Shown here one piece after another: positions 1 through 51,930 of a DNA stretch of 51,930 nucleotides; positions within the stretch are counted from its first letter, which is position 1, and every line of letters begins with the position of its first letter. The DNA comes from an uncultured bacterium (lineage in GTDB: Bacteria; Planctomycetota; UBA8108; UBA1146). The notes below the pieces were generated by a model. It made no database searches. It was not told the origin of the DNA and worked only from the letters and a program-made list of their open reading frames with translations. The translations under genes and the position numbers were made by a program. Location: NCBI GenBank assembly GCA_937876125.1, contig CALEHF010000226.1:1-51930 (forward strand), written 5' to 3'.

Positions 1-253
1 TCCCCGGGGGAATCCTGACGGTGATCGTCGCCGCGTCTTCGCGTCCGACGTAGAGGATCTCAGGCGTCACGATTTCGAGCTCGAGTCGGCGGGTCGAGAG
101 GGCGAGCAGCGAATCGATACCGACCAAAAGGAGCAGCGCGATCATCGCGACCAGCCAAAAGGTCCAGAGCGACGGGGACAGGATGGCTGGCATCACCGCG
201 AGGGGGAGCCCCGCCGTGAACCCGAGTAGTGCCAGTCGCGTCGGGCGGATCAT
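1..253 (-). CDS. DUF58 family protein, N-terminal fragment (gene runs off the window start)
   Basis: Reverse translation from ATG 253..251 gives [84 protein letters not shown]. This is two N-terminal TM helices followed by the start of the DUF58 core. The ATGA start/stop overlap with the MoxR gene is the usual MoxR-DUF58 pairing. Confidence 0.65.
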
Positions 254-1206
254 CGCGGTGCAGCCACCTGTTCGATCACCTGCGATATTACCTGCTCCGG
301 GCCGAGGTTCTCGATCTCGGCGGCGGGGCTCAGGATGAGGCGATGGCGCATCGCGGGTTCGAAGAGCTTCTTGACGTCGTCTGGGATCACGTAGTCGCGG
401 CCGGAGAGGAGTGCGTGCGCCTTCGCGGATGCGGCGAGGCGACTGGTCGCGCGGGGTGACCCCCCAGCGAAGATCGCGGGGTGCTCTCGGGTGGCGCGCA
501 CCAGGTCGACAATGTAACCGATCATCTCATCGGTCATCGTGAACGCGGCGATGGCGCGGCGCGCTTCTTCAATGAACGGCATCGTGGCGATCGGTTTGAG
601 GCTTGCGAGTCGTTCCTCGAGCGTTCCCCGTGCGCGACCGTGACGGACCACCAGCTCGACCTCTTCTTCGCGCGACGGGTAGCCGACCAGAAGCTTGAAC
701 AAGAACCGATCGAGCTGCGCTTCGGGCAGGGGGTAGGTGCCCTCTTGCTCGATCGGGTTCTGGGTTGCGATCACCATGAATCCCGGCCCGAGCGCGTGGC
801 GCGTGCGATCGATGGTGATCGTGCGCTCTTCCATCGCTTCGAGGAGCGCCGCCTGGGTCTTCGGCGGGGTACGGTTGATCTCGTCTGCGAGCAGCATCTC
901 AGTGAAGATCGGTCCACGGGTGAGCTGAAAGGTCGAGGACTGAAAGTCGTAGATGTTGGTGCCGAGGATGTCCCCAGGCATCATGTCGGGCGTGAACTGA
1001 ATCCGCCCGAACTCGAGATCGAGCCCCTTCGAAAAGGTGCGCGCGAGCAGCGTCTTCGCGACCCCCGGCGGCCCTTCGAGGAGCACGTGTCCTTCGCTGA
1101 GGAGCGCCACGAGGAGGAAACGAATCGTTTCTCCCTGCCCGACGATCACCTCTTCGGTCTGGGCGAGCAAGCGCTCACCGACCGCTTCGATCTCCTTCGG
1201 ATCCAT
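250..1206 (-). CDS. MoxR-like AAA+ ATPase
   Basis: 318-aa ORF. Walker [12 protein letters not shown], Walker B LLADEINR, and overall MoxR pattern (IVGQ...[17 protein letters not shown]...RIQFTPD..P.D..G). Confidence 0.93.
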
Positions 1207-2479
1207 TCACGATCTCCCATCGCCAGCGATCGATCGCGAGCGCGAGCTCGCGAATCTCTTCTTCCGACCCGCGGGAACCGAGTACCTGCGCGCGCTCCAC
1301 GAGTCGGGTGATTCTAAGTTTGCCATGACTCTTCTCGCGCTCCGCGAGCCAAGCGACCCGCTCACTGACTGTCCCGGTGGCCGGGCCGTGCAGGCGAGCG
1401 CATGCCGCATCAATCGCGAGGAGGAGGTACTTTCGTGCCACGAGTCCGCGGTGACGACCGAAACGCATCAGCTCCGCGGTCGAGTCGACCAGTCGTCTGC
1501 TTCCCGCTTCGAGTCCTATTTGTTCTTCGATCGGAGGTCCAAATCGCCCGAGCGCGCTCCAAATGACGACGAAGAAGAGGAGAGCGCACTGCAGAACGAT
1601 GAGGAGCAGTGGGAATCGCATAACCTCGCGCCAGAAGCCACCGCGCGATCCGGAGCCGTGACACGACTCGTCGATGATGACGCGCTCCCCTTTTGTGAGG
1701 AGCAATTCGATCAACTCGATCGCAACTTTGGCATTCGCGCCGTCGTTCGGCCACAACCCGTGGTTGGCGATCAGATCGGGATCGGAGACGACGATGATCC
1801 GCCTGTCCCCAAGTCCATCGAGCTCGCCGATGAGCGTTCCTTGGTCGGTGTACACCCACGGCTCGAGATCGGGGTGGGAGACCAGTTGCGGTCTCTCGAG
1901 GTGCGGGACCGATTGGAATGTTCCTTTCCACCCGGTGGGCTGGATGAGGCGACGCTCGATTTCCCACTCATCATCTGTGCCGGTCCAATCGGTCAACTCG
2001 GTGAGAACCTCGCGGACTCTCATCTCGGCGACCTCGCTGGTCTGTTCCGCGAATTTTCGGTTCGCCTGACTCTGGGTCGCGGTGCGCTTCGGAAGAACGA
2101 CGATCGAGACCTGTGCATCGAGATCGCGCATGAAGCTGAGCTGATCTTCACCCTCTTCATCGGGGACGGGGCGCGGCTCGGCGATGAGGAGCACGCCTTG
2201 GTTCCGCGCCTTCTGACCCGATCGCGCGCGGCTCACCTCGGTTTCGATGCCGAGCTCTTCCAAGAGTGCGACGAAGGCTCGGTGTCCGAGAGCGGAGCGG
2301 CTGAATGCGGATGGCTCGACGTCAGTGGGTTCGAACAACTCGGGGCCGAACACCCCGGCGAGGAGCGTTGCGACCAGGGAGAGCATGATGACCGGTACCC
2401 CGATCGCGATCACCCGCGCGCTGAAGGGGGAGTCAGTCGCGGTGCTCTTGGCGGTACTCTTCGGACTAGCGGCGGACAC
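1175..2479 (-). CDS. DUF4350 domain membrane protein
   Basis: 434-aa ORF with an N-terminal TM helix. Position between the DUF4129 and MoxR genes with overlapping stops/starts, the conserved DUF4129-DUF4350-MoxR-DUF58 order. GTG start at 2479. Confidence 0.6.
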
Positions 2480-3392
2480 GCGAGGGTCCTTCCCGACACT
2501 CAGTGCGAAGTTCGGAGTGCCAGTGCGCGCACGCGAGGAAATCTTCCTTCGTGACGGACTCAGTGCCGAAGTGACTCCCCTGGACTGCGCCGACGATCTT
2601 CCCGAGGGGCAATCTGGCCGCGTTGGGAAGGGGGGCGAGCGTGACGATCTCTCGACTGGTGAGCCACGGGGGCGCCTCGTATCCGATCGAGCCGCGAATC
2701 TCCTGGATCGTGCCGAGGAGGAGAAGGTGGATCGCCTCCTTGAAATCGCCTCGCTCGGCTGCGGCGCGCGCGAGCTCGAGGGGACGCGACGTCAGTTGGA
2801 CGGCAACCTGTGTCTGGGGCGATCGTCCATCCTCGATCTGGGGTGGCGCGCGATTGCGAAACCAGCTTGCGGCCAGCATGACGAGGAGCACCACGAGGGC
2901 ACCGAAGACGATGTACATGAGCAGCTGGAAGAACGGAAAGCCGGGGGAGTTCCAGTTGCCCGAACGCCGTTTGGGCTTCTCCGAATTTTCGGGGATGTTC
3001 CACTGAATGTTCGCGCGACGCACTCGCTCGAGAGCGCTGTCGATTTCAGCGGAGGTCGGGGCGGCGTCGGCCGAGTCCAATTCCGATGGGGTGGCTCCCG
3101 TCGGCGGCTCTTCCGCCGGCTGAGCTCCATCGGCCAAACTTCCAGCGGCCCACAAGGCGAAGGAAGGCATGGGATGCGTGCGATCCGATTCGGAACTCGC
3201 CAGCTCGGAACGGTCCAGTTCCGAACGGCCCTCCGACGGCGGGCCCGTGACGAGTGCGAAGGCGCCAAGGAGCAGTGCGAAGACGCCAAGGAGCAGTGCG
3301 AAGACGCCAAGGAGCAGTGCGAAGGCGCCAAGATACTGCGCGAGGAGAGCGGGGAGGAATCCTCGGCGGTTCCTCCAGCGGCACGGGCTCAA
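2466..3392 (-). CDS. DUF4129 domain membrane protein (transglutaminase-like C-terminal domain)
   Basis: 308-aa ORF. C-terminal FKEAIHLLLLGTIQEIR...LTSREIV...HFG....KEDF pattern of DUF4129. TTG start at 3392 preceded by AAGGAGG with a 6-nt spacer. The N-terminal TM contains a 7-aa repeat. Confidence 0.65.
   Translation of the reverse strand: MSPCRWRNRRGFLPALLAQYLGAFALLLGVFALLLGVFALLLGAFALVTGPPSEGRSELDRSELASSESDRTHPMPSFALWAAGSLADGAQPAEEPPTGATPSELDSADAAPTSAEIDSALERVRRANIQWNIPENSEKPKRRSGNWNSPGFPFFQLLMYIVFGALVVLLVMLAASWFRNRAPPQIEDGRSPQTQVAVQLTSRPLELARAAAERGDFKEAIHLLLLGTIQEIRGSIGYEAPPWLTSREIVTLAPLPNAARLPLGKIVGAVQGSHFGTESVTKEDFLACAHWHSELRTECREGPSRVRR
3253..3332. repeat. 21-bp in-frame tandem repeat, about 3.8 copies (AGTGCGAAG[G/A]CGCCAAGGAGC)
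   Basis: Copies at 3253-3273, 3274-3294, 3295-3315 and a partial copy 3316-3332. On the minus strand they encode (G/V)FALLLG x4 within the N-terminal hydrophobic helix of the DUF4129 protein. Confidence 0.9.
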
Positions 3393-3746
3393 TCCGCTCC
3401 TCCTTGTTCAGACTGCAAGTTTGTTGGGGCATGAGTGGCCCCCGTCGATGCGGGGGAGCTCGGGGTCCCGATGGATGCGGTGAGTATCGTACCCGAGAAG
3501 CCGCGCGGTGGGGGACGTGCTTCGGTTCGGGCCATCGATCGAGTGACATACTTCGTCGGATGTCGATTCGTCATCTGCCGGGTACTCTCTGAAGACCTGC
3601 GTCAACACGGTCGCGGGTGTCTACAACTCCGAAGAGCACCGGCCGGCTCGCGGCAACGAGACGGCTCGAGACGAGACAATGGGAGGTCCGAGGATCGCCC
3701 ACCGACCCGCATCCGTGGCAGAGGGGGCCGGGGGTGCGGGTCTTGC

Positions 3747-3814
3747 TATTGTTCCTGGAAGACTATTGTTCCTGGAAGACTATTGTTCCTGGAAGACTAC
3801 TGTTCCTGGAAGAC
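3747..3814. repeat. 17-bp intergenic tandem repeat x4 (TATTGTTCCTGGAAGAC; the 4th copy begins TAC)
   Basis: Copies at 3747-3763, 3764-3780, 3781-3797 and 3798-3814. About 41% GC in a much more GC-rich context. Each unit contains the near-palindrome TTCC-T-GGAA. Confidence 0.95.
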
Positions 3815-3867
3815 TACCCGTTCGACTGACGATCCCACTGCTGCTCCCACCCCTCCCTCCCGCTCAT

Positions 3868-4395
3868 CTACTCCGCTTCGCTCCCGACCCGATCCCACCA
3901 CTCATCTGCCGTGAACCCCGCTTCGAGCCACGGCGCGCTCGGCACCGTTTCCTCGACTTTCTCACCCCACCACGGCGGCTCCTTCTTGAACTTGGTGCTT
4001 CCCGCGCTGGTCGACTTTGCCTGTCGCACGATCGTTCCGTCTGACGACCAGTACGTGTACTGCTGGTACTGACCGTCGACCACATCCTCCCAAAGGATGA
4101 CGCGGATCCCCGTCTTCGCGGACCAACCTTCGACGGTCGATCCCTCCACCGGTTTTCCGGTCGTGCGAGAGAGCTTCGAGAGCCAGATCGTATCGGGCGC
4201 GTCCATGAAGTCCGTGCGCTGCCAACGCTCTTCTGTACGCAGCCACTCCCAGACCGGTGGGCCCCAGAAGATCGCCGATCCGACCAGGAGACCGAGCATC
4301 GCGACGGTGAGCGCTCGATGGAAGATGGGTCTCGGGGCGCCAGCGGCTCGCTTCAAGAGTGACTCTACCCCTCGGCCATTTCGGCGAGCAGCCAC
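3868..4395 (-). CDS. hypothetical membrane-anchored protein
   Basis: 175-aa ORF with one TM helix (LTVAMLGLLVGSAIFWG) and a W/E-rich soluble domain. High GC3. Start uncertain: ATG 4395 overlaps the M20 stop by 31 nt, and an alternative Met lies at 4299. Confidence 0.55.
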   Translation of the reverse strand: MAARRNGRGVESLLKRAAGAPRPIFHRALTVAMLGLLVGSAIFWGPPVWEWLRTEERWQRTDFMDAPDTIWLSKLSRTTGKPVEGSTVEGWSAKTGIRVILWEDVVDGQYQQYTYWSSDGTIVRQAKSTSAGSTKFKKEPPWWGEKVEETVPSAPWLEAGFTADEWWDRVGSEAE

Positions 4396-5729
4396 GCGGC
4401 GGTCTCGATGCCTCGCTGGTAGTCGGGGAGGTGGAACTTCTCGTTCGGCGAGTGCGCGTTGTCATCGGGAAGACCCAGGCCGAGAAGGATGGTGTCGATC
4501 CCGAGCGCCTTCTTCAGCACGCTCACCACGGGGATCGAGCCCCCTTCGCGGATCATCACCGGCGTCTTTTCGAACCCCTTCTCGATCGCGCGAGCCGCGA
4601 CGGCGAGCCATGGGTTGGTCGCGTCGACGAGAACGGGCTCGGCGCCGTGGTCGATCGAGATCGTCATCTTGCAGGTTGGTGGACAGATCTCCGCCAGGAA
4701 CTTCTTCGCGAGCTCGGCGATCTCATCGGGGTGCTGATCGGCGACCAGGCGCATCGAAAACTTCGCCATCGCCTTCGAGGGGAGCACGGTCTTCGCGCCC
4801 TCGCCGGTCCAGCCAGACAAGAGTCCGTTGATATCGAGGGTCGGGCGTGCCCATTTCCGCTCGAGGGTGTTGTACCCCTGCTCGCCGTGGACCATCGGCA
4901 CCTCGAGCTCCGCGGCAAAGTCCGCTTCGCTGAAGGGCAGCTTCGAGATTTCGACGCGTTCGGCGTCGGTCAGATCGCGCACCTTGTCGTAGAAGCCGGG
5001 GATCAGAACGCGGCCGTCGGAGTCGATGAGCTTCGAGAGCATCGTCGCGAGAGCGTTCGCGGGGTTCTCGACCGCGCCGCCGAAGCTGCCCGAGTGGAGA
5101 TCGCGGTTCGGGCCGACCAGGTCGACTTGCAGATAGACCAGCCCTTTGAGGCCGACGGTGATCGCGGGCATCCGGGGGCCGAACTGGGTGCAGTCGGAGA
5201 TCAGCGCGATGTCCGCCTTCAACTCATCGAGATGGGCGTCGATGTAGGGCGCGAGGTTCGGCGAGCCGATTTCCTCTTCCCCTTCGATCAAAAAGGTCAC
5301 GTTGATTGGAAGCGAGCCGGTCTCTCTGAGCACGCCGCCGATGCCGAGCACCAAGGCGAGCGCTTGCCCTTTGTCATCGGTCGAGCCGCGGGCGATGAGA
5401 TCATCCCCCTCGATGGTTGGCTCGAAGGCGCCGTGGCGCCAGAGCTCGAGCGGCTCCGGCGGCTGGACGTCGTAATGACCGTAGACGAGGAGGGTCGGCG
5501 CGCCCTCGGCGCCGTGCCACTTGGCGAGGACCACCGGGTGTCCCGGAGTCTCGTCGATCCGGACCTCGAAACCCGCGTCGGCGAGCTCGTCCCGGACAAA
5601 CTCCCCCGCGCGACGGACCTCACCCTTCTGGTTCGAATCGGTGGAGACGCTGGGGATCCGCAGCCACTCCTTCAGCTTTTCGACGTGGGATGCGCTTTGA
5701 GAGCGCAGGGTGTCGATAACGTTCTGCAT
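4365..5729 (-). CDS. M20 family metallopeptidase (dipeptidase / ArgE-DapE-ACY1-CPG2 family)
   Basis: Motifs LLVYGHYDVQP, ARGSTDDKGQ and FLIEGEEEIGSP. Start placed at ATG 5729 (MQNVIDTL...) with GGAGGAA upstream, rather than at the ORF-track start 5912. Confidence 0.9.
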   Translation of the reverse strand: MQNVIDTLRSQSASHVEKLKEWLRIPSVSTDSNQKGEVRRAGEFVRDELADAGFEVRIDETPGHPVVLAKWHGAEGAPTLLVYGHYDVQPPEPLELWRHGAFEPTIEGDDLIARGSTDDKGQALALVLGIGGVLRETGSLPINVTFLIEGEEEIGSPNLAPYIDAHLDELKADIALISDCTQFGPRMPAITVGLKGLVYLQVDLVGPNRDLHSGSFGGAVENPANALATMLSKLIDSDGRVLIPGFYDKVRDLTDAERVEISKLPFSEADFAAELEVPMVHGEQGYNTLERKWARPTLDINGLLSGWTGEGAKTVLPSKAMAKFSMRLVADQHPDEIAELAKKFLAEICPPTCKMTISIDHGAEPVLVDATNPWLAVAARAIEKGFEKTPVMIREGGSIPVVSVLKKALGIDTILLGLGLPDDNAHSPNEKFHLPDYQRGIETAAWLLAEMAEG

Positions 5730-5909
5730 CGGTTCCTCCGGAGGGTCGTGGGTAGGCCGCTCAGTAGGGGCCCTTCTCGAGCTGATTCCTGCGTGAGCTG
5801 ATTCCTGCGAGCCAGGGGTTTTGGTCGGAGTTCGTGGGCGGATCAGGTGGGAGACCCGCGGCCTGCAGGATACGATACCGGGCTCGGATCTCCCGAGGAA
5901 AGGAGGACC

Positions 5910-6135
5910 CATGCAGATTTCGATCGAATATTGCGTTCAATGAAACTACGAGCCTCAGGCCGCCAGTTTGGCGGCCGACCTGAAGGATCGTTACGGAGTC
6001 GAGGCTGAGATGATCCGCTCGGGCGGAGGAGTCTTCGAAGTGGTCGCCGACGGCGATCTCGTCTTTTCGAAGAAGAAGCTCGATCGATTCCCGGAGCACT
6101 CGGAAGTTTTCGAGGCGCTCGACGCCAAAAAGTGA
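5910..6135 (+). CDS. SelW-like (Rdx family) selenoprotein, CxxU with UGA=Sec at 5941-5943; reading frame offset by one extra T at 5940 (indel error or pseudogene)
   Basis: ATG 5910 with AAGGAGG upstream reads MQISIEYCVQ. One nt later comes TGA-NYEPQAASLAADLKDRYGVEAEMIRSGGGVFEVVADGDLVFSKKKLDRFPEHSEVFEALDAKK-TGA(6133-6135). The joined sequence fits the bacterial SelW-like pattern, and a SECIS-like hairpin lies downstream of the UGA. Confidence 0.6.
5958..5976 (+). promoter_or_regulatory. SECIS-like stem-loop (GGCCGCC-AGUUU-GGCGGCC)
   Basis: Perfect 7-bp stem with a 5-nt G/U-containing loop, starting 14 nt 3' of the in-frame UGA of the SelW-like gene. Confidence 0.5.
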
Positions 6136-6240
6136 TCATCGAGGGGGGCACGCGCGCGTGCCCCCCAACGTCCCACCGCGCGACACGGCGGTTGGCACTC
6201 CCACTGTACTCGCTTCACCCCGAAACTTGACGAAGAGACC

Positions 6241-7926
6241 ATGAGCATCGACAGCCAGCAGATCATTTTCAACGTCCAAGATCTTCACCGCAGTTACGGG
6301 AAGAAGGATGTCCTCACCGGTATCACGCTCGGTTTCTACGCCGGCGCAAAGATCGGCATCATCGGAACGAACGGTAGCGGCAAGTCGACTTTGCTGCGGA
6401 TCATCGCCGGCGCCGATGACGGCTACGAAGGCAAGGTGACCCTCGCGAAGGGGGCCCGGGTCGGATACGTGCCGCAGGAACCGCAGCTCGACGAAACGAA
6501 AACCGTGCTCGAGAACATCGAGGCGGGGGTCGGGCCGGTGCGCGCGATGATCGACGAGTACAACACCGTCGCCGAATCGCTCGGCGGGGATCTCGATGAC
6601 GATGCGATGCAAGTGGCCTACGATCGCATGGCGGTCTTGCAAGAAGACATCGAGGCCGCAGACGGCTGGGAACTCGATCGCCACATCGAGCAGGCGATGC
6701 ACGCGCTCGGTTGTCCTCCCGGTGATTCTGAAGTCGCCCACTTGTCGGGAGGAGAGAAGCGACGCATCGCGATCTGTCAGACGCTGCTCGCGCACCCCGA
6801 CATTCTGCTCATGGACGAACCGACCAACCACCTCGATGCCGATACCACCGCCTGGCTCGAGCGCCATCTCGCCGAATACACCGGCACGGTTCTCTTGATC
6901 ACGCACGACCGTTACTTCCTCGACAACGTCGTCGGCTGGATGCTCGAGGTCGATCGCGGCAAGGGCACCCCCTTCGAGGGGAACTACTCGAGCTATCTCG
7001 AGCAGAAGACCAAGCTGCAAGAGGTCGAAGCGCGGATGGAGACGTCGCGTCAGAAGGAGCTCACTCGCGAGCTCGAGTGGATCCGCCAATCGCCGCGCGC
7101 CCGCCAGACCAAGTCGAAGGCGCGCATCGCTTCTTTCCATAAGCTGCAAGAACAGACCTTCGCGAAGGTCTCCGAAATGCCCGCTCTCGCCATCCCATGT
7201 ACCACGCGCCTCGGCGAGCGGGTGCTCGAGGCTTCGGCGGTCACCAAGAAGTACGGCGATCGAACCGTGATCGACGACTTGACCTTCACGGTCCCCCCCG
7301 GCGGTATCGTGGGGGTGATCGGCCCGAACGGAGCGGGCAAGACCACGCTCCTCAAACTGATCGTCGGGCTCGAAGAGGCGACGGCGGGCACGGTCAACGT
7401 CGGTCCGACCGTCAGCGTGATCTACGCCGATCAAAGTCGCCAAGATCTGAATCCCAAAAACACCGTCTACGAAGAGATTTCCGAGGGATACGACCAGTTC
7501 AAGGTCGGCAAGCTCGAAGTGAACTGCCGCGCTTACGTCGCGCGCTTCGGGTTCACGGGTGAGGACCAGGAGAAGCGGGTCGGTGACCTCTCCGGGGGTC
7601 AGCGCAACCGCGTGCAGATGGCGAAAATGCTGCGCCGTGGCGGCAACGTGGTCCTCCTCGACGAACCGACCAACGACTTGGACATCCCGACCTTGCGACT
7701 GTTGGAGGATGCGCTCGACGCATTCCCGGGAAGCGCGGTGGTGGTGAGCCACGATCGCTACTTCCTCGACCGCGTGGCGACCCACATTCTTGCGTTCGAC
7801 GGCGACGGTCACGCGCGATTCTTCGAGGGGTCCTACTCGGCGTACTCCGATCGGATCAAAGAAGAGCGCGTCGAGGCCGGCGGTTCCGCCGACGAGAAGA
7901 AGGGTACGCACCGCCGTTTCCGGTAG
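6241..7926 (+). CDS. ettA: ABC-F ATPase, energy-dependent translational throttle protein EttA
   Basis: 561 aa with two ABC cassettes (GTNGSGKST / GPNGAGKTT; LSGGEKRR / LSGGQRNR). Length and N-terminal sequence are typical of EttA/YjjK. Confidence 0.92.
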   Translation: MSIDSQQIIFNVQDLHRSYGKKDVLTGITLGFYAGAKIGIIGTNGSGKSTLLRIIAGADDGYEGKVTLAKGARVGYVPQEPQLDETKTVLENIEAGVGPVRAMIDEYNTVAESLGGDLDDDAMQVAYDRMAVLQEDIEAADGWELDRHIEQAMHALGCPPGDSEVAHLSGGEKRRIAICQTLLAHPDILLMDEPTNHLDADTTAWLERHLAEYTGTVLLITHDRYFLDNVVGWMLEVDRGKGTPFEGNYSSYLEQKTKLQEVEARMETSRQKELTRELEWIRQSPRARQTKSKARIASFHKLQEQTFAKVSEMPALAIPCTTRLGERVLEASAVTKKYGDRTVIDDLTFTVPPGGIVGVIGPNGAGKTTLLKLIVGLEEATAGTVNVGPTVSVIYADQSRQDLNPKNTVYEEISEGYDQFKVGKLEVNCRAYVARFGFTGEDQEKRVGDLSGGQRNRVQMAKMLRRGGNVVLLDEPTNDLDIPTLRLLEDALDAFPGSAVVVSHDRYFLDRVATHILAFDGDGHARFFEGSYSAYSDRIKEERVEAGGSADEKKGTHRRFR

Positions 7927-8001
7927 CTGGCTCTTCCCGCCTGCGGCCCTTCAAAAAGACGAGCCTCAACGGGGATTGCGGAACAACACGAGGGAGAAAC
8001 G

Positions 8002-11000
8002 ATGGTCGCGCGGATCACGATGCTGGTCGTTTTGTCCGCTAGTATTGTCCTCAGCATCATCTTCCTCGGTTCCGACGTTCCCGGTCCCGCGAAGCTGGTG
8101 GAGTTGCATCACCGCGGGGTGAGTCTCATCGAGCAGCATCGCTTTACCGAGGCTGAGAAGGTGCTCGCGAGGGTTGTGCTGTACGCCCCCGAGGAGTTCG
8201 TTCCGCGGTTCAACTTGGCCGTGGCCCAGCTGAACCAGGCGGAGTCGGGGGTCGATCGTGCGATCGTCACTTTCGAGGAGGCGCGGACGCTCTCCCCCTA
8301 CGATCCACACGTCGCGTACTACCTCGGGATCGCGCATCGTTTTCTGGGGAACGAGCCCCGGGCGATGGTGGAATTCCGTCGTGCGGTCGAGCTCGCTCCC
8401 CACGACTCCGACGCGAACTACAACGTCGGCATCGGCCTGGCCCAAGCCGAGGAACTCAGCCAAGCGCTGCCGTACTTCGAGCTCGCGTTCCGCCTCGACC
8501 CCACTCTGCTCAGCGCCTCTCACAATCTGCACCGCTGCTACCGGGTGGCCGGGCGCGACGAAGACGCTGCGCGTATTCTCGAACTGAATCAAACCCTGCG
8601 CGACTCCGGTCGCGCGCGAACGCAGTCCTACAAGTACACCGAGCAGGGAAACCTCTCGCGGGCGATCCGCGACTGGAACTACCCGCTTCCCGCACTCCTC
8701 GGTGCGCTTCCCATCTCCTTCGCCGCACCGATTCCGCTCGGAACGCCGGTGATCTCGGCGGAGCGGCCGCACGCCCTCGTCGACCTCGATCTCGACTGCA
8801 TTCCCGACCTGTGGATTTTGGGTCGCGAGCCGAAGATCTGGTCCTTCGGCAAGGGGGCCCCGGTCGCGCACGACGCTCCTCCTGAGTTTCTGACCGCGAG
8901 CACGTTTGCGGTGGGGGATCTCAATGAGGACGGCGTCCCCGATCTCGTCACGGCGGGGATGGGGGAGATTCATGTCTACACGCTGAAGGGCGTTCCCGTC
9001 CCCACGGTCACCACTCTGCAGGTCCTTCCGATCCCCGAGCTGGGACCGATCGCCGAGGTGCGTCTCGTCGACCTCGACCTCGAGGGAGATCTCGATCTTC
9101 TCATCGTTCCCGAAAACGGCGCGCCGGTGATCGCTCTCAACGAGGGGCGCACCCTACGAGCGCCCGGGGTCCCCGCGCTCCCCTTCGAAGGCTCCGGTCC
9201 GGCCCGGTTGGTCGCGGCACGCAGCATCGACAGCGACATCGACGCGGATCTCGTCTTCACCGACGCGAGCGCGCCGTACCTCCGGGCGATCACGAATGCG
9301 CCCGAGTGGAAGTTCGAGTTCTGCCCAGAGGGTTGGGCTCCCCCGGAGGTGATTGCGACCCGAGCGCACTCCGTCATCGCCGACTTCGATGGCGATGCGA
9401 TCGACGATCTCATCCTCGTGTCCGATCTCGATGGGGCGGCGTGGATCCGGATCGGGAGAGGGACCGGCCGTGCGTTTGGTGAGCTGACCGAGGCGGGTGT
9501 GGCTCCGAGCGGCGAAGGCGCGCTCCCCGCTCCCGGACCGGTGACTGCCCTCGCGACCGCAGACTTCGATCTCGATGGTCATCTCGATCTCGCGATCGCC
9601 TGCGCGAGCGGCGCCGGACCCCGTGGGGTGTGGATTCTGCGCAATACGGGTGCGGCGCTCTTCGAAGTGGTCACGATGGTCTCGGTCGATGCGCAAAGTT
9701 TGGTGATCGGCGATGTCGATGACGACTTTGATCCCGATGTGATCGTGATCAACGCCGCCGGCGTGCCTCACTTCCTCAGGAACACCACCAATCCGCTCTC
9801 CAACCCCGCTGAGTATCATGCGCTCCGCCTCTACTTCGGCGGTGTGCGCGACGACACCGATCGCCGCACCAATCTGCTCGGATACGGGGCGCGGGTCGAG
9901 CTGCGCGCCGGAGACTTGACCGTCGGGCGGACCTTCGAGGGGGCGATCGGATATCGCGCCCAAGGCCTCGCACCGCTGATCGTAGGAATCGCCGGTCGCG
10001 ACCAGCTGAGTTGGGCCTACGTGCTCTGGCCCGATGGGGTCAGCCAAGCGGAGAGCGAGCTCGCACTCGACACCTGCGCGCGGATCGAAGAGGTGCAGCG
10101 GAAATCTTCGAGTTGCCCGGTGCTCTTTACCTGGGACGGGCGCGAGTATCGCTTCATCACCGACTTCATGGGCGGTGGCGGGCTCGGCTTCTGGATCGGT
10201 CCCGATGAGTTCGCGCCACCGGAGCCCACGGAGGTAGTGCGGATCGCTCCCAATACCCTCCAACCGATTGCGGGCGAGCTGCGTCTTTCGGTGATGGAGC
10301 CGATGCAGGAGTCGTGCACCATCGATCGGCTCGAGTTGATCGCAGTCGACCACCCGGCGGGGACCGAGGTCTATCCGTTCGAGTACTTCCCGGTCCTCGG
10401 GGACGCGCCGACCGGAGCGGCGCTCTTGGTCGTCGAGCGAGAGCGCCGCTTTCCGATGGCGGTCCATGATCGCGAGGGGGCACTCGACCCGGCGTTGCTT
10501 TGGACGGTGGACCGCCAGTACGTGGCCCCGCGCACTCTCGACAACGACTTGGTTGGGTACGCGGAAACAGAGGAATGGGTGATCACGTTCGCGAAGGAGG
10601 TGGGTGGCACGCCGGCGACCCACCTCTTCCTCGATGGCTGGGTCGAGTACCCCTACTCACGGATCAATTTTGCTGCGTGGCAGCGCGATGATCGTCGGGC
10701 GCGGCGGCTCGAGGCACCGAGCTTCTGGTGGGACCGGGGGGACGGCGACTGGCAGTTGCTCGGCACCGAGATCGGTTATCCGGCGGGGATGCCGAAGACG
10801 ATGGTGCTCGATGTTTCGAAGCCGATCGCCGAAGGCGCGACCCGCTTCAAGGTGTCGACCAACTTGGAGCTCTACTGGGATCGCATCTTCCTCGCCCCGG
10901 CGCGTGAAGTCGCGGCGAGCGCGCAGAACGTTGCGCCGCTCCTGCGGGCCGAGTTGCGCTTTGGTGGATACCCCCGCGAGTACTCAGACGATGGCGCGCT

Positions 11001-11415
11001 CCCCGCGACCTATCACTACGCGGAGCGCGACGCCGATCTCGGCTACGAGCCGATGGGAGGCCTCTTCACGAAGTATGGCCGGGTCGATGAGCTGCTCTCC
11101 GTCATCGACGACCAATTCGTCGTGATGGGCGGGGGAGACGAGCTCGAACTGATCTGCGATGCGAACGCGCTTCCGACGCTCCCCGCCGGATCGTTGCGCA
11201 CTTACCTGCTCGATACCCACGGCTATTGCAAAGATCGCGACCCGCTGACGGCGACTCCAGACTCCGTCGAACCCCTCCCGTTCGCCGCGATGACCGCGTA
11301 TCCGCCGGCGCCATCGGACGTCGAACCCGATCGTAGTGCGTACCGAGCAAAGTGGAACACGCGCAAAGATGCCGGCGGAGGTGGCGCGCGCGGCGCGCGG
11401 CGGCTGAACGAATAG
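8002..11415 (+). CDS. TPR + FG-GAP/VCBS repeat + ASPIC/UnbV domain protein (CRTAC1-like)
   Basis: 1137 aa with an N-terminal TM. TPR region (AYYLGIAHRFLGN...), repeated DxDxDGxxDL FG-GAP loops, and an ASPIC/UnbV segment (YGARVELRAGDLTVGRTFEGAIGYRAQG...). RBS GAGGGAG before ATG 8002. Confidence 0.8.
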   Translation: MVARITMLVVLSASIVLSIIFLGSDVPGPAKLVELHHRGVSLIEQHRFTEAEKVLARVVLYAPEEFVPRFNLAVAQLNQAESGVDRAIVTFEEARTLSPYDPHVAYYLGIAHRFLGNEPRAMVEFRRAVELAPHDSDANYNVGIGLAQAEELSQALPYFELAFRLDPTLLSASHNLHRCYRVAGRDEDAARILELNQTLRDSGRARTQSYKYTEQGNLSRAIRDWNYPLPALLGALPISFAAPIPLGTPVISAERPHALVDLDLDCIPDLWILGREPKIWSFGKGAPVAHDAPPEFLTASTFAVGDLNEDGVPDLVTAGMGEIHVYTLKGVPVPTVTTLQVLPIPELGPIAEVRLVDLDLEGDLDLLIVPENGAPVIALNEGRTLRAPGVPALPFEGSGPARLVAARSIDSDIDADLVFTDASAPYLRAITNAPEWKFEFCPEGWAPPEVIATRAHSVIADFDGDAIDDLILVSDLDGAAWIRIGRGTGRAFGELTEAGVAPSGEGALPAPGPVTALATADFDLDGHLDLAIACASGAGPRGVWILRNTGAALFEVVTMVSVDAQSLVIGDVDDDFDPDVIVINAAGVPHFLRNTTNPLSNPAEYHALRLYFGGVRDDTDRRTNLLGYGARVELRAGDLTVGRTFEGAIGYRAQGLAPLIVGIAGRDQLSWAYVLWPDGVSQAESELALDTCARIEEVQRKSSSCPVLFTWDGREYRFITDFMGGGGLGFWIGPDEFAPPEPTEVVRIAPNTLQPIAGELRLSVMEPMQESCTIDRLELIAVDHPAGTEVYPFEYFPVLGDAPTGAALLVVERERRFPMAVHDREGALDPALLWTVDRQYVAPRTLDNDLVGYAETEEWVITFAKEVGGTPATHLFLDGWVEYPYSRINFAAWQRDDRRARRLEAPSFWWDRGDGDWQLLGTEIGYPAGMPKTMVLDVSKPIAEGATRFKVSTNLELYWDRIFLAPAREVAASAQNVAPLLRAELRFGGYPREYSDDGALPATYHYAERDADLGYEPMGGLFTKYGRVDELLSVIDDQFVVMGGGDELELICDANALPTLPAGSLRTYLLDTHGYCKDRDPLTATPDSVEPLPFAAMTAYPPAPSDVEPDRSAYRAKWNTRKDAGGGGARGARRLNE

Positions 11416-11474
11416 AGCGGGCGACTCAATCGGAGGGCGCGATTCGGAGAGCTTTCCACCCTCGCGCCACAGAG

Positions 11475-11574
11475 CAATGGACCTCAGTCTGTCCATTGTG
11501 GAAAAGCCTAAATCAGCGGTCACGACAGAGAGCACCGATGGCTGGGGCACTCCGCTCGTGACCTCTGATTTAGG
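11475..11574. terminator. two hairpins between convergent genes (8-bp stem 11475-11498; 18-bp imperfect inverted repeat 11507-11524 / 11557-11574)
   Basis: CAATGGAC-N8-GTCCATTG. CCTAAATCAGCGGTCACG pairs with CGTGACCTCTGATTTAGG (1 mismatch), and the second arm overlaps the TAA stop of the delta-60 gene. Confidence 0.45.
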
Positions 11575-12952
11575 GCGTGCGCCACACCACCGCGGTGGAC
11601 GTTCCAGTTCCGAGATCGACCGAGCCCGCGACGACGAGTCGGTTCAAACTATCGACGGTGACCGATCGCGCCGTCGTTCCTGAGTCATTCGCGCTCGAGA
11701 GGTGCGCGACTCCGCCTCCGGCAAGGATGGGGTCGAAGAAGCCGGCCGCGGTGATCAGCCACATTGCGCCTGCCGGCGAGTTTGCCGCGGTTGTTGCGTC
11801 GCGCAGAGTCGTCACGCCCGCAGTGATCACCTGGCCCGATGGGGCGACCGAGAGCGAGTTCGCCCCGCTGTCGCCAGTGAAGGACGCGAAGCTCAGGAAG
11901 CCGCCCACTCCAAACGCGGTTTCGAGCGTTCCGTCGATGAACAGCCGCGTCGCGAAGAAGCGATCGGTGATCCCCGATTCAGTGCGACGGCCGACCACCA
12001 TGAAGCTGATGTTGTCGTAGACCGTCGCGGCGAAAGGGACCAGCGATCCCGCGGGCGCCGGGATCGTTGAGATTCCGCCTGCGCTGAAGCCCGCGTCGAG
12101 AGCGCCCGTCGCGAGGAGGCGCCAAATGGTGAGGCTCCCTCCCCGGGAACCGATGAGGTACGAAAGACCACTCAAGTCATTGAGGACGGCGGCTCCTCGG
12201 TCACCGTTCGTGCCCGAGAGGAACAGTCCGCCGCTCGCGAAGCTATTGTCGATGAGCCCGACGTTGAGGAACCGCCACGAGGCGAGTTCGCCGATGTCGG
12301 TCGTGCCGGAGATGCGGCTATTGCCGATCACTTGGATCGATCCGCCGATTCCGATGATGAGATCCGCCGCGGTGTCGTCGTGAAGCATCGTCGCGTCGTT
12401 GCCGGCGTAGACGACTCCGTCGCCGCCGCTCCCGAAACCGAGATCGATGAGACCGTCCGAGAAGAGTCGGGCGACAAAGATATCTCGGTCGCCGCCGGTG
12501 CCATCTGCCGTTCCCGCGACGACGATCTTCCCGGCCCCGTCGATCGCCATTCCGACCACGCTGTCTTGATCGGGGCTCGCCGTCGAGACATCGATGATGG
12601 TGGTGCCGCCGGTGCCGAAGGAGCCATCGAGGTCACCGTTCGGAAGCAAGCGCCAGACCGCGACTTGCATGTCCCCGGCGCCATCGATGATCGTTCCGGC
12701 GATCACCAAGTTGCCGTTCGCGTCTTCGACGATCTCGACCGCCTCGCTCTCGTTCGCCGACAGGAGAATGCGGCCGCTTCCCGCCCCGAAAGCCCCATCG
12801 AGAACTGCGCCGGGAGGGTTGGTGTCGAGGACGAGAGTGCCGGCGTTCTCGTCGGAGGAGTCTGTGTTGCCGCAACCGGCGAGGGTCGCGATTCCAGCGA
12901 GGAGGTAGATGCGGAGGACCGAGCGAGCGGTCGTCTGGGAAGCGTGCAGCAT
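11570..12952 (-). CDS. delta-60 repeat (beta-propeller) lipoprotein
   Basis: Repeated G.lD.sFG.GG motifs (NGDLDGSFGTGG, DGLIDLGFGSGG, VGLIDNSFASGG, TGALDAGFSAGG, DGTLETAFGVGG). Start placed at ATG 12952 (MLHASQTTARSVLRIYLLAGIATLAGC), which gives a lipobox LAGC. Confidence 0.7.
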   Translation of the reverse strand: MLHASQTTARSVLRIYLLAGIATLAGCGNTDSSDENAGTLVLDTNPPGAVLDGAFGAGSGRILLSANESEAVEIVEDANGNLVIAGTIIDGAGDMQVAVWRLLPNGDLDGSFGTGGTTIIDVSTASPDQDSVVGMAIDGAGKIVVAGTADGTGGDRDIFVARLFSDGLIDLGFGSGGDGVVYAGNDATMLHDDTAADLIIGIGGSIQVIGNSRISGTTDIGELASWRFLNVGLIDNSFASGGLFLSGTNGDRGAAVLNDLSGLSYLIGSRGGSLTIWRLLATGALDAGFSAGGISTIPAPAGSLVPFAATVYDNISFMVVGRRTESGITDRFFATRLFIDGTLETAFGVGGFLSFASFTGDSGANSLSVAPSGQVITAGVTTLRDATTAANSPAGAMWLITAAGFFDPILAGGGVAHLSSANDSGTTARSVTVDSLNRLVVAGSVDLGTGTSTAVVWRTP

Positions 12953-13315
12953 GGGTGTGTCTCCGAGTGCTCGGGAGGGTGAAGGACGTGGAGAGGGAGT
13001 GGCTCGCATCGAGGCGTGGTTCCGAGGGGAGTTGGACTTCGAGCGACCCGCGATCGTAGCGGAACTGGGCTCCGAGTCACGATGATCTTCTGGCACCCCG
13101 AAAACCATGATCGAACGATGACGGATCAGCCGGGGGAGATGCAGCGCCTCCTCCCGGGGGAGGACCGCCACGGAGCCGCTCCTACACCGCATTCAAGCAC
13201 TCTCTGCGTCGCTGAGGGGTGTCAGCTGCGGTACACTCGCCCTCTTGCGACGAACGTCGTGTACCAGAAACAACCGCGCGTGTTCGCTCGCGACGGAACG
13301 CTGAAGGGCTCTGAC

Positions 13316-14356
13316 ATGCTGCGAATGATGCAATGGATTGTGGGAGCGGTCGCACTATTTTTCGCGACGGCGAGCCCAGTCCACGCCGACTTCGATTACA
13401 CCGACTTCAGCTCCCTTGCCGGGCTGACGCTTGTACAGGACGCGTCACCGTCGGGTCCCTTCGTCAACTTGACCTCTCAGGTGTTGAGCCAAAAGGGCGC
13501 GCTTTGGACCGACACCCCCCAGCCGATCTCGGCGGGATTCGATACCACGTTCACCATCGAGCACGCCCTCGCTTCCGGAGGGGCGGACGGCTCCGCCTTC
13601 GTGATTCAGAACGGGGGCGCGACTGCACTCGGGAACCACGCGGCGGCGCTCGGGTACGGTGGATTCCTCACGACTCCCAACGAGGGGATTCCGTCGAGCG
13701 TGGCCATCGAGTTCGACGACTTCTCGAACACGAACTTCAACGATCCATCCTCGAATCACCTGAGCGTGCAGACCCGCGGAGCGCTCCCCAACTCGAGTGA
13801 CCATCAGTTCTCGCTCGGCTCCACCAGTGCCATCGCGCCGATCGCCGGCGTCCATACCGCGCGCGTTGTGTACCTCCCCGGCTCTCCCGGCACCTTGAAC
13901 GTCTACTTCGACGACTTGGTGACCCCGGTGCTCTCGGTGGCGATCGACTTGGTCGCGGAGGTGAGCGGAACCAGCGCGTATCTCGGCTTCACCGCGTCAA
14001 CCGGCGGAGAGGCGGAGGCGCACCGGGTGCGCGCGTGGAGTTTGACGCTCTCTGGAGGCAATCCGACCGTGCAGTTCAGGCGTGGCGACTGCAATGACGA
14101 CGCGTCGGCGAACATCGCCGATGCAATCTTCCTCTTGTCGGTTCTCTTTCCGGCGCAGGGCAATCCACCGCCGGTCCCGTGTCAGGATTCCTGTGACGGG
14201 AACGACGACGGAAACCTGAACATTGCGGATGCGATCGCGATCCTGAATTCGCTCTTCAGTCCGATCCCCGCGCCTCTCCCGCCCCCCTTCGGCGCGTGCG
14301 GCAACGATCCTTCGATCGGGGACACGCTCATCTGTCCTGCTCAGAACGGTTGTTAG
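13316..14356 (+). CDS. secreted L-type (legume-like) lectin domain protein with C-terminal dockerin-like 4-Cys module
   Basis: Start placed at ATG 13316 (MLRMMQWIVGAVALFFATASPVHA signal peptide). Lectin-like core (GGADGSAFVIQN...GYGG...SVAIEFDDF.N). Tail RRGDCNDDASANIADAIFLL...CDGNDDGNLNIADAIAILNSLF...CGNDPSIGDTLICPAQNGC. Confidence 0.75.
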   Translation: MLRMMQWIVGAVALFFATASPVHADFDYTDFSSLAGLTLVQDASPSGPFVNLTSQVLSQKGALWTDTPQPISAGFDTTFTIEHALASGGADGSAFVIQNGGATALGNHAAALGYGGFLTTPNEGIPSSVAIEFDDFSNTNFNDPSSNHLSVQTRGALPNSSDHQFSLGSTSAIAPIAGVHTARVVYLPGSPGTLNVYFDDLVTPVLSVAIDLVAEVSGTSAYLGFTASTGGEAEAHRVRAWSLTLSGGNPTVQFRRGDCNDDASANIADAIFLLSVLFPAQGNPPPVPCQDSCDGNDDGNLNIADAIAILNSLFSPIPAPLPPPFGACGNDPSIGDTLICPAQNGC

Positions 14357-14422
14357 TACACGCCCGAGCCACCTCCGGAAGATCGCTCATTTGCCGCTTC
14401 GGCCCCAAAGAGAGCAATCCCC

Positions 14423-14677
14423 ATGAACGATAAACTCAAACTCACCGACGAGCGCCGAGCCGCCCTTCTCCGCGCCCTGCAATCTCACTTCTTCGATCAG
14501 CACAGCGAGGAGATCGGGGAATTGAAGGCGGAGCTGTTGATCGACTTCTTTCTCGAGAGGCTCGGGCCGCCGGTCTACAACCAGGCGATCGGGGACGCGC
14601 GAAAGTACATCCAGGAGCGACTCGACGATCTCGCGGATGAAGTCATCCACTTCGACGGCGACTCCTTCGAAAGCTAG
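14423..14677 (+). CDS. DUF2164 family protein
   Basis: 84 aa. The pattern L..L..HF.....[14 protein letters not shown]...LGP.VYNQAI.DA is characteristic of DUF2164. Confidence 0.75.
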
Positions 14678-14811
14678 CCCCGGCTAAACTCGAAGTACGA
14701 CCAGTCCAACAGACTGCTAAGACTCGCCCCCGCCGCCTCTTGTACGGTTCCGTAGCATGCGCTCCTGACATCGGCGAAACTTCTCGCTCCTCTGGCGCGA
14801 AAGTTGGTTCG

Positions 14812-15609
14812 ATGCGCACCTACCTCGACCTGCTGCAGACACTCCTCGACACCGGAGTCCAGAAGTCCGACCGCACCGGCACCGGCACCCGCGCCCTGTT
14901 CGGCGCTCAGCTGCGGTTCGACCTCGCCGCCGGCCTCCCCGTCGTCACCACCAAGAAGATCCACCTGAAGTCGGTAATCCACGAGCTTCTCTGGTTCATC
15001 CGCGGAGAGACCAACGTGCGCTCACTGCAGGCGGTGGGCGTCAAGATCTGGGACGAGTGGGCCGATCCCGAGACCGGCGAGCTCGGTCCGGTCTACGGCG
15101 CGCAGTGGCGCCGCTGGCCGAACCCCGACGGCGGGACCATCGACCAGCTCGCAGGGGTCATCGATCAGATCCGCACCAACCCCGACTCGCGCCGCCTCAT
15201 CGTCAGCGCCTGGAACCCCGCTCAGGTCGATGCGATGAAGCTGCCGCCGTGTCACACGATGTTCCAGTTCCAAGTGATGCAGGGGCGGCTCTCCTGCCAG
15301 CTCTATCAGCGGAGCGCCGACATTTTCCTCGGAGTGCCGTTCAACATCGCGAGTTACGCGATCCTCACGCATCTCGTCGCCCAGGTGACCGGGCTCGAAG
15401 TGGGAGAGTTCATTCACACGTTTGGGGATGTGCACCTCTACGAGAATCACGTCGAGGCGGCGAAGACGCAGCTCTCTCGTGAGCCGTATCCGCTTCCCAC
15501 CTTCCGGTTGGGGAGAGAATTCACGGATATCGACGATGTGCACTACGAGGACATCTGCGTCGACGACTATCAGTACCACCCGGCGATCCGCGCACCGGTG
15601 GCCGTCTAG
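14812..15609 (+). CDS. thyA: thymidylate synthase
   Basis: MRTYLDLLQ...DRTGTGT...LWFIRGETN...AWNP..VD.M.LPPCH..FQF...[22 protein letters not shown]. Start moved to ATG 14812 (264-aa product). Confidence 0.97.
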
Positions 15610-16106
15610 TGCGTATCACCCTGATCGCCGCGATCGGCCCCGACCGGGTCATCGGACGCGACGGAGACCTTCCCTGGCGTCTCCCCGCCGATCTCGCGCA
15701 CTTCAAGCGCATGACCCTTGGACATACGGTCTTGATGGGGAGGAAGACGTTCGATTCGATCGGGCGTCCTCTGCCAAAGCGGCGGAACCTCGTCTTGACC
15801 GGTTCTCCCGACCGATTGCCGGAAGGAGTCCACGGAGTTGCGAGTGTGGCGGAGGCGATCGAGTGCGCGGCGGATGAGACCGAGCTTTTCGTCATCGGTG
15901 GCGCGGAAGTGTACCGGCTCTTCCTCGACTCCGCCGACCGGCTCGTGATCACCGAGGTCGAGGGCGCCTTCACGGGGGATACGTTCTTTCCCGAGATCGA
16001 CCGCATGAACTTTCGTGAAGTCTCGCGCATTGCGTTCGAGCCCGACGAGAAGAACCGATATCATTACTCCTTCGTCACCTGGGAGCGCGTGCCCACGCCC
16101 GCTTGA
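15609..16106 (+). CDS. folA: dihydrofolate reductase
   Basis: ITLIAAIG.DRVIGRDGDLPWRLPADLAHFKR.T.GHTVLMGRKTF.SIGRPLP.R.N.VLT. The GTG start overlaps the thyA stop (TAGTG). Confidence 0.95.
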   Translation: MRITLIAAIGPDRVIGRDGDLPWRLPADLAHFKRMTLGHTVLMGRKTFDSIGRPLPKRRNLVLTGSPDRLPEGVHGVASVAEAIECAADETELFVIGGAEVYRLFLDSADRLVITEVEGAFTGDTFFPEIDRMNFREVSRIAFEPDEKNRYHYSFVTWERVPTPA

Positions 16107-16439
16107 TCGCCCCCCCTCGTTCTTGAGCCCCAAGTTTTTTTTCGCGCGCGCCGCGCCGATTCGATCCCTTTGAATGCTCCCCGCTGCGATCGAACTGCCG
16201 ATTCGAATCCTCGGTTTCTCGGCTTCTCGTGAGGGCCTCGGCACTCCGGAGTGAACAAGACTTTACTTACGAGATGCTCATCTCGTGCGCGCCGCGCCGC
16301 GCGAAAATCTTCGACGACTGAGACTTCTGCTGGCGACCTCAAGTGGACCATCGTCGTCGCCGAAAACAGTGGGGTGGCGGAGCGAGCCGGCGCGAGACCG
16401 GCAGTCGAAGGACCCCAGGTCGATCGAGAGACTCATCTA

Positions 16440-16925
16440 GTGATCAGCAGCACTCTGACAATCCGAGCGGCAGAAGTCGCCGATCTCGAATCCGTGGCAC
16501 GCCTTTGGTGTGCTCTCCAAGAAATGCGATCGCAGTTTCATTCCTGCCACGAGCCTACCGACGATGCGGTGGACACCCAGCGGAAAGAGCTGAACGATCT
16601 CCTCGGGCAAGCTGAAACGTTCTTCCATGTGGCGGTGGAGCCGTCGGGCCAGGTGGTCGGATACTGCCTCGGTACGATTCAGAGCCGCCCCGCCTCGCTC
16701 GCCGAAGAGCAAGTCGGAGTGATCTCTTCGATGTTCGTCGACCGCAACTCTCGCGATGCGGGAATTGGCCAGACGATGTGCCGCGCGGTCGTCGATGCGC
16801 TCGCTCGTAGTGGGGTCACGCGGGTCGAGGCGACTCTCTGTGCCGAGAATGCAGATGCCATTCGCTTTCTCGAAAAGCAACGCTTCGAATTGCACACGGT
16901 GACGCTCAGCCGCGACATTCGCTGA
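16440..16925 (+). CDS. GNAT family N-acetyltransferase
   Basis: Acetyl-CoA binding region (MFVDRNSRDAGIGQTMCRAVVDALARSG) and typical GNAT length. Start placed at in-frame GTG 16440. The upstream part of the 224-aa ORF is Arg/Ser-rich and not protein-like. Confidence 0.75.
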   Translation: MISSTLTIRAAEVADLESVARLWCALQEMRSQFHSCHEPTDDAVDTQRKELNDLLGQAETFFHVAVEPSGQVVGYCLGTIQSRPASLAEEQVGVISSMFVDRNSRDAGIGQTMCRAVVDALARSGVTRVEATLCAENADAIRFLEKQRFELHTVTLSRDIR

Positions 16926-16943
16926 TCTGAGGCCGCCGAAGAA

Positions 16944-16982
16944 GAACGGGCGCACGCTCTATCGGCGTGCGCCCGTTTTTCG
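16944..16982. terminator. bidirectional intrinsic terminator
   Basis: GAACGGGCGCACG-loop-CGTGCGCCCGTT followed by TTTTCG, between the convergent GNAT and LamG genes. Confidence 0.75.
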
Positions 16983-16991
16983 TCGGGACGG

Positions 16992-18095
16992 CTACTCCGT
17001 TCCCGAGCTCTCGCCTGCCGCGTTCTCTGCACGCGGCCCGCATTCGTCGAGATAGAGCGTGCGGTCATAGATCCACGCTTCGCCGATCTCCCCGCGGAAG
17101 TAGTAGCTCTCCTTCTTCGGACTTCCATCCGCTCGGTGCACTGCACCGTTCGAGGCGGTGTGCCCGAAACGCAGCGGGGCGCGTTGGGTGTAGATGATGG
17201 GAGTCGAGGTGACCGCGGTTCCTTCACACTCACCGTCGAGGTAGAGCTGAATCGCCCGCCCATCCCAGCGCGCGACCGCTGTGTGCCACCGGCCATCATT
17301 GACGACCGTCTCCCCCGTGATCTCGGTGTGCTGGGGGCCGAGGAAGAAGCGCAACCGCCCGCCGTGTGTTTCGGTGTCGACCTGGAGCCAGCCGCCGTCG
17401 GTGCCGGAGCCGGCGTAGTGCGTGCTCCACAGCATCATTTCCAAAGGCTCCGTGCACGAGGTGCGAAAGGTGACGACCACCGTGAATGGAGTGTCGGTCG
17501 GGAAGAGCGGGCTCCCCGAGTCAAACCGATGCTCGAAGAAGCTGTGCTCGAGGAGGCCGGGGGAGCGAAGGTCGGAACCGACGAAGCGGCCGGTACGGTC
17601 GTGGCCGGAGAGGTCGGCGATCTTCCCCGCGAAGTCGTTCGGCGTGTAGCCGCGAAAGTCGTGGTGGAGGATGGGGCCAGTACGGGGAACGGGAAGTGTG
17701 GTCGCGGTGATCTCGATGCTCGTGACGTGCTCGAACGCGACGTCGAGCGTACCGATGATCGTCGCGAGATCGAGCGCTGGGTCGCGGATGGTCCCGGTAA
17801 CTCGATCCCCCGAGGAGAGCGCCGCGGTGAAGACTCTGCCCTCGTTGCCGACCCGATCCAAACGACCGAGGAGGGAGAGCGGAACGGTGAGCTCGCCGAG
17901 CACGCCGTCGATCTTCCAAGCCCCTTGGCTGGTGGTTTCATGGAGAATCGTCCCGTGGAGGATCGACCCGTCGACGAGGGCAACGATCGCGGTCGAGACT
18001 CCCCCCATCTCGTCCTCGGGAACCCCCGCGGCGGACACGGACATGCCGAGGAGAAGCAGCGACGAGGCAAGGGGGAGCGCCTGGAGTGGGGTCAT
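16992..18095 (-). CDS. secreted LamG-like (concanavalin A-like lectin/glucanase) domain protein
   Basis: Signal peptide MTPLQALPLASSLLLLGMSVSAAG. C-terminal LamG pattern (GRWHTAVARWDGRAIQLYLDG...YFRGEIGEAWIYDRTL). Confidence 0.7.
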   Translation of the reverse strand: MTPLQALPLASSLLLLGMSVSAAGVPEDEMGGVSTAIVALVDGSILHGTILHETTSQGAWKIDGVLGELTVPLSLLGRLDRVGNEGRVFTAALSSGDRVTGTIRDPALDLATIIGTLDVAFEHVTSIEITATTLPVPRTGPILHHDFRGYTPNDFAGKIADLSGHDRTGRFVGSDLRSPGLLEHSFFEHRFDSGSPLFPTDTPFTVVVTFRTSCTEPLEMMLWSTHYAGSGTDGGWLQVDTETHGGRLRFFLGPQHTEITGETVVNDGRWHTAVARWDGRAIQLYLDGECEGTAVTSTPIIYTQRAPLRFGHTASNGAVHRADGSPKKESYYFRGEIGEAWIYDRTLYLDECGPRAENAAGESSGTE

Positions 18096-18301
18096 CCGGA
18101 TCCTCTCGCGTGGAGTCGAGCGGGCTCTATTGTGCCCGATGAGCCGCTGGGTGGGGTCACGAGGGGGTCACCCGTGGCCGGCGGGCGCCCGACCGGAGAA
18201 GAAGCCGGCGGTTCCCGCTCTTGAGCCCTCGACCCGCATTGCGTAGCGTCTTCTCTCCCCGACGCCCGGATGGACCGGTCGTGGGCTGTTCGTAGCGAGA
18301 G

Positions 18302-20248
18302 GTGTCCATGTCCCATCGCACCGTCCCCGATCCCGATCTGAAGACCATGCCCTCCGGGATCCCGTTCATCATCGGAAACGAAGCGGCCGAACGGTTCAGC
18401 TTTTACGGGATGAAGGGGATCCTCACCGTCTTCATGACGAAGTATCTCCTCGACGCGACCGGCCAGCCCGACAACATGAGCGACGAGCAGGCGAAGGGGG
18501 TCTATCACCTCTTCACGGCGGGTGCGTACTTCTTTCCGATCCTCGGCTCGATCCTCGCCGACGTGATTTGGGGCAAGTACAAGACGATCATCTGGATCAG
18601 CATGATGTACTGCATCGGCCACGGAGCGCTCGCCCTCATGGACGTGGGGCCCGAGACCGGGGCATATGGGATGCGGCCGCTGATGTACGTCGGCCTCTTC
18701 TGCATCGCGGTGGGCGCGGGCGGGATCAAACCGTGCGTCTCTGCCCACGTGGGCGACCAGTTCGGGAAGGGGAACAAGCATCTTCTCACGATGATCTTCA
18801 ACTGGTTCTACTTCTCGATCAACTTTGGCGCAGCGGCGAGCACGATCTTGACGCCGATCCTTCTCAAAGAGTACGGACCGTGGGCTGCGTTCGGATTGCC
18901 GGGCGTCTTGATGGCTCTCGCGACCTTCGTCTTCTGGTGCGGGAGGAAGCGCTTCATCCACGTGCCGCCGACCGGTTGGAAGAGATTCAAGGAAGAGACC
19001 TTCAGTCCCGAGGGGAAGCGCGCGCTCCTCAACCTCGCGCCGCTCTTCTTGATCTTCGTGCCTGCGTTCTGGGCGATCTTCGATCAGACCGGCTCGGCGT
19101 GGGTGCTGCAAGCGGAGGGGATGGACCGGCAGTTTCTCGGGTTCTACTGGCTCGAGAGCCAAGTCCAGGCGGTGAATCCGCTCTTGATCCTGCTCCTCAT
19201 TCCGGTCTTCACCTACTTCGTCTACCCGACCATGGGACGCTTCTTCAACGTGACTCCCCTGCGAAAAATTGGCATCGGTTTTGTGCTGACGATCGGAGCG
19301 TTCGTGATCTCGGCTCTGATCGAGACCGTGATCTCCGGGCGTGCGCCGGAAACAGCGCAGGCGATCTGGACCGCGCTCTTCGGTGGCGGGGGGAATCCCG
19401 GAGCACTCGATGCCGTCGTCGAGATGGCAAGGACAGCGGGGTGGTCCGAGGAGGTGCTCGCGCCGTTCCTTTCCGGGGCCGATCCTGTGCAATCGATCTG
19501 GGCGGCCCTCTATGAGTCACCGGTCGATCTCGAACGCATCCTCTCGGTCGCCCAGCACGCCGGTTGGTCCGATGCGCAGATCGCCCCGCTCCTCGTAGGT
19601 CCTGAGTCTGCCCAGGCGATCTGGGCCGGAATCGGAAGCACCGAAACGATGCCCGCCGCCCTCGCCGACATTTTGACCGCGGCGCGCGATGCGGGTTGGA
19701 CGAACGGGCAGATTGCCGCGTCCTTCGTCGGCGCGGAGTCCGCGCCGGCCCTCTGGTCCTCGCTCGGGAACGGTGAGTTGCCCCGCACACTCGCAGAAGT
19801 CGTCAAGACTGCGCGAGCTGCCGGGTGGACCGACGGGCAGATCGCACCGTACCTCTCCGAGATGCCGAACATCGGCTGGCAGTTCATCGCGTATGTCGTG
19901 CTCACTAGCGCGGAAATTCTGGTGTCGATCGTTTGCCTGGAGTTTGCGTATACCCAGAGCCCCAAGCGCATGAAGAGCTTCGTGATGGGGGTCTATTTCC
20001 TCGGAGTCTCTCTCGGAAACTTCTATGTCTCCGGCGTGAACCTCGTCATGGAGATCTTCAAGAACGATGACGGCTCCACGATCCTCGACGGCGCGACGTA
20101 CTACTGGTTCTTCACCGCAATGATGGGTGGAGCGACTGTCATCTACTTCTTCTTCGCGAAGACGTACAAAGGGGAGACGTTCATCCAAGGCGAAGATTAC
20201 GACGCGGTGGTCGCTGAGGCAGAGGCGGAAGGGACCGATCCGCGGTAA
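18302..20248 (+). CDS. POT/PTR2 family proton-dependent oligopeptide transporter with an inserted 4-repeat soluble domain
   Basis: N-terminal GNEAAERFSFYGMKGIL signature and multiple TM helices. About 170 aa of four roughly 42-aa repeats between the TM bundles. Start at GTG 18302 or ATG 18308. Confidence 0.88.
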   Translation: MSMSHRTVPDPDLKTMPSGIPFIIGNEAAERFSFYGMKGILTVFMTKYLLDATGQPDNMSDEQAKGVYHLFTAGAYFFPILGSILADVIWGKYKTIIWISMMYCIGHGALALMDVGPETGAYGMRPLMYVGLFCIAVGAGGIKPCVSAHVGDQFGKGNKHLLTMIFNWFYFSINFGAAASTILTPILLKEYGPWAAFGLPGVLMALATFVFWCGRKRFIHVPPTGWKRFKEETFSPEGKRALLNLAPLFLIFVPAFWAIFDQTGSAWVLQAEGMDRQFLGFYWLESQVQAVNPLLILLLIPVFTYFVYPTMGRFFNVTPLRKIGIGFVLTIGAFVISALIETVISGRAPETAQAIWTALFGGGGNPGALDAVVEMARTAGWSEEVLAPFLSGADPVQSIWAALYESPVDLERILSVAQHAGWSDAQIAPLLVGPESAQAIWAGIGSTETMPAALADILTAARDAGWTNGQIAASFVGAESAPALWSSLGNGELPRTLAEVVKTARAAGWTDGQIAPYLSEMPNIGWQFIAYVVLTSAEILVSIVCLEFAYTQSPKRMKSFVMGVYFLGVSLGNFYVSGVNLVMEIFKNDDGSTILDGATYYWFFTAMMGGATVIYFFFAKTYKGETFIQGEDYDAVVAEAEAEGTDPR

Positions 20249-20292
20249 GCTTCTGAGCCGAGGGAGTGAAGTTTCGATCCCTTCGAACGAAG

Positions 20293-20330
20293 AACGGGCT
20301 CGCACCGATCGCGGTGCGAGCCCGTTTGTC
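20293..20330. terminator. bidirectional intrinsic terminator
   Basis: AACGGGCTCGCACCG-ATCG-CGGTGCGAGCCCGTT followed by TGTC, between convergent genes. Confidence 0.7.
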
Positions 20331-20390
20331 ATCTTGGCCGACGCCGCACCGTTGCGTCTCGCATCAGAATCTCCCGCGATCACGACCCGA

Positions 20391-21242
20391 TCAGCACCCC
20401 GACTGACCACACCCGAGCGGGGTCCCGTTGACGAACCCGCAGGCGGGGAACGGCGCCGGCGGCGGCGCGCTGCCTCCGAAGCCGTAGTTGAGGAGGTAGA
20501 TCGGATCCGCGAGGTCGAGCACACCATCGCCGTTCGTGTCGGCGGCGGACTCGCACGCGATCGTCCCACCGCTGAAGAGCCCGCCGAGGATGGTGATCGC
20601 ATCCCCGATCGCGATCACCGAACCGTCGCCGTCGGCATCGCCGCGGAGGAAGAACACATCGATCGGCACGAACTGAATCGTGGGGAAGTCCCAGACCAGC
20701 GGGAACGATGTCGCTCCGATGACCATGAAGTCGTCAATGGGTGGGCTCACCCCCGCCGGGTTCGTCGGCGAGAAGCTGCCGATTCCTCCGCCCGAGTTTC
20801 CGATCCATGCGGCAGGGGTGGTGGCGATCGTCAGCGTGGCGACCGCGGTGGGTGCGCCGAACGCGATCGTCTCTGCCCCGACGATACTGAAAATAGCGCC
20901 GGCAGTCCCGCCATCGGGAAATGGGTCGATACTTCCGAGACCCGGTCCGCTCCCCCCGTTGAGATCGAGGAGCGGCCCACCGAACTCGAGGGCGACGCTC
21001 TGGAAGATCGCCGAGTCGTGGGAGTACGAGAACGAGAAGCCCGCGGTCTGAGCGATGGGGATCCCCCCAATAATGTCTTGGACGATCCGCAGGGTGGTCG
21101 TCGCAGACCCGATCCCGGTCGCAGGGTCGTAGGGGATGACCACCGGGTCGATCGAGATCGTGAAGGTCTGAGCGAGCGCGTGGATCGGAATGACGATCGA
21201 GCACAACGCGATGAGGGCTTGCGCGAACAAACGCAGCATCAT
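20391..21242 (-). CDS. secreted cohesin-like domain protein with C-terminal dockerin-like 4-Cys module
   Basis: Signal peptide MMLRLFAQALIALCSIVIPIHALA. Cohesin-like beta-sandwich pattern (AGFSFSYSHDSAIFQSVALEFGGPL). Tail FLRGDADGDGSVIAIGDAITILGGLF...AADTNGDGVLDLADPIYLLNYGF...CGFVNGTPLGCGQSGC. Confidence 0.65.
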   Translation of the reverse strand: MMLRLFAQALIALCSIVIPIHALAQTFTISIDPVVIPYDPATGIGSATTTLRIVQDIIGGIPIAQTAGFSFSYSHDSAIFQSVALEFGGPLLDLNGGSGPGLGSIDPFPDGGTAGAIFSIVGAETIAFGAPTAVATLTIATTPAAWIGNSGGGIGSFSPTNPAGVSPPIDDFMVIGATSFPLVWDFPTIQFVPIDVFFLRGDADGDGSVIAIGDAITILGGLFSGGTIACESAADTNGDGVLDLADPIYLLNYGFGGSAPPPAPFPACGFVNGTPLGCGQSGC

Positions 21243-21338
21243 GAGGACCTCCAGAATCGGATGGGGCGAGCAGAGCCACGAACTCGGCCCATTCTAGCTT
21301 CTTTCCGGATCATCCGCGAGGGCGCAGAGGTCTCCCCA

Positions 21339-22778
21339 CTACGGACAGATCGAAAAGCTGTCGCACTCCAAGTGATCCGCGGTCGGGTCGATCCCGCAGA
21401 TCCCCGCGGGCTGAAGGATCGGTCCGCCACCGCTGAACAAGACCCCCAAAATGAAAATGGGGTCGGCGATGTTCACCAGGCCGTCGTCGTTCCCATCGCT
21501 CGACTCTCGGCAAGGGAAGGGGTTCTGTCCGGCGATGATAAATGCACGCTGCAGAGTGAGGATCGGATCGGCGATGTCGATCGCACCATCCTGGTTCTCG
21601 TCGCCGCGGATGAACTGAGGGCCGGGGCCACGGTTGAGGAGGATGAGCGCTGTGTGCTCGACCTCGTTGGTGACGACGAGATCGGTCAGGCCGTCGACGT
21701 CGAAGTCCGCCGCGCTGATCGCCCACGGGCCATTTTCAGTCGGGACCGAGCCCGTCATCTGGAACCCACCGAGGCCATCCCCTTCGAGAATCACGATCTG
21801 ATCCTGGAAGGGGCGCGTGATCACGAGGTCGAGTGCCGATGAGCCGAGCAGGTCGGTCGCGATCACGGACCGCGGTCCCCCGCCTGTCATCACCACGGTC
21901 GGAGTTCCGTACAGGCGGCCGGGGAGCCCGGGGATCACCTGCGCGGCATCGACGTGGGTCACGACCAGATCGAGGACACCGTTGCCGTTCAGGTCACTGG
22001 CGATCACCGACGAGGCAGTCGGGAAACCAGTGATCTGCGTCGCTGCCTCGAAGGTGCCGTTTCCGAGTCCGTAGTGGATCGAGAGCGTGCCCCCGAACGA
22101 GTTCACACCGACGAGATCGTCGTGGTTGTCGCCGTCGAGATCGGCCGCGATCACTGCAGTCGGTCCGTCCCCGGCGGGAATCGTGACGTGCGGCGCGAAG
22201 GTCCCGTCCCCGTTTCCGAAGATCAACGAGAGCGTGTCCTCATCGCGGTTCGCGGTGACGAAGTCGATGAACCCGTCCTCGTTCCAATCACCCGAATCGA
22301 TGTGAAGCGGATAGAGGCCGACGGGGATCGCGAGGGCGCTCGACCAGCCGCCGAGCCCGTCTCCGAGAAAGCGAGTCGCCTCGTTATTCTCATGACCCAC
22401 GACCGCGGCATCGATCAGACCATCGCCGTTGAAATCGCCGAGAGTCAGCGAGATCGGGTGTGCGACACTGAAGCCAGGAACCGGAGTGATCGATCCCGGG
22501 ACGAACACCCCCCCGCCGAGTGAGGTGAGCACGCGCAGATCATGGGTGTGATGGTTCGCGAAGATGATATCGAGATCGCCATCGCCATCGAGATCGGCCT
22601 GAGTGACTTCGGCGGGGCAGAGCCCGACCGGGATGGACGTCGCCTCGAACTGGATGGGCGCCGGCGTGATTTGCGCCTTCGCTTCGGGGAGCGGTGCCCC
22701 GAACGCGAGAAACAGGAGCGCGAGAAACAAGAGCGCGAACACCAAAGCGGGAGAGACACGGATCGTGGCTGCGGTCAT
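21339..22778 (-). CDS. secreted FG-GAP/VCBS repeat protein with C-terminal dockerin-like 4-Cys module
   Basis: Signal peptide. Repeated DLDGDGDLD / DFNGDGLID / DWNEDGFID / DLDGDNHDD / DLNGNGVLD loops. Tail FIRGDENQDGAIDIADPILTL...SDGNDDGLVNIADPIFILGVLF...CGIDPTADHLECDSFSICP. Confidence 0.8.
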   Translation of the reverse strand: MTAATIRVSPALVFALLFLALLFLAFGAPLPEAKAQITPAPIQFEATSIPVGLCPAEVTQADLDGDGDLDIIFANHHTHDLRVLTSLGGGVFVPGSITPVPGFSVAHPISLTLGDFNGDGLIDAAVVGHENNEATRFLGDGLGGWSSALAIPVGLYPLHIDSGDWNEDGFIDFVTANRDEDTLSLIFGNGDGTFAPHVTIPAGDGPTAVIAADLDGDNHDDLVGVNSFGGTLSIHYGLGNGTFEAATQITGFPTASSVIASDLNGNGVLDLVVTHVDAAQVIPGLPGRLYGTPTVVMTGGGPRSVIATDLLGSSALDLVITRPFQDQIVILEGDGLGGFQMTGSVPTENGPWAISAADFDVDGLTDLVVTNEVEHTALILLNRGPGPQFIRGDENQDGAIDIADPILTLQRAFIIAGQNPFPCRESSDGNDDGLVNIADPIFILGVLFSGGGPILQPAGICGIDPTADHLECDSFSICP

Positions 22779-22798
22779 CAGGCTCCCATCGTTTGAGT

Positions 22799-22994
22799 CT
22801 ACGGGCAGGCCGAGTAACTAGCGCACCCGAAGTTTGGCTCGTAGGTCGGGTCGGGCCCGCAGGCCCCCGCCGGCTCGGGGATGTCAGAGCTTCGTACACC
22901 CCTTGGGCCCGGCCGGGGAGAGCCACGCCACCAGTGTGAGGCAGAGTGCCGACACGGTACAGATGGTCGCGAAGAGCGGAGTTCTGCGCTGCAT
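22799..22994 (-). pseudogene. mini-ORF: signal peptide plus isolated 4-Cys tail of the dockerin-like module, interrupted by a +1 frame offset at the TGA 22884-22886
   Basis: GAGGAGG is 6 nt before ATG 22994. MQRRTPLFATICTVSALCLTLVAWLSPAGPKGCTKL-TGA. The +1 frame continues DIPEPAGACGPDPTYEPNFGCASYSACP-TAG(22799-22801), which matches the tails CG.DP....L.C.....CP of the five full modules. Confidence 0.35.
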
Positions 22995-23240
22995 CGAGGC
23001 CTCCTCGCGTGAGTGGGTGTGTGTAGTTTCTCCAGTGTACCGGCTCGTTCGATGACGGGACAGGGGCCGAGGGGGATCGGCCTCTACGCCCTCCTCAGGT
23101 GCACCAAACCCACCCGGGTCGACTGTTCCGAGGGGGGGATGCTACTCTTCATTGCGGTGTTCTCTTCAGTGCCCACAGATCTCGTGGGCGCGGCCTCGAC
23201 GAGGCCCAGGGGGGAGCGAACACTCAGCTGAGGAGGGTTC

Positions 23241-23708
23241 TTGCTCCGATACTTCTTTGTGTCCATAGCGATCGCCGTCGTCGCATACATTGCGCTGCGG
23301 CTGACGATCGGGGCAGCGATCATGCCGGCCATCGATCCCCGCGTCGCGGCCGATACCTATTTCTTCCTCCCCGGGCTCGCCGCGGTCTTCGTCGGTGCCT
23401 GGGTGATCCGCCCCGCGATCCGCGCCCACGGTTTGCTGGGGCCGGTGTTCGCCACCCTCGCATTCCCGTTCGTTTCCGGCATCCTCTTCGTGCTCGCCAT
23501 GAACGTGTTCGGGGGCACCGAGGGGACCGACTTTGTCGACAACCTAGAGGGCACCGTGGCAGTGGTCAAAGCGGTCCCGGTGAAGGTCATCGAGACATTG
23601 CGGGTGACCATCCCCCTCGCGATCGTCAGCGTCTATGCGCTGCGGAGTTCGGATCCTCCGGAGAAGCTCAAGAAGAAGAACCTCGCGACCGTCGATCCAT
23701 ACGCGTAG
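23241..23708 (+). CDS. hypothetical polytopic membrane protein
   Basis: 155-aa ORF with about 4 hydrophobic helices and high GC3. TTG start preceded by GAGGAGGG. Confidence 0.55.
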   Translation: MLRYFFVSIAIAVVAYIALRLTIGAAIMPAIDPRVAADTYFFLPGLAAVFVGAWVIRPAIRAHGLLGPVFATLAFPFVSGILFVLAMNVFGGTEGTDFVDNLEGTVAVVKAVPVKVIETLRVTIPLAIVSVYALRSSDPPEKLKKKNLATVDPYA

Positions 23709-23904
23709 CCCCAAGTCCTCCCTCTCCCAACGATCCCCCTGAGCTCTCGCCAACGTGCCGGGGCCAGGACTGAAACTGGGAACCGACTGAAACAGGGAAC
23801 CGACCGTGAGGTCGATTCCCTGGGGAGGTGTGTCGCGCTGTGAATCGCTCATCGAGAGCACACCAGGGACGGCGCAGCCTCAGCGGCGTTGCAAGCCCGC
23901 CGCC

Positions 23905-23951
23905 ACCCCCAGAACAAGAGGAACAGGGGAGCCGCCCCTCGGTGGCTCCCC
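23905..23951 (-). terminator. intrinsic terminator of the 1139-aa gene
   Basis: On the minus strand, GGGGAGCC-N10-GGCTCCCC is followed by TGTTCCTCTTGTTCT, about 25 nt after the stop codon. Confidence 0.6.
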
Positions 23952-23976
23952 CGCTCACAAAGCTGAGCCAGACTCT

Positions 23977-26900
23977 TCAGGGCGCAGTGGTCTCCAGACT
24001 GCTCGGTCCCGGTGACCATTGGCCGGGGAAGGTGAGGGTCGCCAACGTACCGTTACAGTTGATCGTGTCGATGACCATCGGCAGATCGAAACAGACCCGA
24101 TCCCCCGTCACCTGTTCACCGACGCTCGTGGTGATCGAGAAGGTCGCGATTCCGTTCGCCGCCGTCTGTGCGCTGCTCGCGGTCGTCGTGAAGAACCCGT
24201 TCGAGTCGTAGATCGCGAAGCGACCCGCGAGGCACGGCGTTCCCGTCGGGCTGCCATTGTTCATGACCAGCTGGACCGTCGCGTCGTAGGTGAACGTGCC
24301 ATTGCCGTTGTCGGTCGAGGTCAGGACGATCGAGCCGACGCGCCGGTTGGGAGTTTGGATATCAGTGACGGTCTGCGGCAGCGCGGCGACCAACATCGTA
24401 CCCGGAGTCACCAGCGTGACCCCGTTCTGACCCTGGGTCCAGATCGCGAAGTGGTACATCGTTCCGTCATTCAGCTCTTCGACTCCCTGCGACAGCTGCG
24501 GGCGAATGAACGCCATGTGCTTCGTCTTCCACAGGTTCGAGTCGTTCGCGGCGAAGGTGGGTAGAAGCGGGTCTCCGCTGAAGGTTCCAAGCGCTGGCGT
24601 TTCACCGAACTCGATCCGCGACGGCGACAGCTGGTTGGTCGAGTACGCGAACTTGATGTTGCTGGTGTTCTCGAAAACCACCTCGAAACTGCTCGGGATC
24701 ACGATCGGCGCATTGACGGAGAGAACACCGATCGACGGATTGAGCGGTTGCGGGTCGTAGCCGTCCCACAGTCCATCGCCATCGGTGTCGGGGTTCTGGG
24801 GGTCGAGGCCTTGGGTGAGCTCGTCGCCATCGCGCACTCCGTCACGATCGCGGTCGAGCGCGATCCGCTCTCCCGACCAGTACGGCACTCCGTACAGAAA
24901 CAGCTCGGCGTCGCCGTTCTGGACCAGGGTCTTCAAGGCGGCGAACGTGAAGGTGCCGAGGCTCGTCGTATCTGCGCGGAACGCGGTGATCGACGGATCG
25001 TAGAGAAGCCCGACATCGATCCAGACGCCGCTCGGGCGAATTCGACCGGTGGCGACCAGGTCGCCGTTCATGGCGGTCGCCTGCGGAATCATGTAATTAA
25101 CAATTCGACCCACCGCGGTGGCATTCGCCTGAGTCCACATGCGGCAGAAGCTACTGAAGGGGGAGAGACCGCTGTCCAGCTCGTGCACGAACTGGGTCAA
25201 TGCCGGAAGGTCGGTCTTCGCTGCGAAGAAGAAGCGGTTGAACTGACTGATGTCGTTCAAAACTCCTTCGTGCTGCATGCCGAACCCGGTCATCGGCGCG
25301 AGCGGGAACTCGTCGGTCGGAAGCGAGATGTTGTCGGTGTTGATAATGTCCGACTCCTTCGACCACGCGCCGATGAGCTGGGCCGATTCGACCGAGCGCG
25401 GTGAGGTGGAACCGAGGATCGCCTCGGTGATCGAACAATCGGTTCCGGTCGGAAGCAGGTGGCAGACGTTGCAGCGCACTGGGTCAGTGATGAACTGGAG
25501 GAACCCGTCCTTCCCTTCGGCACTGAACACACGGCTCATCTGCTGGAGCGGGTTCGGTGGGTAGTAGCAGCTGAAGATGTAGCTCTTCATCAAATCCATG
25601 TCTCCGGGAGACAGGAGTGATCCCTTCAGCAGATTCACGAACGCGCCATTGAACGATTCGATATCGGGCTGCTCACCGCGCCAGTGGTACGGAGCGGTGC
25701 CCCAAAGGTTGCGGAGGTCTTGCGTGACCATCACTCCCTTCAAGTCCTTGAACTCGGTTGCCGGCCCCGGTGCAACATCGAAGAACTTCGAGAGCTGCCA
25801 ACCCAAGCCATCTTTGCGCGCTTCCGGGTGACACGAGGCGCAGTTCGTCGCGCCGTTGCCTGAGTTTGGAGTGTTGAAGATCCGGCGACCCTCTTTCACG
25901 TTCACAAAGGTCGGATCGAAGAGGTCGAAGCTGGCCAAGGGAGCGGAGGGTGGGGAGACGATGCTCGCAATATCGAACACTTGCACTGTCCCCTCGATCC
26001 GGCAGTAGACGTAGAGCCGCTTGCCGCCGCGCGCGATCGCGACGCCCGCCGGACCGTCGTCGGTGTCGATCGACCCGAAGTACGCGCCGGTCGGCTGGAC
26101 GACTCCCACCCGCGAGTTTCCGTATGCCGCGACGTAGATCCGGCCGAGCGCATCGTCGGTGAGATCGATCGGGAGCACGAGATCCTCGGCCTGCGGGCCG
26201 AGATCTTCGGCCACGAAGAAGCCGGTCGTTTGAGCGGGATTGTTCACGCGGAAGATTCCCACCCCGTTCTGCACCACGGAACCCGCTGGGAACGCTCCTT
26301 CACCGGTGAATTCTCCGTTCCGGCTTCGGAATGATCCGACCGCGATCCGACCGGAGTGTTGGTGCCCCATCATGCCGAACCCAACGGTGTAGAGCCCGGA
26401 GATCATGGTGATCTGACCGGTCGACAGCTCGAGCTCCGCGACGTCGTAGTCGGGGAGTGAGCGGTTCGGATCGTTGTTGAGATCGATGATGTCGACGTTG
26501 TCGAATCCGAGCGGGAGGCCAGGAGAGCCGGGGTTGACGGATTGCGACGGAGTCGTCTGGTTCCCCGACAGGTGGGACGAGACGTAGATGCTCCCTTGGA
26601 AGTAAGTGACCGAGCGCGGCTCGTTCAAGTGCGCGATGGATGCATTGTGCATCGCCGTCAACTCGATCACCTCCAACACGGACTTCAGGTTGGCGTCGAC
26701 GACGATCAGTGAATTCGTGTGCTTCGCCGCGATGTAGGCGCGCGCTCCGATGGGGACGAAGGTCCCGTCGGCGTCGGTGAACACTTCTTGGTTGAAGTCG
26801 ATCCCCATCGGGGTGCTCGCGTGCCCCGCTCCGACTTGACCGTTCGGAATCGCCGGGCGAATGACGTCAGTGATCCGGAACGTGGTGCGACTGATGACGA

Positions 26901-27396
26901 TGGTGGCGGTCTGGTGACTCATCGTCACCCAGAACTCGCCCACGTCCGATCCGATACCAGGGCGCTCGATGATCGAACAGATTCCCTGCCCCACGCGAGT
27001 CTCGCCGAGAAACGCGAGATCGGGGCCGAGGAAGACCACCCGGCCGTCGGCATCATTCGCGACCGCGATGATCCGGCTGTCCGCCGTGATCGCGATCGGT
27101 TTCACTTGTTGTGTTTCGAGGTTCACCAGCTCCCCACGCACTTGGTCGTACTTGTAGGGGGGAGCCTCGAATGCGCCGAACTGGTTGGCGCGTGGCTGGT
27201 TCGGAAATGGTTGGATCGGACCCGGGCCGGGGGTCGGACCGGGAACCACGATCTGCGCACTGATTCCCGCGGCCCTCGGCGCGACCCAAGGAACGAGCGC
27301 GACCGCCGCGATGGCGATGGCGATGGCGAGGAGTCGGGCGGAATGGAGGAGACGCAGTCGAGACGGAACATGGGATCGACGGAAGAACCTGCGCAT
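23977..27396 (-). CDS. large secreted fusion protein: beta-propeller + di-haem cytochrome c peroxidase-like region (2 CxxCH) + thrombospondin type-3 Ca-binding repeats + Ig-like C-terminal domains
   Basis: Start placed at ATG 27396 (MRRFFRRSHVPSRLRLLHSARLLAIAIAIAAVALV signal anchor). NCASCHPEARKDGLGW and RCNVCHLLPTG haem motifs. DRDRDGVRDGDELTQGLDPQNPDTDGDGLWDGYDP. Confidence 0.75.
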   Translation of the reverse strand: MRRFFRRSHVPSRLRLLHSARLLAIAIAIAAVALVPWVAPRAAGISAQIVVPGPTPGPGPIQPFPNQPRANQFGAFEAPPYKYDQVRGELVNLETQQVKPIAITADSRIIAVANDADGRVVFLGPDLAFLGETRVGQGICSIIERPGIGSDVGEFWVTMSHQTATIVISRTTFRITDVIRPAIPNGQVGAGHASTPMGIDFNQEVFTDADGTFVPIGARAYIAAKHTNSLIVVDANLKSVLEVIELTAMHNASIAHLNEPRSVTYFQGSIYVSSHLSGNQTTPSQSVNPGSPGLPLGFDNVDIIDLNNDPNRSLPDYDVAELELSTGQITMISGLYTVGFGMMGHQHSGRIAVGSFRSRNGEFTGEGAFPAGSVVQNGVGIFRVNNPAQTTGFFVAEDLGPQAEDLVLPIDLTDDALGRIYVAAYGNSRVGVVQPTGAYFGSIDTDDGPAGVAIARGGKRLYVYCRIEGTVQVFDIASIVSPPSAPLASFDLFDPTFVNVKEGRRIFNTPNSGNGATNCASCHPEARKDGLGWQLSKFFDVAPGPATEFKDLKGVMVTQDLRNLWGTAPYHWRGEQPDIESFNGAFVNLLKGSLLSPGDMDLMKSYIFSCYYPPNPLQQMSRVFSAEGKDGFLQFITDPVRCNVCHLLPTGTDCSITEAILGSTSPRSVESAQLIGAWSKESDIINTDNISLPTDEFPLAPMTGFGMQHEGVLNDISQFNRFFFAAKTDLPALTQFVHELDSGLSPFSSFCRMWTQANATAVGRIVNYMIPQATAMNGDLVATGRIRPSGVWIDVGLLYDPSITAFRADTTSLGTFTFAALKTLVQNGDAELFLYGVPYWSGERIALDRDRDGVRDGDELTQGLDPQNPDTDGDGLWDGYDPQPLNPSIGVLSVNAPIVIPSSFEVVFENTSNIKFAYSTNQLSPSRIEFGETPALGTFSGDPLLPTFAANDSNLWKTKHMAFIRPQLSQGVEELNDGTMYHFAIWTQGQNGVTLVTPGTMLVAALPQTVTDIQTPNRRVGSIVLTSTDNGNGTFTYDATVQLVMNNGSPTGTPCLAGRFAIYDSNGFFTTTASSAQTAANGIATFSITTSVGEQVTGDRVCFDLPMVIDTINCNGTLATLTFPGQWSPGPSSLETTAP

Positions 27397-27568
27397 GGGC
27401 CACCCTCTCGGCGAAACGAGGAGTCCTCGGGGCGGACATCGCCCCGACGGATGCTCCAAACCGACAGCCGACGCTCTCCGGATGTGGGAGAACGCGGTCG
27501 CTCGGTTCGAAGCGTGGGAGCCCATGGCCTGCGCAGGGTTGCTCTGGTTGTTCTGAACAGGCCTCCAA

Positions 27569-27603
27569 GGGAGCTAGTGTCGGGGGAGGGGTGGGAGGTT
27601 TCG
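27569..27603 (-). promoter_or_regulatory. promoter-like bipartite motif (minus strand GAAACC-N15-CGACACTAGCTCC), shared with the ECF sigma upstream region
   Basis: The plus strand GGGAGCTAGTGTCGGGGG...GGTTTC matches GGAGCTTAGTGTCGGGGG...TGTCAA at 39512-39547. It lies 173-207 nt upstream of the 1139-aa gene start. Confidence 0.35.
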
Positions 27604-27755
27604 GGTTTTTGGTGGGCTCGAGCGGGCGCAGCTCTTTGGCGGCCCGAGCGGGCGCTATCCCCCGGGGGCGGAACCGTTTAAGCTGGGTGCTTCACTCAGG
27701 AGTCAATGGCTGCCCGCCTTGAATCATTCCGTACCGCCGAACTAGAGAGGGTGCG

Positions 27756-28028
27756 ATGGAGAAGTCGATCTACTCCCATGAAGTGTTCTTGACTGGGCAG
27801 GTCACCGTGACGGTCCGACGGCTAGAGGACGGGCGGCCCCTGACGGGGAAGAGCGTCACGTTCAAGTCGTGCGGGTTCACTTGAGGCGCACACCAGAGCC
27901 GCACGGATCGTGACGGCAAAGCAGAAATCGATGCGCCCCTCGGGCATGTCAAAGTCTCATGCGGATCAGCCACCGAGGAGTTGTGGGTCGGTGCCGACCA
28001 GACCTACGCGGTCCACCTCGAGGTTTGA
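27756..28028 (+). CDS. candidate small Ig-like/transthyretin-like protein with in-frame UGA (27882-27884), possible selenoprotein or disrupted gene
   Basis: MEKSIYSHEVFLTGQVTVTVRRLEDGRPLTGKSVTFKSCGFT-TGA-GAHQSRTDRDGKAEIDAPLGHVKVSCGSATEELWVGADQTYAVHLEV-TGA. The same frame stays coding-like on both sides of the TGA (G/C-rich position 3). An 8-bp hairpin at 27898-27917 starts 13 nt after the TGA (core stem 14 nt). Confidence 0.3.
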
Positions 28029-28051
28029 TTTAGGGAAGTAGTCGCGACTCC

Positions 28052-28570
28052 TCACAATCGGGTGAGGAGCGCCTCGAGGTCGATGTCTGACGTGGGCAGC
28101 CCAGGAATGTGTTCTTTGAACCAGTCCTCGTAGTCCCCTTTGGTCTCCTTCGAGAGCAGCGACTCGATCGTCGCCTCGCAGTCGCCGCAGCAGACTTCCG
28201 GCCCGGCGATCCAGTCATCCCCACGACAGATAATGCGTGTCGACAGGCGCTCGAGGGTCGCCGCCTCGACCCCGCAAAAGGTGCATGCGTCCGATGCGCC
28301 ACCGAGCTCGGAGTGACCGAACCATTCGCGGAGTTTCGCCTCCGAATCCTCCGATAGGCAACCGGACAGGTCATCGGAGCAGTCGAAGCAGATCGCGAAC
28401 TCAAAGATGCAGCGATCCCACCGGTGCTCCTTGACGATCGAGTATCCGACTCGCAGAGCGAGCTCCTCGGCGCAAACCCCACACTTCACAAACGGACCAT
28501 CGCCGCACTCGGTGTGGAATTCGGGCGGGATCGGACCTTGCGGGGGTAGGAAGGGGAAGAGTTCGCGCAC
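28052..28570 (-). CDS. hypothetical cysteine-rich protein (12 Cys in 172 aa, several CxxC-like pairs)
   Basis: GTG start preceded by GGAGG. High GC3. Motifs CGDGPFVKCGVC, CFDC, CTFC and CCGDC suggest zinc-ribbon-type metal sites. No family recognised. Confidence 0.6.
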   Translation of the reverse strand: MRELFPFLPPQGPIPPEFHTECGDGPFVKCGVCAEELALRVGYSIVKEHRWDRCIFEFAICFDCSDDLSGCLSEDSEAKLREWFGHSELGGASDACTFCGVEAATLERLSTRIICRGDDWIAGPEVCCGDCEATIESLLSKETKGDYEDWFKEHIPGLPTSDIDLEALLTRL

Positions 28571-28863
28571 GCGGGAGCCTCCGGTTGATCCTGTCCAACG
28601 CCGAGCCGTTCGCCCCCAAACCTACGACGAGGGGCGATTCAGCGACAGTGTCTCTTCGCGCGAGCGGTGAGATTGCGGCGAAGAGTGAGCGTCTCGGGAG
28701 CGAAAAAGTCGTGAAAGTGGCGCGATCTCGCCGGCCGGAGATGCCCTAAACTCCTGCAGCTAATGTGCTTACAGACAAGTTCGCGGGTTCGCGACGACTC
28801 TTTGATGCCGGCCGCGCATCCCCTTACGATCGCCGGTCACCCAAAACCGGACCGGGAGCCGTC

Positions 28864-30177
28864 GTGACGATCGATTCCACTGCCATCGAGTCCATCCGAG
28901 CGATCGCGGAGGGCGCGACCGAGAGCGATCTCGTCCGTTACCGCGGGATCCGGACGTGGACCGAACATATCGTGAGCCCTCTCGCGGTCGAGGACACCGT
29001 CGTCCAAACGATGCCGGATGTCAGCCCGACCAAGTGGCACCTCGCCCATACGAGTTGGTTCTTCGAGACCTTCCTCCTCACCCCGCACCTCACTGGCTAC
29101 CGATCTCCCCAGCCGATTTTCGAGTCCCTCTTCAATTCCTACTACAACTCGGTCGGCGCACAGTTCTCCCGCCCAGAGCGCGGCCTGCTCTCGCGCCCGA
29201 CCCTCGCCGAGGTTCTTGAGTACCGGCGGGTGATCGATGTTGGCATCGCGCAGCTCATCGAGCGGGGGCTCCTCGACAACTCCGCTTGTCGGGCAATCTT
29301 CGAGTTGGGGATGCGGCACGAGCAACAGCACCAAGAGTTGATGGTCACAGACCTGAAACATGTGCTCTCGCAGAATCTCGTCGAGCCGATTTACCGGGAG
29401 CGCGCTGACGCGCCGAACTCACTCGTATCTCCGTTGGAATGGATCGCGTTCCCCGAACAGGTGTGCGAGATCGGCTTCGACAAGAGTGGTGACGCCGAGG
29501 AGAGCCCGTTCTCGTTCGACAACGAGGGGCCGCGCCACCGCGTCCTGGTCGGCGATTTCGAGTTGGCGACACGCCCGGTCACCGCCGGGGAGTACCTCGC
29601 CTTTATCGACGATGGCGGCTACCGCACTCATTCCCTGTGGCTGTCCGAAGGGTGGGCGCGAGTGCGCGACCTCGGGTGGCAGGCTCCCCTCTACTGGCGC
29701 GAAGACGACGGCGCATGGACGCAGTTCACACTTTCGGGTCGTCGGCCGATCGATCGGTCGGAGCCCGTCACCCATCTCAGCTACTTCGAAGCGGATGCGT
29801 TCGCTCGCTGGGCGGGGGCGCGGCTCCCGACCGAGTTCGAGTGGGAAGTCGCGGCGGAAGACGTTCCTGTCGAGGGACGGTTCGCCGAGTCGAACCGCTT
29901 CCACCCCGGCCCCGCCCCCGCGGGCGCTCCCGGCCTCACCCAAATGTATGGCGATGTTTGGCAGTGGACCCAAAGTGCCTACGGACCCTATCCGGGCTAT
30001 GCGCCGGCGGAGGGCGCCTTGGGCGAATACAACGGTAAATTCATGAGCGGGCAGATGGTCCTTCGCGGCGGATCGATCGCGACCCCCGCTGGGCATGTAC
30101 GCCCCACGTACAGGAACTTCTGGCACCCCCCGACTCGATTCCAGTTCTCGGGCGTGCGTCTGGCGAGGAAACGATGA
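28864..30177 (+). CDS. egtB: ergothioneine biosynthesis sulfoxide synthase EgtB (DinB_2 + FGE-sulfatase domains)
   Basis: WHLAHTSWFFE, RHEQQHQELM, and the C-terminal FGE-like GDVWQWT...RGGS...YRNF. Start placed at GTG 28864 (GGGAG upstream). The ORF-track start 28765 has no RBS. Confidence 0.88.
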   Translation: MTIDSTAIESIRAIAEGATESDLVRYRGIRTWTEHIVSPLAVEDTVVQTMPDVSPTKWHLAHTSWFFETFLLTPHLTGYRSPQPIFESLFNSYYNSVGAQFSRPERGLLSRPTLAEVLEYRRVIDVGIAQLIERGLLDNSACRAIFELGMRHEQQHQELMVTDLKHVLSQNLVEPIYRERADAPNSLVSPLEWIAFPEQVCEIGFDKSGDAEESPFSFDNEGPRHRVLVGDFELATRPVTAGEYLAFIDDGGYRTHSLWLSEGWARVRDLGWQAPLYWREDDGAWTQFTLSGRRPIDRSEPVTHLSYFEADAFARWAGARLPTEFEWEVAAEDVPVEGRFAESNRFHPGPAPAGAPGLTQMYGDVWQWTQSAYGPYPGYAPAEGALGEYNGKFMSGQMVLRGGSIATPAGHVRPTYRNFWHPPTRFQFSGVRLARKR

Positions 30178-31142
30178 GTCGACGAGAAGTTGAACTACTC
30201 GAGCACCGTTCCCACCTGCGCACTCAGCTGGAAGAGGTCGCGATCGGCCTGACCCAAACCGATCAAAAGACACTGCCCTGCAAGTGGTTCTACGACGAGC
30301 TCGGATCGCAGTTGTTCGATCGGATCTGCACTCTCGATGCGTACTACCCGACGCGCACCGAGCACCGGATCCTCGAAGACTCCGCCGAGGCGATGGCGCG
30401 CATGTGCGGTCCGGAGTGTGCGATCATCGAGTACGGCGCTGGCAGCGTCGTGAAGGTGCGATTTCTCCTCGATGCGCTCGAAGAGCCAGTCGCTGTGGTA
30501 CCGATCGATATCTCAGGAAGTCACGTCGCCGCCGCAGCCGCGGAGCTCGCCGCCGATTACCCCGCAATCGAGGTGCTCCCGGTTTGCGCAGATTACACTC
30601 GACACGTTCCTCTTCCCCCGATGCGACGCGAGGCGCGGCGAAAGGTCGCGTTCTTCCCTGGCTCGACGATCGGCAACTTTCATAGGGACGCCGCGATCGA
30701 GTTCTTGTCGCGCATCGCTCAGACGGTCGGTGAGCACGGCGCGCTCATCATCGGCGTCGATCGCAAGAAAGACGCGGCGATCCTCGAACTCGCGTACAAC
30801 GATCCCGAAGGGATCACGGCGGAGTTCAACCGCAATCTGCTCCGTCACCTCAACCGCGAACTCGGGACCGACTTCGATCTCGACCGATTTACCCATCGCG
30901 CCGTGTACTCAGAAGCGAGGGGGCGCATCGAGATGCACCTCGAGAGCGAGTCCGATCAGACCGTGATGGTGGGGGAGACTCCGGTCGAGCTGACCTCTGG
31001 CGAGACGATCCGGACCGAGTGCAGCTACAAGTACTCGTCGTCTGAGTTCCGAGTGCTCGCCCGCGAGGCGGGGTTCCGCTGTCGCGCCGAATGGACCGAC
31101 GAGGATCGTCTGTTCGGGGTGTACCTGCTCGAAGTGGCGTAG
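30174..31142 (+). CDS. egtD: L-histidine N-alpha-methyltransferase EgtD
   Basis: KWFYDELGSQLFDRICTLDAYYPTRTEHRIL and the SAM-methyltransferase core EYGAGS. ATGA overlap with egtB. Confidence 0.9.
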   Translation: MSRREVELLEHRSHLRTQLEEVAIGLTQTDQKTLPCKWFYDELGSQLFDRICTLDAYYPTRTEHRILEDSAEAMARMCGPECAIIEYGAGSVVKVRFLLDALEEPVAVVPIDISGSHVAAAAAELAADYPAIEVLPVCADYTRHVPLPPMRREARRKVAFFPGSTIGNFHRDAAIEFLSRIAQTVGEHGALIIGVDRKKDAAILELAYNDPEGITAEFNRNLLRHLNRELGTDFDLDRFTHRAVYSEARGRIEMHLESESDQTVMVGETPVELTSGETIRTECSYKYSSSEFRVLAREAGFRCRAEWTDEDRLFGVYLLEVA

Positions 31143-31451
31143 GAGCCGAGAAGGACCAATTCCCCGGCGGGGATCTGGAGGTCGGGCCCTGGAACCGCGG
31201 GGACCGGAGACCCCGGAAATCGCAATTCGACCCCGTGGAACGCAAGCGGGGGGGCTGGTGGGGTGGGGAGAGAAGTCTTGTCGCTTGAGCCTACCCAGGA
31301 TGACACCCCGGGGTTTACCGATCTCCAGAGAGCCCCGAAACCGTCCTCGACCTCCCGGGGTTCGATCGGGTGCAGTGGCTCGGGAGAGACTCCTCTCCCC
31401 GGCCGCACTTCCGGACACCTCCGCGAGCGTCCCCCCCGAAAGGATCGCATT

Positions 31452-32459
31452 GTGAAATCGAACTTGCTGCGCAACCTCGCCCTGACGTTCACCACGGCGG
31501 CGGTCTTCACCGTCGCCGAGCCGGTTTCGGCCCAGACGCCCGCACCGGCCCCGAAGCCCACCCCGGAGAAGAAAGATGACCCCGCTCCGGCCCCGAGCCG
31601 TGGTCAGCGGATGCTCGAGCGCATGGATGAGGACGGGGACGGCAAGATTGCCATCAGTGAGCTCCCCGAGTTCATGGCGGAGCGGATGAAGGGCGCCGAC
31701 ACCGACGGCGATGGCTTCATTACCGCGGCTGAGATCGATGCGATGCCGCAGCCCGAAGGGGGTCGCGGGGGCCGCGGCGGTCGCGGCGGTCGCGGCGGCG
31801 ACGGTGAAGACGGCGGTCGCGGCGGAGATCGCCGTCGGGGCGGACGCGTCGACAACACCCCGGAGCAAATGCTCGCACGCCTCGATGCCAACAAAGACGG
31901 CAAGATCGCCAAGGACGAAGTTCCCGAGCGGATGGCGGAGCGCCTGATGGCGGGGGACCTCGACAAGGACGGTTTCCTCACCCTCGCCGAGCTGAAGAAG
32001 GCGGATCAGACCCGTCGCGAGGAGAACGCGAAGCGCACCATGGAGCGCTTCGACAAGAACAAGGACGGCAAGATCACGACCGATGAGCTCCCCGAGCGCG
32101 GTCGCGAGCGCATGGCGCGCCTCGACACCGACAAAGATGGCGTGATCACCCTCAAAGAGCTCACCGCGCCGCCGCCGGCTCCCCCGGCAGAGGGCACGGG
32201 ACGCGGTGCGGGACAGGGTGGCAGGGGACCGGATGGCATGGGACTGGGTGGCGATGCGCGCGGTGGAGCCCAGGTGCTCGAGCGCCGCGACGCCAACAAA
32301 GATGGCAAGCTCACCGGCGACGAGATCCCTGGTTGGATGCAGCGCCGCATGGAGACGCTCGACAAGAACAAGGACGGCGCGCTGACTGCCGATGAGCTCG
32401 GTGGCGGGAGCACGGAGAAGCCGCCGGCTCCGCCGAAGAAGGGGTCGGTCGATCTGTAA
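31452..32459 (+). CDS. secreted EF-hand repeat protein (8 EF-hand loops) with an RGG-rich linker
   Basis: Start placed at GTG 31452 (VKSNLLRNLALTFTTAAVFTVAEPVSA signal peptide). Loops DEDGDGKIAISE, DTDGDGFITAAE, DANKDGKIAKDE, DLDKDGFLTLAE, DKNKDGKITTDE, DTDKDGVITLKE, DANKDGKLTGDE, DKNKDGALTADE. Confidence 0.8.
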   Translation: MKSNLLRNLALTFTTAAVFTVAEPVSAQTPAPAPKPTPEKKDDPAPAPSRGQRMLERMDEDGDGKIAISELPEFMAERMKGADTDGDGFITAAEIDAMPQPEGGRGGRGGRGGRGGDGEDGGRGGDRRRGGRVDNTPEQMLARLDANKDGKIAKDEVPERMAERLMAGDLDKDGFLTLAELKKADQTRREENAKRTMERFDKNKDGKITTDELPERGRERMARLDTDKDGVITLKELTAPPPAPPAEGTGRGAGQGGRGPDGMGLGGDARGGAQVLERRDANKDGKLTGDEIPGWMQRRMETLDKNKDGALTADELGGGSTEKPPAPPKKGSVDL

Positions 32460-32506
32460 GAAACGGCATTTCTCGGAGAGAACGCCCTGGATCGCTGATC
32501 GAAAAC

Positions 32507-32550
32507 AAATCGCCCCGCAGGTCGCTCGGACCTGCGGGGCGATTTCGTTG
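32507..32550 (+). terminator. intrinsic terminator
   Basis: AAATCGCCCCGCAGGTC-GCTCG-GACCTGCGGGGCGATTT (17-bp stem) followed by CGTTGTG, 48 nt after the EF-hand gene stop. Confidence 0.75.
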
Positions 32551-33488
32551 TGTTCACCCTGAGGCACTCAAGGGCAGTGCCGCTCTGACTGGCCGACGGA
32601 GCAGTCCGGAACAGCTGCGCGACAAAGAGATGGAGCGATGAAGAGAGGGCGAAGGTCCCGCCGACCTTCGCCCCCGGAATAGAGTGAGCAGGCTGGCAGA
32701 GGGCCCGGGCTGAGGGGACCGATCTGCGTCGCTCGGGCGCGCAGCGGGGAGCAGAGAGCACCCTCAGGGGCTCCCGACTCCTTCCGACTGTCGCGCTTTC
32801 GCAAAAGCGCTGGGCTGTGAGGGCCTCTTCTCGTTCCGCCGGCGGGACGGAGCTCAAAGAGGAAGAGTCACAGAAAGAGGAGGCACCCGGGTCGAGGTCC
32901 CGCCGATCCAAATTGGAGCTGCGAGTCGAGGGGCTCTCTCGATCTCGGCCGGGCGCCTCATGTGGGTTGACGTCCGCAGTTTGCGCCCGGAGGTGGGAAT
33001 TCCCCCCCGATCGCTCCGCGATGACCTGTTGCTGACGAGGGGTTGGTGTCGGCCGGGGATCGGGCGGTTTCGGAAAAGCTCCTTCTCGGCGGAAAGAGTT
33101 CGGGGTGGCGTCGGGAGCTACGAGGGGGGAGACTGGCCGGTTGACGACGATCACCAGTTCTATGGCCAGGACGTGCGGATCTTACGACCGTGCTCCATGA
33201 CTTGTGCGCTGTCGGCGTATCAATAGCGGCCGAGGAAGGGCTCTCCGAGGTCAATGGGTACTCTTGTCGAGAAGTGTCTCAGGCAGCTCGTTCTTGCTCC
33301 TTACGGACGCGCGGGCTTGACGACGCGGTTCTCCGACAAAGAGATCGCAACTCTTGAAACTCGGCTGGTAATCTCGACACCAACCTCAGGTCGAGATCCC
33401 GCACGGTCTCGGCTCCGTGACTCCCCGTCGGAGACTCGGTATGAACCGTTTCTGCCCGCCGACACCACTCGCGTAGGAGGTGATCTTC

Positions 33489-35381
33489 ATGATCTCCCGG
33501 CCCCTTCACACGAATCGCGCTCGTCTTTGGTTGGTTGTTCTCACTGTGGCGATCTCCGGCATCTGTGGCGGGAATCTGATCGCCCAACAAGCGGGCCCCA
33601 CCCCCAATCCGATCACCCCCGGCGGTGGCGGAGGAGGTACCGGTGAGTGGCCCGTGCCCCCGGTCCTCGAGCTGATCGTCGACGGGAGTTTTTCCGAATT
33701 CGGCGCGCCGACGACTCTCGGGTCCTCCGCGAAACAGATCCTCCATGGCAACTTCACGGATGATGCGGAGCTCGACGTCGTGCTCTTCGACGGCACGATC
33801 GCCAAGCTGATCTCCGGAATCGATGTCTTTACCGTCGGTTGGTCTTCGACCGTCACTGCGCGCGGAGTCGCGGCCGAGCGGCAAGCGAACGGGCAGGATA
33901 CGCTGATCGGGACGACCGACCTCGGACTCGTCCGGTTCACCTTCGAGTCGGACGCCTCTGTCACGGAACAGCCGCTCGGCTTCATGACCTGGCTGAACGC
34001 GACCCACTTGAGAATCGCCAACGTCGGGGGCGCAGAAGCGGAGTTGGATCTGATCGGGATTTCTCCGACTGGCGACGTTCTGGTTCTGCTCGATTATGAC
34101 AGTGCGACCCCCGTCGATACCTCATTCACTTCGACACACCCAGCCTTCGACTTGCTGACTCTCGATTGGGATGGAGTGGGGCCCGCCGAAATCGCCCTTT
34201 TGACTGACGACGGCCTTCGGGTCCACGCAGGAAGCGGGAGTCTCCTCTACGATGCGAGGTCCTTCCATCCCCAGGGGGTCTTCGCGAGCGCACCCCTGCC
34301 GACAGGCGCCGACGGCATCGCGTGGGTCACTCCGACCCCCAATGGCCTGCTGGAGCTCCTCGTGCTCGTGGGGAACGGCTTCGCCCCCATCGTCAAAGTC
34401 TTCCCCACCGTGACCACCGGTGCGATCGCCATGGCTGATCTCAACGATGACGGATGGCCCGAAATCGCACTGCGCCAGGGTGTGAACGGTGACCTTCTGC
34501 TCTTGAAGGGCACCCAAGGCGGCTACCTTCCCGATGACCCTGAGTACGCGCAAGTGATCGAAGGTGTCGCGGGTGACGGCAACTCCGGAACGCCGCACTT
34601 CCTCGACCTGGAAGGCGATGGCGATCTCGACTTGCTGTGGAACCTTGCGCAAGGGACCCGCATGCGAGCGATCCGCTCGGGCGTGTTCGACAGCGGAGCG
34701 CAAGCACCCGACGTGGTCTGGAAGTTTGGGGACTTCGAGAACAACGGCATCCCCTACTTCCGCTTCATCTTCGTCAACGGGGAACAGCACTCCGACGACT
34801 ATCCGCACCTGCAAGCGTGTTTGATCCGGAAAGCCGATCCGGCGACTCCCGCCGATGCGACAGTGCTGCAAGTGAAGACTCTTCCGTTTGCGGACACGCT
34901 TCCGCCGCCGCCGCTGCTCCCGGGCAACTACGCGCCGTTCACGATGAGCCACGCGATGCCCACCGGGCCGTTGGCGCCAGGGGAGCTGATTCCGGAAGAC
35001 TTCTACGGAGGGGTCGAAGAGACGTCCCCGTACCCACACTGGCAGTTCGATATTCCCGAGACGGGACTCGAGTTCGATGCGATCTACATTCTGGTTCTGC
35101 GCTACGTCAGCCTCGATGCGCAGGGCATCGTCGACTCGGCGGGCCCCTCGAGGGTTTACTACTTCACTCCGGAGCAGTTCGACGATATCGGCACGGGAGG
35201 AAGCCTCGACTACATCCTCAATCTCGCGACCTGGACCGTACTGCTTCCGACGGTCGAGCACGTCGTGCCCCCCGTCGGAACCGAACTCGAGTTGTCGAGT
35301 TCCGGAACGTACGGCGGTGAGAAGCCGGGCACGGGCACGGACGAGGACGCGAAGCCGGACTTCGGCACGTCTGGACCCTGA
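33489..35381 (+). CDS. secreted FG-GAP-like repeat protein, otherwise hypothetical
   Basis: AGGAGG is 8 nt before ATG 33489. Signal anchor RARLWLVVLTVAISGICGG. Loops ADLNDDGWPEIAL and LDLEGDGDLDLLW. C-terminal half not recognised. Confidence 0.6.
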   Translation: MISRPLHTNRARLWLVVLTVAISGICGGNLIAQQAGPTPNPITPGGGGGGTGEWPVPPVLELIVDGSFSEFGAPTTLGSSAKQILHGNFTDDAELDVVLFDGTIAKLISGIDVFTVGWSSTVTARGVAAERQANGQDTLIGTTDLGLVRFTFESDASVTEQPLGFMTWLNATHLRIANVGGAEAELDLIGISPTGDVLVLLDYDSATPVDTSFTSTHPAFDLLTLDWDGVGPAEIALLTDDGLRVHAGSGSLLYDARSFHPQGVFASAPLPTGADGIAWVTPTPNGLLELLVLVGNGFAPIVKVFPTVTTGAIAMADLNDDGWPEIALRQGVNGDLLLLKGTQGGYLPDDPEYAQVIEGVAGDGNSGTPHFLDLEGDGDLDLLWNLAQGTRMRAIRSGVFDSGAQAPDVVWKFGDFENNGIPYFRFIFVNGEQHSDDYPHLQACLIRKADPATPADATVLQVKTLPFADTLPPPPLLPGNYAPFTMSHAMPTGPLAPGELIPEDFYGGVEETSPYPHWQFDIPETGLEFDAIYILVLRYVSLDAQGIVDSAGPSRVYYFTPEQFDDIGTGGSLDYILNLATWTVLLPTVEHVVPPVGTELELSSSGTYGGEKPGTGTDEDAKPDFGTSGP

Positions 35382-35483
35382 CGGGAGCGCATCGATTCTA
35401 GTTTGAACAACGAGGGCGCGTTCGGATCGCAGAGCGAACCGAACGCGCCCTCGTTCCGTTCGACCGACGCGCTTGGGGTGGCC

Positions 35484-38243
35484 TTACGCCTCGGCGGGGA
35501 CTCTGCGGGGCTTCCGAAGGAATCGAGACGCGATCCACAGAAGGAGCAGTACTCCTCCCACCCAGGTGTAGCTCGGCACGCCAACTGTGGCGGCGCCGGG
35601 ATTCCCTCTGGCGATCACCGGGTGGTGGCCGAGGCCGAAGACGATCAACGATGACCGGTGTGCGGGGTCGAGTTCCGCTCCAGCAATATGGAGGGCGCGG
35701 AGCGCTGCCGCGGGCGTGGCTCCCCGGGCGATCTCTTCGTGAAGGATCGTCGACGCGTCGAGGGTCGCGCGATACGACAGGTCCCCGAGCGACACGACCA
35801 CTGCGTCCGCTCCACTGCGCAGGAACGAACCGACGAGATCTGCCGACCCCGGGTCCCCCAGCCGCGGCGCCCCGGCGCCGCTCCCGCACGCGGTCGCGAG
35901 CACGCAGGGGGGAGCGGAGAGCCCTTCGATCAGGTTGCTGCCGATCACCCCCGGATCCCCGGCGAAGAGGAGAGCCGTGTTCCCGAGATTCTCGGAATCA
36001 CGAGCTCCGTGCAGGAGGACCTGAAGGACGGCGGTCTCGGCTGTAATGCTCCTCTTCGTCTCCGCCCACGTGGCCAGTGGACCGATCCGCACGGAACTCT
36101 TCTTGTAGGCTGCGACTCTCGCGCGCGCCTCGCTCTCGCTCATTGTGATAGCGCTCGCTTGGGGGAAGCGACTTTCAGTCAGAGGAGCGAGGGTCGGGGC
36201 GGCGATGAAGACTGCGTGCTCTCGGGTCAGGGCCCCGCGCGCCGCGCGCCGGTCAGCGAGGAACAGCCCCACCGACAACGACGGAAGGATCGAGATCGGG
36301 GTGCGAGAGCCGAGGGTCTTGCCATCGGAAAAGCGCAGCTCGGAGACGGGGAAGTTTCTGAGGAGGTCGAGTCCTACGAGGGTCAGAGTGTCCCACGAGG
36401 CGATGCGATCCTGAACTTCATCGGGCAGCAGGAGAGCGGAGAATGCGCGACTGAGAGCCGCATGCTTTTCGAGGCGTGTCTCGCTGGGAACGGTTCCCGC
36501 CGGCGGCACTCGACTGTGGAATGAGTTGAAAGCCTTTCGCGCGCGCTCGATGGCATCGCGAGAAGGCAGTCGATGGTGCGTGATCTTCTTGCCATCGACC
36601 AGGACGACATGAGTCCGGTCAGAGGCGGGGAGGTAGAGCGCGATGCCTCCGTTTCCACCGAGCGCTCCATCGGCACCGAGCAATCTGGCGCGGACCGCGG
36701 CCAGAGTCGGCTCAGGGGCATCGAACTCGCGGTGCAGCTCTCCGAGGGTTCCGAGGTCGGCGAGAATCTCGTAGGCGGGGCGGCCACTCTCTGAGTCATC
36801 GCGTGATTCTCCCGCGATCGCGAGCGCGGTCTCGATCCGTTCGGAGTGGAGGAGCCGAACGCGTTCGTAGTGAAGGATTCCGGAGCCGGAACGCTCGTCC
36901 TCGGGCGAGACGTACAGCGACGCGCGGACCTCGTCCCAAGCGGCATCGAGGAGAGCCTTCGCCTCACCGAACGACTCGGGACCGTTCTCGCGCAAGATGC
37001 GGGCGCGACTCGCCGCAGAGTAGGCGCGTTCGAGTTCGACGGGGGGGGAAGGCAGTGCATCGAGCGCCTCGGCGGCTCCTCGCCAGTCTCCCAGGTTGGT
37101 CCTTTGGTGGGCGAGTCGGAGCAGGCACGCCTGGCGTATCGCGGGGGGGGTCGTTTGTTCAGCGACCAGGCTCTCGAAGATCACGTGAGATGCGATGTCG
37201 AACTTCGCACCGAGTGGCTCCTCGGCCATGCGTGCGATGCCGCGATGAAGTTCGAGCTCCGCGATGAAGACGGGCGCCTTCTCCGTGAGCTCGGGGATCG
37301 CCAAAGTCTCGTCGATGAGCCGCTCGAGGAATGCCGCCCGATCGGTCGCGAGATACAGCATCAGGCGGTGGAGGATCGAACGCCGCCTCGAGAGGAGATG
37401 ACTCTGGAGCTCGAAGCCCAGCTTGTCCGAGAACTGCTGCTCGTCGTCGAACGCCGCGGCGGCGACCTCGATCCGCCCCAGCTCGAGCGCGTAGAGTCCG
37501 CGGAGACCGGCGGCAGTGGCTCGATCGAGATCGTCCTTGGCGGCGGCGGCTCCGAGGATCGCTGCCTCGGCGCGAGTCCAGTGCCGCTTGCGGATCTCGA
37601 TCACTCCGATCGCGCGCTGCACATCGGTGACGAGATCGCTTTCGCCGAGGTCGGCGAGGGTGAGTTCGACGTGGGCGCGGGCCGCCTCGAGATCACGGGC
37701 GGCGATTTCTGGGATCAGGCCGATCCGCGCGGTCGCTCGATTGCGCGCCCCTTTCTTCTCGTCGCCCATGTGGTCGCAGGCCTCGATCGCCAGCCTCCAC
37801 GCACGCTCGCTCTCGGATGAGTTCTGGGATGAGCGGGCGAGCCGCGAGGCACCCTCCCAGACACTCCAGGCGTAAATGGGATGCTCCGCGAGGCGGGGAC
37901 GGTAGGTCTCGAGTCGCTCCCGGACCGCGTCCCACTGCCCAGTCTCTGCGAAGTCTCTGACCTCGTAGTAGAGACTGATCGGAGGTTCTGTCGTCGTCGG
38001 AACCTGGGTCGGAGGATCCTGGGCTTCACTCGAGGAGATCCCGGCCGAGATGAGGGCAGCAACAGTGAAGAGAATGAGGGCGAAGGACCGCTGGGCGCCT
38101 CCTAGTTGGCTTCGGCCCGCCTCACTTGGACGCGCTCGGAATGCTCGAGCTCTTCGCCCATGGCTGACAACGACACGACGTTCCAATCGAACTCCCGCCA
38201 CGGGATCTCTACGGTGGGGGTCCACGACGTTCCCCGGATCCAC
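35484..38243 (-). CDS. TPR-like + CHAT (caspase-like) protease domain protein with signal peptide and C-terminal TM helix. Coordinates are the maximal ORF; real coding appears to begin near 38100.
   Basis: CHAT His/Cys dyad context (VLQVLLHGARD ... PCVLATACGSGAG). Long helical repeat region. C-terminal WVGGVLLLLWIASRFLRKPRR. Codon position-3 composition of 38105-38243 fits the anti-sigma frame, not this frame. Confidence 0.75.
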   Translation of the reverse strand: MDPGNVVDPHRRDPVAGVRLERRVVVSHGRRARAFRARPSEAGRSQLGGAQRSFALILFTVAALISAGISSSEAQDPPTQVPTTTEPPISLYYEVRDFAETGQWDAVRERLETYRPRLAEHPIYAWSVWEGASRLARSSQNSSESERAWRLAIEACDHMGDEKKGARNRATARIGLIPEIAARDLEAARAHVELTLADLGESDLVTDVQRAIGVIEIRKRHWTRAEAAILGAAAAKDDLDRATAAGLRGLYALELGRIEVAAAAFDDEQQFSDKLGFELQSHLLSRRRSILHRLMLYLATDRAAFLERLIDETLAIPELTEKAPVFIAELELHRGIARMAEEPLGAKFDIASHVIFESLVAEQTTPPAIRQACLLRLAHQRTNLGDWRGAAEALDALPSPPVELERAYSAASRARILRENGPESFGEAKALLDAAWDEVRASLYVSPEDERSGSGILHYERVRLLHSERIETALAIAGESRDDSESGRPAYEILADLGTLGELHREFDAPEPTLAAVRARLLGADGALGGNGGIALYLPASDRTHVVLVDGKKITHHRLPSRDAIERARKAFNSFHSRVPPAGTVPSETRLEKHAALSRAFSALLLPDEVQDRIASWDTLTLVGLDLLRNFPVSELRFSDGKTLGSRTPISILPSLSVGLFLADRRAARGALTREHAVFIAAPTLAPLTESRFPQASAITMSESEARARVAAYKKSSVRIGPLATWAETKRSITAETAVLQVLLHGARDSENLGNTALLFAGDPGVIGSNLIEGLSAPPCVLATACGSGAGAPRLGDPGSADLVGSFLRSGADAVVVSLGDLSYRATLDASTILHEEIARGATPAAALRALHIAGAELDPAHRSSLIVFGLGHHPVIARGNPGAATVGVPSYTWVGGVLLLLWIASRFLRKPRRVPAEA

Positions 38244-38839
38244 CCCTCCACCATAATCGGTTCTGCGTCGAGATCAGAGTCTGCGGCGAAGATCCGGACC
38301 GTGAAGCTCCCGCCGGCTGGCCGGGTGCCGGTCCAACTGAACTCAAGGATCTCGGAGACGGTGCCGGCGGGCGAGAGGTCAACCAGGCCGTCCGTGCCGA
38401 GGATGCGATCCTCCGGGTCCGGGTTGTTCGAATCGCTGCCGAGCTCACCGACGATGAAGACCGCGGCTGCCAGACAGAGCACAACGATCGCGGCGGCGAG
38501 GGGGCGGGCCAGTCGATGGCGACGCGCTTCGAGAGAGAGCGGCCTCCGCGCTCTGGAGGGGTCAGCGCCTGCCTGATCTTGAAGGGCCCGATCTCGGAGG
38601 ATGCGATCGACATCGGCGAGGCCGGGAGCGTCGCCGACCTCCCGAGCTGCTGCCAAATCTCGACGCTCCTGCTCGGCGACCGCGTCGAGGCTTCGCGCGA
38701 CTCCCTCGAGCTCCTCGAGCCGCGTGCGGCAATCGGCGCAGGAACTGAGGAGTTCGACCATCTCGGGGGCATCTTTGGTCAGGTCGCCAACCAAGAGACT
38801 CATGAGCAACGACTCGTGGTGCGGGTCGTGCGCGTTCAT
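38102..38839 (-). CDS. single-pass anti-sigma factor (N-terminal CxxC anti-sigma domain, TM, periplasmic C-terminal domain)
   Basis: Start placed at ATG 38839, overlapping the sigma stop (ATGA). LLSSCADCRTRLEEL, TM LAAAIVVLCLAAAVFIV. Position directly downstream of the ECF sigma gene. Confidence 0.65.
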   Translation of the reverse strand: MNAHDPHHESLLMSLLVGDLTKDAPEMVELLSSCADCRTRLEELEGVARSLDAVAEQERRDLAAAREVGDAPGLADVDRILRDRALQDQAGADPSRARRPLSLEARRHRLARPLAAAIVVLCLAAAVFIVGELGSDSNNPDPEDRILGTDGLVDLSPAGTVSEILEFSWTGTRPAGGSFTVRIFAADSDLDAEPIMVEGWIRGTSWTPTVEIPWREFDWNVVSLSAMGEELEHSERVQVRRAEAN

Positions 38840-39441
38840 TCCATCCCCTCTCCGAGGGAGCGCAGACGCTGCCGCAGCCACTCGAGGCCGCGGTAGTAGT
38901 GCGTCTTTGCAGTGTTTGTCGGGATTCCCAAGAGACTGCCGATCTCGGGGAACGTCCGCTCCTCGAAGTGCTTGAGGCGGATCACCTCTGAGCCGGGGGG
39001 GCCGAGTTCGCTGAGCCCAATTTCGATCGCTTCGTGCTCTATCGCCAACGAAACCTCCGCCGCGGGTAGCTCTTCGAAAATTAGCGCGGACGCGCCGGGG
39101 CCGATTTCTCTTCCGCGATAGACCCGCCGGAAGCAGTTCCGGGATTCGAGCCAACAAAACCGGTACGTCCAGGTTTCTAGTGTCGCCCGCCCCTCGAATG
39201 TTTTCAGTTTTTCCCAGATGAGGACCAGGACGTCCTGGCTGAGGTCGGCGAGATCGGCAGGGGTGAGGACGCGCCCGGCCCGCTCGTTGAGGGTGTGAAG
39301 GATCCGTGGAACGCACTCGAGGCGCTTGATGAGGGCGTCGAGTGCGGCGGAGTCCCCGGCGAGGACAGCCTCCACGAGCGCGAGATCGGCGCGGTGAGCG
39401 CGCGCGCGCTCCTCCGCGTCGTCGCGAAGAGTCTCAGTCAT
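38836..39441 (-). CDS. ECF (group IV) sigma-70 family RNA polymerase sigma factor
   Basis: 201 aa. Region 2 (DVLVLIWEKLKTFEGRATLETWTYRF) and region 4 HTH (RLKHFEERTFPEIGSLLGIPTNTAKTHYYRGLEWLRQ). Confidence 0.9.
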   Translation of the reverse strand: MTETLRDDAEERARAHRADLALVEAVLAGDSAALDALIKRLECVPRILHTLNERAGRVLTPADLADLSQDVLVLIWEKLKTFEGRATLETWTYRFCWLESRNCFRRVYRGREIGPGASALIFEELPAAEVSLAIEHEAIEIGLSELGPPGSEVIRLKHFEERTFPEIGSLLGIPTNTAKTHYYRGLEWLRQRLRSLGEGME

Positions 39442-39511
39442 GCGGGATTCACTCTCTCCGAGGCGCCTCTCCCCGGGGGAGCGGGTTGGGGTGGCGGTGA
39501 GGGGCCTAATT

Positions 39512-39547
39512 GGAGCTTAGTGTCGGGGGTCCGGAGGTCTTGTCAAC
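39512..39547 (-). promoter_or_regulatory. promoter-like motif upstream of the ECF sigma operon (minus strand TTGACA-N15-CGACACTAAGCTCC)
   Basis: Lies 71-106 nt upstream of the sigma start. Shares the 17-18-nt core GGAGCT(T)AGTGTCGGGGG with 27569-27586. Confidence 0.4.
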
Positions 39548-39660
39548 GGGAGGTGGAGTTCCGTCCCTGGAGAATCGGCTGCTTCTCCGCCCCAGGTGGC
39601 CGGGAGCCCGGAACAGAGCGGTGGGAGTGATCTGCGGGAGCAATTCAGGACAAAAAGGTC

Positions 39661-39666
39661 TATAAT
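39661..39666 (+). promoter_or_regulatory. perfect TATAAT -10 hexamer upstream of the cytochrome gene
   Basis: TATAAT lies 66 nt before ATG 39732 in a GC-rich context. The -35 at 17-nt spacing (GAGCAA) is weak. Confidence 0.3.
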
Positions 39667-39731
39667 GGCGGGGTGCGCCTTTCCCCGTTTGGGGAGGGAG
39701 TTCGTCCCACTGTAGAGTCGGAGGTCACTCG

Positions 39732-41654
39732 ATGGTCCGCAGCTCAGTACTCATCCTTCCCTGCCTTCTAGGCCTCATCGCCACCTTTCTTCCCACAGGA
39801 CTCCTCGCACAGGTCACAGGTGTCGTTCGCGATGCCGGCTCGAACGCCCCGATCGAGGGTGCCCTCGTCTCGGTCCAAGCGACTGGAGTCCGAGTTCTGA
39901 CCGCCAGTGACGGCAGCTATCTGATCCCCGGCATCGCGGGCGAGGTGGTGATCGTCGCGGCGGTGCCCGGCGCCTACCACGCATCTCAAACCGTGCTCGC
40001 GCCGGCCACGGCAGTCGACCTCTCGGTGGAGATGGTGCCGATCGAAAGTGACCCCGCGTACGTTTGGCTCGGTCCCGACGATTGTGGGACGTGCCACCCC
40101 GATCAGTACGCCGAGTGGAACGGGTCCCCGATGCAGAAAGCGGGACTGAACACCTGGGTGTATGACATCTACGATGGCAGCGGCACTCCGGGGGGCCTGG
40201 GTGGCTTCGTTTACGAACGCGACTCCGTGTTCGCTGCGAGCAATCCGCATTCGGAGTGCGCCGCCTGTCACCAACCCGAGCCTTGGGTCGAGCAATCCCC
40301 CATCCCCCTGCAACCTCTGGACGTAGTCACCGACGGGATGGCGCACGGAGTCTCGTGCGAGGTGTGTCACAAGCTCGCAGCCGTGGACGCATCGAAGATC
40401 AACTTCCCCGGCATCGTTCCCGAATCGACCACGTTCATCCGCCCCTCGGGGGGAGCGCAAGTGGAGTTCGGAGTGCTTGGCGATTCGAACTTCGAGTTCC
40501 CGGGATTGATGCGCCCTGCGTTCAATCCCCAGTTGGTAGCGGAGGTGTGCGGAACCTGCCACCAGGACAAGAACGACCCCGACGAGGATGGCGACTTCGA
40601 AGAGGCGAACGGGGTGATCTCGGAGCCGACCTATCTCGAGTGGGTCGTTTCACCCTACGGCGACATCAACTCCCCTCTCTATCAAAGCTGTGTCGATTGC
40701 CACATGCCTCCTTCGGGGGCGGACCAGGTGAGCGTCTTTCTGTTCCCGCCGCTCCTGCGCGATCCGGCGACGATCCGGTCCCACGAGGTCCGTGGAACCA
40801 CGCCCCAATTCCTCGAGAACGCCGTCACCCTGGAGATCGCGACCGCAGTGGTCGGAAACGAACTCGTGGCCAGCGTGTCGATCACCAATGACCAGACGGG
40901 GCATCACGTTCCGACCGGAGTGACGATCCGAAACATGATCTTGGTAGTTGAGGCGACCAGGGTCGATGACGGCGCTCTCCTGCTCCACACCGGAACAGAA
41001 ACGGTGCACGCGCTCGGTGGAGTGGGGAGTCCGAGCCAAGGCTACTACGCGGGCCTTCCCGGAAAGCTGTTCGGGAAGGTGAACATTGCGGCGAGCGGGC
41101 AAAGCCCGACTTTCTTCACCGATGCCGTCTCGATCGTCTTCGACAATCGCATTCCGGCGCTCGAAACCGATACGACCTCGTACCCCTTCTTGCTGCCGAG
41201 TGGTGGCGGAACGCTGGAGGTCACGGCGCGGCTGATCTATCGCCGCTCCTGGCGGGCGCTGACCGATGCGAAAGGGTGGACCACGGATGGCCACGGCAAT
41301 CCCCTCGCCGACGTGCAAGGTCCTTACTTCGGTCATCTGATGGAGGAGAAGGCTTCGTCGATCGTTCTCCCATTCACCACGCCTGAATTCCGCCGCGGTG
41401 ATGCGAACGGCGATGCGGCGGTGGACCTCGCCGACGCGGTCTCCGTTCTCGAGTATCTCTTCATCGACGGAGATGCTCCGTTGTGCTTCGAAGCGGCGGA
41501 CGGGAACGACGATGCGATTCTCGATCTCGCCGACCCGATCCGAGTGTTGATGTACCTGTTCGGAGGCACGCCCCTGTCGGCGCCAGGAGCACTGGCGTGT
41601 GGACCCGATGCCGCGGGCTCCTTCAGCTCTTGCGCTTACTCCGGGTGTCCCTGA
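39732..41654 (+). CDS. secreted pentahaem c-type cytochrome (CarboxypepD_reg-like N-domain, multihaem core) with C-terminal dockerin-like 4-Cys module
   Basis: Signal peptide. Five CxxCH motifs (CGTCH, CAACH, CEVCH, CGTCH, CVDCH). Tail FRRGDANGDAAVDLADAVSVLEYLF...AADGNDDAILDLADPIRVLMYLF...CGPDAAGSFSSCAYSGCP. Confidence 0.85.
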   Translation: MVRSSVLILPCLLGLIATFLPTGLLAQVTGVVRDAGSNAPIEGALVSVQATGVRVLTASDGSYLIPGIAGEVVIVAAVPGAYHASQTVLAPATAVDLSVEMVPIESDPAYVWLGPDDCGTCHPDQYAEWNGSPMQKAGLNTWVYDIYDGSGTPGGLGGFVYERDSVFAASNPHSECAACHQPEPWVEQSPIPLQPLDVVTDGMAHGVSCEVCHKLAAVDASKINFPGIVPESTTFIRPSGGAQVEFGVLGDSNFEFPGLMRPAFNPQLVAEVCGTCHQDKNDPDEDGDFEEANGVISEPTYLEWVVSPYGDINSPLYQSCVDCHMPPSGADQVSVFLFPPLLRDPATIRSHEVRGTTPQFLENAVTLEIATAVVGNELVASVSITNDQTGHHVPTGVTIRNMILVVEATRVDDGALLLHTGTETVHALGGVGSPSQGYYAGLPGKLFGKVNIAASGQSPTFFTDAVSIVFDNRIPALETDTTSYPFLLPSGGGTLEVTARLIYRRSWRALTDAKGWTTDGHGNPLADVQGPYFGHLMEEKASSIVLPFTTPEFRRGDANGDAAVDLADAVSVLEYLFIDGDAPLCFEAADGNDDAILDLADPIRVLMYLFGGTPLSAPGALACGPDAAGSFSSCAYSGCP

Positions 41655-43765
41655 TGGGCTCCCGGCGCGAGCCGGACGCACCGCATGTGACCGTGGACCA
41701 TTCCGGCCCGCGGGTCGTGCCCCAGCCGCGACGCCCAGTCACGGGGCCGCCGCGGCCGGGGGGGCCCGCCCGGTGGCGCGCGGGGACGCTCGCGAGCGTG
41801 TACATCCTGATGGCGATCCACATCGTGCATTGGAAAGTCGCCGGAAAGACGCTCGCTCCCCTCGAACTGAACGAGGTGATGCACACCCTCGAACTCGGTG
41901 TGGTGACCGCCGGGTTCATCTTCATGAGCGTGGCGCTGCTTTCGGTCGTCATCTTCGGGCGGTTCTTCTGCTCGTGGGGATGCCACATTCTCGCCCTTGA
42001 AGATCTCTGCGCGTGGATCATGGCGAAGCTCCACATTCGACCGCGCCCGTTGCGATCACGACTGCTCCTCTGGGTCCCGCCGATAGCCTTCTCCTACATG
42101 TTCATCTGGCCACAACTCGCGCGGTGGGCCGTGCGGACTTGGCCGTCGGTCGAGAGCGTGGTCGGCGCGCGCCCCGAGTTCGTGCTCCGGATCGCAAAAG
42201 ACGGTGAGGGGTGGGCAAGCTTCGTCACCAGCGACTACTGGCGCAATCTCCCCAGCTGGCCGATCGCGGCGCTCACCTTCGCGGTGTGCGGTTTCGTGAT
42301 CGTCTACCTGCTCGGCTCACGTTCCTTCTGCCACTACGGCTGCCCCTACGGCGTCGTCTTCGCGCTCGCCGATCGAGTCGCGCCCGGCAAGATCAAGTTA
42401 AAGGGCACTTGCGTCCAGTGTGCGCAGTGCACCGCGGCATGCTCTTCGGGAATCGCCGTGCACAAGGAGATCGCAAAGTTCGGCCGCGTGGTGAGCCCTT
42501 CCTGCTTGAAGGATCTCGACTGTGTTCACAGTTGTCCTGAAGAAGCGATCGGGTTTGGATTCACGCGCCCGGGTGGAGTCGCATCACTCGGCAAGAATCG
42601 GGTGCGGAAACGCTTTGATTTCACTTTGCGCGAAGAGCTTCTGATGGCGCTCATGGTCATCTTGACGCTGCCGGTCTATCGAGGGCTCTACGATCGAATT
42701 CCGTTCCTTCTCACTCTCGCGCTCGGTGCGATTCACGGGTACTTGGCCGTGATGGCGGTACGCCTGCTCAAGAAGCAACGACTGAGCCTACGTGGCACCA
42801 CACTCAAGCGCGATGGGCAGCTGACAGTCGCCGGTGGCTTCTTCGCGGGCATCCTGATCGCGGTGGGGGCGCTCTTCTGTCACAGCGGGGCAATTCGGGC
42901 GAGCGAGCACCTCGGCGAGTCTGCGTTCGCACAGGCGCGGAGCCACTGGCTGCGCGGAGCAGAGGCGCCCGATCCGTTGGTCGATCGCGCGCGTCGTCAC
43001 CTCGAACGACGCCAGAACTGGGGGATGATCGACAGCATGCCCCTCGAGCGCATGATCGCGGAGCTCGAGAGGCACCGAGGAGAAGTCGAAAGCGCCGAGG
43101 TGCGGCTCGGGAAGATCCTTCGGGTGAACCCCGCTGACTGGGACACACGCCTGCAGCTCGGGCGGTCCTTCGCTCTTCGAGGCGCCCACGACGAGGCTCG
43201 TCACGCTCTCGAACCGATCGTGCGCAAGGGCTCCGAAAGCGGCCATGCTCGGGGCGAGGCGCGTCGCCTGCTCGCTTCGATGCACCTGGTCGAAACGGAT
43301 AGCTCGGCGGCAGAAGCGGAGCTCTTGCTCTCGATCGAAGAGTCTCCGGACGAAGTGCTGAGCCATGCTGCGCTCGCCGAACTTTGGGCAAAGCGGGGAG
43401 AATTGGTGCGGGCAGAAGCTGTTCTCCGCGAAGCGATCGTCGCTGCGCCCCAGTGGCCTGAAGCGCATCGTCGGCTCGGCCTGGTGCTTCTCGCCCGTGG
43501 CGTCGTGCCCGAGGCTCTCGCCGCATTGCGCGGAGCCATCGATCGTGCGCCCCTCGACCCGGGGCTCGAGGTCGATCTCGGTCGTGCGCTCGCAGGAACC
43601 GGTGATTTGTCGGGGGCGGAGCGCTCCTTCCGCCGAGCACTCGAGCACGACCCTGAGTTTCTCCTCGCTCACTTCTGCCTCGGGCACCTGCTCACTGATC
43701 TTGGCCGGGCCGACGAAGCGCGGCCTTACCTGCACGCGGTGAATGCGTCGCAGCCGGTTCCATAA
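41654..43765 (+). CDS. NapH/MauN-like membrane polyferredoxin (4Fe-4S) fused to a C-terminal TPR domain
   Basis: Start placed at ATG 41654, overlapping the cytochrome stop (TGATG). RFFCSWGCH, CHYGCPYG, CVQCAQCTAACSSG, CLKDLDCVHSCPEEAI. C-terminal TPR-like helices. Confidence 0.75.
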   Translation: MGSRREPDAPHVTVDHSGPRVVPQPRRPVTGPPRPGGPARWRAGTLASVYILMAIHIVHWKVAGKTLAPLELNEVMHTLELGVVTAGFIFMSVALLSVVIFGRFFCSWGCHILALEDLCAWIMAKLHIRPRPLRSRLLLWVPPIAFSYMFIWPQLARWAVRTWPSVESVVGARPEFVLRIAKDGEGWASFVTSDYWRNLPSWPIAALTFAVCGFVIVYLLGSRSFCHYGCPYGVVFALADRVAPGKIKLKGTCVQCAQCTAACSSGIAVHKEIAKFGRVVSPSCLKDLDCVHSCPEEAIGFGFTRPGGVASLGKNRVRKRFDFTLREELLMALMVILTLPVYRGLYDRIPFLLTLALGAIHGYLAVMAVRLLKKQRLSLRGTTLKRDGQLTVAGGFFAGILIAVGALFCHSGAIRASEHLGESAFAQARSHWLRGAEAPDPLVDRARRHLERRQNWGMIDSMPLERMIAELERHRGEVESAEVRLGKILRVNPADWDTRLQLGRSFALRGAHDEARHALEPIVRKGSESGHARGEARRLLASMHLVETDSSAAEAELLLSIEESPDEVLSHAALAELWAKRGELVRAEAVLREAIVAAPQWPEAHRRLGLVLLARGVVPEALAALRGAIDRAPLDPGLEVDLGRALAGTGDLSGAERSFRRALEHDPEFLLAHFCLGHLLTDLGRADEARPYLHAVNASQPVP

Positions 43766-43813
43766 ACCATTCCACGCCCCCCTGGGGGGGGCAGAAACGC
43801 GAGGGTGTTCGTC

Positions 43814-45244
43814 ATGAAATTTCCGAGAGTCATTCAAGGGGGCATGGGCGTGGGAGTCTCCGGCTGGCAACTCGCTCGCGCGACTTCGAAGCGCGGTCAG
43901 ATCGGCGTCGTCTCTGGCACTGCGCTCGACATCGTCCTCGCCCGGCGCTTACAGCTCGGCGATCCGGGAGGTCACATGCGACGTGCCCTTTCTACGTTTC
44001 CCGATCGGGGTCTGGCGCATCGAGTTTTGGATCGCTACTTCATCGAGGGAGGCAAAGAGTCGGGGCGCCCGTTCTCGGCGAAACCGATGATCGGTCACGA
44101 GTTGAGTCGTCAACTCGAAGAGCTCATGGTCGCGGCGAATTTCGTCGAGGTGACCCTTGCGAAGGAGGGTCACGATGGTTGGGTCGGAATCAACTACCTC
44201 CACAAGATCCAGGCTCCGCTCCTGCCATCTCCGTACGGGGCGATGCTCGCGGGTGTCGACATCGTCATCGTCGGCGCCGGGATTCCACTCGACATCCCGC
44301 AGATCCTCGACAGCCTCACCCGGGGCGAGCCCGCGAGTCTACAGTTGCACGTCGCCGGCTCGACGAGCGGAGCCGTTCACCGGATGACCTTCGATCCGAG
44401 CCGGCTGTTCGCCGAGCCTCTCGCACCGCCCCCGCGTCCTCGATTCTTCCCCATCGTCTCTTCCGTAACCCTCGCCTCGCTCTTGCTCAAGAAGTGTCAG
44501 GGGAAAGTGGACGGCTGGATCGTCGAGGGACCGACGGCGGGGGGGCACAACGCGCCGCCGAGGGGATCCTCTCCTCTCAGCCCCGCCGGGGAGCCGGTCT
44601 ATGGTCCCCGAGATGCGATCGATCTGCCGGCGATCGCCGCGCTCGGGCTCCCTTTCTGGCTGGCAGGATCCTACGGGAGCCGGGAGAAACTCGGGGAAGC
44701 GCTCGCGGCGGGCGCGGCGGGGATCCAGGTCGGGACGCTCTTTGCTTTCTGCGAAGAGTCGGGGCTGACGGCGGATCTCAAACGGAAGTTCATCGAGCGC
44801 TGCCGAGAATCTGCGCCGCAAGTGCACACCGATCCGGTCGCCTCACCGACGGGGTTCCCGTTCAAGGTTCCTGCGATGCCGGGAACGCTCTCCGATCCCG
44901 AGGTGTATGCGAAGCGGAAGCGCCGTTGCGACTTGGGTTATCTCCGGGAGGCGTACACACTCCCCGATGGAACTCTCGGGTGGCGCTGTGCGGCGGAGAA
45001 TCCCCCGACCTACGTATTCAAGGGGGGGCGCATCGAGGATACGGTCGGTCGCAAGTGTCTCTGCAATGGCCTGCTGGCGAACATCGGTCTGGCCCAGGTC
45101 CGAGACGGCAAAGAAGAACCGCCGCTTCTGACGTGTGGCGATGATTTGTCGGCGATCGTCCCCTTGTTGAGTGCGGGAAAGGACTCCTATGGGGCAGGGG
45201 ATGTGATAGATGCGCTGCTCGCCGGTGATGTCGCGCACAAGTGA
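43814..45244 (+). CDS. nitronate monooxygenase (NMO / 2-nitropropane dioxygenase-like) family flavoprotein
   Basis: N-terminal VIQGGMGVGVS...QIGVVSG. TIM-barrel FMN pattern (GAGIP..., IVEGPTAGGH, WLAGSYG). Start at ATG 43814 or GTG 43805. Confidence 0.72.
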   Translation: MKFPRVIQGGMGVGVSGWQLARATSKRGQIGVVSGTALDIVLARRLQLGDPGGHMRRALSTFPDRGLAHRVLDRYFIEGGKESGRPFSAKPMIGHELSRQLEELMVAANFVEVTLAKEGHDGWVGINYLHKIQAPLLPSPYGAMLAGVDIVIVGAGIPLDIPQILDSLTRGEPASLQLHVAGSTSGAVHRMTFDPSRLFAEPLAPPPRPRFFPIVSSVTLASLLLKKCQGKVDGWIVEGPTAGGHNAPPRGSSPLSPAGEPVYGPRDAIDLPAIAALGLPFWLAGSYGSREKLGEALAAGAAGIQVGTLFAFCEESGLTADLKRKFIERCRESAPQVHTDPVASPTGFPFKVPAMPGTLSDPEVYAKRKRRCDLGYLREAYTLPDGTLGWRCAAENPPTYVFKGGRIEDTVGRKCLCNGLLANIGLAQVRDGKEEPPLLTCGDDLSAIVPLLSAGKDSYGAGDVIDALLAGDVAHK

Positions 45245-45329
45245 CCTCAAGTTTCCGCTTCGATCCTGCCGATACTTCTCTGCTAGGTCCGCTGCTCAGC
45301 AACCCTCACCGGACAGCATAGGAGTCGTC

Positions 45330-45797
45330 GTGGGCATGAAGAACATCGCAATTTTCGGGTGTCTTGTCGTCGCAACCGTCGTCAGTTTCACTCTCCTCAG
45401 ACCGAGCGGAACCGCTGACGCCGCACCGCGGGTGTCGGGAAGCATGAAGGTCGAACTGATCGTCGAGGTGGGGAAGGGAAGCTCGATCGCAGCGATTTCG
45501 AAGGCGATCTCGAACATCGGATCGAGCGGCCAGGACGGAGTCCGGGTCGATTCCTTTTTCGATATCACGTATTGCGCGAACATCGGCTCGAGTGGCCTCG
45601 ACGGGTACCAAGTCGATTCGTTCTTCGACATCTTCTACAGCGTCGCACCGGACCTCGACACCGAGATGGTGGCGTTGTCGTTGAAGTGCACGCTCGACAA
45701 CCCGAACGATCCGGGCTTCGCCATCGACGTGGTGAAAGCTGCCGCAGTTCGAGCGGGGGGGACGGTCTACTACGGACACGTGACGGTCCTCAAGTAG
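45330..45797 (+). CDS. hypothetical secreted protein with a 21-aa tandem duplication
   Basis: AGGAG is 5 nt before GTG 45330 (ATG at 45336). Signal peptide. SNIGSSGQDGVRVDSFFDITY / ANIGSSGLDGYQVDSFFDIFY. Confidence 0.6.
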   Translation: MGMKNIAIFGCLVVATVVSFTLLRPSGTADAAPRVSGSMKVELIVEVGKGSSIAAISKAISNIGSSGQDGVRVDSFFDITYCANIGSSGLDGYQVDSFFDIFYSVAPDLDTEMVALSLKCTLDNPNDPGFAIDVVKAAAVRAGGTVYYGHVTVLK

Positions 45798-45832
45798 GAC
45801 CGAACGCGACGCCCCGACGCGCGGGCGACGAG

Positions 45833-45875
45833 AAAAAAATACACGGGCCAGGAGCCGCGCTCCTGGCCCGTTTTG
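45833..45875. terminator. bidirectional intrinsic terminator
   Basis: AAAAAAATAC-ACGGGCCAGGAGC-CGC-GCTCCTGGCCCGT-TTTT, between convergent genes. Confidence 0.8.
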
Positions 45876-45922
45876 TCATGAAAGTGATCCGCTCTCGCTC
45901 GCCGGCCGCCGGCTCCTCGGGT

Positions 45923-46768
45923 TCAGGGGCAGAACGGGAAGACGAGGCACTCGAGGGTTGGATTGGGATCGGACCCGCAATTGGGGAACGGCGGGTTGGG
46001 GGGGGGGCCCCCCATGAAGAAGAAGTTCAGGATCAGGACCGGGTCTCCCAGATCGATGGTGCCATCATCGGTGGCATCGAGAGCCAAGAGGCAGTTCACC
46101 GGCTGCGAGAGGAACAGAAATGACAGGGCCAAGATCGGATCGATGAGCCCGACGGTACCGTCGCCATTCGCGTCACCCCGCACGAAGGTACTGAGGATCT
46201 GGATCGAGCCATTCACGAGTGTCAGATCCGGGCCGACGATCGCTTCGGAGATGTTACTCACGGCGCCTGTGGGGATCGCGAAGACTTCCGTACTCGCAAA
46301 GGTGCCAGCAGGCGCGTTTGGAATCATCAAGGTATTCGAAAAGGTGAGGGGTGTGTTGATGCCTCCGGTTGCCAGGGTGTCGTAGCAGAGCTTGAAGATT
46401 TCAAGGTCTGTGCCGACGGGGATCGTCATGAGGACAGGGTCGAAGTCGACGATCAATCCCGCGATCACCCCCTCGCTTCCGATCTGAGTGGTCTGGAGGG
46501 AGACCCCGGCCGGTACATCCACCCCCAGACTGACGGAACAGGCGGAGACCTCCGCATTGTTGTGCGCCACCGCGATCCCCACGGAAGTCACACCCAGATG
46601 GTCTGCGGAGGTGAGAAACACTGACACCTCGACTCCAGCCGTCGTCTGATTCGCGAGCACCATGTCCTCAATGTCGAGGGTCGCGGTCGCCGCCGCGCTC
46701 ACTCCCGCCAAGAGGAGGACAAGGGTCAAGGCGATGATCGACACGGACGTAGACTTGAAACCTATCAC
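45923..46768 (-). CDS. secreted cohesin-like domain protein with C-terminal dockerin-like 4-Cys module
   Basis: Start at GTG 46768 (GAGGAGGA upstream) or ATG 46792. Signal peptide IIALTLVLLLAGVSAAA. Cohesin-like GVTSVGIAVAHNNAEVSACSVSLG. Tail FVRGDANGDGTVGLIDPILALSFLF...DATDDGTIDLGDPVLILNFFF...CGSDPNPTLECLVFPFCP. Confidence 0.65.
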   Translation of the reverse strand: MIGFKSTSVSIIALTLVLLLAGVSAAATATLDIEDMVLANQTTAGVEVSVFLTSADHLGVTSVGIAVAHNNAEVSACSVSLGVDVPAGVSLQTTQIGSEGVIAGLIVDFDPVLMTIPVGTDLEIFKLCYDTLATGGINTPLTFSNTLMIPNAPAGTFASTEVFAIPTGAVSNISEAIVGPDLTLVNGSIQILSTFVRGDANGDGTVGLIDPILALSFLFLSQPVNCLLALDATDDGTIDLGDPVLILNFFFMGGPPPNPPFPNCGSDPNPTLECLVFPFCP

Positions 46769-47090
46769 GGGTCCTCCTCTGGAGATGCACACGAGAACTA
46801 GAGAGTGAGAGTCGACAGTTGGGCTGCGGGAACTCGAATGGCGAGGATGGAGTGCGATCGGGCTCCCGGGAGCTGACAGGTCAGCAAATGACCCGGATTG
46901 GAATAGTTCGATCGAGCCAGACGCATCCTCGTCGACGGTGCGCGCATAACGGCAGCCATCCTCCCGAATCGAGATAAGCGAGCACGGAAACTAGCGGGAA
47001 TCGTGCAGGCTCAGGGTACTCAAGAGTGCACCAGGATTGCAAGTGAGCCGTTCCCTCCCTCCGGCGTCCCAAAGGGTCAAGGAAGAGCAA

Positions 47091-47199
47091 GCCGCCCTTG
47101 TCCCTGGGCCCTCCCGGAGGGTGCCCGTGCCGCCAGGAACAGCCATGCCGAGCGATCCGCGGGCTCTGGAACCGAAGTGCCAAGAGCGTTGGGCCGACC
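47091..47199 (+). repeat. degenerate upstream copy of the leuS start region (partner 47392-47502)
   Basis: About 80% identity by hand alignment over about 110 nt, including an ATG (47145) and codons PSDPRALEPKCQERWAD versus PYDPRAIEPKWQKIWAD. The two ATGs are exactly 303 nt apart. Confidence 0.85.
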
Positions 47200-47447
47200 C
47201 GCTCCAATCGACGAATTCTCAGGCGCTGCGCTCGGGATTCGGGTCTCCCCTTCCCCGCAAACTCCCCTACGCACTGAGGCGCCCACCCCCTAGAATCCTC
47301 GCTCCACGTTCGAGAACGGCGAGCGACCGGGTTTCACGACCTTGGCCATATCTGGTCTGGCCGTATCGCGACGGTCGCAGTGCGTCCTCGAGCCACCCTT
47401 GTCCGTGCGCTCCCATTGGGGGGGTGCCCCTGCTGCCAGGAGCAGCC

Positions 47448-49889
47448 ATGCCGTACGATCCGCGGGCCATCGAACCGAAGTGGCAGAAGATCTGGGCCGA
47501 CCAGAACCTGTTCCACGCCGGCGAGCGCCCCGACCGCCCGAAGTACTACATCCTCGATATGTTCCCGTACCCCTCGGGGTCGGGGCTCCACGTCGGTCAT
47601 ACCGAGGGGTACACCGCCTCCGACATCATGTCGCGGTACCAGCGGATGAAGGGGTACGACGTCCTCCATCCGATGGGGTGGGATGCGTTCGGCCTCCCCG
47701 CCGAGCAGTACGCGATCGAGCAGGGGGTGCACCCCGAGGTCTCGACCCGCGCGAACATCGAGAACTTCCGCGGCCAGCTCCAGGCGATGGGGTACTCCTA
47801 CGACTGGCGACGCGAGTTCGCGACCTGCGATCCCGAGTACTACCATTGGACGCAGTGGATCTTCCTGAAGCTCCTCGAGAAGGGGCTCGCCTATCAGGAG
47901 GAAGCGCTCGTGAACTGGTGCCCCGAGCTGGGGACCGTTCTCGCGAATGACGAAGTGATCGAAGGCAAGAGCGAGCGCGGCGGTCACGACGTCGTCCGCC
48001 AACCGATGAAGCAGTGGATGCTGCGCATCACCGCGTACGCGGATCGACTGCTCGAAGGACTCGACACCGTCGATTTCCCCGAGTCGATCAAGGCGATGCA
48101 GCGCGATCGTATCGGTCGCTCCGAAGGGGCGGATGCCACGTTCACCATCGACAGTACCGCTCTCGGAAGCGTCCTGGCGATCGAGGTCTTCACGACTCGA
48201 CCCGATACGATGTTCGGCGCGACCTTTTGCGTGCTGGCCCCCGAACACCCGTTGGTGAAGGTGATCGCGACCGATGCCATGCGCCCCGCCGTCACCGCCT
48301 ACTGCGAAGATGCAGCGCGAAAGTCAGATATCGATCGCGCCGGGGCGGATGCGGGAAAAACCGGTGTCGACACCGGGGCGTTCGCGGTCAATCCGGCGAC
48401 CGGCGACCGCGTGCCGGTCTGGGTCGCGGACTACGTACTGATGGGTTACGGCACCGGAGCGATCATGTGCGTGCCCGGCCACGACCAGCGCGACTGGGAC
48501 TTCGCAACAGCCTTCGGCTTGCCGATCACCGAAGTGATCACCGGCGGAGATGTCACCGAGTGTGCGTGGACCGGCGACGGCACGCTGGTCAATTCTGGCT
48601 TCCTCGACGGCAAGTCCACCGGAGCTGCCATCCGCGCCATGATCGATTGGCTGGAAGCGAAGCAGATCGGCAAGGGGGTCGTGCGTTACAAACTGCGCGA
48701 TTGGATCTTCGCCCGACAGCGGTACTGGGGAGAGCCGGTGCCGGTCGTGATCGACCAAGATGGCGTGGTGCATCCCCTGCCGGAGAGCGCGCTGCCGGTC
48801 GAGCTGCCGATGCTCGACGACTTCAAGCCGACCGGCACGGGGAAGTCCCCACTCGAGCGCTCGGGCGATTGGCTGAAGGCTGAGGTTCCGGGCTCGAATT
48901 CTCCGAGCCCAAAACCCGCGACCCGTGAGATCGACACCATGCCCGGCTCTGCGGGATCGAGCGCGTATTTCCTTCGCTTCATCGATCCCCAGAACCCCAA
49001 GGCAATCTGTGATCCCGCACTCGCAAAACGCTGGATGCCGGTTGACCTCTACCTCGGCGGCGCAGAGCACGCGGTGGGGCACTTGTTGTACTCGCGCTTC
49101 TGGACGAAGTTCCTCTTCGACATCGGGGTTTGCCCGGTGGAAGAGCCGTACCAGAAGCTAGTCAATCAAGGGATGATCCTCGGCGAGGACAACCGCAAGA
49201 TGTCGAAGCGCTTCGGCAACGTCGTGAATCCGACTGATGTGATCGCGAGCCACGGTGCCGACTCCCTGCGCGTCTATGAGATGTTCATGGGGCCGATCGA
49301 AGCGGACAAACCGTGGTCGACCGGCGGCTTGGAAGGGGCGTGGCGCTTCTTGGGCCGGGTTTGGCGACTCTTCTTCGATGCCAACGACGACTCGCTGCGC
49401 GTCGATGAGTCAGAGCCGACCGAGGATCAAGTGCGACTCTTGCACAGAACGATTGCGGTCGTCGGCGAAGACACGGGCAATCTGCGCCTGAACACCGCGA
49501 TCGCTCGGATGATTGAGTTCACCAACGAAATGACACAGAGCGAGGCGCGACCCCGTTCGGTGCTCGAGCCGTTCGTGTTGCTGCTCGCTCCGTACGCTCC
49601 GCATATCGCTGAGGAGATCTGGGAGCAGCTCGGCCACACCGACTCGATCCTGTGGCACGCGTTCCCAGAGGCGGACCCGAAGTGGCTCGTCGTGGACACG
49701 GTCGAAGTTCCCGTGCAGGTCAACGGTAAGGTCCGCGCGCGATTGATGGTGCCCACAGAGATCGAAGAGGCGGCGATTCGCGAGTTGGCGCTCGCCGATG
49801 AAAATGTGCTCGCATACACCGCTGGAAAACAGATAGTGAAGTTCATCTACGTCCCGGGTCGCATGGTGACCGTCGCGGTCAAAGGGTGA
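47448..49889 (+). CDS. leuS: leucine--tRNA ligase
   Basis: MPYDPRAIEPKWQKIW...FPYPSGSGLHVGH (HIGH), KMSKRFGN (KMSKS). Start placed at ATG 47448. The upstream 137 codons of the ORF-track ORF are not protein-like. Confidence 0.96.
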   Translation: MPYDPRAIEPKWQKIWADQNLFHAGERPDRPKYYILDMFPYPSGSGLHVGHTEGYTASDIMSRYQRMKGYDVLHPMGWDAFGLPAEQYAIEQGVHPEVSTRANIENFRGQLQAMGYSYDWRREFATCDPEYYHWTQWIFLKLLEKGLAYQEEALVNWCPELGTVLANDEVIEGKSERGGHDVVRQPMKQWMLRITAYADRLLEGLDTVDFPESIKAMQRDRIGRSEGADATFTIDSTALGSVLAIEVFTTRPDTMFGATFCVLAPEHPLVKVIATDAMRPAVTAYCEDAARKSDIDRAGADAGKTGVDTGAFAVNPATGDRVPVWVADYVLMGYGTGAIMCVPGHDQRDWDFATAFGLPITEVITGGDVTECAWTGDGTLVNSGFLDGKSTGAAIRAMIDWLEAKQIGKGVVRYKLRDWIFARQRYWGEPVPVVIDQDGVVHPLPESALPVELPMLDDFKPTGTGKSPLERSGDWLKAEVPGSNSPSPKPATREIDTMPGSAGSSAYFLRFIDPQNPKAICDPALAKRWMPVDLYLGGAEHAVGHLLYSRFWTKFLFDIGVCPVEEPYQKLVNQGMILGEDNRKMSKRFGNVVNPTDVIASHGADSLRVYEMFMGPIEADKPWSTGGLEGAWRFLGRVWRLFFDANDDSLRVDESEPTEDQVRLLHRTIAVVGEDTGNLRLNTAIARMIEFTNEMTQSEARPRSVLEPFVLLLAPYAPHIAEEIWEQLGHTDSILWHAFPEADPKWLVVDTVEVPVQVNGKVRARLMVPTEIEEAAIRELALADENVLAYTAGKQIVKFIYVPGRMVTVAVKG

Positions 49890-49992
49890 GAGGAAGTGTC
49901 GGCGCGGGGATCTCTCCGAGCCGCCACTCTCTCGACCGAAGTGACTTGTTCAACACGCAGCTCACGTCCTCCCCATTTTCGGAGATCTTCCC

Positions 49993-50277
49993 TTGAAGTT
50001 TCAACACTGGATCGACGACGCCCCGACGATCGATCACGAAGACGCCGATGGTCGTCACGAAGTGATCGGCCAGTTCCGCTCCTCGAACGGGATCGTGCAA
50101 GCGAAGGTCCTCGCGGCGACCAGCGACCCCCGCGATTGGCAACGCATCATGGAAGCGATCGAAACCCTCGGCAGCCTGAACTTCGGCCTCGACAACCTGC
50201 CTCGTCGCGCCAATGGCACTCTCGCCTACGGCATCGATCTCGTCGGCCACCGGGTGGAGTACGTGTTTCCTGGCTGA
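49993..50277 (+). CDS. hypothetical small protein
   Basis: 94-codon ORF with a TTG start, GGAGA 8 nt upstream and high GC3. No family recognised. Confidence 0.5.
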   Translation: MKFQHWIDDAPTIDHEDADGRHEVIGQFRSSNGIVQAKVLAATSDPRDWQRIMEAIETLGSLNFGLDNLPRRANGTLAYGIDLVGHRVEYVFPG

Positions 50278-50437
50278 TCGGGAAGCTGGCGAGCTCGACC
50301 TCGGAATTGTGATCGCTTTCCTCGGGTGGTTCCCACTCCTTGGAAACTGCAGTCGCTGAGACACGTTTGACCGGGCAATCGGGCTCGATTCGTCGAGCCC
50401 GGTTGCGTGATCGAACCCCCTGCGCTTTCATTGGAGC

Positions 50438-51358
50438 ATGAACAAGATCCTGATCCTGGTCGGCTGCCTGATCGTCGGGGCCGCCGGCTACCTCTATTTC
50501 CGCCCGCTTCCGCTCGTCTCGACCCCGCCATCCGATGCGGCCGAGATCGGTGTGCGAAATGAACTCGGACCCGACTTCGTTCTCGAGGGCGAGGTGACGA
50601 GCCCTGGTGCAGCCCAGAGTCCTCTTGGAGCACCGAGACGGGTGCGTCACCAGCCGACCGGGATCGTGTTCATCCGCGTCGAGCCGGGTATCTTCCTGCG
50701 CGGTTCTCCCGACTCCGAGGAGTTCCATCAGCAAAACGAAGCGCAGTTCGAGGCCTCGGTGGAGGCGCCGTTCTATCTCGCAGAGACGGAGTTGACGGTC
50801 GGCGAGTGGAAGTCGGTGATGGGTGCAGAGACTCCCCTCGAGCAGAGCTCGGACGACTTACCTCTCGCAGGTCTCTCCTGGCACCAAGCTCAAGATCTCT
50901 TGATCGCGCTGAACGAGCGCTTCGGCGGGGGGTGGCGGCTGCCGACCGAAGTGGAATGGGAACACGCTTGTCGTGCCGGGACTACGACTCCTTTCTCGTT
51001 CGGAGAGGCGATCACCTCCGACCTCGCGAACTTCAACGGGGAGCGTCCCTATCCGAAGAGCCAGGCCGAGAAGGGGCTCAATCGCGAGGGTCCCATCGCC
51101 GTGAAGAGTTTTCTCCCGAACGCGTGGGGCTTCTACGACATGCACGGAAATCTTTGGGAGTGGTGCTCTGACCTCTACGTGGGTCATCCCGAGTACGGCG
51201 ACGTTGCGAAGGATGAGCCGGGCGCCTCGCGCGTGATCCGCGGGGGTGGGTTCGCCGCGCATGGAAAGCGCTCCCGCTCCGCGTACCGCGACGGCTATCC
51301 CCCCTATAGTTCCGGCGAGAAGTACGGTGTTCGTCTCGCTCTTTCGGTCAGACGGTAA
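50438..51358 (+). CDS. formylglycine-generating enzyme (SUMF1/FGE-sulfatase) family protein, membrane-anchored or secreted
   Basis: N-terminal TM. GWRLPTEVEWEHACRAGT, WGFYDMHGNLWEWCSD, RVIRGGGF....RSAYR. Confidence 0.85.
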   Translation: MNKILILVGCLIVGAAGYLYFRPLPLVSTPPSDAAEIGVRNELGPDFVLEGEVTSPGAAQSPLGAPRRVRHQPTGIVFIRVEPGIFLRGSPDSEEFHQQNEAQFEASVEAPFYLAETELTVGEWKSVMGAETPLEQSSDDLPLAGLSWHQAQDLLIALNERFGGGWRLPTEVEWEHACRAGTTTPFSFGEAITSDLANFNGERPYPKSQAEKGLNREGPIAVKSFLPNAWGFYDMHGNLWEWCSDLYVGHPEYGDVAKDEPGASRVIRGGGFAAHGKRSRSAYRDGYPPYSSGEKYGVRLALSVRR

Positions 51359-51531
51359 GCTCGATCGAGCGGGGCTGCGACTCCCACGACCGAGTGATCA
51401 TGCCCCAAGAGCCATCCTCGAAGCGTTCAGGATTCCTCCTGAGCCAAGGGCCTTGCTCCCCGGGCATTTTCGTGGACTATGGCCCAATCTCCCGCTGTCT
51501 ACGGGCCCACAGCACTCTCGGAAGGTGATCG

Positions 51532-51930
51532 ATGCGCGATCTCTCCTCACTCTTCGCGATCCTTTTGATCTCGGTTTTCCTCGCGCCTCTCTCTACCGGT
51601 CTCGGAACTGCATCTCTCGGAGTCGTGGTCGCGGTGGAACCCGCGTTCGAGCCGGCTCCCGTTGCAGCGGCACCTGCTGACGACGATGACGATGATGACG
51701 ACGAAGACGCCGAAGAAAAAGAGCCCGTCGAGATCCCGCCGCCTCCCTTCGACAGCCTCGATCTCCCTGATGACCTCGATCCCAAGGTCCGGGCCGAGTA
51801 CGAGAAGGCCCTCGAGTTGTTCGAATCGGCGCGCAAGAAATTCAGGGACAAGGATAAGCGCAAGGAAGCCGTGCGCGCGATGAAGCGCCTGAAGAAGAAG
51901 CTGCCGAGTGGGGAAGCGCACTTCCACCTA
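51532..51930 (+). CDS. hypothetical secreted protein with an acidic tract (partial, runs off the window end)
   Basis: ATG 51532 is open to the window end (133 codons). Signal peptide MRDLSSLFAILLISVFLAPLSTG, a poly-Asp run, then helical K/E-rich sequence. High GC3. Confidence 0.55.
   Translation, partial: MRDLSSLFAILLISVFLAPLSTGLGTASLGVVVAVEPAFEPAPVAAAPADDDDDDDDEDAEEKEPVEIPPPPFDSLDLPDDLDPKVRAEYEKALELFESARKKFRDKDKRKEAVRAMKRLKKKLPSGEAHFHL

What the first reader, a model, noticed from the sequence alone, without database searches (positions are those of the whole stretch)
13316..46792. Family of roughly 90-aa C-terminal dockerin-like double Ca-loop / 4-Cys modules on five different secreted proteins, with cohesin-like partners
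Five genes end with the same module. They are 13316-14356 (lectin), 20391-21242 (cohesin-like), 21339-22778 (FG-GAP), 39732-41654 (pentahaem cytochrome) and 45923-46768 (cohesin-like). The module reads F.RGD.N.DG...I.D.I..L..LF - Cys - ..D.NDDG...IADPI..L..LF.GG..P..P...CG.DP....L.C.....C(P)-stop. The two DxNxDG loops with flanking amphipathic helices look like dockerin/EF-hand pairs. The four conserved cysteines and the strictly C-terminal CP end are not part of classical dockerins. Two carriers have N-domains that read like cohesin beta-sandwiches, so cohesin and dockerin-like parts sit on the same chain, which would allow chaining. The cargo domains are a lectin, a propeller and a multihaem cytochrome, not glycoside hydrolases. 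That argues for a non-cellulosomal surface-assembly or anchoring system.
Basis: partly seen in the sequence, partly recalled or inferred. Interest (0 to 1): 0.75.

Follow-up and report, generated by a model that had tools for sequence, protein, structure and literature searches.

The report
Disulfide-stapled dockerins with cohesin partners
Five secreted proteins of an uncultured marine planctomycete end in the same calcium-binding "plug" (a dockerin with an extra cysteine-clamped tail) and two of them also carry the matching "socket" (a cohesin), so this looks like a non-cellulose protein-assembly kit that is very common, but untested, in this phylum.

Summary
Five signal-peptide-bearing ORFs end in one ~90-aa module with 18 invariant columns. 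A sixth, decayed copy lies at 22802-22885. Residues 1-60 are a dockerin: the tail profile matches solved dockerins (E 1.2e-6), and relatives pass Pfam Dockerin_1. The last ~30 residues (PxPFPxCGxDPTxDxLxC…CP) match no Pfam, NCBIfam or PDB entry. Cysteine co-variation in 361 modules implies C1-C3 and C2-C4 disulfides, plus an optional third pair that the lectin tail has. The two unannotated N-domains are divergent cohesins: a held-out family profile scores them 27 and 23 bits (shuffles ≤12.9), and that family matches solved cohesins at 1.7e-11. AlphaFold2 models failed, so the fold is unconfirmed. The module family is very large (22,598 clusters at E≤1e-10) and almost entirely from Planctomycetota MAGs. 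It also occurs N-terminally, internally and in tandem, so it is a domain rather than a C-terminal sorting signal. Cargo in 78 relatives includes propellers, P-domains, phosphatases and peptidases; no glycoside-hydrolase family was among the 25 commonest families listed. The best explanation is a Ca-dependent cohesin-dockerin assembly of secreted proteins, of the hypothesised "planctosome" kind. I class it as a new variant of a known kind. Binding and localisation are untested.

The parts
13316..14356 (+). Secreted legume-lectin protein (346 aa) with a C-terminal module
   Evidence: PF00139 1.3e-19. The N-terminus MLRMMQWIVGAVALFFATASPVHA reads as a signal peptide (by eye, inference).
14075..14353 (+). 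Dockerin plus Cys extension, 6-Cys variant (RGDCN ... DSCDGNDDG)
   Evidence: Tail HMM 1.2e-39. It carries the optional co-varying Cys pair.
20391..21242 (-). cohA: signal peptide + cohesin-like domain + module (283 aa)
   Evidence: ORF; four orthologues aligned.
20673..21170 (-). Divergent cohesin domain of cohA
   Evidence: No Pfam hit on its own. Scores 27.2 bits against a held-out cohesin-family profile, versus <=12.9 for 4000 shuffles. hhalign gives 67% for the single sequence and 98.0% for the subfamily.
20394..20651 (-). Dockerin plus Cys extension of cohA (ends GC)
   Evidence: Tail HMM 2.3e-35. Loop 1 has a one-residue insertion that is conserved in the orthologues.
21339..22778 (-). 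FG-GAP propeller protein (479 aa) with module, 96 bp upstream of cohA on the same strand
   Evidence: PF13517 1.5e-40. A weak Dockerin_1 hit at residues 392-439 (10.5 bits).
21342..21614 (-). Dockerin plus Cys extension (ends CP)
   Evidence: Tail HMM 2.5e-44.
22802..22885 (-). Orphan Cys extension (...ACGPDPTYEPNFGCASYSACP*), probably a gene remnant
   Evidence: Tail HMM positions 72-99, E 5.8e-4; extension HMM 3.7e-6. No dockerin repeats in any frame upstream. A signal-peptide-like start lies in another frame.
39732..41654 (+). CarboxypepD_reg + pentahaem c-type cytochrome (640 aa) with module
   Evidence: Pfam hits; five CxxCH motifs at residues 118, 176, 209, 273 and 320.
41388..41651 (+). 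Dockerin plus Cys extension (ends CP)
   Evidence: Tail HMM 3.7e-41.
45923..46792 (-). cohB: signal peptide + cohesin-like domain + module (281-289 aa)
   Evidence: ORF. The identical 281-aa product is called on 13 public contigs.
46191..46720 (-). Divergent cohesin domain of cohB
   Evidence: Found at 3.7e-13 by a profile seeded from cohA. Scores 22.7 bits against the held-out profile. hhalign gives 33% for the single sequence and 98.9% for the subfamily.
45926..46186 (-). Dockerin plus Cys extension (ends CP)
   Evidence: Tail HMM 5e-39.

Best explanation
The ~90-aa module is a folded domain. It consists of a type-I-like dockerin, made of two duplicated Ca2+-binding loop-helix segments, and a ~30-residue proline-rich arm. 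Two disulfides clamp the arm back onto the dockerin: C1 in the inter-repeat linker pairs with C3, and C2 of the CG motif pairs with the terminal C4. Some copies, including the lectin tail, have a third disulfide between the two Ca loops. After Sec export into an oxidising compartment, the dockerin plugs in a Ca-dependent way into cohesin domains such as those of cohA and cohB. In this lineage nearly every cohesin-bearing protein also carries a dockerin. The parts can therefore chain into multi-protein assemblies that hold lectins, integrin-like propellers, a pentahaem cytochrome and, in relatives, peptidases, phosphatases and P-domains together outside the cytoplasm. Shown here: homology of the module to dockerins, homology of the N-domains to cohesins, the co-occurrence of the two, the Cys co-variation, and the non-cellulosomal cargo. 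Inferred: the disulfide connectivity, the actual cohesin-dockerin binding and its partner specificity, and the location (surface, periplasm or secreted).
For: Dockerin homology. The tail profile matches PDB dockerins (2y3n_B 1.2e-6, plus 5m2s, 4uyp, 1daq and others) over positions 2-60. Relatives reach PF00404 scores of 47-149 bits against a cut-off of 22.9.

Cohesin homology. The domain family seeded from cohA matches solved cohesins at 7.4e-10, and 13 of 43 members match PF00963. A profile that excludes every sequence reachable directly from cohA or cohB still scores them 27.2 and 22.7 bits, against <=12.9 for 4000 shuffles and no other ORF segment of the window above that level. A 22-sequence sample of that held-out set (A5) matches cohesins at 1.7e-11. 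hhalign of the subfamily profiles gives 98.0% and 98.9%.

Co-occurrence. In 80 loci chosen only for the module, 35 of 37 cohesin-like ORFs also carry it, and 35 of 130 module ORFs carry 1-3 cohesins.

Domain rather than signal. The module occurs in 2-7 copies per protein, at N-terminal, internal and tandem positions.

Disulfides. C2 and C4 are both present in 276 modules, both absent in 78 and discordant in 7. The optional pair is 57 / 282 / 22.

Other points. All five window proteins start with signal-peptide-like sequences (by eye). Cargo in 78 relatives includes FG-GAP, P_proprotein, LamG, Metallophos, HYR, LTD, and peptidases C25 and S8, with no glycoside-hydrolase family among the 25 commonest families listed. 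The FG-GAP-dockerin gene and cohA are adjacent on the same strand.
Against: None of the five window tails reaches the Pfam Dockerin_1 threshold on its own; the best is 10.5 bits. Neither N-domain hits Pfam Cohesin on its own. Single-sequence hhalign support for cohB is weak, at 33%. Both AlphaFold2 models were unusable, with pLDDT 31-33, so no fold or interface has been seen. The cohesin family was collected by iteration from cohA in a database pre-selected for the module, which inflates the co-occurrence figures. No dockerin-free anchoring scaffoldin, SLH domain or lipobox was found, so how or whether the assemblies attach to the cell is unknown. Many non-cellulosomal dockerins have no demonstrated partner.
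Confidence: 0.62

Rival explanations
1. The module is a C-terminal sorting, secretion or attachment signal, analogous to a T9SS CTD, PEP-CTERM/exosortase or sortase signal. A dedicated machine would recognise it, and the conserved terminal Cys-Pro would be the processing or attachment site.
For: Most copies sit at the very C-terminus: 99 of 125 end within 1 residue of the stop. Of 265 terminal copies, 136 end exactly in CP. The carriers are diverse secreted proteins.
Against: The module has no hydrophobic or basic tail. It is homologous to a folded binding domain. In the 150 top-scoring (2-7-copy) proteins, 119 copies are N-terminal and 133 internal. In tandem arrays '...CP' is followed directly by the next 'FxRGD', so CP is a domain boundary and not a free end. 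No NCBIfam sorting-signal model matches. Pfam scans of the five carriers and 20 further window ORFs found no sortase, exosortase or T9SS component.
Confidence: 0.1
2. The module is a stand-alone Ca2+-stabilised, disulfide-locked domain. It would bind something other than cohesin, such as a polysaccharide, an S-layer or outer-membrane component or a mineral surface, or it would simply stabilise secreted proteins in seawater. The cohesin-like domains would then have another role.
For: Modules outnumber cohesins: 5 to 2 in the window and about 130 to 37 ORFs in the loci. The extra Cys-clamped arm is absent from every dockerin of known function and could form a new binding surface. Non-cellulosomal dockerins without known partners are common (Peer et al. 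2009, as cited in PMC6461901 and PMC9012536).
Against: The cohesin-like domains are almost exclusively linked to the module within the same polypeptides. The dockerin Ca-loop and helix motifs are preserved in both repeats. An excess of dockerins over cohesins is also normal in cellulosomes (established knowledge).
Confidence: 0.2
3. The similarity is compositional or due to chance, for example EF-hand-like Asp/Gly-rich low complexity in a high-GC genome.
For: Weak sub-threshold EF-hand hits.
Against: In-window E-values are 1e-36 to 1e-44 and the remaining six-frame segments are free of hits below E = 1, apart from the orphan remnant. The public library holds 22,598 clusters at E<=1e-10. The Cys residues co-vary.
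Confidence: 0.01

Closest known systems
Cellulosomal type-I dockerin / cohesin pair (Clostridium/Acetivibrio thermocellum, Pseudobacteroides cellulosolvens, Ruminococcus flavefaciens; Pfam PF00404 / PF00963)
   Same: There are two duplicated 12-residue Ca loops (D-x-N/D-x-D-G-...-D), each followed by a helix, and the profile matches solved dockerins at 1.2e-6. The partner-type domains match solved cohesins at about 1e-10. Some proteins carry both, as adaptor scaffoldins such as ScaB do.
   Different: An extra ~30-residue Pro-rich arm with the CGxDPTxDxLxC...C(P) motif is present, along with 4 (sometimes 6) conserved Cys. Classical dockerins lack both. The window copies fall below the Pfam thresholds. 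Cargo includes lectins, propellers, a cytochrome, peptidases and phosphatases; no glycoside-hydrolase family appeared among those listed. Nearly every cohesin protein also has a dockerin, and no SLH- or sortase-anchored scaffoldin was seen. The host is a Gram-negative-type planctomycete.
'Planctosome' hypothesis for freshwater Planctomycetes (Nemodlikiaceae), Andrei et al. 2019, ISME J, PMC6461901
   Same: It describes cohesin/dockerin modules in Planctomycetes with no link to cellulose. Its proposed architecture includes an adaptor with signal peptide, dockerin, HYR and cohesin, together with LTD, P-domains, TSP3 repeats and peptidases. The same accessory domains turn up among relatives of this module.
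   Different: That model is purely in silico and makes no mention of a Cys-clamped extension in the passages I retrieved by a term search on 'dockerin' and 'cohesin'. The window is from marine or aquatic metagenomes, and its cargo (lectin, FG-GAP, pentahaem cytochrome) differs. I could not compare the sequences directly.
Non-cellulosomal cohesin/dockerin modules in ANME archaea and others (Chadwick et al. 2022, PMC9012536; Peer et al. 2009)
   Same: These are abundant dockerin- and cohesin-bearing proteins in organisms that do not degrade cellulose. Scaffoldin-like proteins with one dockerin and several cohesins occur. An association with extracellular electron-transfer organisms has been discussed.
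   Different: They are archaeal, and no Cys extension is reported in the passages read. Here a multihaem cytochrome itself carries the dockerin.
EF-hand pairs / thrombospondin type-3 Ca-binding repeats
   Same: Asp-rich 12-residue Ca loops are present, and in TSP3 repeats disulfides sit next to the loops.
   Different: Loop position 12 is Asp, as in dockerins, and not the bidentate Glu of EF-hands. Pfam EF-hand scores are 11-13 bits against cut-offs of about 25. The helix pattern and the PDB profile hits are those of dockerins.

Membership tests
Dockerin type I (PF00404) | Two tandem ~22-residue segments, each a 12-residue Ca loop with D1, N/D3, D5 and D12 followed by an amphipathic helix | tested here: met
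   Read directly from alignment A1: RGDANGDGxVxIADAIxxLxxLF and DGNDDGxLDLADPIxILNxLF. All ten loops keep D1, D5 and D12. Position 3 is N or D in nine loops and T in cohB loop 2. cohA loop 1 has a one-residue insertion.
Dockerin type I (PF00404) | Each sequence scores above Pfam's gathering threshold (22.9 bits) | tested here: not met
   Only the FG-GAP tail gives any hit (10.5 bits, E 0.76). Relatives of the same module family do pass: P0126 148.8, P0127 98.3, P0129 47.8 and P0170 46.9 bits.
Dockerin type I (PF00404) | Profile-level homology to structurally solved dockerins | tested here: met
   Profile A1 against PDB gives 2y3n_B at 1.2e-6. The hits with E < 0.02 are dockerins, dockerin-bearing enzymes/scaffoldins, or a serine protease with dockerin-type repeats, and they cover positions 1-61 only.
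Dockerin type I (PF00404) | Ca-dependent binding to a cohesin | not testable with these tools
   Needs biochemistry or complex prediction.
Cohesin (PF00963) | Each sequence matches the Pfam Cohesin profile | tested here: not met
   Both N-domains give 0 families at E<=10, and phmmer against PDB finds nothing relevant.
Cohesin (PF00963) | Membership of a sequence family that is homologous to solved cohesins | tested here: met
   The held-out profile scores cohA 27.2 and cohB 22.7 bits, with shuffles <=12.9. A 22-sequence sample of that held-out set (A5) matches 3l8q_A at 1.7e-11, and 20 of its 21 PDB hits are cohesins. 13 of 43 family members match PF00963. hhalign of the subfamily profiles gives 98.0% and 98.9%. 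The single-sequence values are weaker, at 67% and 33%.
Cohesin (PF00963) | Nine-stranded beta-sandwich (jelly-roll) fold | tested here: inconclusive
   AF2 models had mean pLDDT of 31.4 and 32.7. They were mostly beta but unusable, so no fold search was run.
C-terminal sorting signals (PEP-CTERM, LPXTG, T9SS CTD and similar) | Obligatory C-terminal position, plus either a hydrophobic helix with a basic tail or a match to a CTD model | tested here: not met
   There is no hydrophobic tail and no NCBIfam hit. The module also occurs N-terminally, internally and in tandem.
EF-hand (PF00036 / PF13202 / PF13499) | Helix-loop-helix with Glu at loop position 12, scoring above the Pfam threshold | tested here: not met
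   Scores are 10.8-13.2 bits against cut-offs of about 25. Position 12 is Asp in all ten loops.
'Planctosome' (hypothetical system, PMC6461901) | Planctomycete cohesin/dockerin proteins combined with LTD anchor, P-domains, HYR, TSP3 repeats and peptidase cargo | tested here: inconclusive
   Relatives of the module carry P_proprotein (6), LTD (2), HYR (2), and peptidases C25 and S8 and TSP3_bac. None of these is present in the window's five proteins. The sequences from the paper were not available for comparison.

The most novel reading that the evidence does not exclude
The Cys-clamped dockerin, together with its divergent cohesins, would be the building block of a phylum-wide, self-chaining extracytoplasmic protein network in Planctomycetota. 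Almost every 'socket' protein also has a 'plug', so the parts would polymerise into a lattice instead of hanging from a single anchored scaffoldin. The network would organise adhesins, hydrolases and even multihaem cytochromes, that is, redox wiring. The disulfide-stapled CGxDPTxDxLxC...CP arm would add a second, new binding or locking surface that sets specificity or makes the bond redox-sensitive.
Probability: 0.3. Interest if true: 0.75.

Novelty: new variant of a known kind. Interest (0 to 1): 0.55.

Why it matters
Cohesin-dockerin pairs are among the strongest non-covalent protein interactions known and are widely used as bioengineering parts. Nearly all of what is known about them comes from cellulosomes of Gram-positive anaerobes. 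This case is a very large family (22,598 clusters at 50% identity with E<=1e-10) of a structurally distinct, disulfide-stapled dockerin. It is paired with cohesins that lie below the reach of the current Pfam model, in a phylum whose cell-surface biology is poorly understood. If binding is confirmed, three things follow. The in-silico 'planctosome' idea would gain a concrete, testable molecular basis. It would explain how marine planctomycetes organise lectins, propellers, hydrolases and a multihaem cytochrome outside the cytoplasm. It would also supply oxidation-stable orthogonal cohesin-dockerin pairs for synthetic biology. In addition, Pfam and NCBIfam could gain a dedicated model for the extended dockerin and for these divergent cohesins.

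Tried and rejected
1. AlphaFold2 on cohA (4-sequence alignment, full length) and on cohB (single sequence) gave pLDDT of 31.4 and 32.7.

2. A direct search for homologues of the two N-domains in the 5.8-billion-protein index found only 3 relatives for cohA and none for cohB. BLASTP of cohA against cohB found nothing.

3. NCBIfam has no model for the tails or the N-domains.

4. A profile of the extension alone, searched against PDB, gave only a chance 10-residue identity, 'CGFDPTADSL', in tyrosyl-tRNA synthetases (E ~0.1). I rejected this as coincidence.

5. An HMM of the extension alone, run on the local data, gave 480 hits. All lie inside full modules except one copy cut off by a locus end and the window's orphan. 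The extension is therefore not an independent module.

6. A cluster look-up of the window's proteins returned no names.

7. Literature searches ('dockerin' with Planctomycetes, Planctomycetota or multiheme cytochrome; 'planctosome') found the planctosome and ANME precedents. None of the titles, abstract openings or passages I read described the Cys extension. Subscription journals are not covered.

8. The sorting-signal idea was considered and disfavoured (see the rival explanations).

Full report
**Observation**

- 13316-14356(+) is a legume-type lectin (PF00139, 1.3e-19).
- 21339-22778(-) carries five FG-GAP repeats (PF13517, 1.5e-40).
- 39732-41654(+) has a CarboxypepD_reg domain and multihaem-cytochrome hits, with exactly five CxxCH motifs.
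- 20391-21242(-) ('cohA') and 45923-46792(-) ('cohB') have N-domains with no Pfam or NCBIfam hit.

All five begin with a hydrophobic, signal-peptide-like N-terminus (by eye). All five end in a module of 86-93 residues that aligns with 18 invariant columns, four of them Cys. An HMM of the five tails, run against all six-frame segments of the window, returns these five at 1e-36 to 2.5e-44. The only other hit below E = 1 is a 28-residue orphan of the Cys-rich end at 22802-22885(-).

**What the module is**

A profile of the tails matches solved dockerins. The best hit is 2y3n_B at 1.2e-6, followed by 5m2s, 4uyp, 1daq, 3ul4 and others. These matches cover only profile positions 1-61.

Both halves show the dockerin signature: a 12-residue loop with D1, N/D3, D5 and D12, followed by a helix (RGDANGDGxVxIADAIxxLxxLF and DGNDDGxLDLADPIxILNxLF). 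Position 12 is Asp, as in dockerins, and not the Glu of EF-hands. Taken singly, the window tails are below Pfam's Dockerin_1 threshold (best 10.5 bits). Relatives with the same module pass it clearly, at 47-149 bits.

The last ~30 residues have the consensus xPPxPFPxCGxDPTxDxLxCxxxxxCP. They have no counterpart in Pfam, NCBIfam or PDB. The only 'hit' is a coincidental decapeptide in TyrRS.

**Size, spread and position**

A full HMMER pass over 1.84 billion cluster representatives finds 38,152 proteins at E<=1e-3 and 22,598 at E<=1e-10. Many of them hold 2-7 copies.

In GTDB genomes at least 369 loci were confirmed with a single seed pattern. Of the best 80, 71 are labelled Planctomycetota, Planctomycetes or Planctomycetia, and a single MAG contributes up to 13 of them. 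The window itself recurs on 13 aquatic-metagenome contigs.

In those 80 loci, 99 of 125 modules end within one residue of the stop, and 10 lie 20 or more residues from it. In the multi-copy proteins the module is as often N-terminal (just after the signal peptide) or internal as it is C-terminal. In tandem arrays '...CP' abuts the next 'FxRGD'. So F...CP is a domain boundary, not a terminal signal.

**Cysteines**

I parsed 361 non-identical modules.
- The Cys of the 'CG' motif (C2) and the terminal Cys (C4) are both present in 276 modules, both absent in 78 and discordant in 7.
- C1 (in the inter-repeat linker) and C3 were required by the parsing pattern (361 of 625 non-identical modules fitted it); both are invariant in the 78-sequence alignment A4.
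- The simplest reading is two disulfides, C2-C4 and C1-C3, which clamp the C-terminal arm onto the dockerin core.
- A further pair, RGD-C-N in loop 1 and x-C-D-x-N-D-D-G before loop 2, is both present in 57, both absent in 282 and discordant in 22. The lectin tail in the window has this pair.

The connectivity is inferred from co-variation and has not been observed. It fits Sec-exported proteins in an oxidising compartment.

**The N-domains of cohA and cohB**

The direct evidence is weak. Neither domain hits Pfam, the two do not hit each other by BLASTP, and the big index holds only 3 homologues of cohA and none of cohB. Both AF2 models failed, with pLDDT 31-33.

The indirect evidence is good.
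- phmmer of cohA against the module-bearing proteins and loci fetched here finds its domain repeated 2-3 times in proteins of other MAGs.
- Four rounds of profile iteration collect 256 domain hits (E<=1e-3) in 154 proteins, including cohB at 3.7e-13.
- A 43-sequence sample of this family matches solved cohesins at 7.4e-10, and 13 members match PF00963 individually.
- As a control for circularity, I rebuilt the profile from 194 sequences that neither cohA nor cohB reaches directly. It scores cohA 27.2 bits and cohB 22.7 bits. The best of 4000 shuffles scores 12.9, and no other ORF segment of the window scores above that.
- A 22-sequence sample of this held-out set matches cohesins at 1.7e-11, and 20 of its 21 PDB hits are cohesins.
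- hhalign gives 67% for cohA and 33% for cohB as single sequences. With each one's direct relatives added, it gives 98.0% and 98.9%.

I conclude that both are divergent cohesins. I am more confident for cohA than for cohB, and the fold itself is unverified.

**Co-occurrence and cargo**

In the 80 loci, which were selected only for the module, 130 ORF segments carry the module and 37 carry a cohesin-like domain. Of those 37, 35 carry both. The two exceptions are cut by a locus end or overlap a module ORF in another frame. About a quarter of module proteins therefore also carry 1-3 cohesins, which matches 2 of 5 in the window. Proteins with up to 4 cohesins and 5 modules exist.

The cargo of 78 relatives includes:
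- FG-GAP (10)
- proprotein-convertase P-domain (6)
- LamG (3)
- metallophosphatase (3)
- HYR, LTD, arylsulfotransferase and nuclease (2 each)
- peptidases C25 and S8, CotH and a legume lectin (1 each)

No glycoside-hydrolase family appeared among the 25 commonest of the 35 families found.

In the window, the FG-GAP-dockerin gene lies 96 bp upstream of cohA on the same strand. The other carriers are scattered among housekeeping genes (thyA, folA, a POT transporter, NMO, leuS). This is a dispersed paralogous family, not an island.

**Mechanism**

The best-supported reading is a Ca-dependent cohesin-dockerin assembly of Sec-exported proteins. Proteins that carry both modules would allow chaining. 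The disulfide-clamped arm would stabilise the dockerin or extend its surface.

Shown:
- the homologies
- the co-occurrence
- the Cys co-variation
- the non-cellulosomal cargo

Inferred:
- binding and partner specificity
- disulfide connectivity
- location
- mode of anchoring (no SLH domain, lipobox or dockerin-free scaffoldin was seen)

The rivals are set out in their own section. They are a C-terminal sorting signal, disfavoured by the N-terminal, internal and tandem copies and by the absence of a hydrophobic tail, and a partner-less Ca or adhesion module.

**Comparison with what is known**

The module works like, and is homologous to, type-I dockerins, and the N-domains are homologous to cohesins. 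Non-cellulosomal cohesin-dockerin systems have been noted before (Peer et al. 2009). For Planctomycetes specifically, an in-silico 'planctosome' was proposed with the same accessory domains: LTD, P-domain, HYR, TSP3 and peptidases (PMC6461901). ANME archaea show a similar expansion (PMC9012536).

I found no description of three things:
- the conserved Cys-clamped extension
- the near-obligatory pairing of cohesin with dockerin on the same chain
- a multihaem cytochrome that carries a dockerin

The literature search covered open-access text only.

**Verdict**

I class it as a new variant of a known kind. Its interest is moderate. It is a very large and uncharacterised subfamily with a clear, testable hypothesis, but its core logic (cohesin-dockerin) is established, and the planctomycete context has been anticipated in silico.

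Noticed in passing
window 22799-23010 (-): An orphan Cys extension, '...PEPAGACGPDPTYEPNFGCASYSACP*', lies just upstream of the FG-GAP gene with no dockerin repeats in any frame. A signal-peptide-like start (MQRRTPLFATICTVSALCLTLVAWLSPAGP) lies upstream in a different frame. It is probably a decayed or frameshifted sixth family member. It is the only extension without a dockerin among 480 extension hits, apart from one copy cut off by a locus end.
   Followed up: partly
window 38102-43765: The dockerin-bearing pentahaem cytochrome is followed, with overlap, by a 760-aa ORF that has polyferredoxin-type 4Fe-4S domains (Fer4_5, Fer4_10), hydrophobic stretches that read as membrane-spanning (by eye), and C-terminal TPRs. 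It is preceded on the other strand by two ORFs (38836-39441 and 38102-39316) that read by eye like an ECF-sigma / anti-sigma pair; these were not scanned. This may be a regulated electron-transfer unit.
   Followed up: partly
window 31263-32459 (+): A secreted protein with many canonical EF-hands (EF-hand_1, 3e-31) separated by Gly/Arg-rich linkers. The tail HMM does not match it, so it is unrelated to the dockerin module.
   Followed up: partly
window 28765-31142 (+) and 50438-51358 (+): An FGE-sulfatase/EgtB-like gene overlaps a Methyltransf_33 (EgtD-like, 4.7e-108) gene, which looks like an ergothioneine biosynthesis pair. A second FGE-sulfatase-domain ORF lies at the end of the window.
   Followed up: no
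window 23977-27525 (-): A 1182-aa secreted-looking protein with no Pfam hit. It contains two CxxCH motifs (CASCH, CNVCH) and a thrombospondin-type-3-like Asp-rich stretch (DRDRDGVRDGDELTQGLDPQNPDTDGDGLWDGYDP).
   Followed up: no
window 20394-20651 (-) and alignment A2: The first Ca loop of the cohA dockerin has a one-residue insertion (DADGDGSVIAIGD, 13 residues instead of 12). The insertion is conserved in all four orthologues, so it is a subtype feature and not an error.
   Followed up: partly
window 8002-11415 (+), 11570-13192 (-), 16992-18095 (-), 33480-35381 (+): Four other adhesin-like ORFs (TPR+FG-GAP+ASPIC, DUF5122 propeller, LamG, FG-GAP; the DUF5122 and LamG proteins have signal-peptide-like N-termini by eye) lack the module. 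Not every protein of this kind in this genome is dockerin-tagged.
   Followed up: partly
window 45210-45797 (+): A small ORF between the NMO gene and cohB (called as 155 aa in public contigs) has an internal duplication, IGSSG.DG..VDSFFDI.Y, and no Pfam hit.
   Followed up: no
window 35484-38243 (-) and 250-1206 (-): A CHAT-domain protein (2.7e-18) and a MoxR-type AAA ATPase (AAA_3, 1.6e-62) are present in the window. I saw no link between them and the module family.
   Followed up: no
related proteins P0126, P0129; loci L027, L047, L048, L067, L075: A '2-Cys' subtype of the module lacks both C2 and C4 (xGxDPTxDxLxC, then ends or continues). In the proteins examined, all copies within one protein are of the same subtype. 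All copies in the window are 4-Cys, or 6-Cys in the lectin.
   Followed up: partly

Follow-up and report, generated by a model that had tools for sequence, protein, structure and literature searches.

Does a CHAT-domain protease encoded beside an ECF sigma factor and its anti-sigma factor control that pair, or is it controlled by it? The question is raised by one locus in a window of 51,930 nucleotides, the whole stretch of DNA that was analysed. Our leading answer, to which we assign a probability of about 0.42, is that the locus is a conserved four-gene envelope-signalling module (ECF sigma factor, anti-sigma factor, TPR-CHAT protein and FG-GAP propeller), a split DdvA-like system in which the CHAT protein cleaves the anti-sigma factor in trans. 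The module is probably planctomycetal.

Organisation of the locus

On the minus strand the ECF sigma gene is followed by those for the anti-sigma factor and the TPR-CHAT protein (Table 1). The earlier note had described a co-directional, overlapping operon, and all three genes indeed lie on this strand where it had placed them, with the sigma stop and the anti-sigma start sharing the ATGA that it had pointed out. The FG-GAP gene forms a transcription unit of its own that converges on the CHAT gene, and a terminator-like inverted repeat is placed between the two stop codons. Across the loci compared the anti-sigma and CHAT genes abut or overlap, which suggests that their synthesis may be coupled.

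Table 1. Positions of the module genes and their features in the window.
Feature	Position	Strand	Basis or description
ECF (group IV) sigma factor, 201 aa	38836-39441	-	TIGR02937; Pfam Sigma70_r2, r4, r4_2
ATGA, sigma stop/anti-sigma start overlap	38836-38839	-	sequence reading
Single-pass anti-sigma factor, 245 aa	38102-38839	-	helical N-terminal domain, one TM, small beta-rich C-terminal domain
Cytoplasmic anti-sigma domain, residues 1-95	38555-38839	-	motifs H..HE.LL and C..C, 42-sequence alignment
Anti-sigma TM helix, residues 113-131	38447-38503	-	mean hydropathy 2.7 over 19 residues
Anti-sigma extracytoplasmic C-terminal domain, residues 135-245, ~110 aa	38105-38437	-	conserved motif in alignments
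TAGGAGG with anti-sigma stop inside	38098-38104	-	sequence reading
Exported, membrane-anchored TPR-CHAT protein (predicted)	35484-38186	-	900 aa if start is candidate TTG 38186
Signal-peptide hydrophobic core, then SSSEA/QDPP	38028-38084	-	sequence reading
All-alpha TPR-like solenoid, residues 71-503	36678-37976	-	helical in model, family profile, Foldseek
CHAT caspase-like domain, residues 513-851	35634-36650	-	PF12770
C-terminal TM helix, residues 873-890, and basic tail RKPRRVPAEA	35487-35570	-	hydropathy, model
Inverted repeat, 22-nt arms, 95% complementary, 3-nt loop	35409-35455		terminator-like hairpin
Secreted FG-GAP (integrin-alpha-like) beta-propeller, 633 aa	33480-35381	+	convergent with CHAT

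The anti-sigma stop codon (TAG, 38104-38102) is embedded in TAGGAGG, and the hydrophobic core of the signal peptide, FALILFTVAALISAGISSS (38084-38028), begins 14 nt past this motif. That much of the previous account stands. The CHAT frame contains no ATG, GTG or TTG between the motif and the core, and its first start codon past the motif is ATG 37769, the start of the 761-aa database call P0001. This ATG was rejected as the CHAT start, as the protein would lose its signal peptide and some 70 residues conserved in P0002. Because no CHAT-frame start codon lies between the motif and 37769, TAGGAGG is not placed to act as the ribosome-binding site of the gene and is unlikely to do so. With no start codon between the motif and the core, the CHAT gene would begin upstream, inside the anti-sigma gene, the alternative being a non-canonical start. 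From GTG 38243 onwards the frame is open, and the candidate starts are TTG 38186 (with GGGAG 5 nt upstream), GTG 38201, GTG 38225 and GTG 38243.

The sigma factor and its anti-sigma factor

With TIGR02937 (cut-off 42.9) the sigma factor reaches 55.4 bits, which, together with the Pfam Sigma70 matches, bears out its previous assignment to the ECF family. A clade profile (the family alignment holds 12 sequences) gives 100-386 bits to sigma factors that neighbour CHAT genes versus 45 bits to an unrelated ECF sigma factor in locus L011. On sequence grounds, this sigma factor is a member of a distinct clade.

No Pfam family matched the anti-sigma protein, which shows weak matches to the NCBIfam model 'antisigma' (E 0.009) and, over residues 3-63, to Mycobacterium tuberculosis RslA (chain 3hug_B, E 0.25). 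Its identification as an anti-sigma factor holds, and in all triad loci a homologue comes after the sigma gene. Residues 1-95 are predicted to be helical, with low confidence; their C..C motif is CADC (38740-38729), a CxxC pair that is missing in 4/12 loci. Of the 12 anti-sigma factors examined, 11 pass the TM threshold, and the hydrophobic stretch of the twelfth (L012) falls just below it; an outside domain of ~100 aa comes next in each. The outside domain carries the motif P.G.V..FRW..LP.GG.F.V.V...WTP..E..WP..IRWEV.A.DA.G in alignments that include the 42-sequence set. It is predicted, with low confidence, to form six beta strands, and matches no known family. As for a candidate cleavage site, the juxtamembrane linkers of the 42 anti-sigma factors contain no conserved linear motif.

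The TPR-CHAT protein

The signal peptide, helical-repeat region, intact dyad and C-terminal TM helix followed by RKPRR that the earlier note had ascribed to this protein were all recovered, and the core, TM helix and basic tail are conserved in relatives. When ORFs were extended upstream of the database gene calls, N-terminal hydrophobic segments were found in nearly all of 12 loci examined, L007 being unclear. At the other end, the TM segment (35570-35517) precedes RKPRR, and no curated C-terminal sorting signal was matched. This membrane anchor (C-terminal TM and Arg-rich tail) is present in 10/12 first loci and in ~82/144 representatives, and is absent from the remaining two loci and from a family subgroup. 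Predicted export and anchoring in the cytoplasmic membrane would put the protease and the anti-sigma C-terminal domain in one compartment, in agreement with the topology proposed before.

Pfam TPR models did not match the single CHAT sequence; the family profile matches consensus TPR proteins (E 4.5e-11), and a Foldseek search with the model returns TPR proteins. With PF12770 the CHAT domain reaches 66.9 bits. Its putative catalytic residues, His726 (36011-36009) and Cys767 (35888-35886), are invariant in an alignment of 57 diverse members of the family, which comprises 850 representatives at E<=1e-30. Therefore the dyad is not degenerate, and the protein is likely an active protease.

In the AlphaFold2 model (pLDDT 87.9, pTM 0.84) the CHAT domain is matched by Foldseek to DdvA, separase and Csx29. 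The best PDB match of the whole model is the periplasmic TPR-CHAT portion of DdvA (8rot_A, E 2.6e-12, TM 0.49 in both directions over 860 columns), ranking above separase and Csx29 (8d9g_A and 8eey_B, E about 1e-10 to 1e-11). This predicted kinship to DdvA is structural only: the superposed chains share 14% identity, hmmsearch gave no match, and by sequence the TPR-CHAT protein matched nothing in the PDB.

Conservation of the module and a fourth gene

The order sigma, anti-sigma, CHAT on one strand recurs in 14/15 loci reached through CHAT relatives and in 21/24 metagenome loci sampled through the sigma factor, the latter limited to loci with at least 2 kb of downstream DNA. Wherever enough such DNA is available the anti-sigma family is followed by a CHAT gene, although one CHAT looks fragmented and one anti-sigma escaped the profile. 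The recurrence in dozens of independent contigs points to more than chance, and the triad is thus kept well beyond its source genome, as the proposed neighbourhood check was meant to establish. The closest named relatives come from Planctomycetota genomes assembled from metagenomes.

Moreover, the FG-GAP propeller, missed in the earlier note, is a fourth conserved member of the module. A homologue adjoins CHAT in 13/13 CHAT-sampled and 13/14 sigma-sampled loci with enough DNA. FG-GAP_3 was matched by all 8 aligned homologues, and weak PDB matches are to YesX/YesW and integrin alpha. Locus L093 keeps the CHAT and FG-GAP genes and has neither sigma nor anti-sigma, which indicates that the CHAT protease has a role independent of the anti-sigma factor.

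A tentative mechanism and its rivals

The analysis shows which genes these are, how they are ordered, overlap and are conserved, what topology is predicted, that the dyad is invariant and that the fold is akin to that of DdvA. As to substrate, signal, propeller role and direction of control, we infer the following. At rest the anti-sigma factor would keep the sigma factor at the membrane. The TPR solenoid would read a periplasmic cue, possibly through the FG-GAP propeller, and activate the His/Cys site. CHAT would then act in trans as the site-1 protease, cutting the extracytoplasmic part of the anti-sigma factor, after which an RseP-type site-2 protease and cytoplasmic proteases would release the sigma factor. 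A Rosetta-stone type argument favours a direct functional link, since in DdvA this fold and an anti-sigma domain belong to a single protein. Weighing against this reading are the lack of sequence similarity to DdvA, the linkers in which no conserved cleavage-site motif was found, the negative search for a common promoter motif, the loci and subgroup that lack the anchor, and L093.

The main rival, which we regard as somewhat unlikely, makes the CHAT protein and the propeller outputs that the sigma factor controls and not its regulators. The anti-sigma factor would sense the envelope by other means, activation would induce the operon and, through a sigma-dependent promoter of its own, the FG-GAP gene, and the membrane-tethered CHAT protein would process or mature envelope proteins, be it the secreted FG-GAP protein or others. 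CHAT is indeed paired more tightly with FG-GAP than with sigma (in all 13 loci with downstream DNA, and still in L093), and the separate, convergent FG-GAP unit is as compatible with a target of the sigma factor as with a sensor. Autoregulated ECF operons often include targets. The ECF classification paper cautions that conserved neighbours can be regulators or targets (PMC7826278). A clade-specific anti-sigma factor is expected in any ECF group, so its co-occurrence with CHAT need not in itself mean an interaction. However, the regions upstream of the sigma and FG-GAP genes yielded no ECF-type promoter motif in common, a weak negative. Left unexplained, too, are the overlap of the CHAT gene with the anti-sigma gene, the usual tethering of the protease to the anti-sigma factor's membrane, and a nearest structural relative that is a TPR-CHAT fused to an anti-sigma domain.

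It is improbable, in our judgement, that the TPR-CHAT protein binds the small outside domain without cleaving it and sterically guards the anti-sigma factor from RseP or another site-1 protease, much as the bulky periplasmic domain of DdvA does, until a ligand, which could be the FG-GAP protein or a competing CHAT substrate, or CHAT self-cleavage lets intramembrane proteolysis proceed. Such guarding would accord with the common compartment and membrane tether, and an outside domain of only ~110 aa would need a bulky added partner to block RseP. DdvA without its TPR-CHAT domain becomes RseP-sensitive, and mutations of its dyad have no effect in unperturbed cells (PMC11506125). The family-wide invariance of His and Cys argues that catalysis matters, though self-cleavage would satisfy it, and L093, lacking an anti-sigma factor, also speaks against guarding. 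Very unlikely is a defence regulator akin to DdvA/DdvS or craspase, in which periplasmic phage sensing would switch on antiviral genes. Both characterised links between TPR-CHAT proteins and ECF sigma factors serve antiviral defence (PMC11506125, PMC10028731), and DdvA is the best structural match; yet 0/4 module proteins match PADLOC defence models, and the conserved partner is a propeller, not a defence gene. Moreover, the surroundings in the window and in related loci are housekeeping and envelope genes (LeuRS, ThyA/DHFR, EgtB/EgtD, cytochromes, GlnA), with no CRISPR, CBASS or other defence genes among them.

Comparison with known systems

The earlier note knew of no characterised mechanism of this kind, a view now outdated by DdvA (PMC11506125), by craspase Csx29/Csx30 (PMC10028731) and by CHAT genes near ECF54 (PMC8999054). 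In Myxococcus DdvA an anti-sigma domain, a TM helix and a periplasmic TPR-CHAT form one polypeptide, and its CHAT is proposed, as a hypothesis still in the source paper, to be the site-1 protease ahead of RseP (PMC11506125). Our locus shares with it the ECF sigma factor with a single-pass anti-sigma, the periplasmic TPR solenoid that leads into a CHAT domain bearing a His/Cys dyad, and the proposed logic of a site-1 cut ahead of RseP. Here, however, anti-sigma and TPR-CHAT are two polypeptides, and CHAT has its own signal peptide and C-terminal anchor in place of DdvA's N-terminal TM helix. A small beta-rich outside domain belongs to the anti-sigma itself, an FG-GAP partner is conserved, and CBASS/CRISPR genes nearby and PADLOC matches are absent. 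The family is also large, with planctomycetal named members, whereas DdvA-like proteins are reported only in Myxococcota and one Comamonas. With anti-sigma and CHAT separate, the idea that the protease frees the sigma factor could be tested directly.

In type III-E craspase, Csx29, a TPR-CHAT protein, cleaves Csx30, an inhibitor of CASP-sigma (PMC10028731). In both systems a TPR-CHAT protein is tied genetically to an inhibitor and the ECF-type sigma factor on which it acts, functionally so in craspase and by proposal here. Csx29 is cytoplasmic, activated by RNA-guided Cas7-11 and encoded in a CRISPR locus, whereas our protein carries both a signal peptide and a membrane anchor, with no cas genes and no PADLOC match.

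Classical regulated intramembrane proteolysis of anti-sigma factors, as in DegS/RseA/RseP of E. coli and PrsW/RsiW/RasP of B. subtilis (PMC10028731, PMC11506125), likewise involves a single-pass anti-sigma factor with a cytoplasmic sigma-binding domain and a membrane-tethered extracytoplasmic protease, here the candidate site-1 enzyme. In place of a serine protease or metalloprotease, the candidate combines a cysteine protease of caspase fold with a TPR sensor and is encoded in an operon with its presumed substrate; unlike the classical systems, no site-2 protease gene was seen within the window.

Lastly, CHAT, carboxypeptidase and subtilase genes occur around ECF54 sigma factors, for which control by proteolysis has been proposed (PMC8999054, PMC7826278). 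The conserved genomic association of an ECF sigma factor with a CHAT-domain protein is common to both, and the two are set apart by description: ECF54 is described as actinobacterial and without an anti-sigma factor, whereas the named relatives here are planctomycetal and a dedicated anti-sigma factor is present wherever sigma and CHAT co-occur.

Conservation of the sigma/anti-sigma/CHAT triad

The CHAT protein encoded in the window belongs to a large family, which required an exhaustive HMMER search across 1.84 billion representatives to be seen. This returned 7766 proteins at E ≤ 1e-3; at E ≤ 1e-30 there were 850 representative clusters, whose members are annotated merely as 'CHAT domain-containing protein'. 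The best 150 CHAT representatives are mostly 750-950 aa long and aligned over almost their full length. Word-indexed protein searches returned three proteins for the CHAT query, itself alone for the anti-sigma query and mostly generic TPR-CHAT proteins for a 57-sequence profile. A scan of genome contigs with a 3-sequence CHAT alignment gave no match, and a 5-sequence alignment recovered three loci, all from Planctomycetota or Planctomycetia MAGs. The named relatives are listed as 'CHAT domain-containing protein [Planctomycetota bacterium]'.

Gene neighbourhoods were sampled in two independent ways, via CHAT relatives and via the sigma factor. The CHAT-sampled set comprises 15 distinct loci (the window, L001, L002, L004-L009, L011-L013 and L093-L095), and in 14 of these a sigma gene is followed on the same strand by a gene for a protein of ~190-255 aa without a Pfam match and then by CHAT, the genes abutting or overlapping. 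The sole exception, L093, contains neither sigma nor anti-sigma. The sigma-sampled set came from a metagenome scan with a motif of the sigma clade, which gave 79 loci, 24 of them with at least 2 kb of downstream sequence. Anti-sigma and CHAT genes are both present in 21/24. The other three (L042, L078 and L087) have neither gene, as well as the lowest clade-profile scores among the sigma-sampled loci; likewise, three out-group ECF sigmas have neither gene alongside. The packed triad described in the earlier note is therefore conserved outside this genome, and we regard it as a genuine conserved system and not a chance adjacency. The features of the window copy are collected in the table.

Features of the module in the window; CHAT residues are counted from the candidate start TTG 38186
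Feature	Position	Strand	Remarks
ECF sigma gene	39441-38836	minus	201 aa
ATGA	38839-38836	minus	sigma stop shared with anti-sigma start
Anti-sigma gene	38839-38102	minus	245 aa, without Pfam family
TAGGAGG	38104-38098	minus	contains anti-sigma stop TAG
CHAT ORF	open from 38243, ends 35484	minus	PF12770
Inverted repeat (hairpin)	35409-35455		between convergent CHAT and FG-GAP stop codons; 22-nt arms, 3-nt loop, near-perfect
FG-GAP beta-propeller gene	33480-35381	plus	secreted, 633 aa; convergent with CHAT; unmentioned in the earlier note
CHAT protein, N-terminus	residues 1-62		disordered except signal-peptide helix (AlphaFold2 model)
CHAT protein, solenoid	residues 71-503		all-alpha (AlphaFold2 model)
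CHAT protein, CHAT domain	residues 513-851		alpha/beta (AlphaFold2 model)
CHAT protein, terminal helix	residues 873-890		followed by RKPRRVPAEA (AlphaFold2 model)

Variation was observed at individual loci. L093 (3710-10540) is of lower GC (54%) and encodes a CHAT protein of 959 aa (P0062) with signal peptide and anchor, with a divergent gene for a 429-aa secreted protein upstream. In L002 an extra gene of no recognised family (8067-8756, 229 aa) lies directly ahead of the sigma gene, stop and start being 1 nt apart, and this operon may hold four genes. L074 retains genes for sigma, anti-sigma and FG-GAP, but its CHAT gene (7317-9348) is broken across at least three frames, through decay of the copy or through an error in assembly.

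Architecture and export of the CHAT protein

The window CHAT domain scores 66.9 bits against PF12770 (cut-off 24). An AlphaFold2 model built from a 57-sequence alignment is confident (pLDDT 87.9, pTM 0.84) and has a caspase/separase-type alpha/beta fold after a TPR-like solenoid, with Foldseek matches to the Myxococcus anti-sigma DdvA, separase and the craspase protease Csx29 at E 1e-9 to 1e-12. Pfam TPR models did not match the single window sequence; the family profile matched consensus TPR proteins at E 4.5e-11. Both dyad residues, H726 (LLHGARD) and C767 (ATACGSG), are invariant in 57/57 family members. The dyad is thus intact, as had been read from the window alone, and the protein is a putative protease.

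The CHAT protein begins with a signal peptide and ends in a TM helix plus basic tail, and its bulk is accordingly predicted to lie outside the cytoplasmic membrane. By sequence rules the C-terminal domain of the anti-sigma would be on this side too, in agreement with the shared compartment proposed in the earlier note, and the three export signals (signal-peptide core, C-terminal TM and basic tail) are conserved across loci. Curated HMMs for C-terminal sorting signals (PEP-CTERM, MYXO-CTERM, GlyGly-CTERM, LPXTG and similar) gave no match to the window tail at E ≤ 10; the tail of the homologue P0003 matched the TM-Arg part of several such models, though always below threshold. We therefore read the tail as a plain membrane anchor. 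C-terminal TM and Arg tail are found in ~82 of 144 representatives (from the best 150), and an anchorless subgroup (L011, L013 and roughly one third of the representatives) stops directly after the CHAT domain (...VVGLGHxPVF) with the signal peptide retained. Judged from these termini, the subgroup would be soluble periplasmic forms. Twin-arginine export was considered and rejected: Arg-rich N-regions occur, but no consistent RR-x-F-L-K is found beside the hydrophobic core across loci.

The hydrophobic core of the signal peptide, FALILFTVAALISAGISSS, begins 14 nt after TAGGAGG. The earlier note had placed this element, with the embedded anti-sigma stop, directly ahead of the signal peptide, which is accurate with respect to the stop codon and the spacing. 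However, no ATG, GTG or TTG occurs in the CHAT frame between TAGGAGG and ATG 37769. The public gene call (P0001, 761 aa) uses this ATG, which would cut off the signal peptide and a stretch of ~70 residues with 60% identity to the homologue P0002. With no usable start codon after TAGGAGG and a conserved N-terminus lost at 37769, the true start should lie upstream, within the anti-sigma gene, which makes TAGGAGG an improbable ribosome-binding site for CHAT. Candidate starts are TTG 38186 (GGGAG 5 nt ahead) and GTG 38201, 38225 or 38243; the alternative is a non-canonical start codon. In L004, L005, L006, L011 and L013 a signal-peptide-like segment is likewise seen only after extending the ORF upstream of the database call, and the extended ORFs usually overlap the anti-sigma 3′ end. 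Public CHAT calls often begin at an internal Met, with loss of the signal peptide (37769-38243 on the minus strand in the window), because the gene starts inside the anti-sigma gene. This amounts to a systematic annotation error, affecting the window and at least two related loci.

The sigma factor and its anti-sigma

The window sigma belongs to the ECF (group IV) sigma-70 family (TIGR02937, 55.4 bits against a cut-off of 42.9). It also matches Pfam Sigma70_r4_2 (34.8 bits, cut-off 25.7), with r2 slightly under its cut-off of 24 at 22.2 bits. A clade-specific profile scores CHAT-linked sigmas at 100-386 bits and other ECF sigmas at 45-69 bits, an unrelated ECF sigma within L011 reaching 45 bits. 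On these profile scores the sigmas adjoining CHAT genes form their own clade.

The overlap of sigma and anti-sigma genes by ATGA, noted previously, was read at the same place, and the position of the anti-sigma directly after the sigma, with this overlap, fits a Class I / ZAS anti-sigma arrangement. The anti-sigma family is recognisable in every triad locus. The window protein itself has weak matches only, to NCBIfam 'antisigma' (E 0.009) and, over residues 3-63, to M. tuberculosis RslA (3hug_B, E 0.25), and its N-terminal domain (~90 aa by class expectation) is predicted to be helical with low confidence (single-sequence model, pLDDT 56). The canonical zinc motif H-x3-C-x2-C is absent in the window anti-sigma, where LLSSCADC has the CxxC and no His four residues ahead. 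The CxxC pair is absent from 4/12 homologues, and the conserved His residues sit near the N-terminus (H..HE). A single hydrophobic helix (residues 113-131) precedes a C-terminal domain of ~110 residues; this TM segment is above threshold in 11 of the 12 homologues examined and slightly under it in L012. The outside domain carries the conserved signature FRW..LP.GG.F.V.V...WTP..E..WP..IRWEV.A.DA.G. As a candidate cleavage motif in the juxtamembrane linker, P-x-E-P-D was rejected, being apparent in 12 sequences and lost in 42.

An FG-GAP propeller as fourth gene

FG-GAP_3, whose repeats bear Ca-binding DxDxDG loops, matches 8/8 homologues of the protein encoded opposite CHAT (best E 1.6e-10); the window copy alone, at 25.3 bits, is slightly under the cut-off of 26.9. 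Matches in the PDB are weak, to YesX/YesW and integrin alpha. FG-GAP homologues adjoin CHAT in 13/13 CHAT-sampled loci with downstream DNA, convergent as in the window except for L012, where the gene lies upstream on the same strand; L001 has only a C-terminal fragment and the L002 homologue is a weak match. Adjacency in the sigma-sampled set is 13/14. Moreover, L093 has two convergent FG-GAP-like genes after CHAT despite having no sigma or anti-sigma, and therefore the CHAT-propeller linkage is at least as tight as that of CHAT with anti-sigma.

The hairpin between the two convergent genes has no T tract and is probably a bidirectional terminator. When the regions upstream of the sigma and FG-GAP genes were searched for a common ECF-type promoter, two-block motif enumeration gave nothing above shuffled controls, GAAAC...CGAC upstream of three FG-GAP genes was at chance level and a sigma-70 consensus scan gave no match. 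The C-terminal tails of the FG-GAP proteins (window 35330-35381; L001, L004 and L006) have a common acidic motif close to the end, D-(E/D)-x-K-P-(D/E)-F, a peptide that could be read by a TPR domain.

Setting of the module in the window

The window is ordinary chromosome, encoding LeuRS, ThyA/DHFR, EgtB/EgtD, an ABC-F protein, MoxR and cytochromes together with many FG-GAP, lectin and EF-hand proteins. Two genes run divergently from sigma, encoding a multihaem cytochrome whose N-terminus has a CarboxypepD_reg domain (39732-41654, plus strand) and a membrane protein containing 4Fe-4S and TPR domains (41483-43765, plus strand). Genes upstream of sigma vary among the other loci, and so both seem to lie outside the module; carboxypeptidase-type and 4Fe-4S neighbours are mentioned in the ECF54 literature. 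At 28765-31142 (plus strand) an EgtB-like gene with an FGE-sulfatase domain precedes an EgtD-like histidine methyltransferase gene, and the two are likely a pair for ergothioneine biosynthesis. A 1182-aa ORF at 23977-27525 (minus strand) has a strong coding signal (GC3 0.80) and no Pfam match. The window is rich in secreted repeat proteins, encoded at 31263-32459 (plus), 8002-11415 (plus), 21339-22778 (minus) and 13016-14356 (plus), with EF-hand/dockerin-like, TPR plus FG-GAP, FG-GAP and legume-lectin domains, a set that fits a planctomycete-like cell-surface repertoire. The window is likely of planctomycetal origin.

Possible function of the module

We favour, at a probability of about 0.4, a split DdvA-like module. 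The membrane-tethered periplasmic CHAT would act as site-1 protease on the outside part of the anti-sigma, and the TPR solenoid or the FG-GAP propeller may act as sensor. This tentative reading draws on the strict synteny and gene overlap, the predicted compartment and membrane shared by CHAT and anti-sigma, the invariant His/Cys dyad, the case of DdvA, in which this fold is fused to an anti-sigma domain, and the precedent of craspase. A fuller version is rather unlikely to hold as a whole, namely that a widespread and undescribed four-gene module, with planctomycetal named members, uses a tethered periplasmic caspase-fold protein as dedicated site-1 protease in trans on the co-encoded anti-sigma, gated by an integrin-like FG-GAP ligand sensor.

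In the main rival, CHAT and the propeller would be outputs under sigma control, and CHAT would process the propeller. The very tight CHAT-propeller linkage speaks for it, as does L093, which keeps CHAT and FG-GAP genes without sigma or anti-sigma; the overlap and synteny of CHAT with the anti-sigma favour the split site-1 reading, and we consider the rival somewhat less probable. That CHAT is instead a shield or co-sensor, protecting the small anti-sigma from RseP until removed, appears improbable. A role in defence is very unlikely, as the four module proteins have no match among PADLOC defence models and defence genes are absent nearby, in the window and at the related loci alike. If the split site-1 reading is true, the module would be an experimentally tractable, two-protein form of a mechanism merely hypothesised for DdvA. 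The finding also points to the integrin-like propeller as a possible CHAT partner or substrate.

Comparison with known systems

The best PDB match by fold is DdvA (8rot_A, E 2.6e-12), with a TM-score of 0.49 in both directions over 860 aligned columns at 14% identity. Human separase (7nj1_A, E 2.3e-11) and craspase TPR-CHAT / Csx29 (8d9g_A and 8eey_B, E 3.6e-11 to 7.8e-11) follow with query-normalised TM-scores of 0.26 and 0.35, respectively. The link is by fold comparison only, hmmsearch having found no sequence link between the CHAT family and DdvA or any solved CHAT protein.

DdvA carries a zinc anti-sigma domain, TM helix, linker and TPR-CHAT on one chain, and its authors propose, as yet without demonstration, that in a dimer the linker is cut in trans by CHAT, clearing the way for RseP (PMC11506125). 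DdvA is described as the sole characterised anti-sigma with TPR-CHAT, its reported relatives being confined to Myxococcota and a single Comamonas (PMC11506125). Its CHAT is of the type that lacks the three-helix motif and has its active site toward the dimer interface. As in DdvA, TPR-CHAT is predicted to be periplasmic here, from the export signals and anchor. In contrast to DdvA, anti-sigma and TPR-CHAT are encoded by separate genes in the window and in every related locus, none of the best 150 representatives being a fused DdvA-like protein with an anti-sigma domain or internal TM, and there is no CBASS/CRISPR defence island. Csx29, the TPR-CHAT protease of type III-E systems, cuts Csx30, which inhibits an ECF-type sigma (PMC10028731). 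Craspase is cytoplasmic and accompanied by Cas7-11/gRAMP and a CRISPR array, whereas cas genes are absent here and CHAT carries export signals. A review places CHAT genes near ECF54 sigmas, a group said to be without anti-sigmas (PMC8999054). A literature search, the ECF Hub group descriptions lying outside its scope, found no description of a split sigma/anti-sigma/CHAT/FG-GAP module.

The earlier note knew of no characterised mechanism of this kind. DdvA and craspase exist, and that claim of novelty is reduced accordingly. Still new are the split into two polypeptides, the anchor at the C-terminus, an FG-GAP partner that is obligatory, a context outside defence and a family of this size. The module also widens the settings of bacterial caspase-like proteases by one that is periplasmic and unrelated to defence, and bears on the open question of how anti-sigmas with unusual periplasmic domains are triggered. 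Cutting by the DdvA CHAT is still unproven, in part because a single protein is both protease and substrate and its signal has yet to be identified. Here, protease and presumed substrate are separate gene products, and therefore a simple cleavage assay in trans could provide a clean test of CHAT-driven anti-sigma proteolysis.
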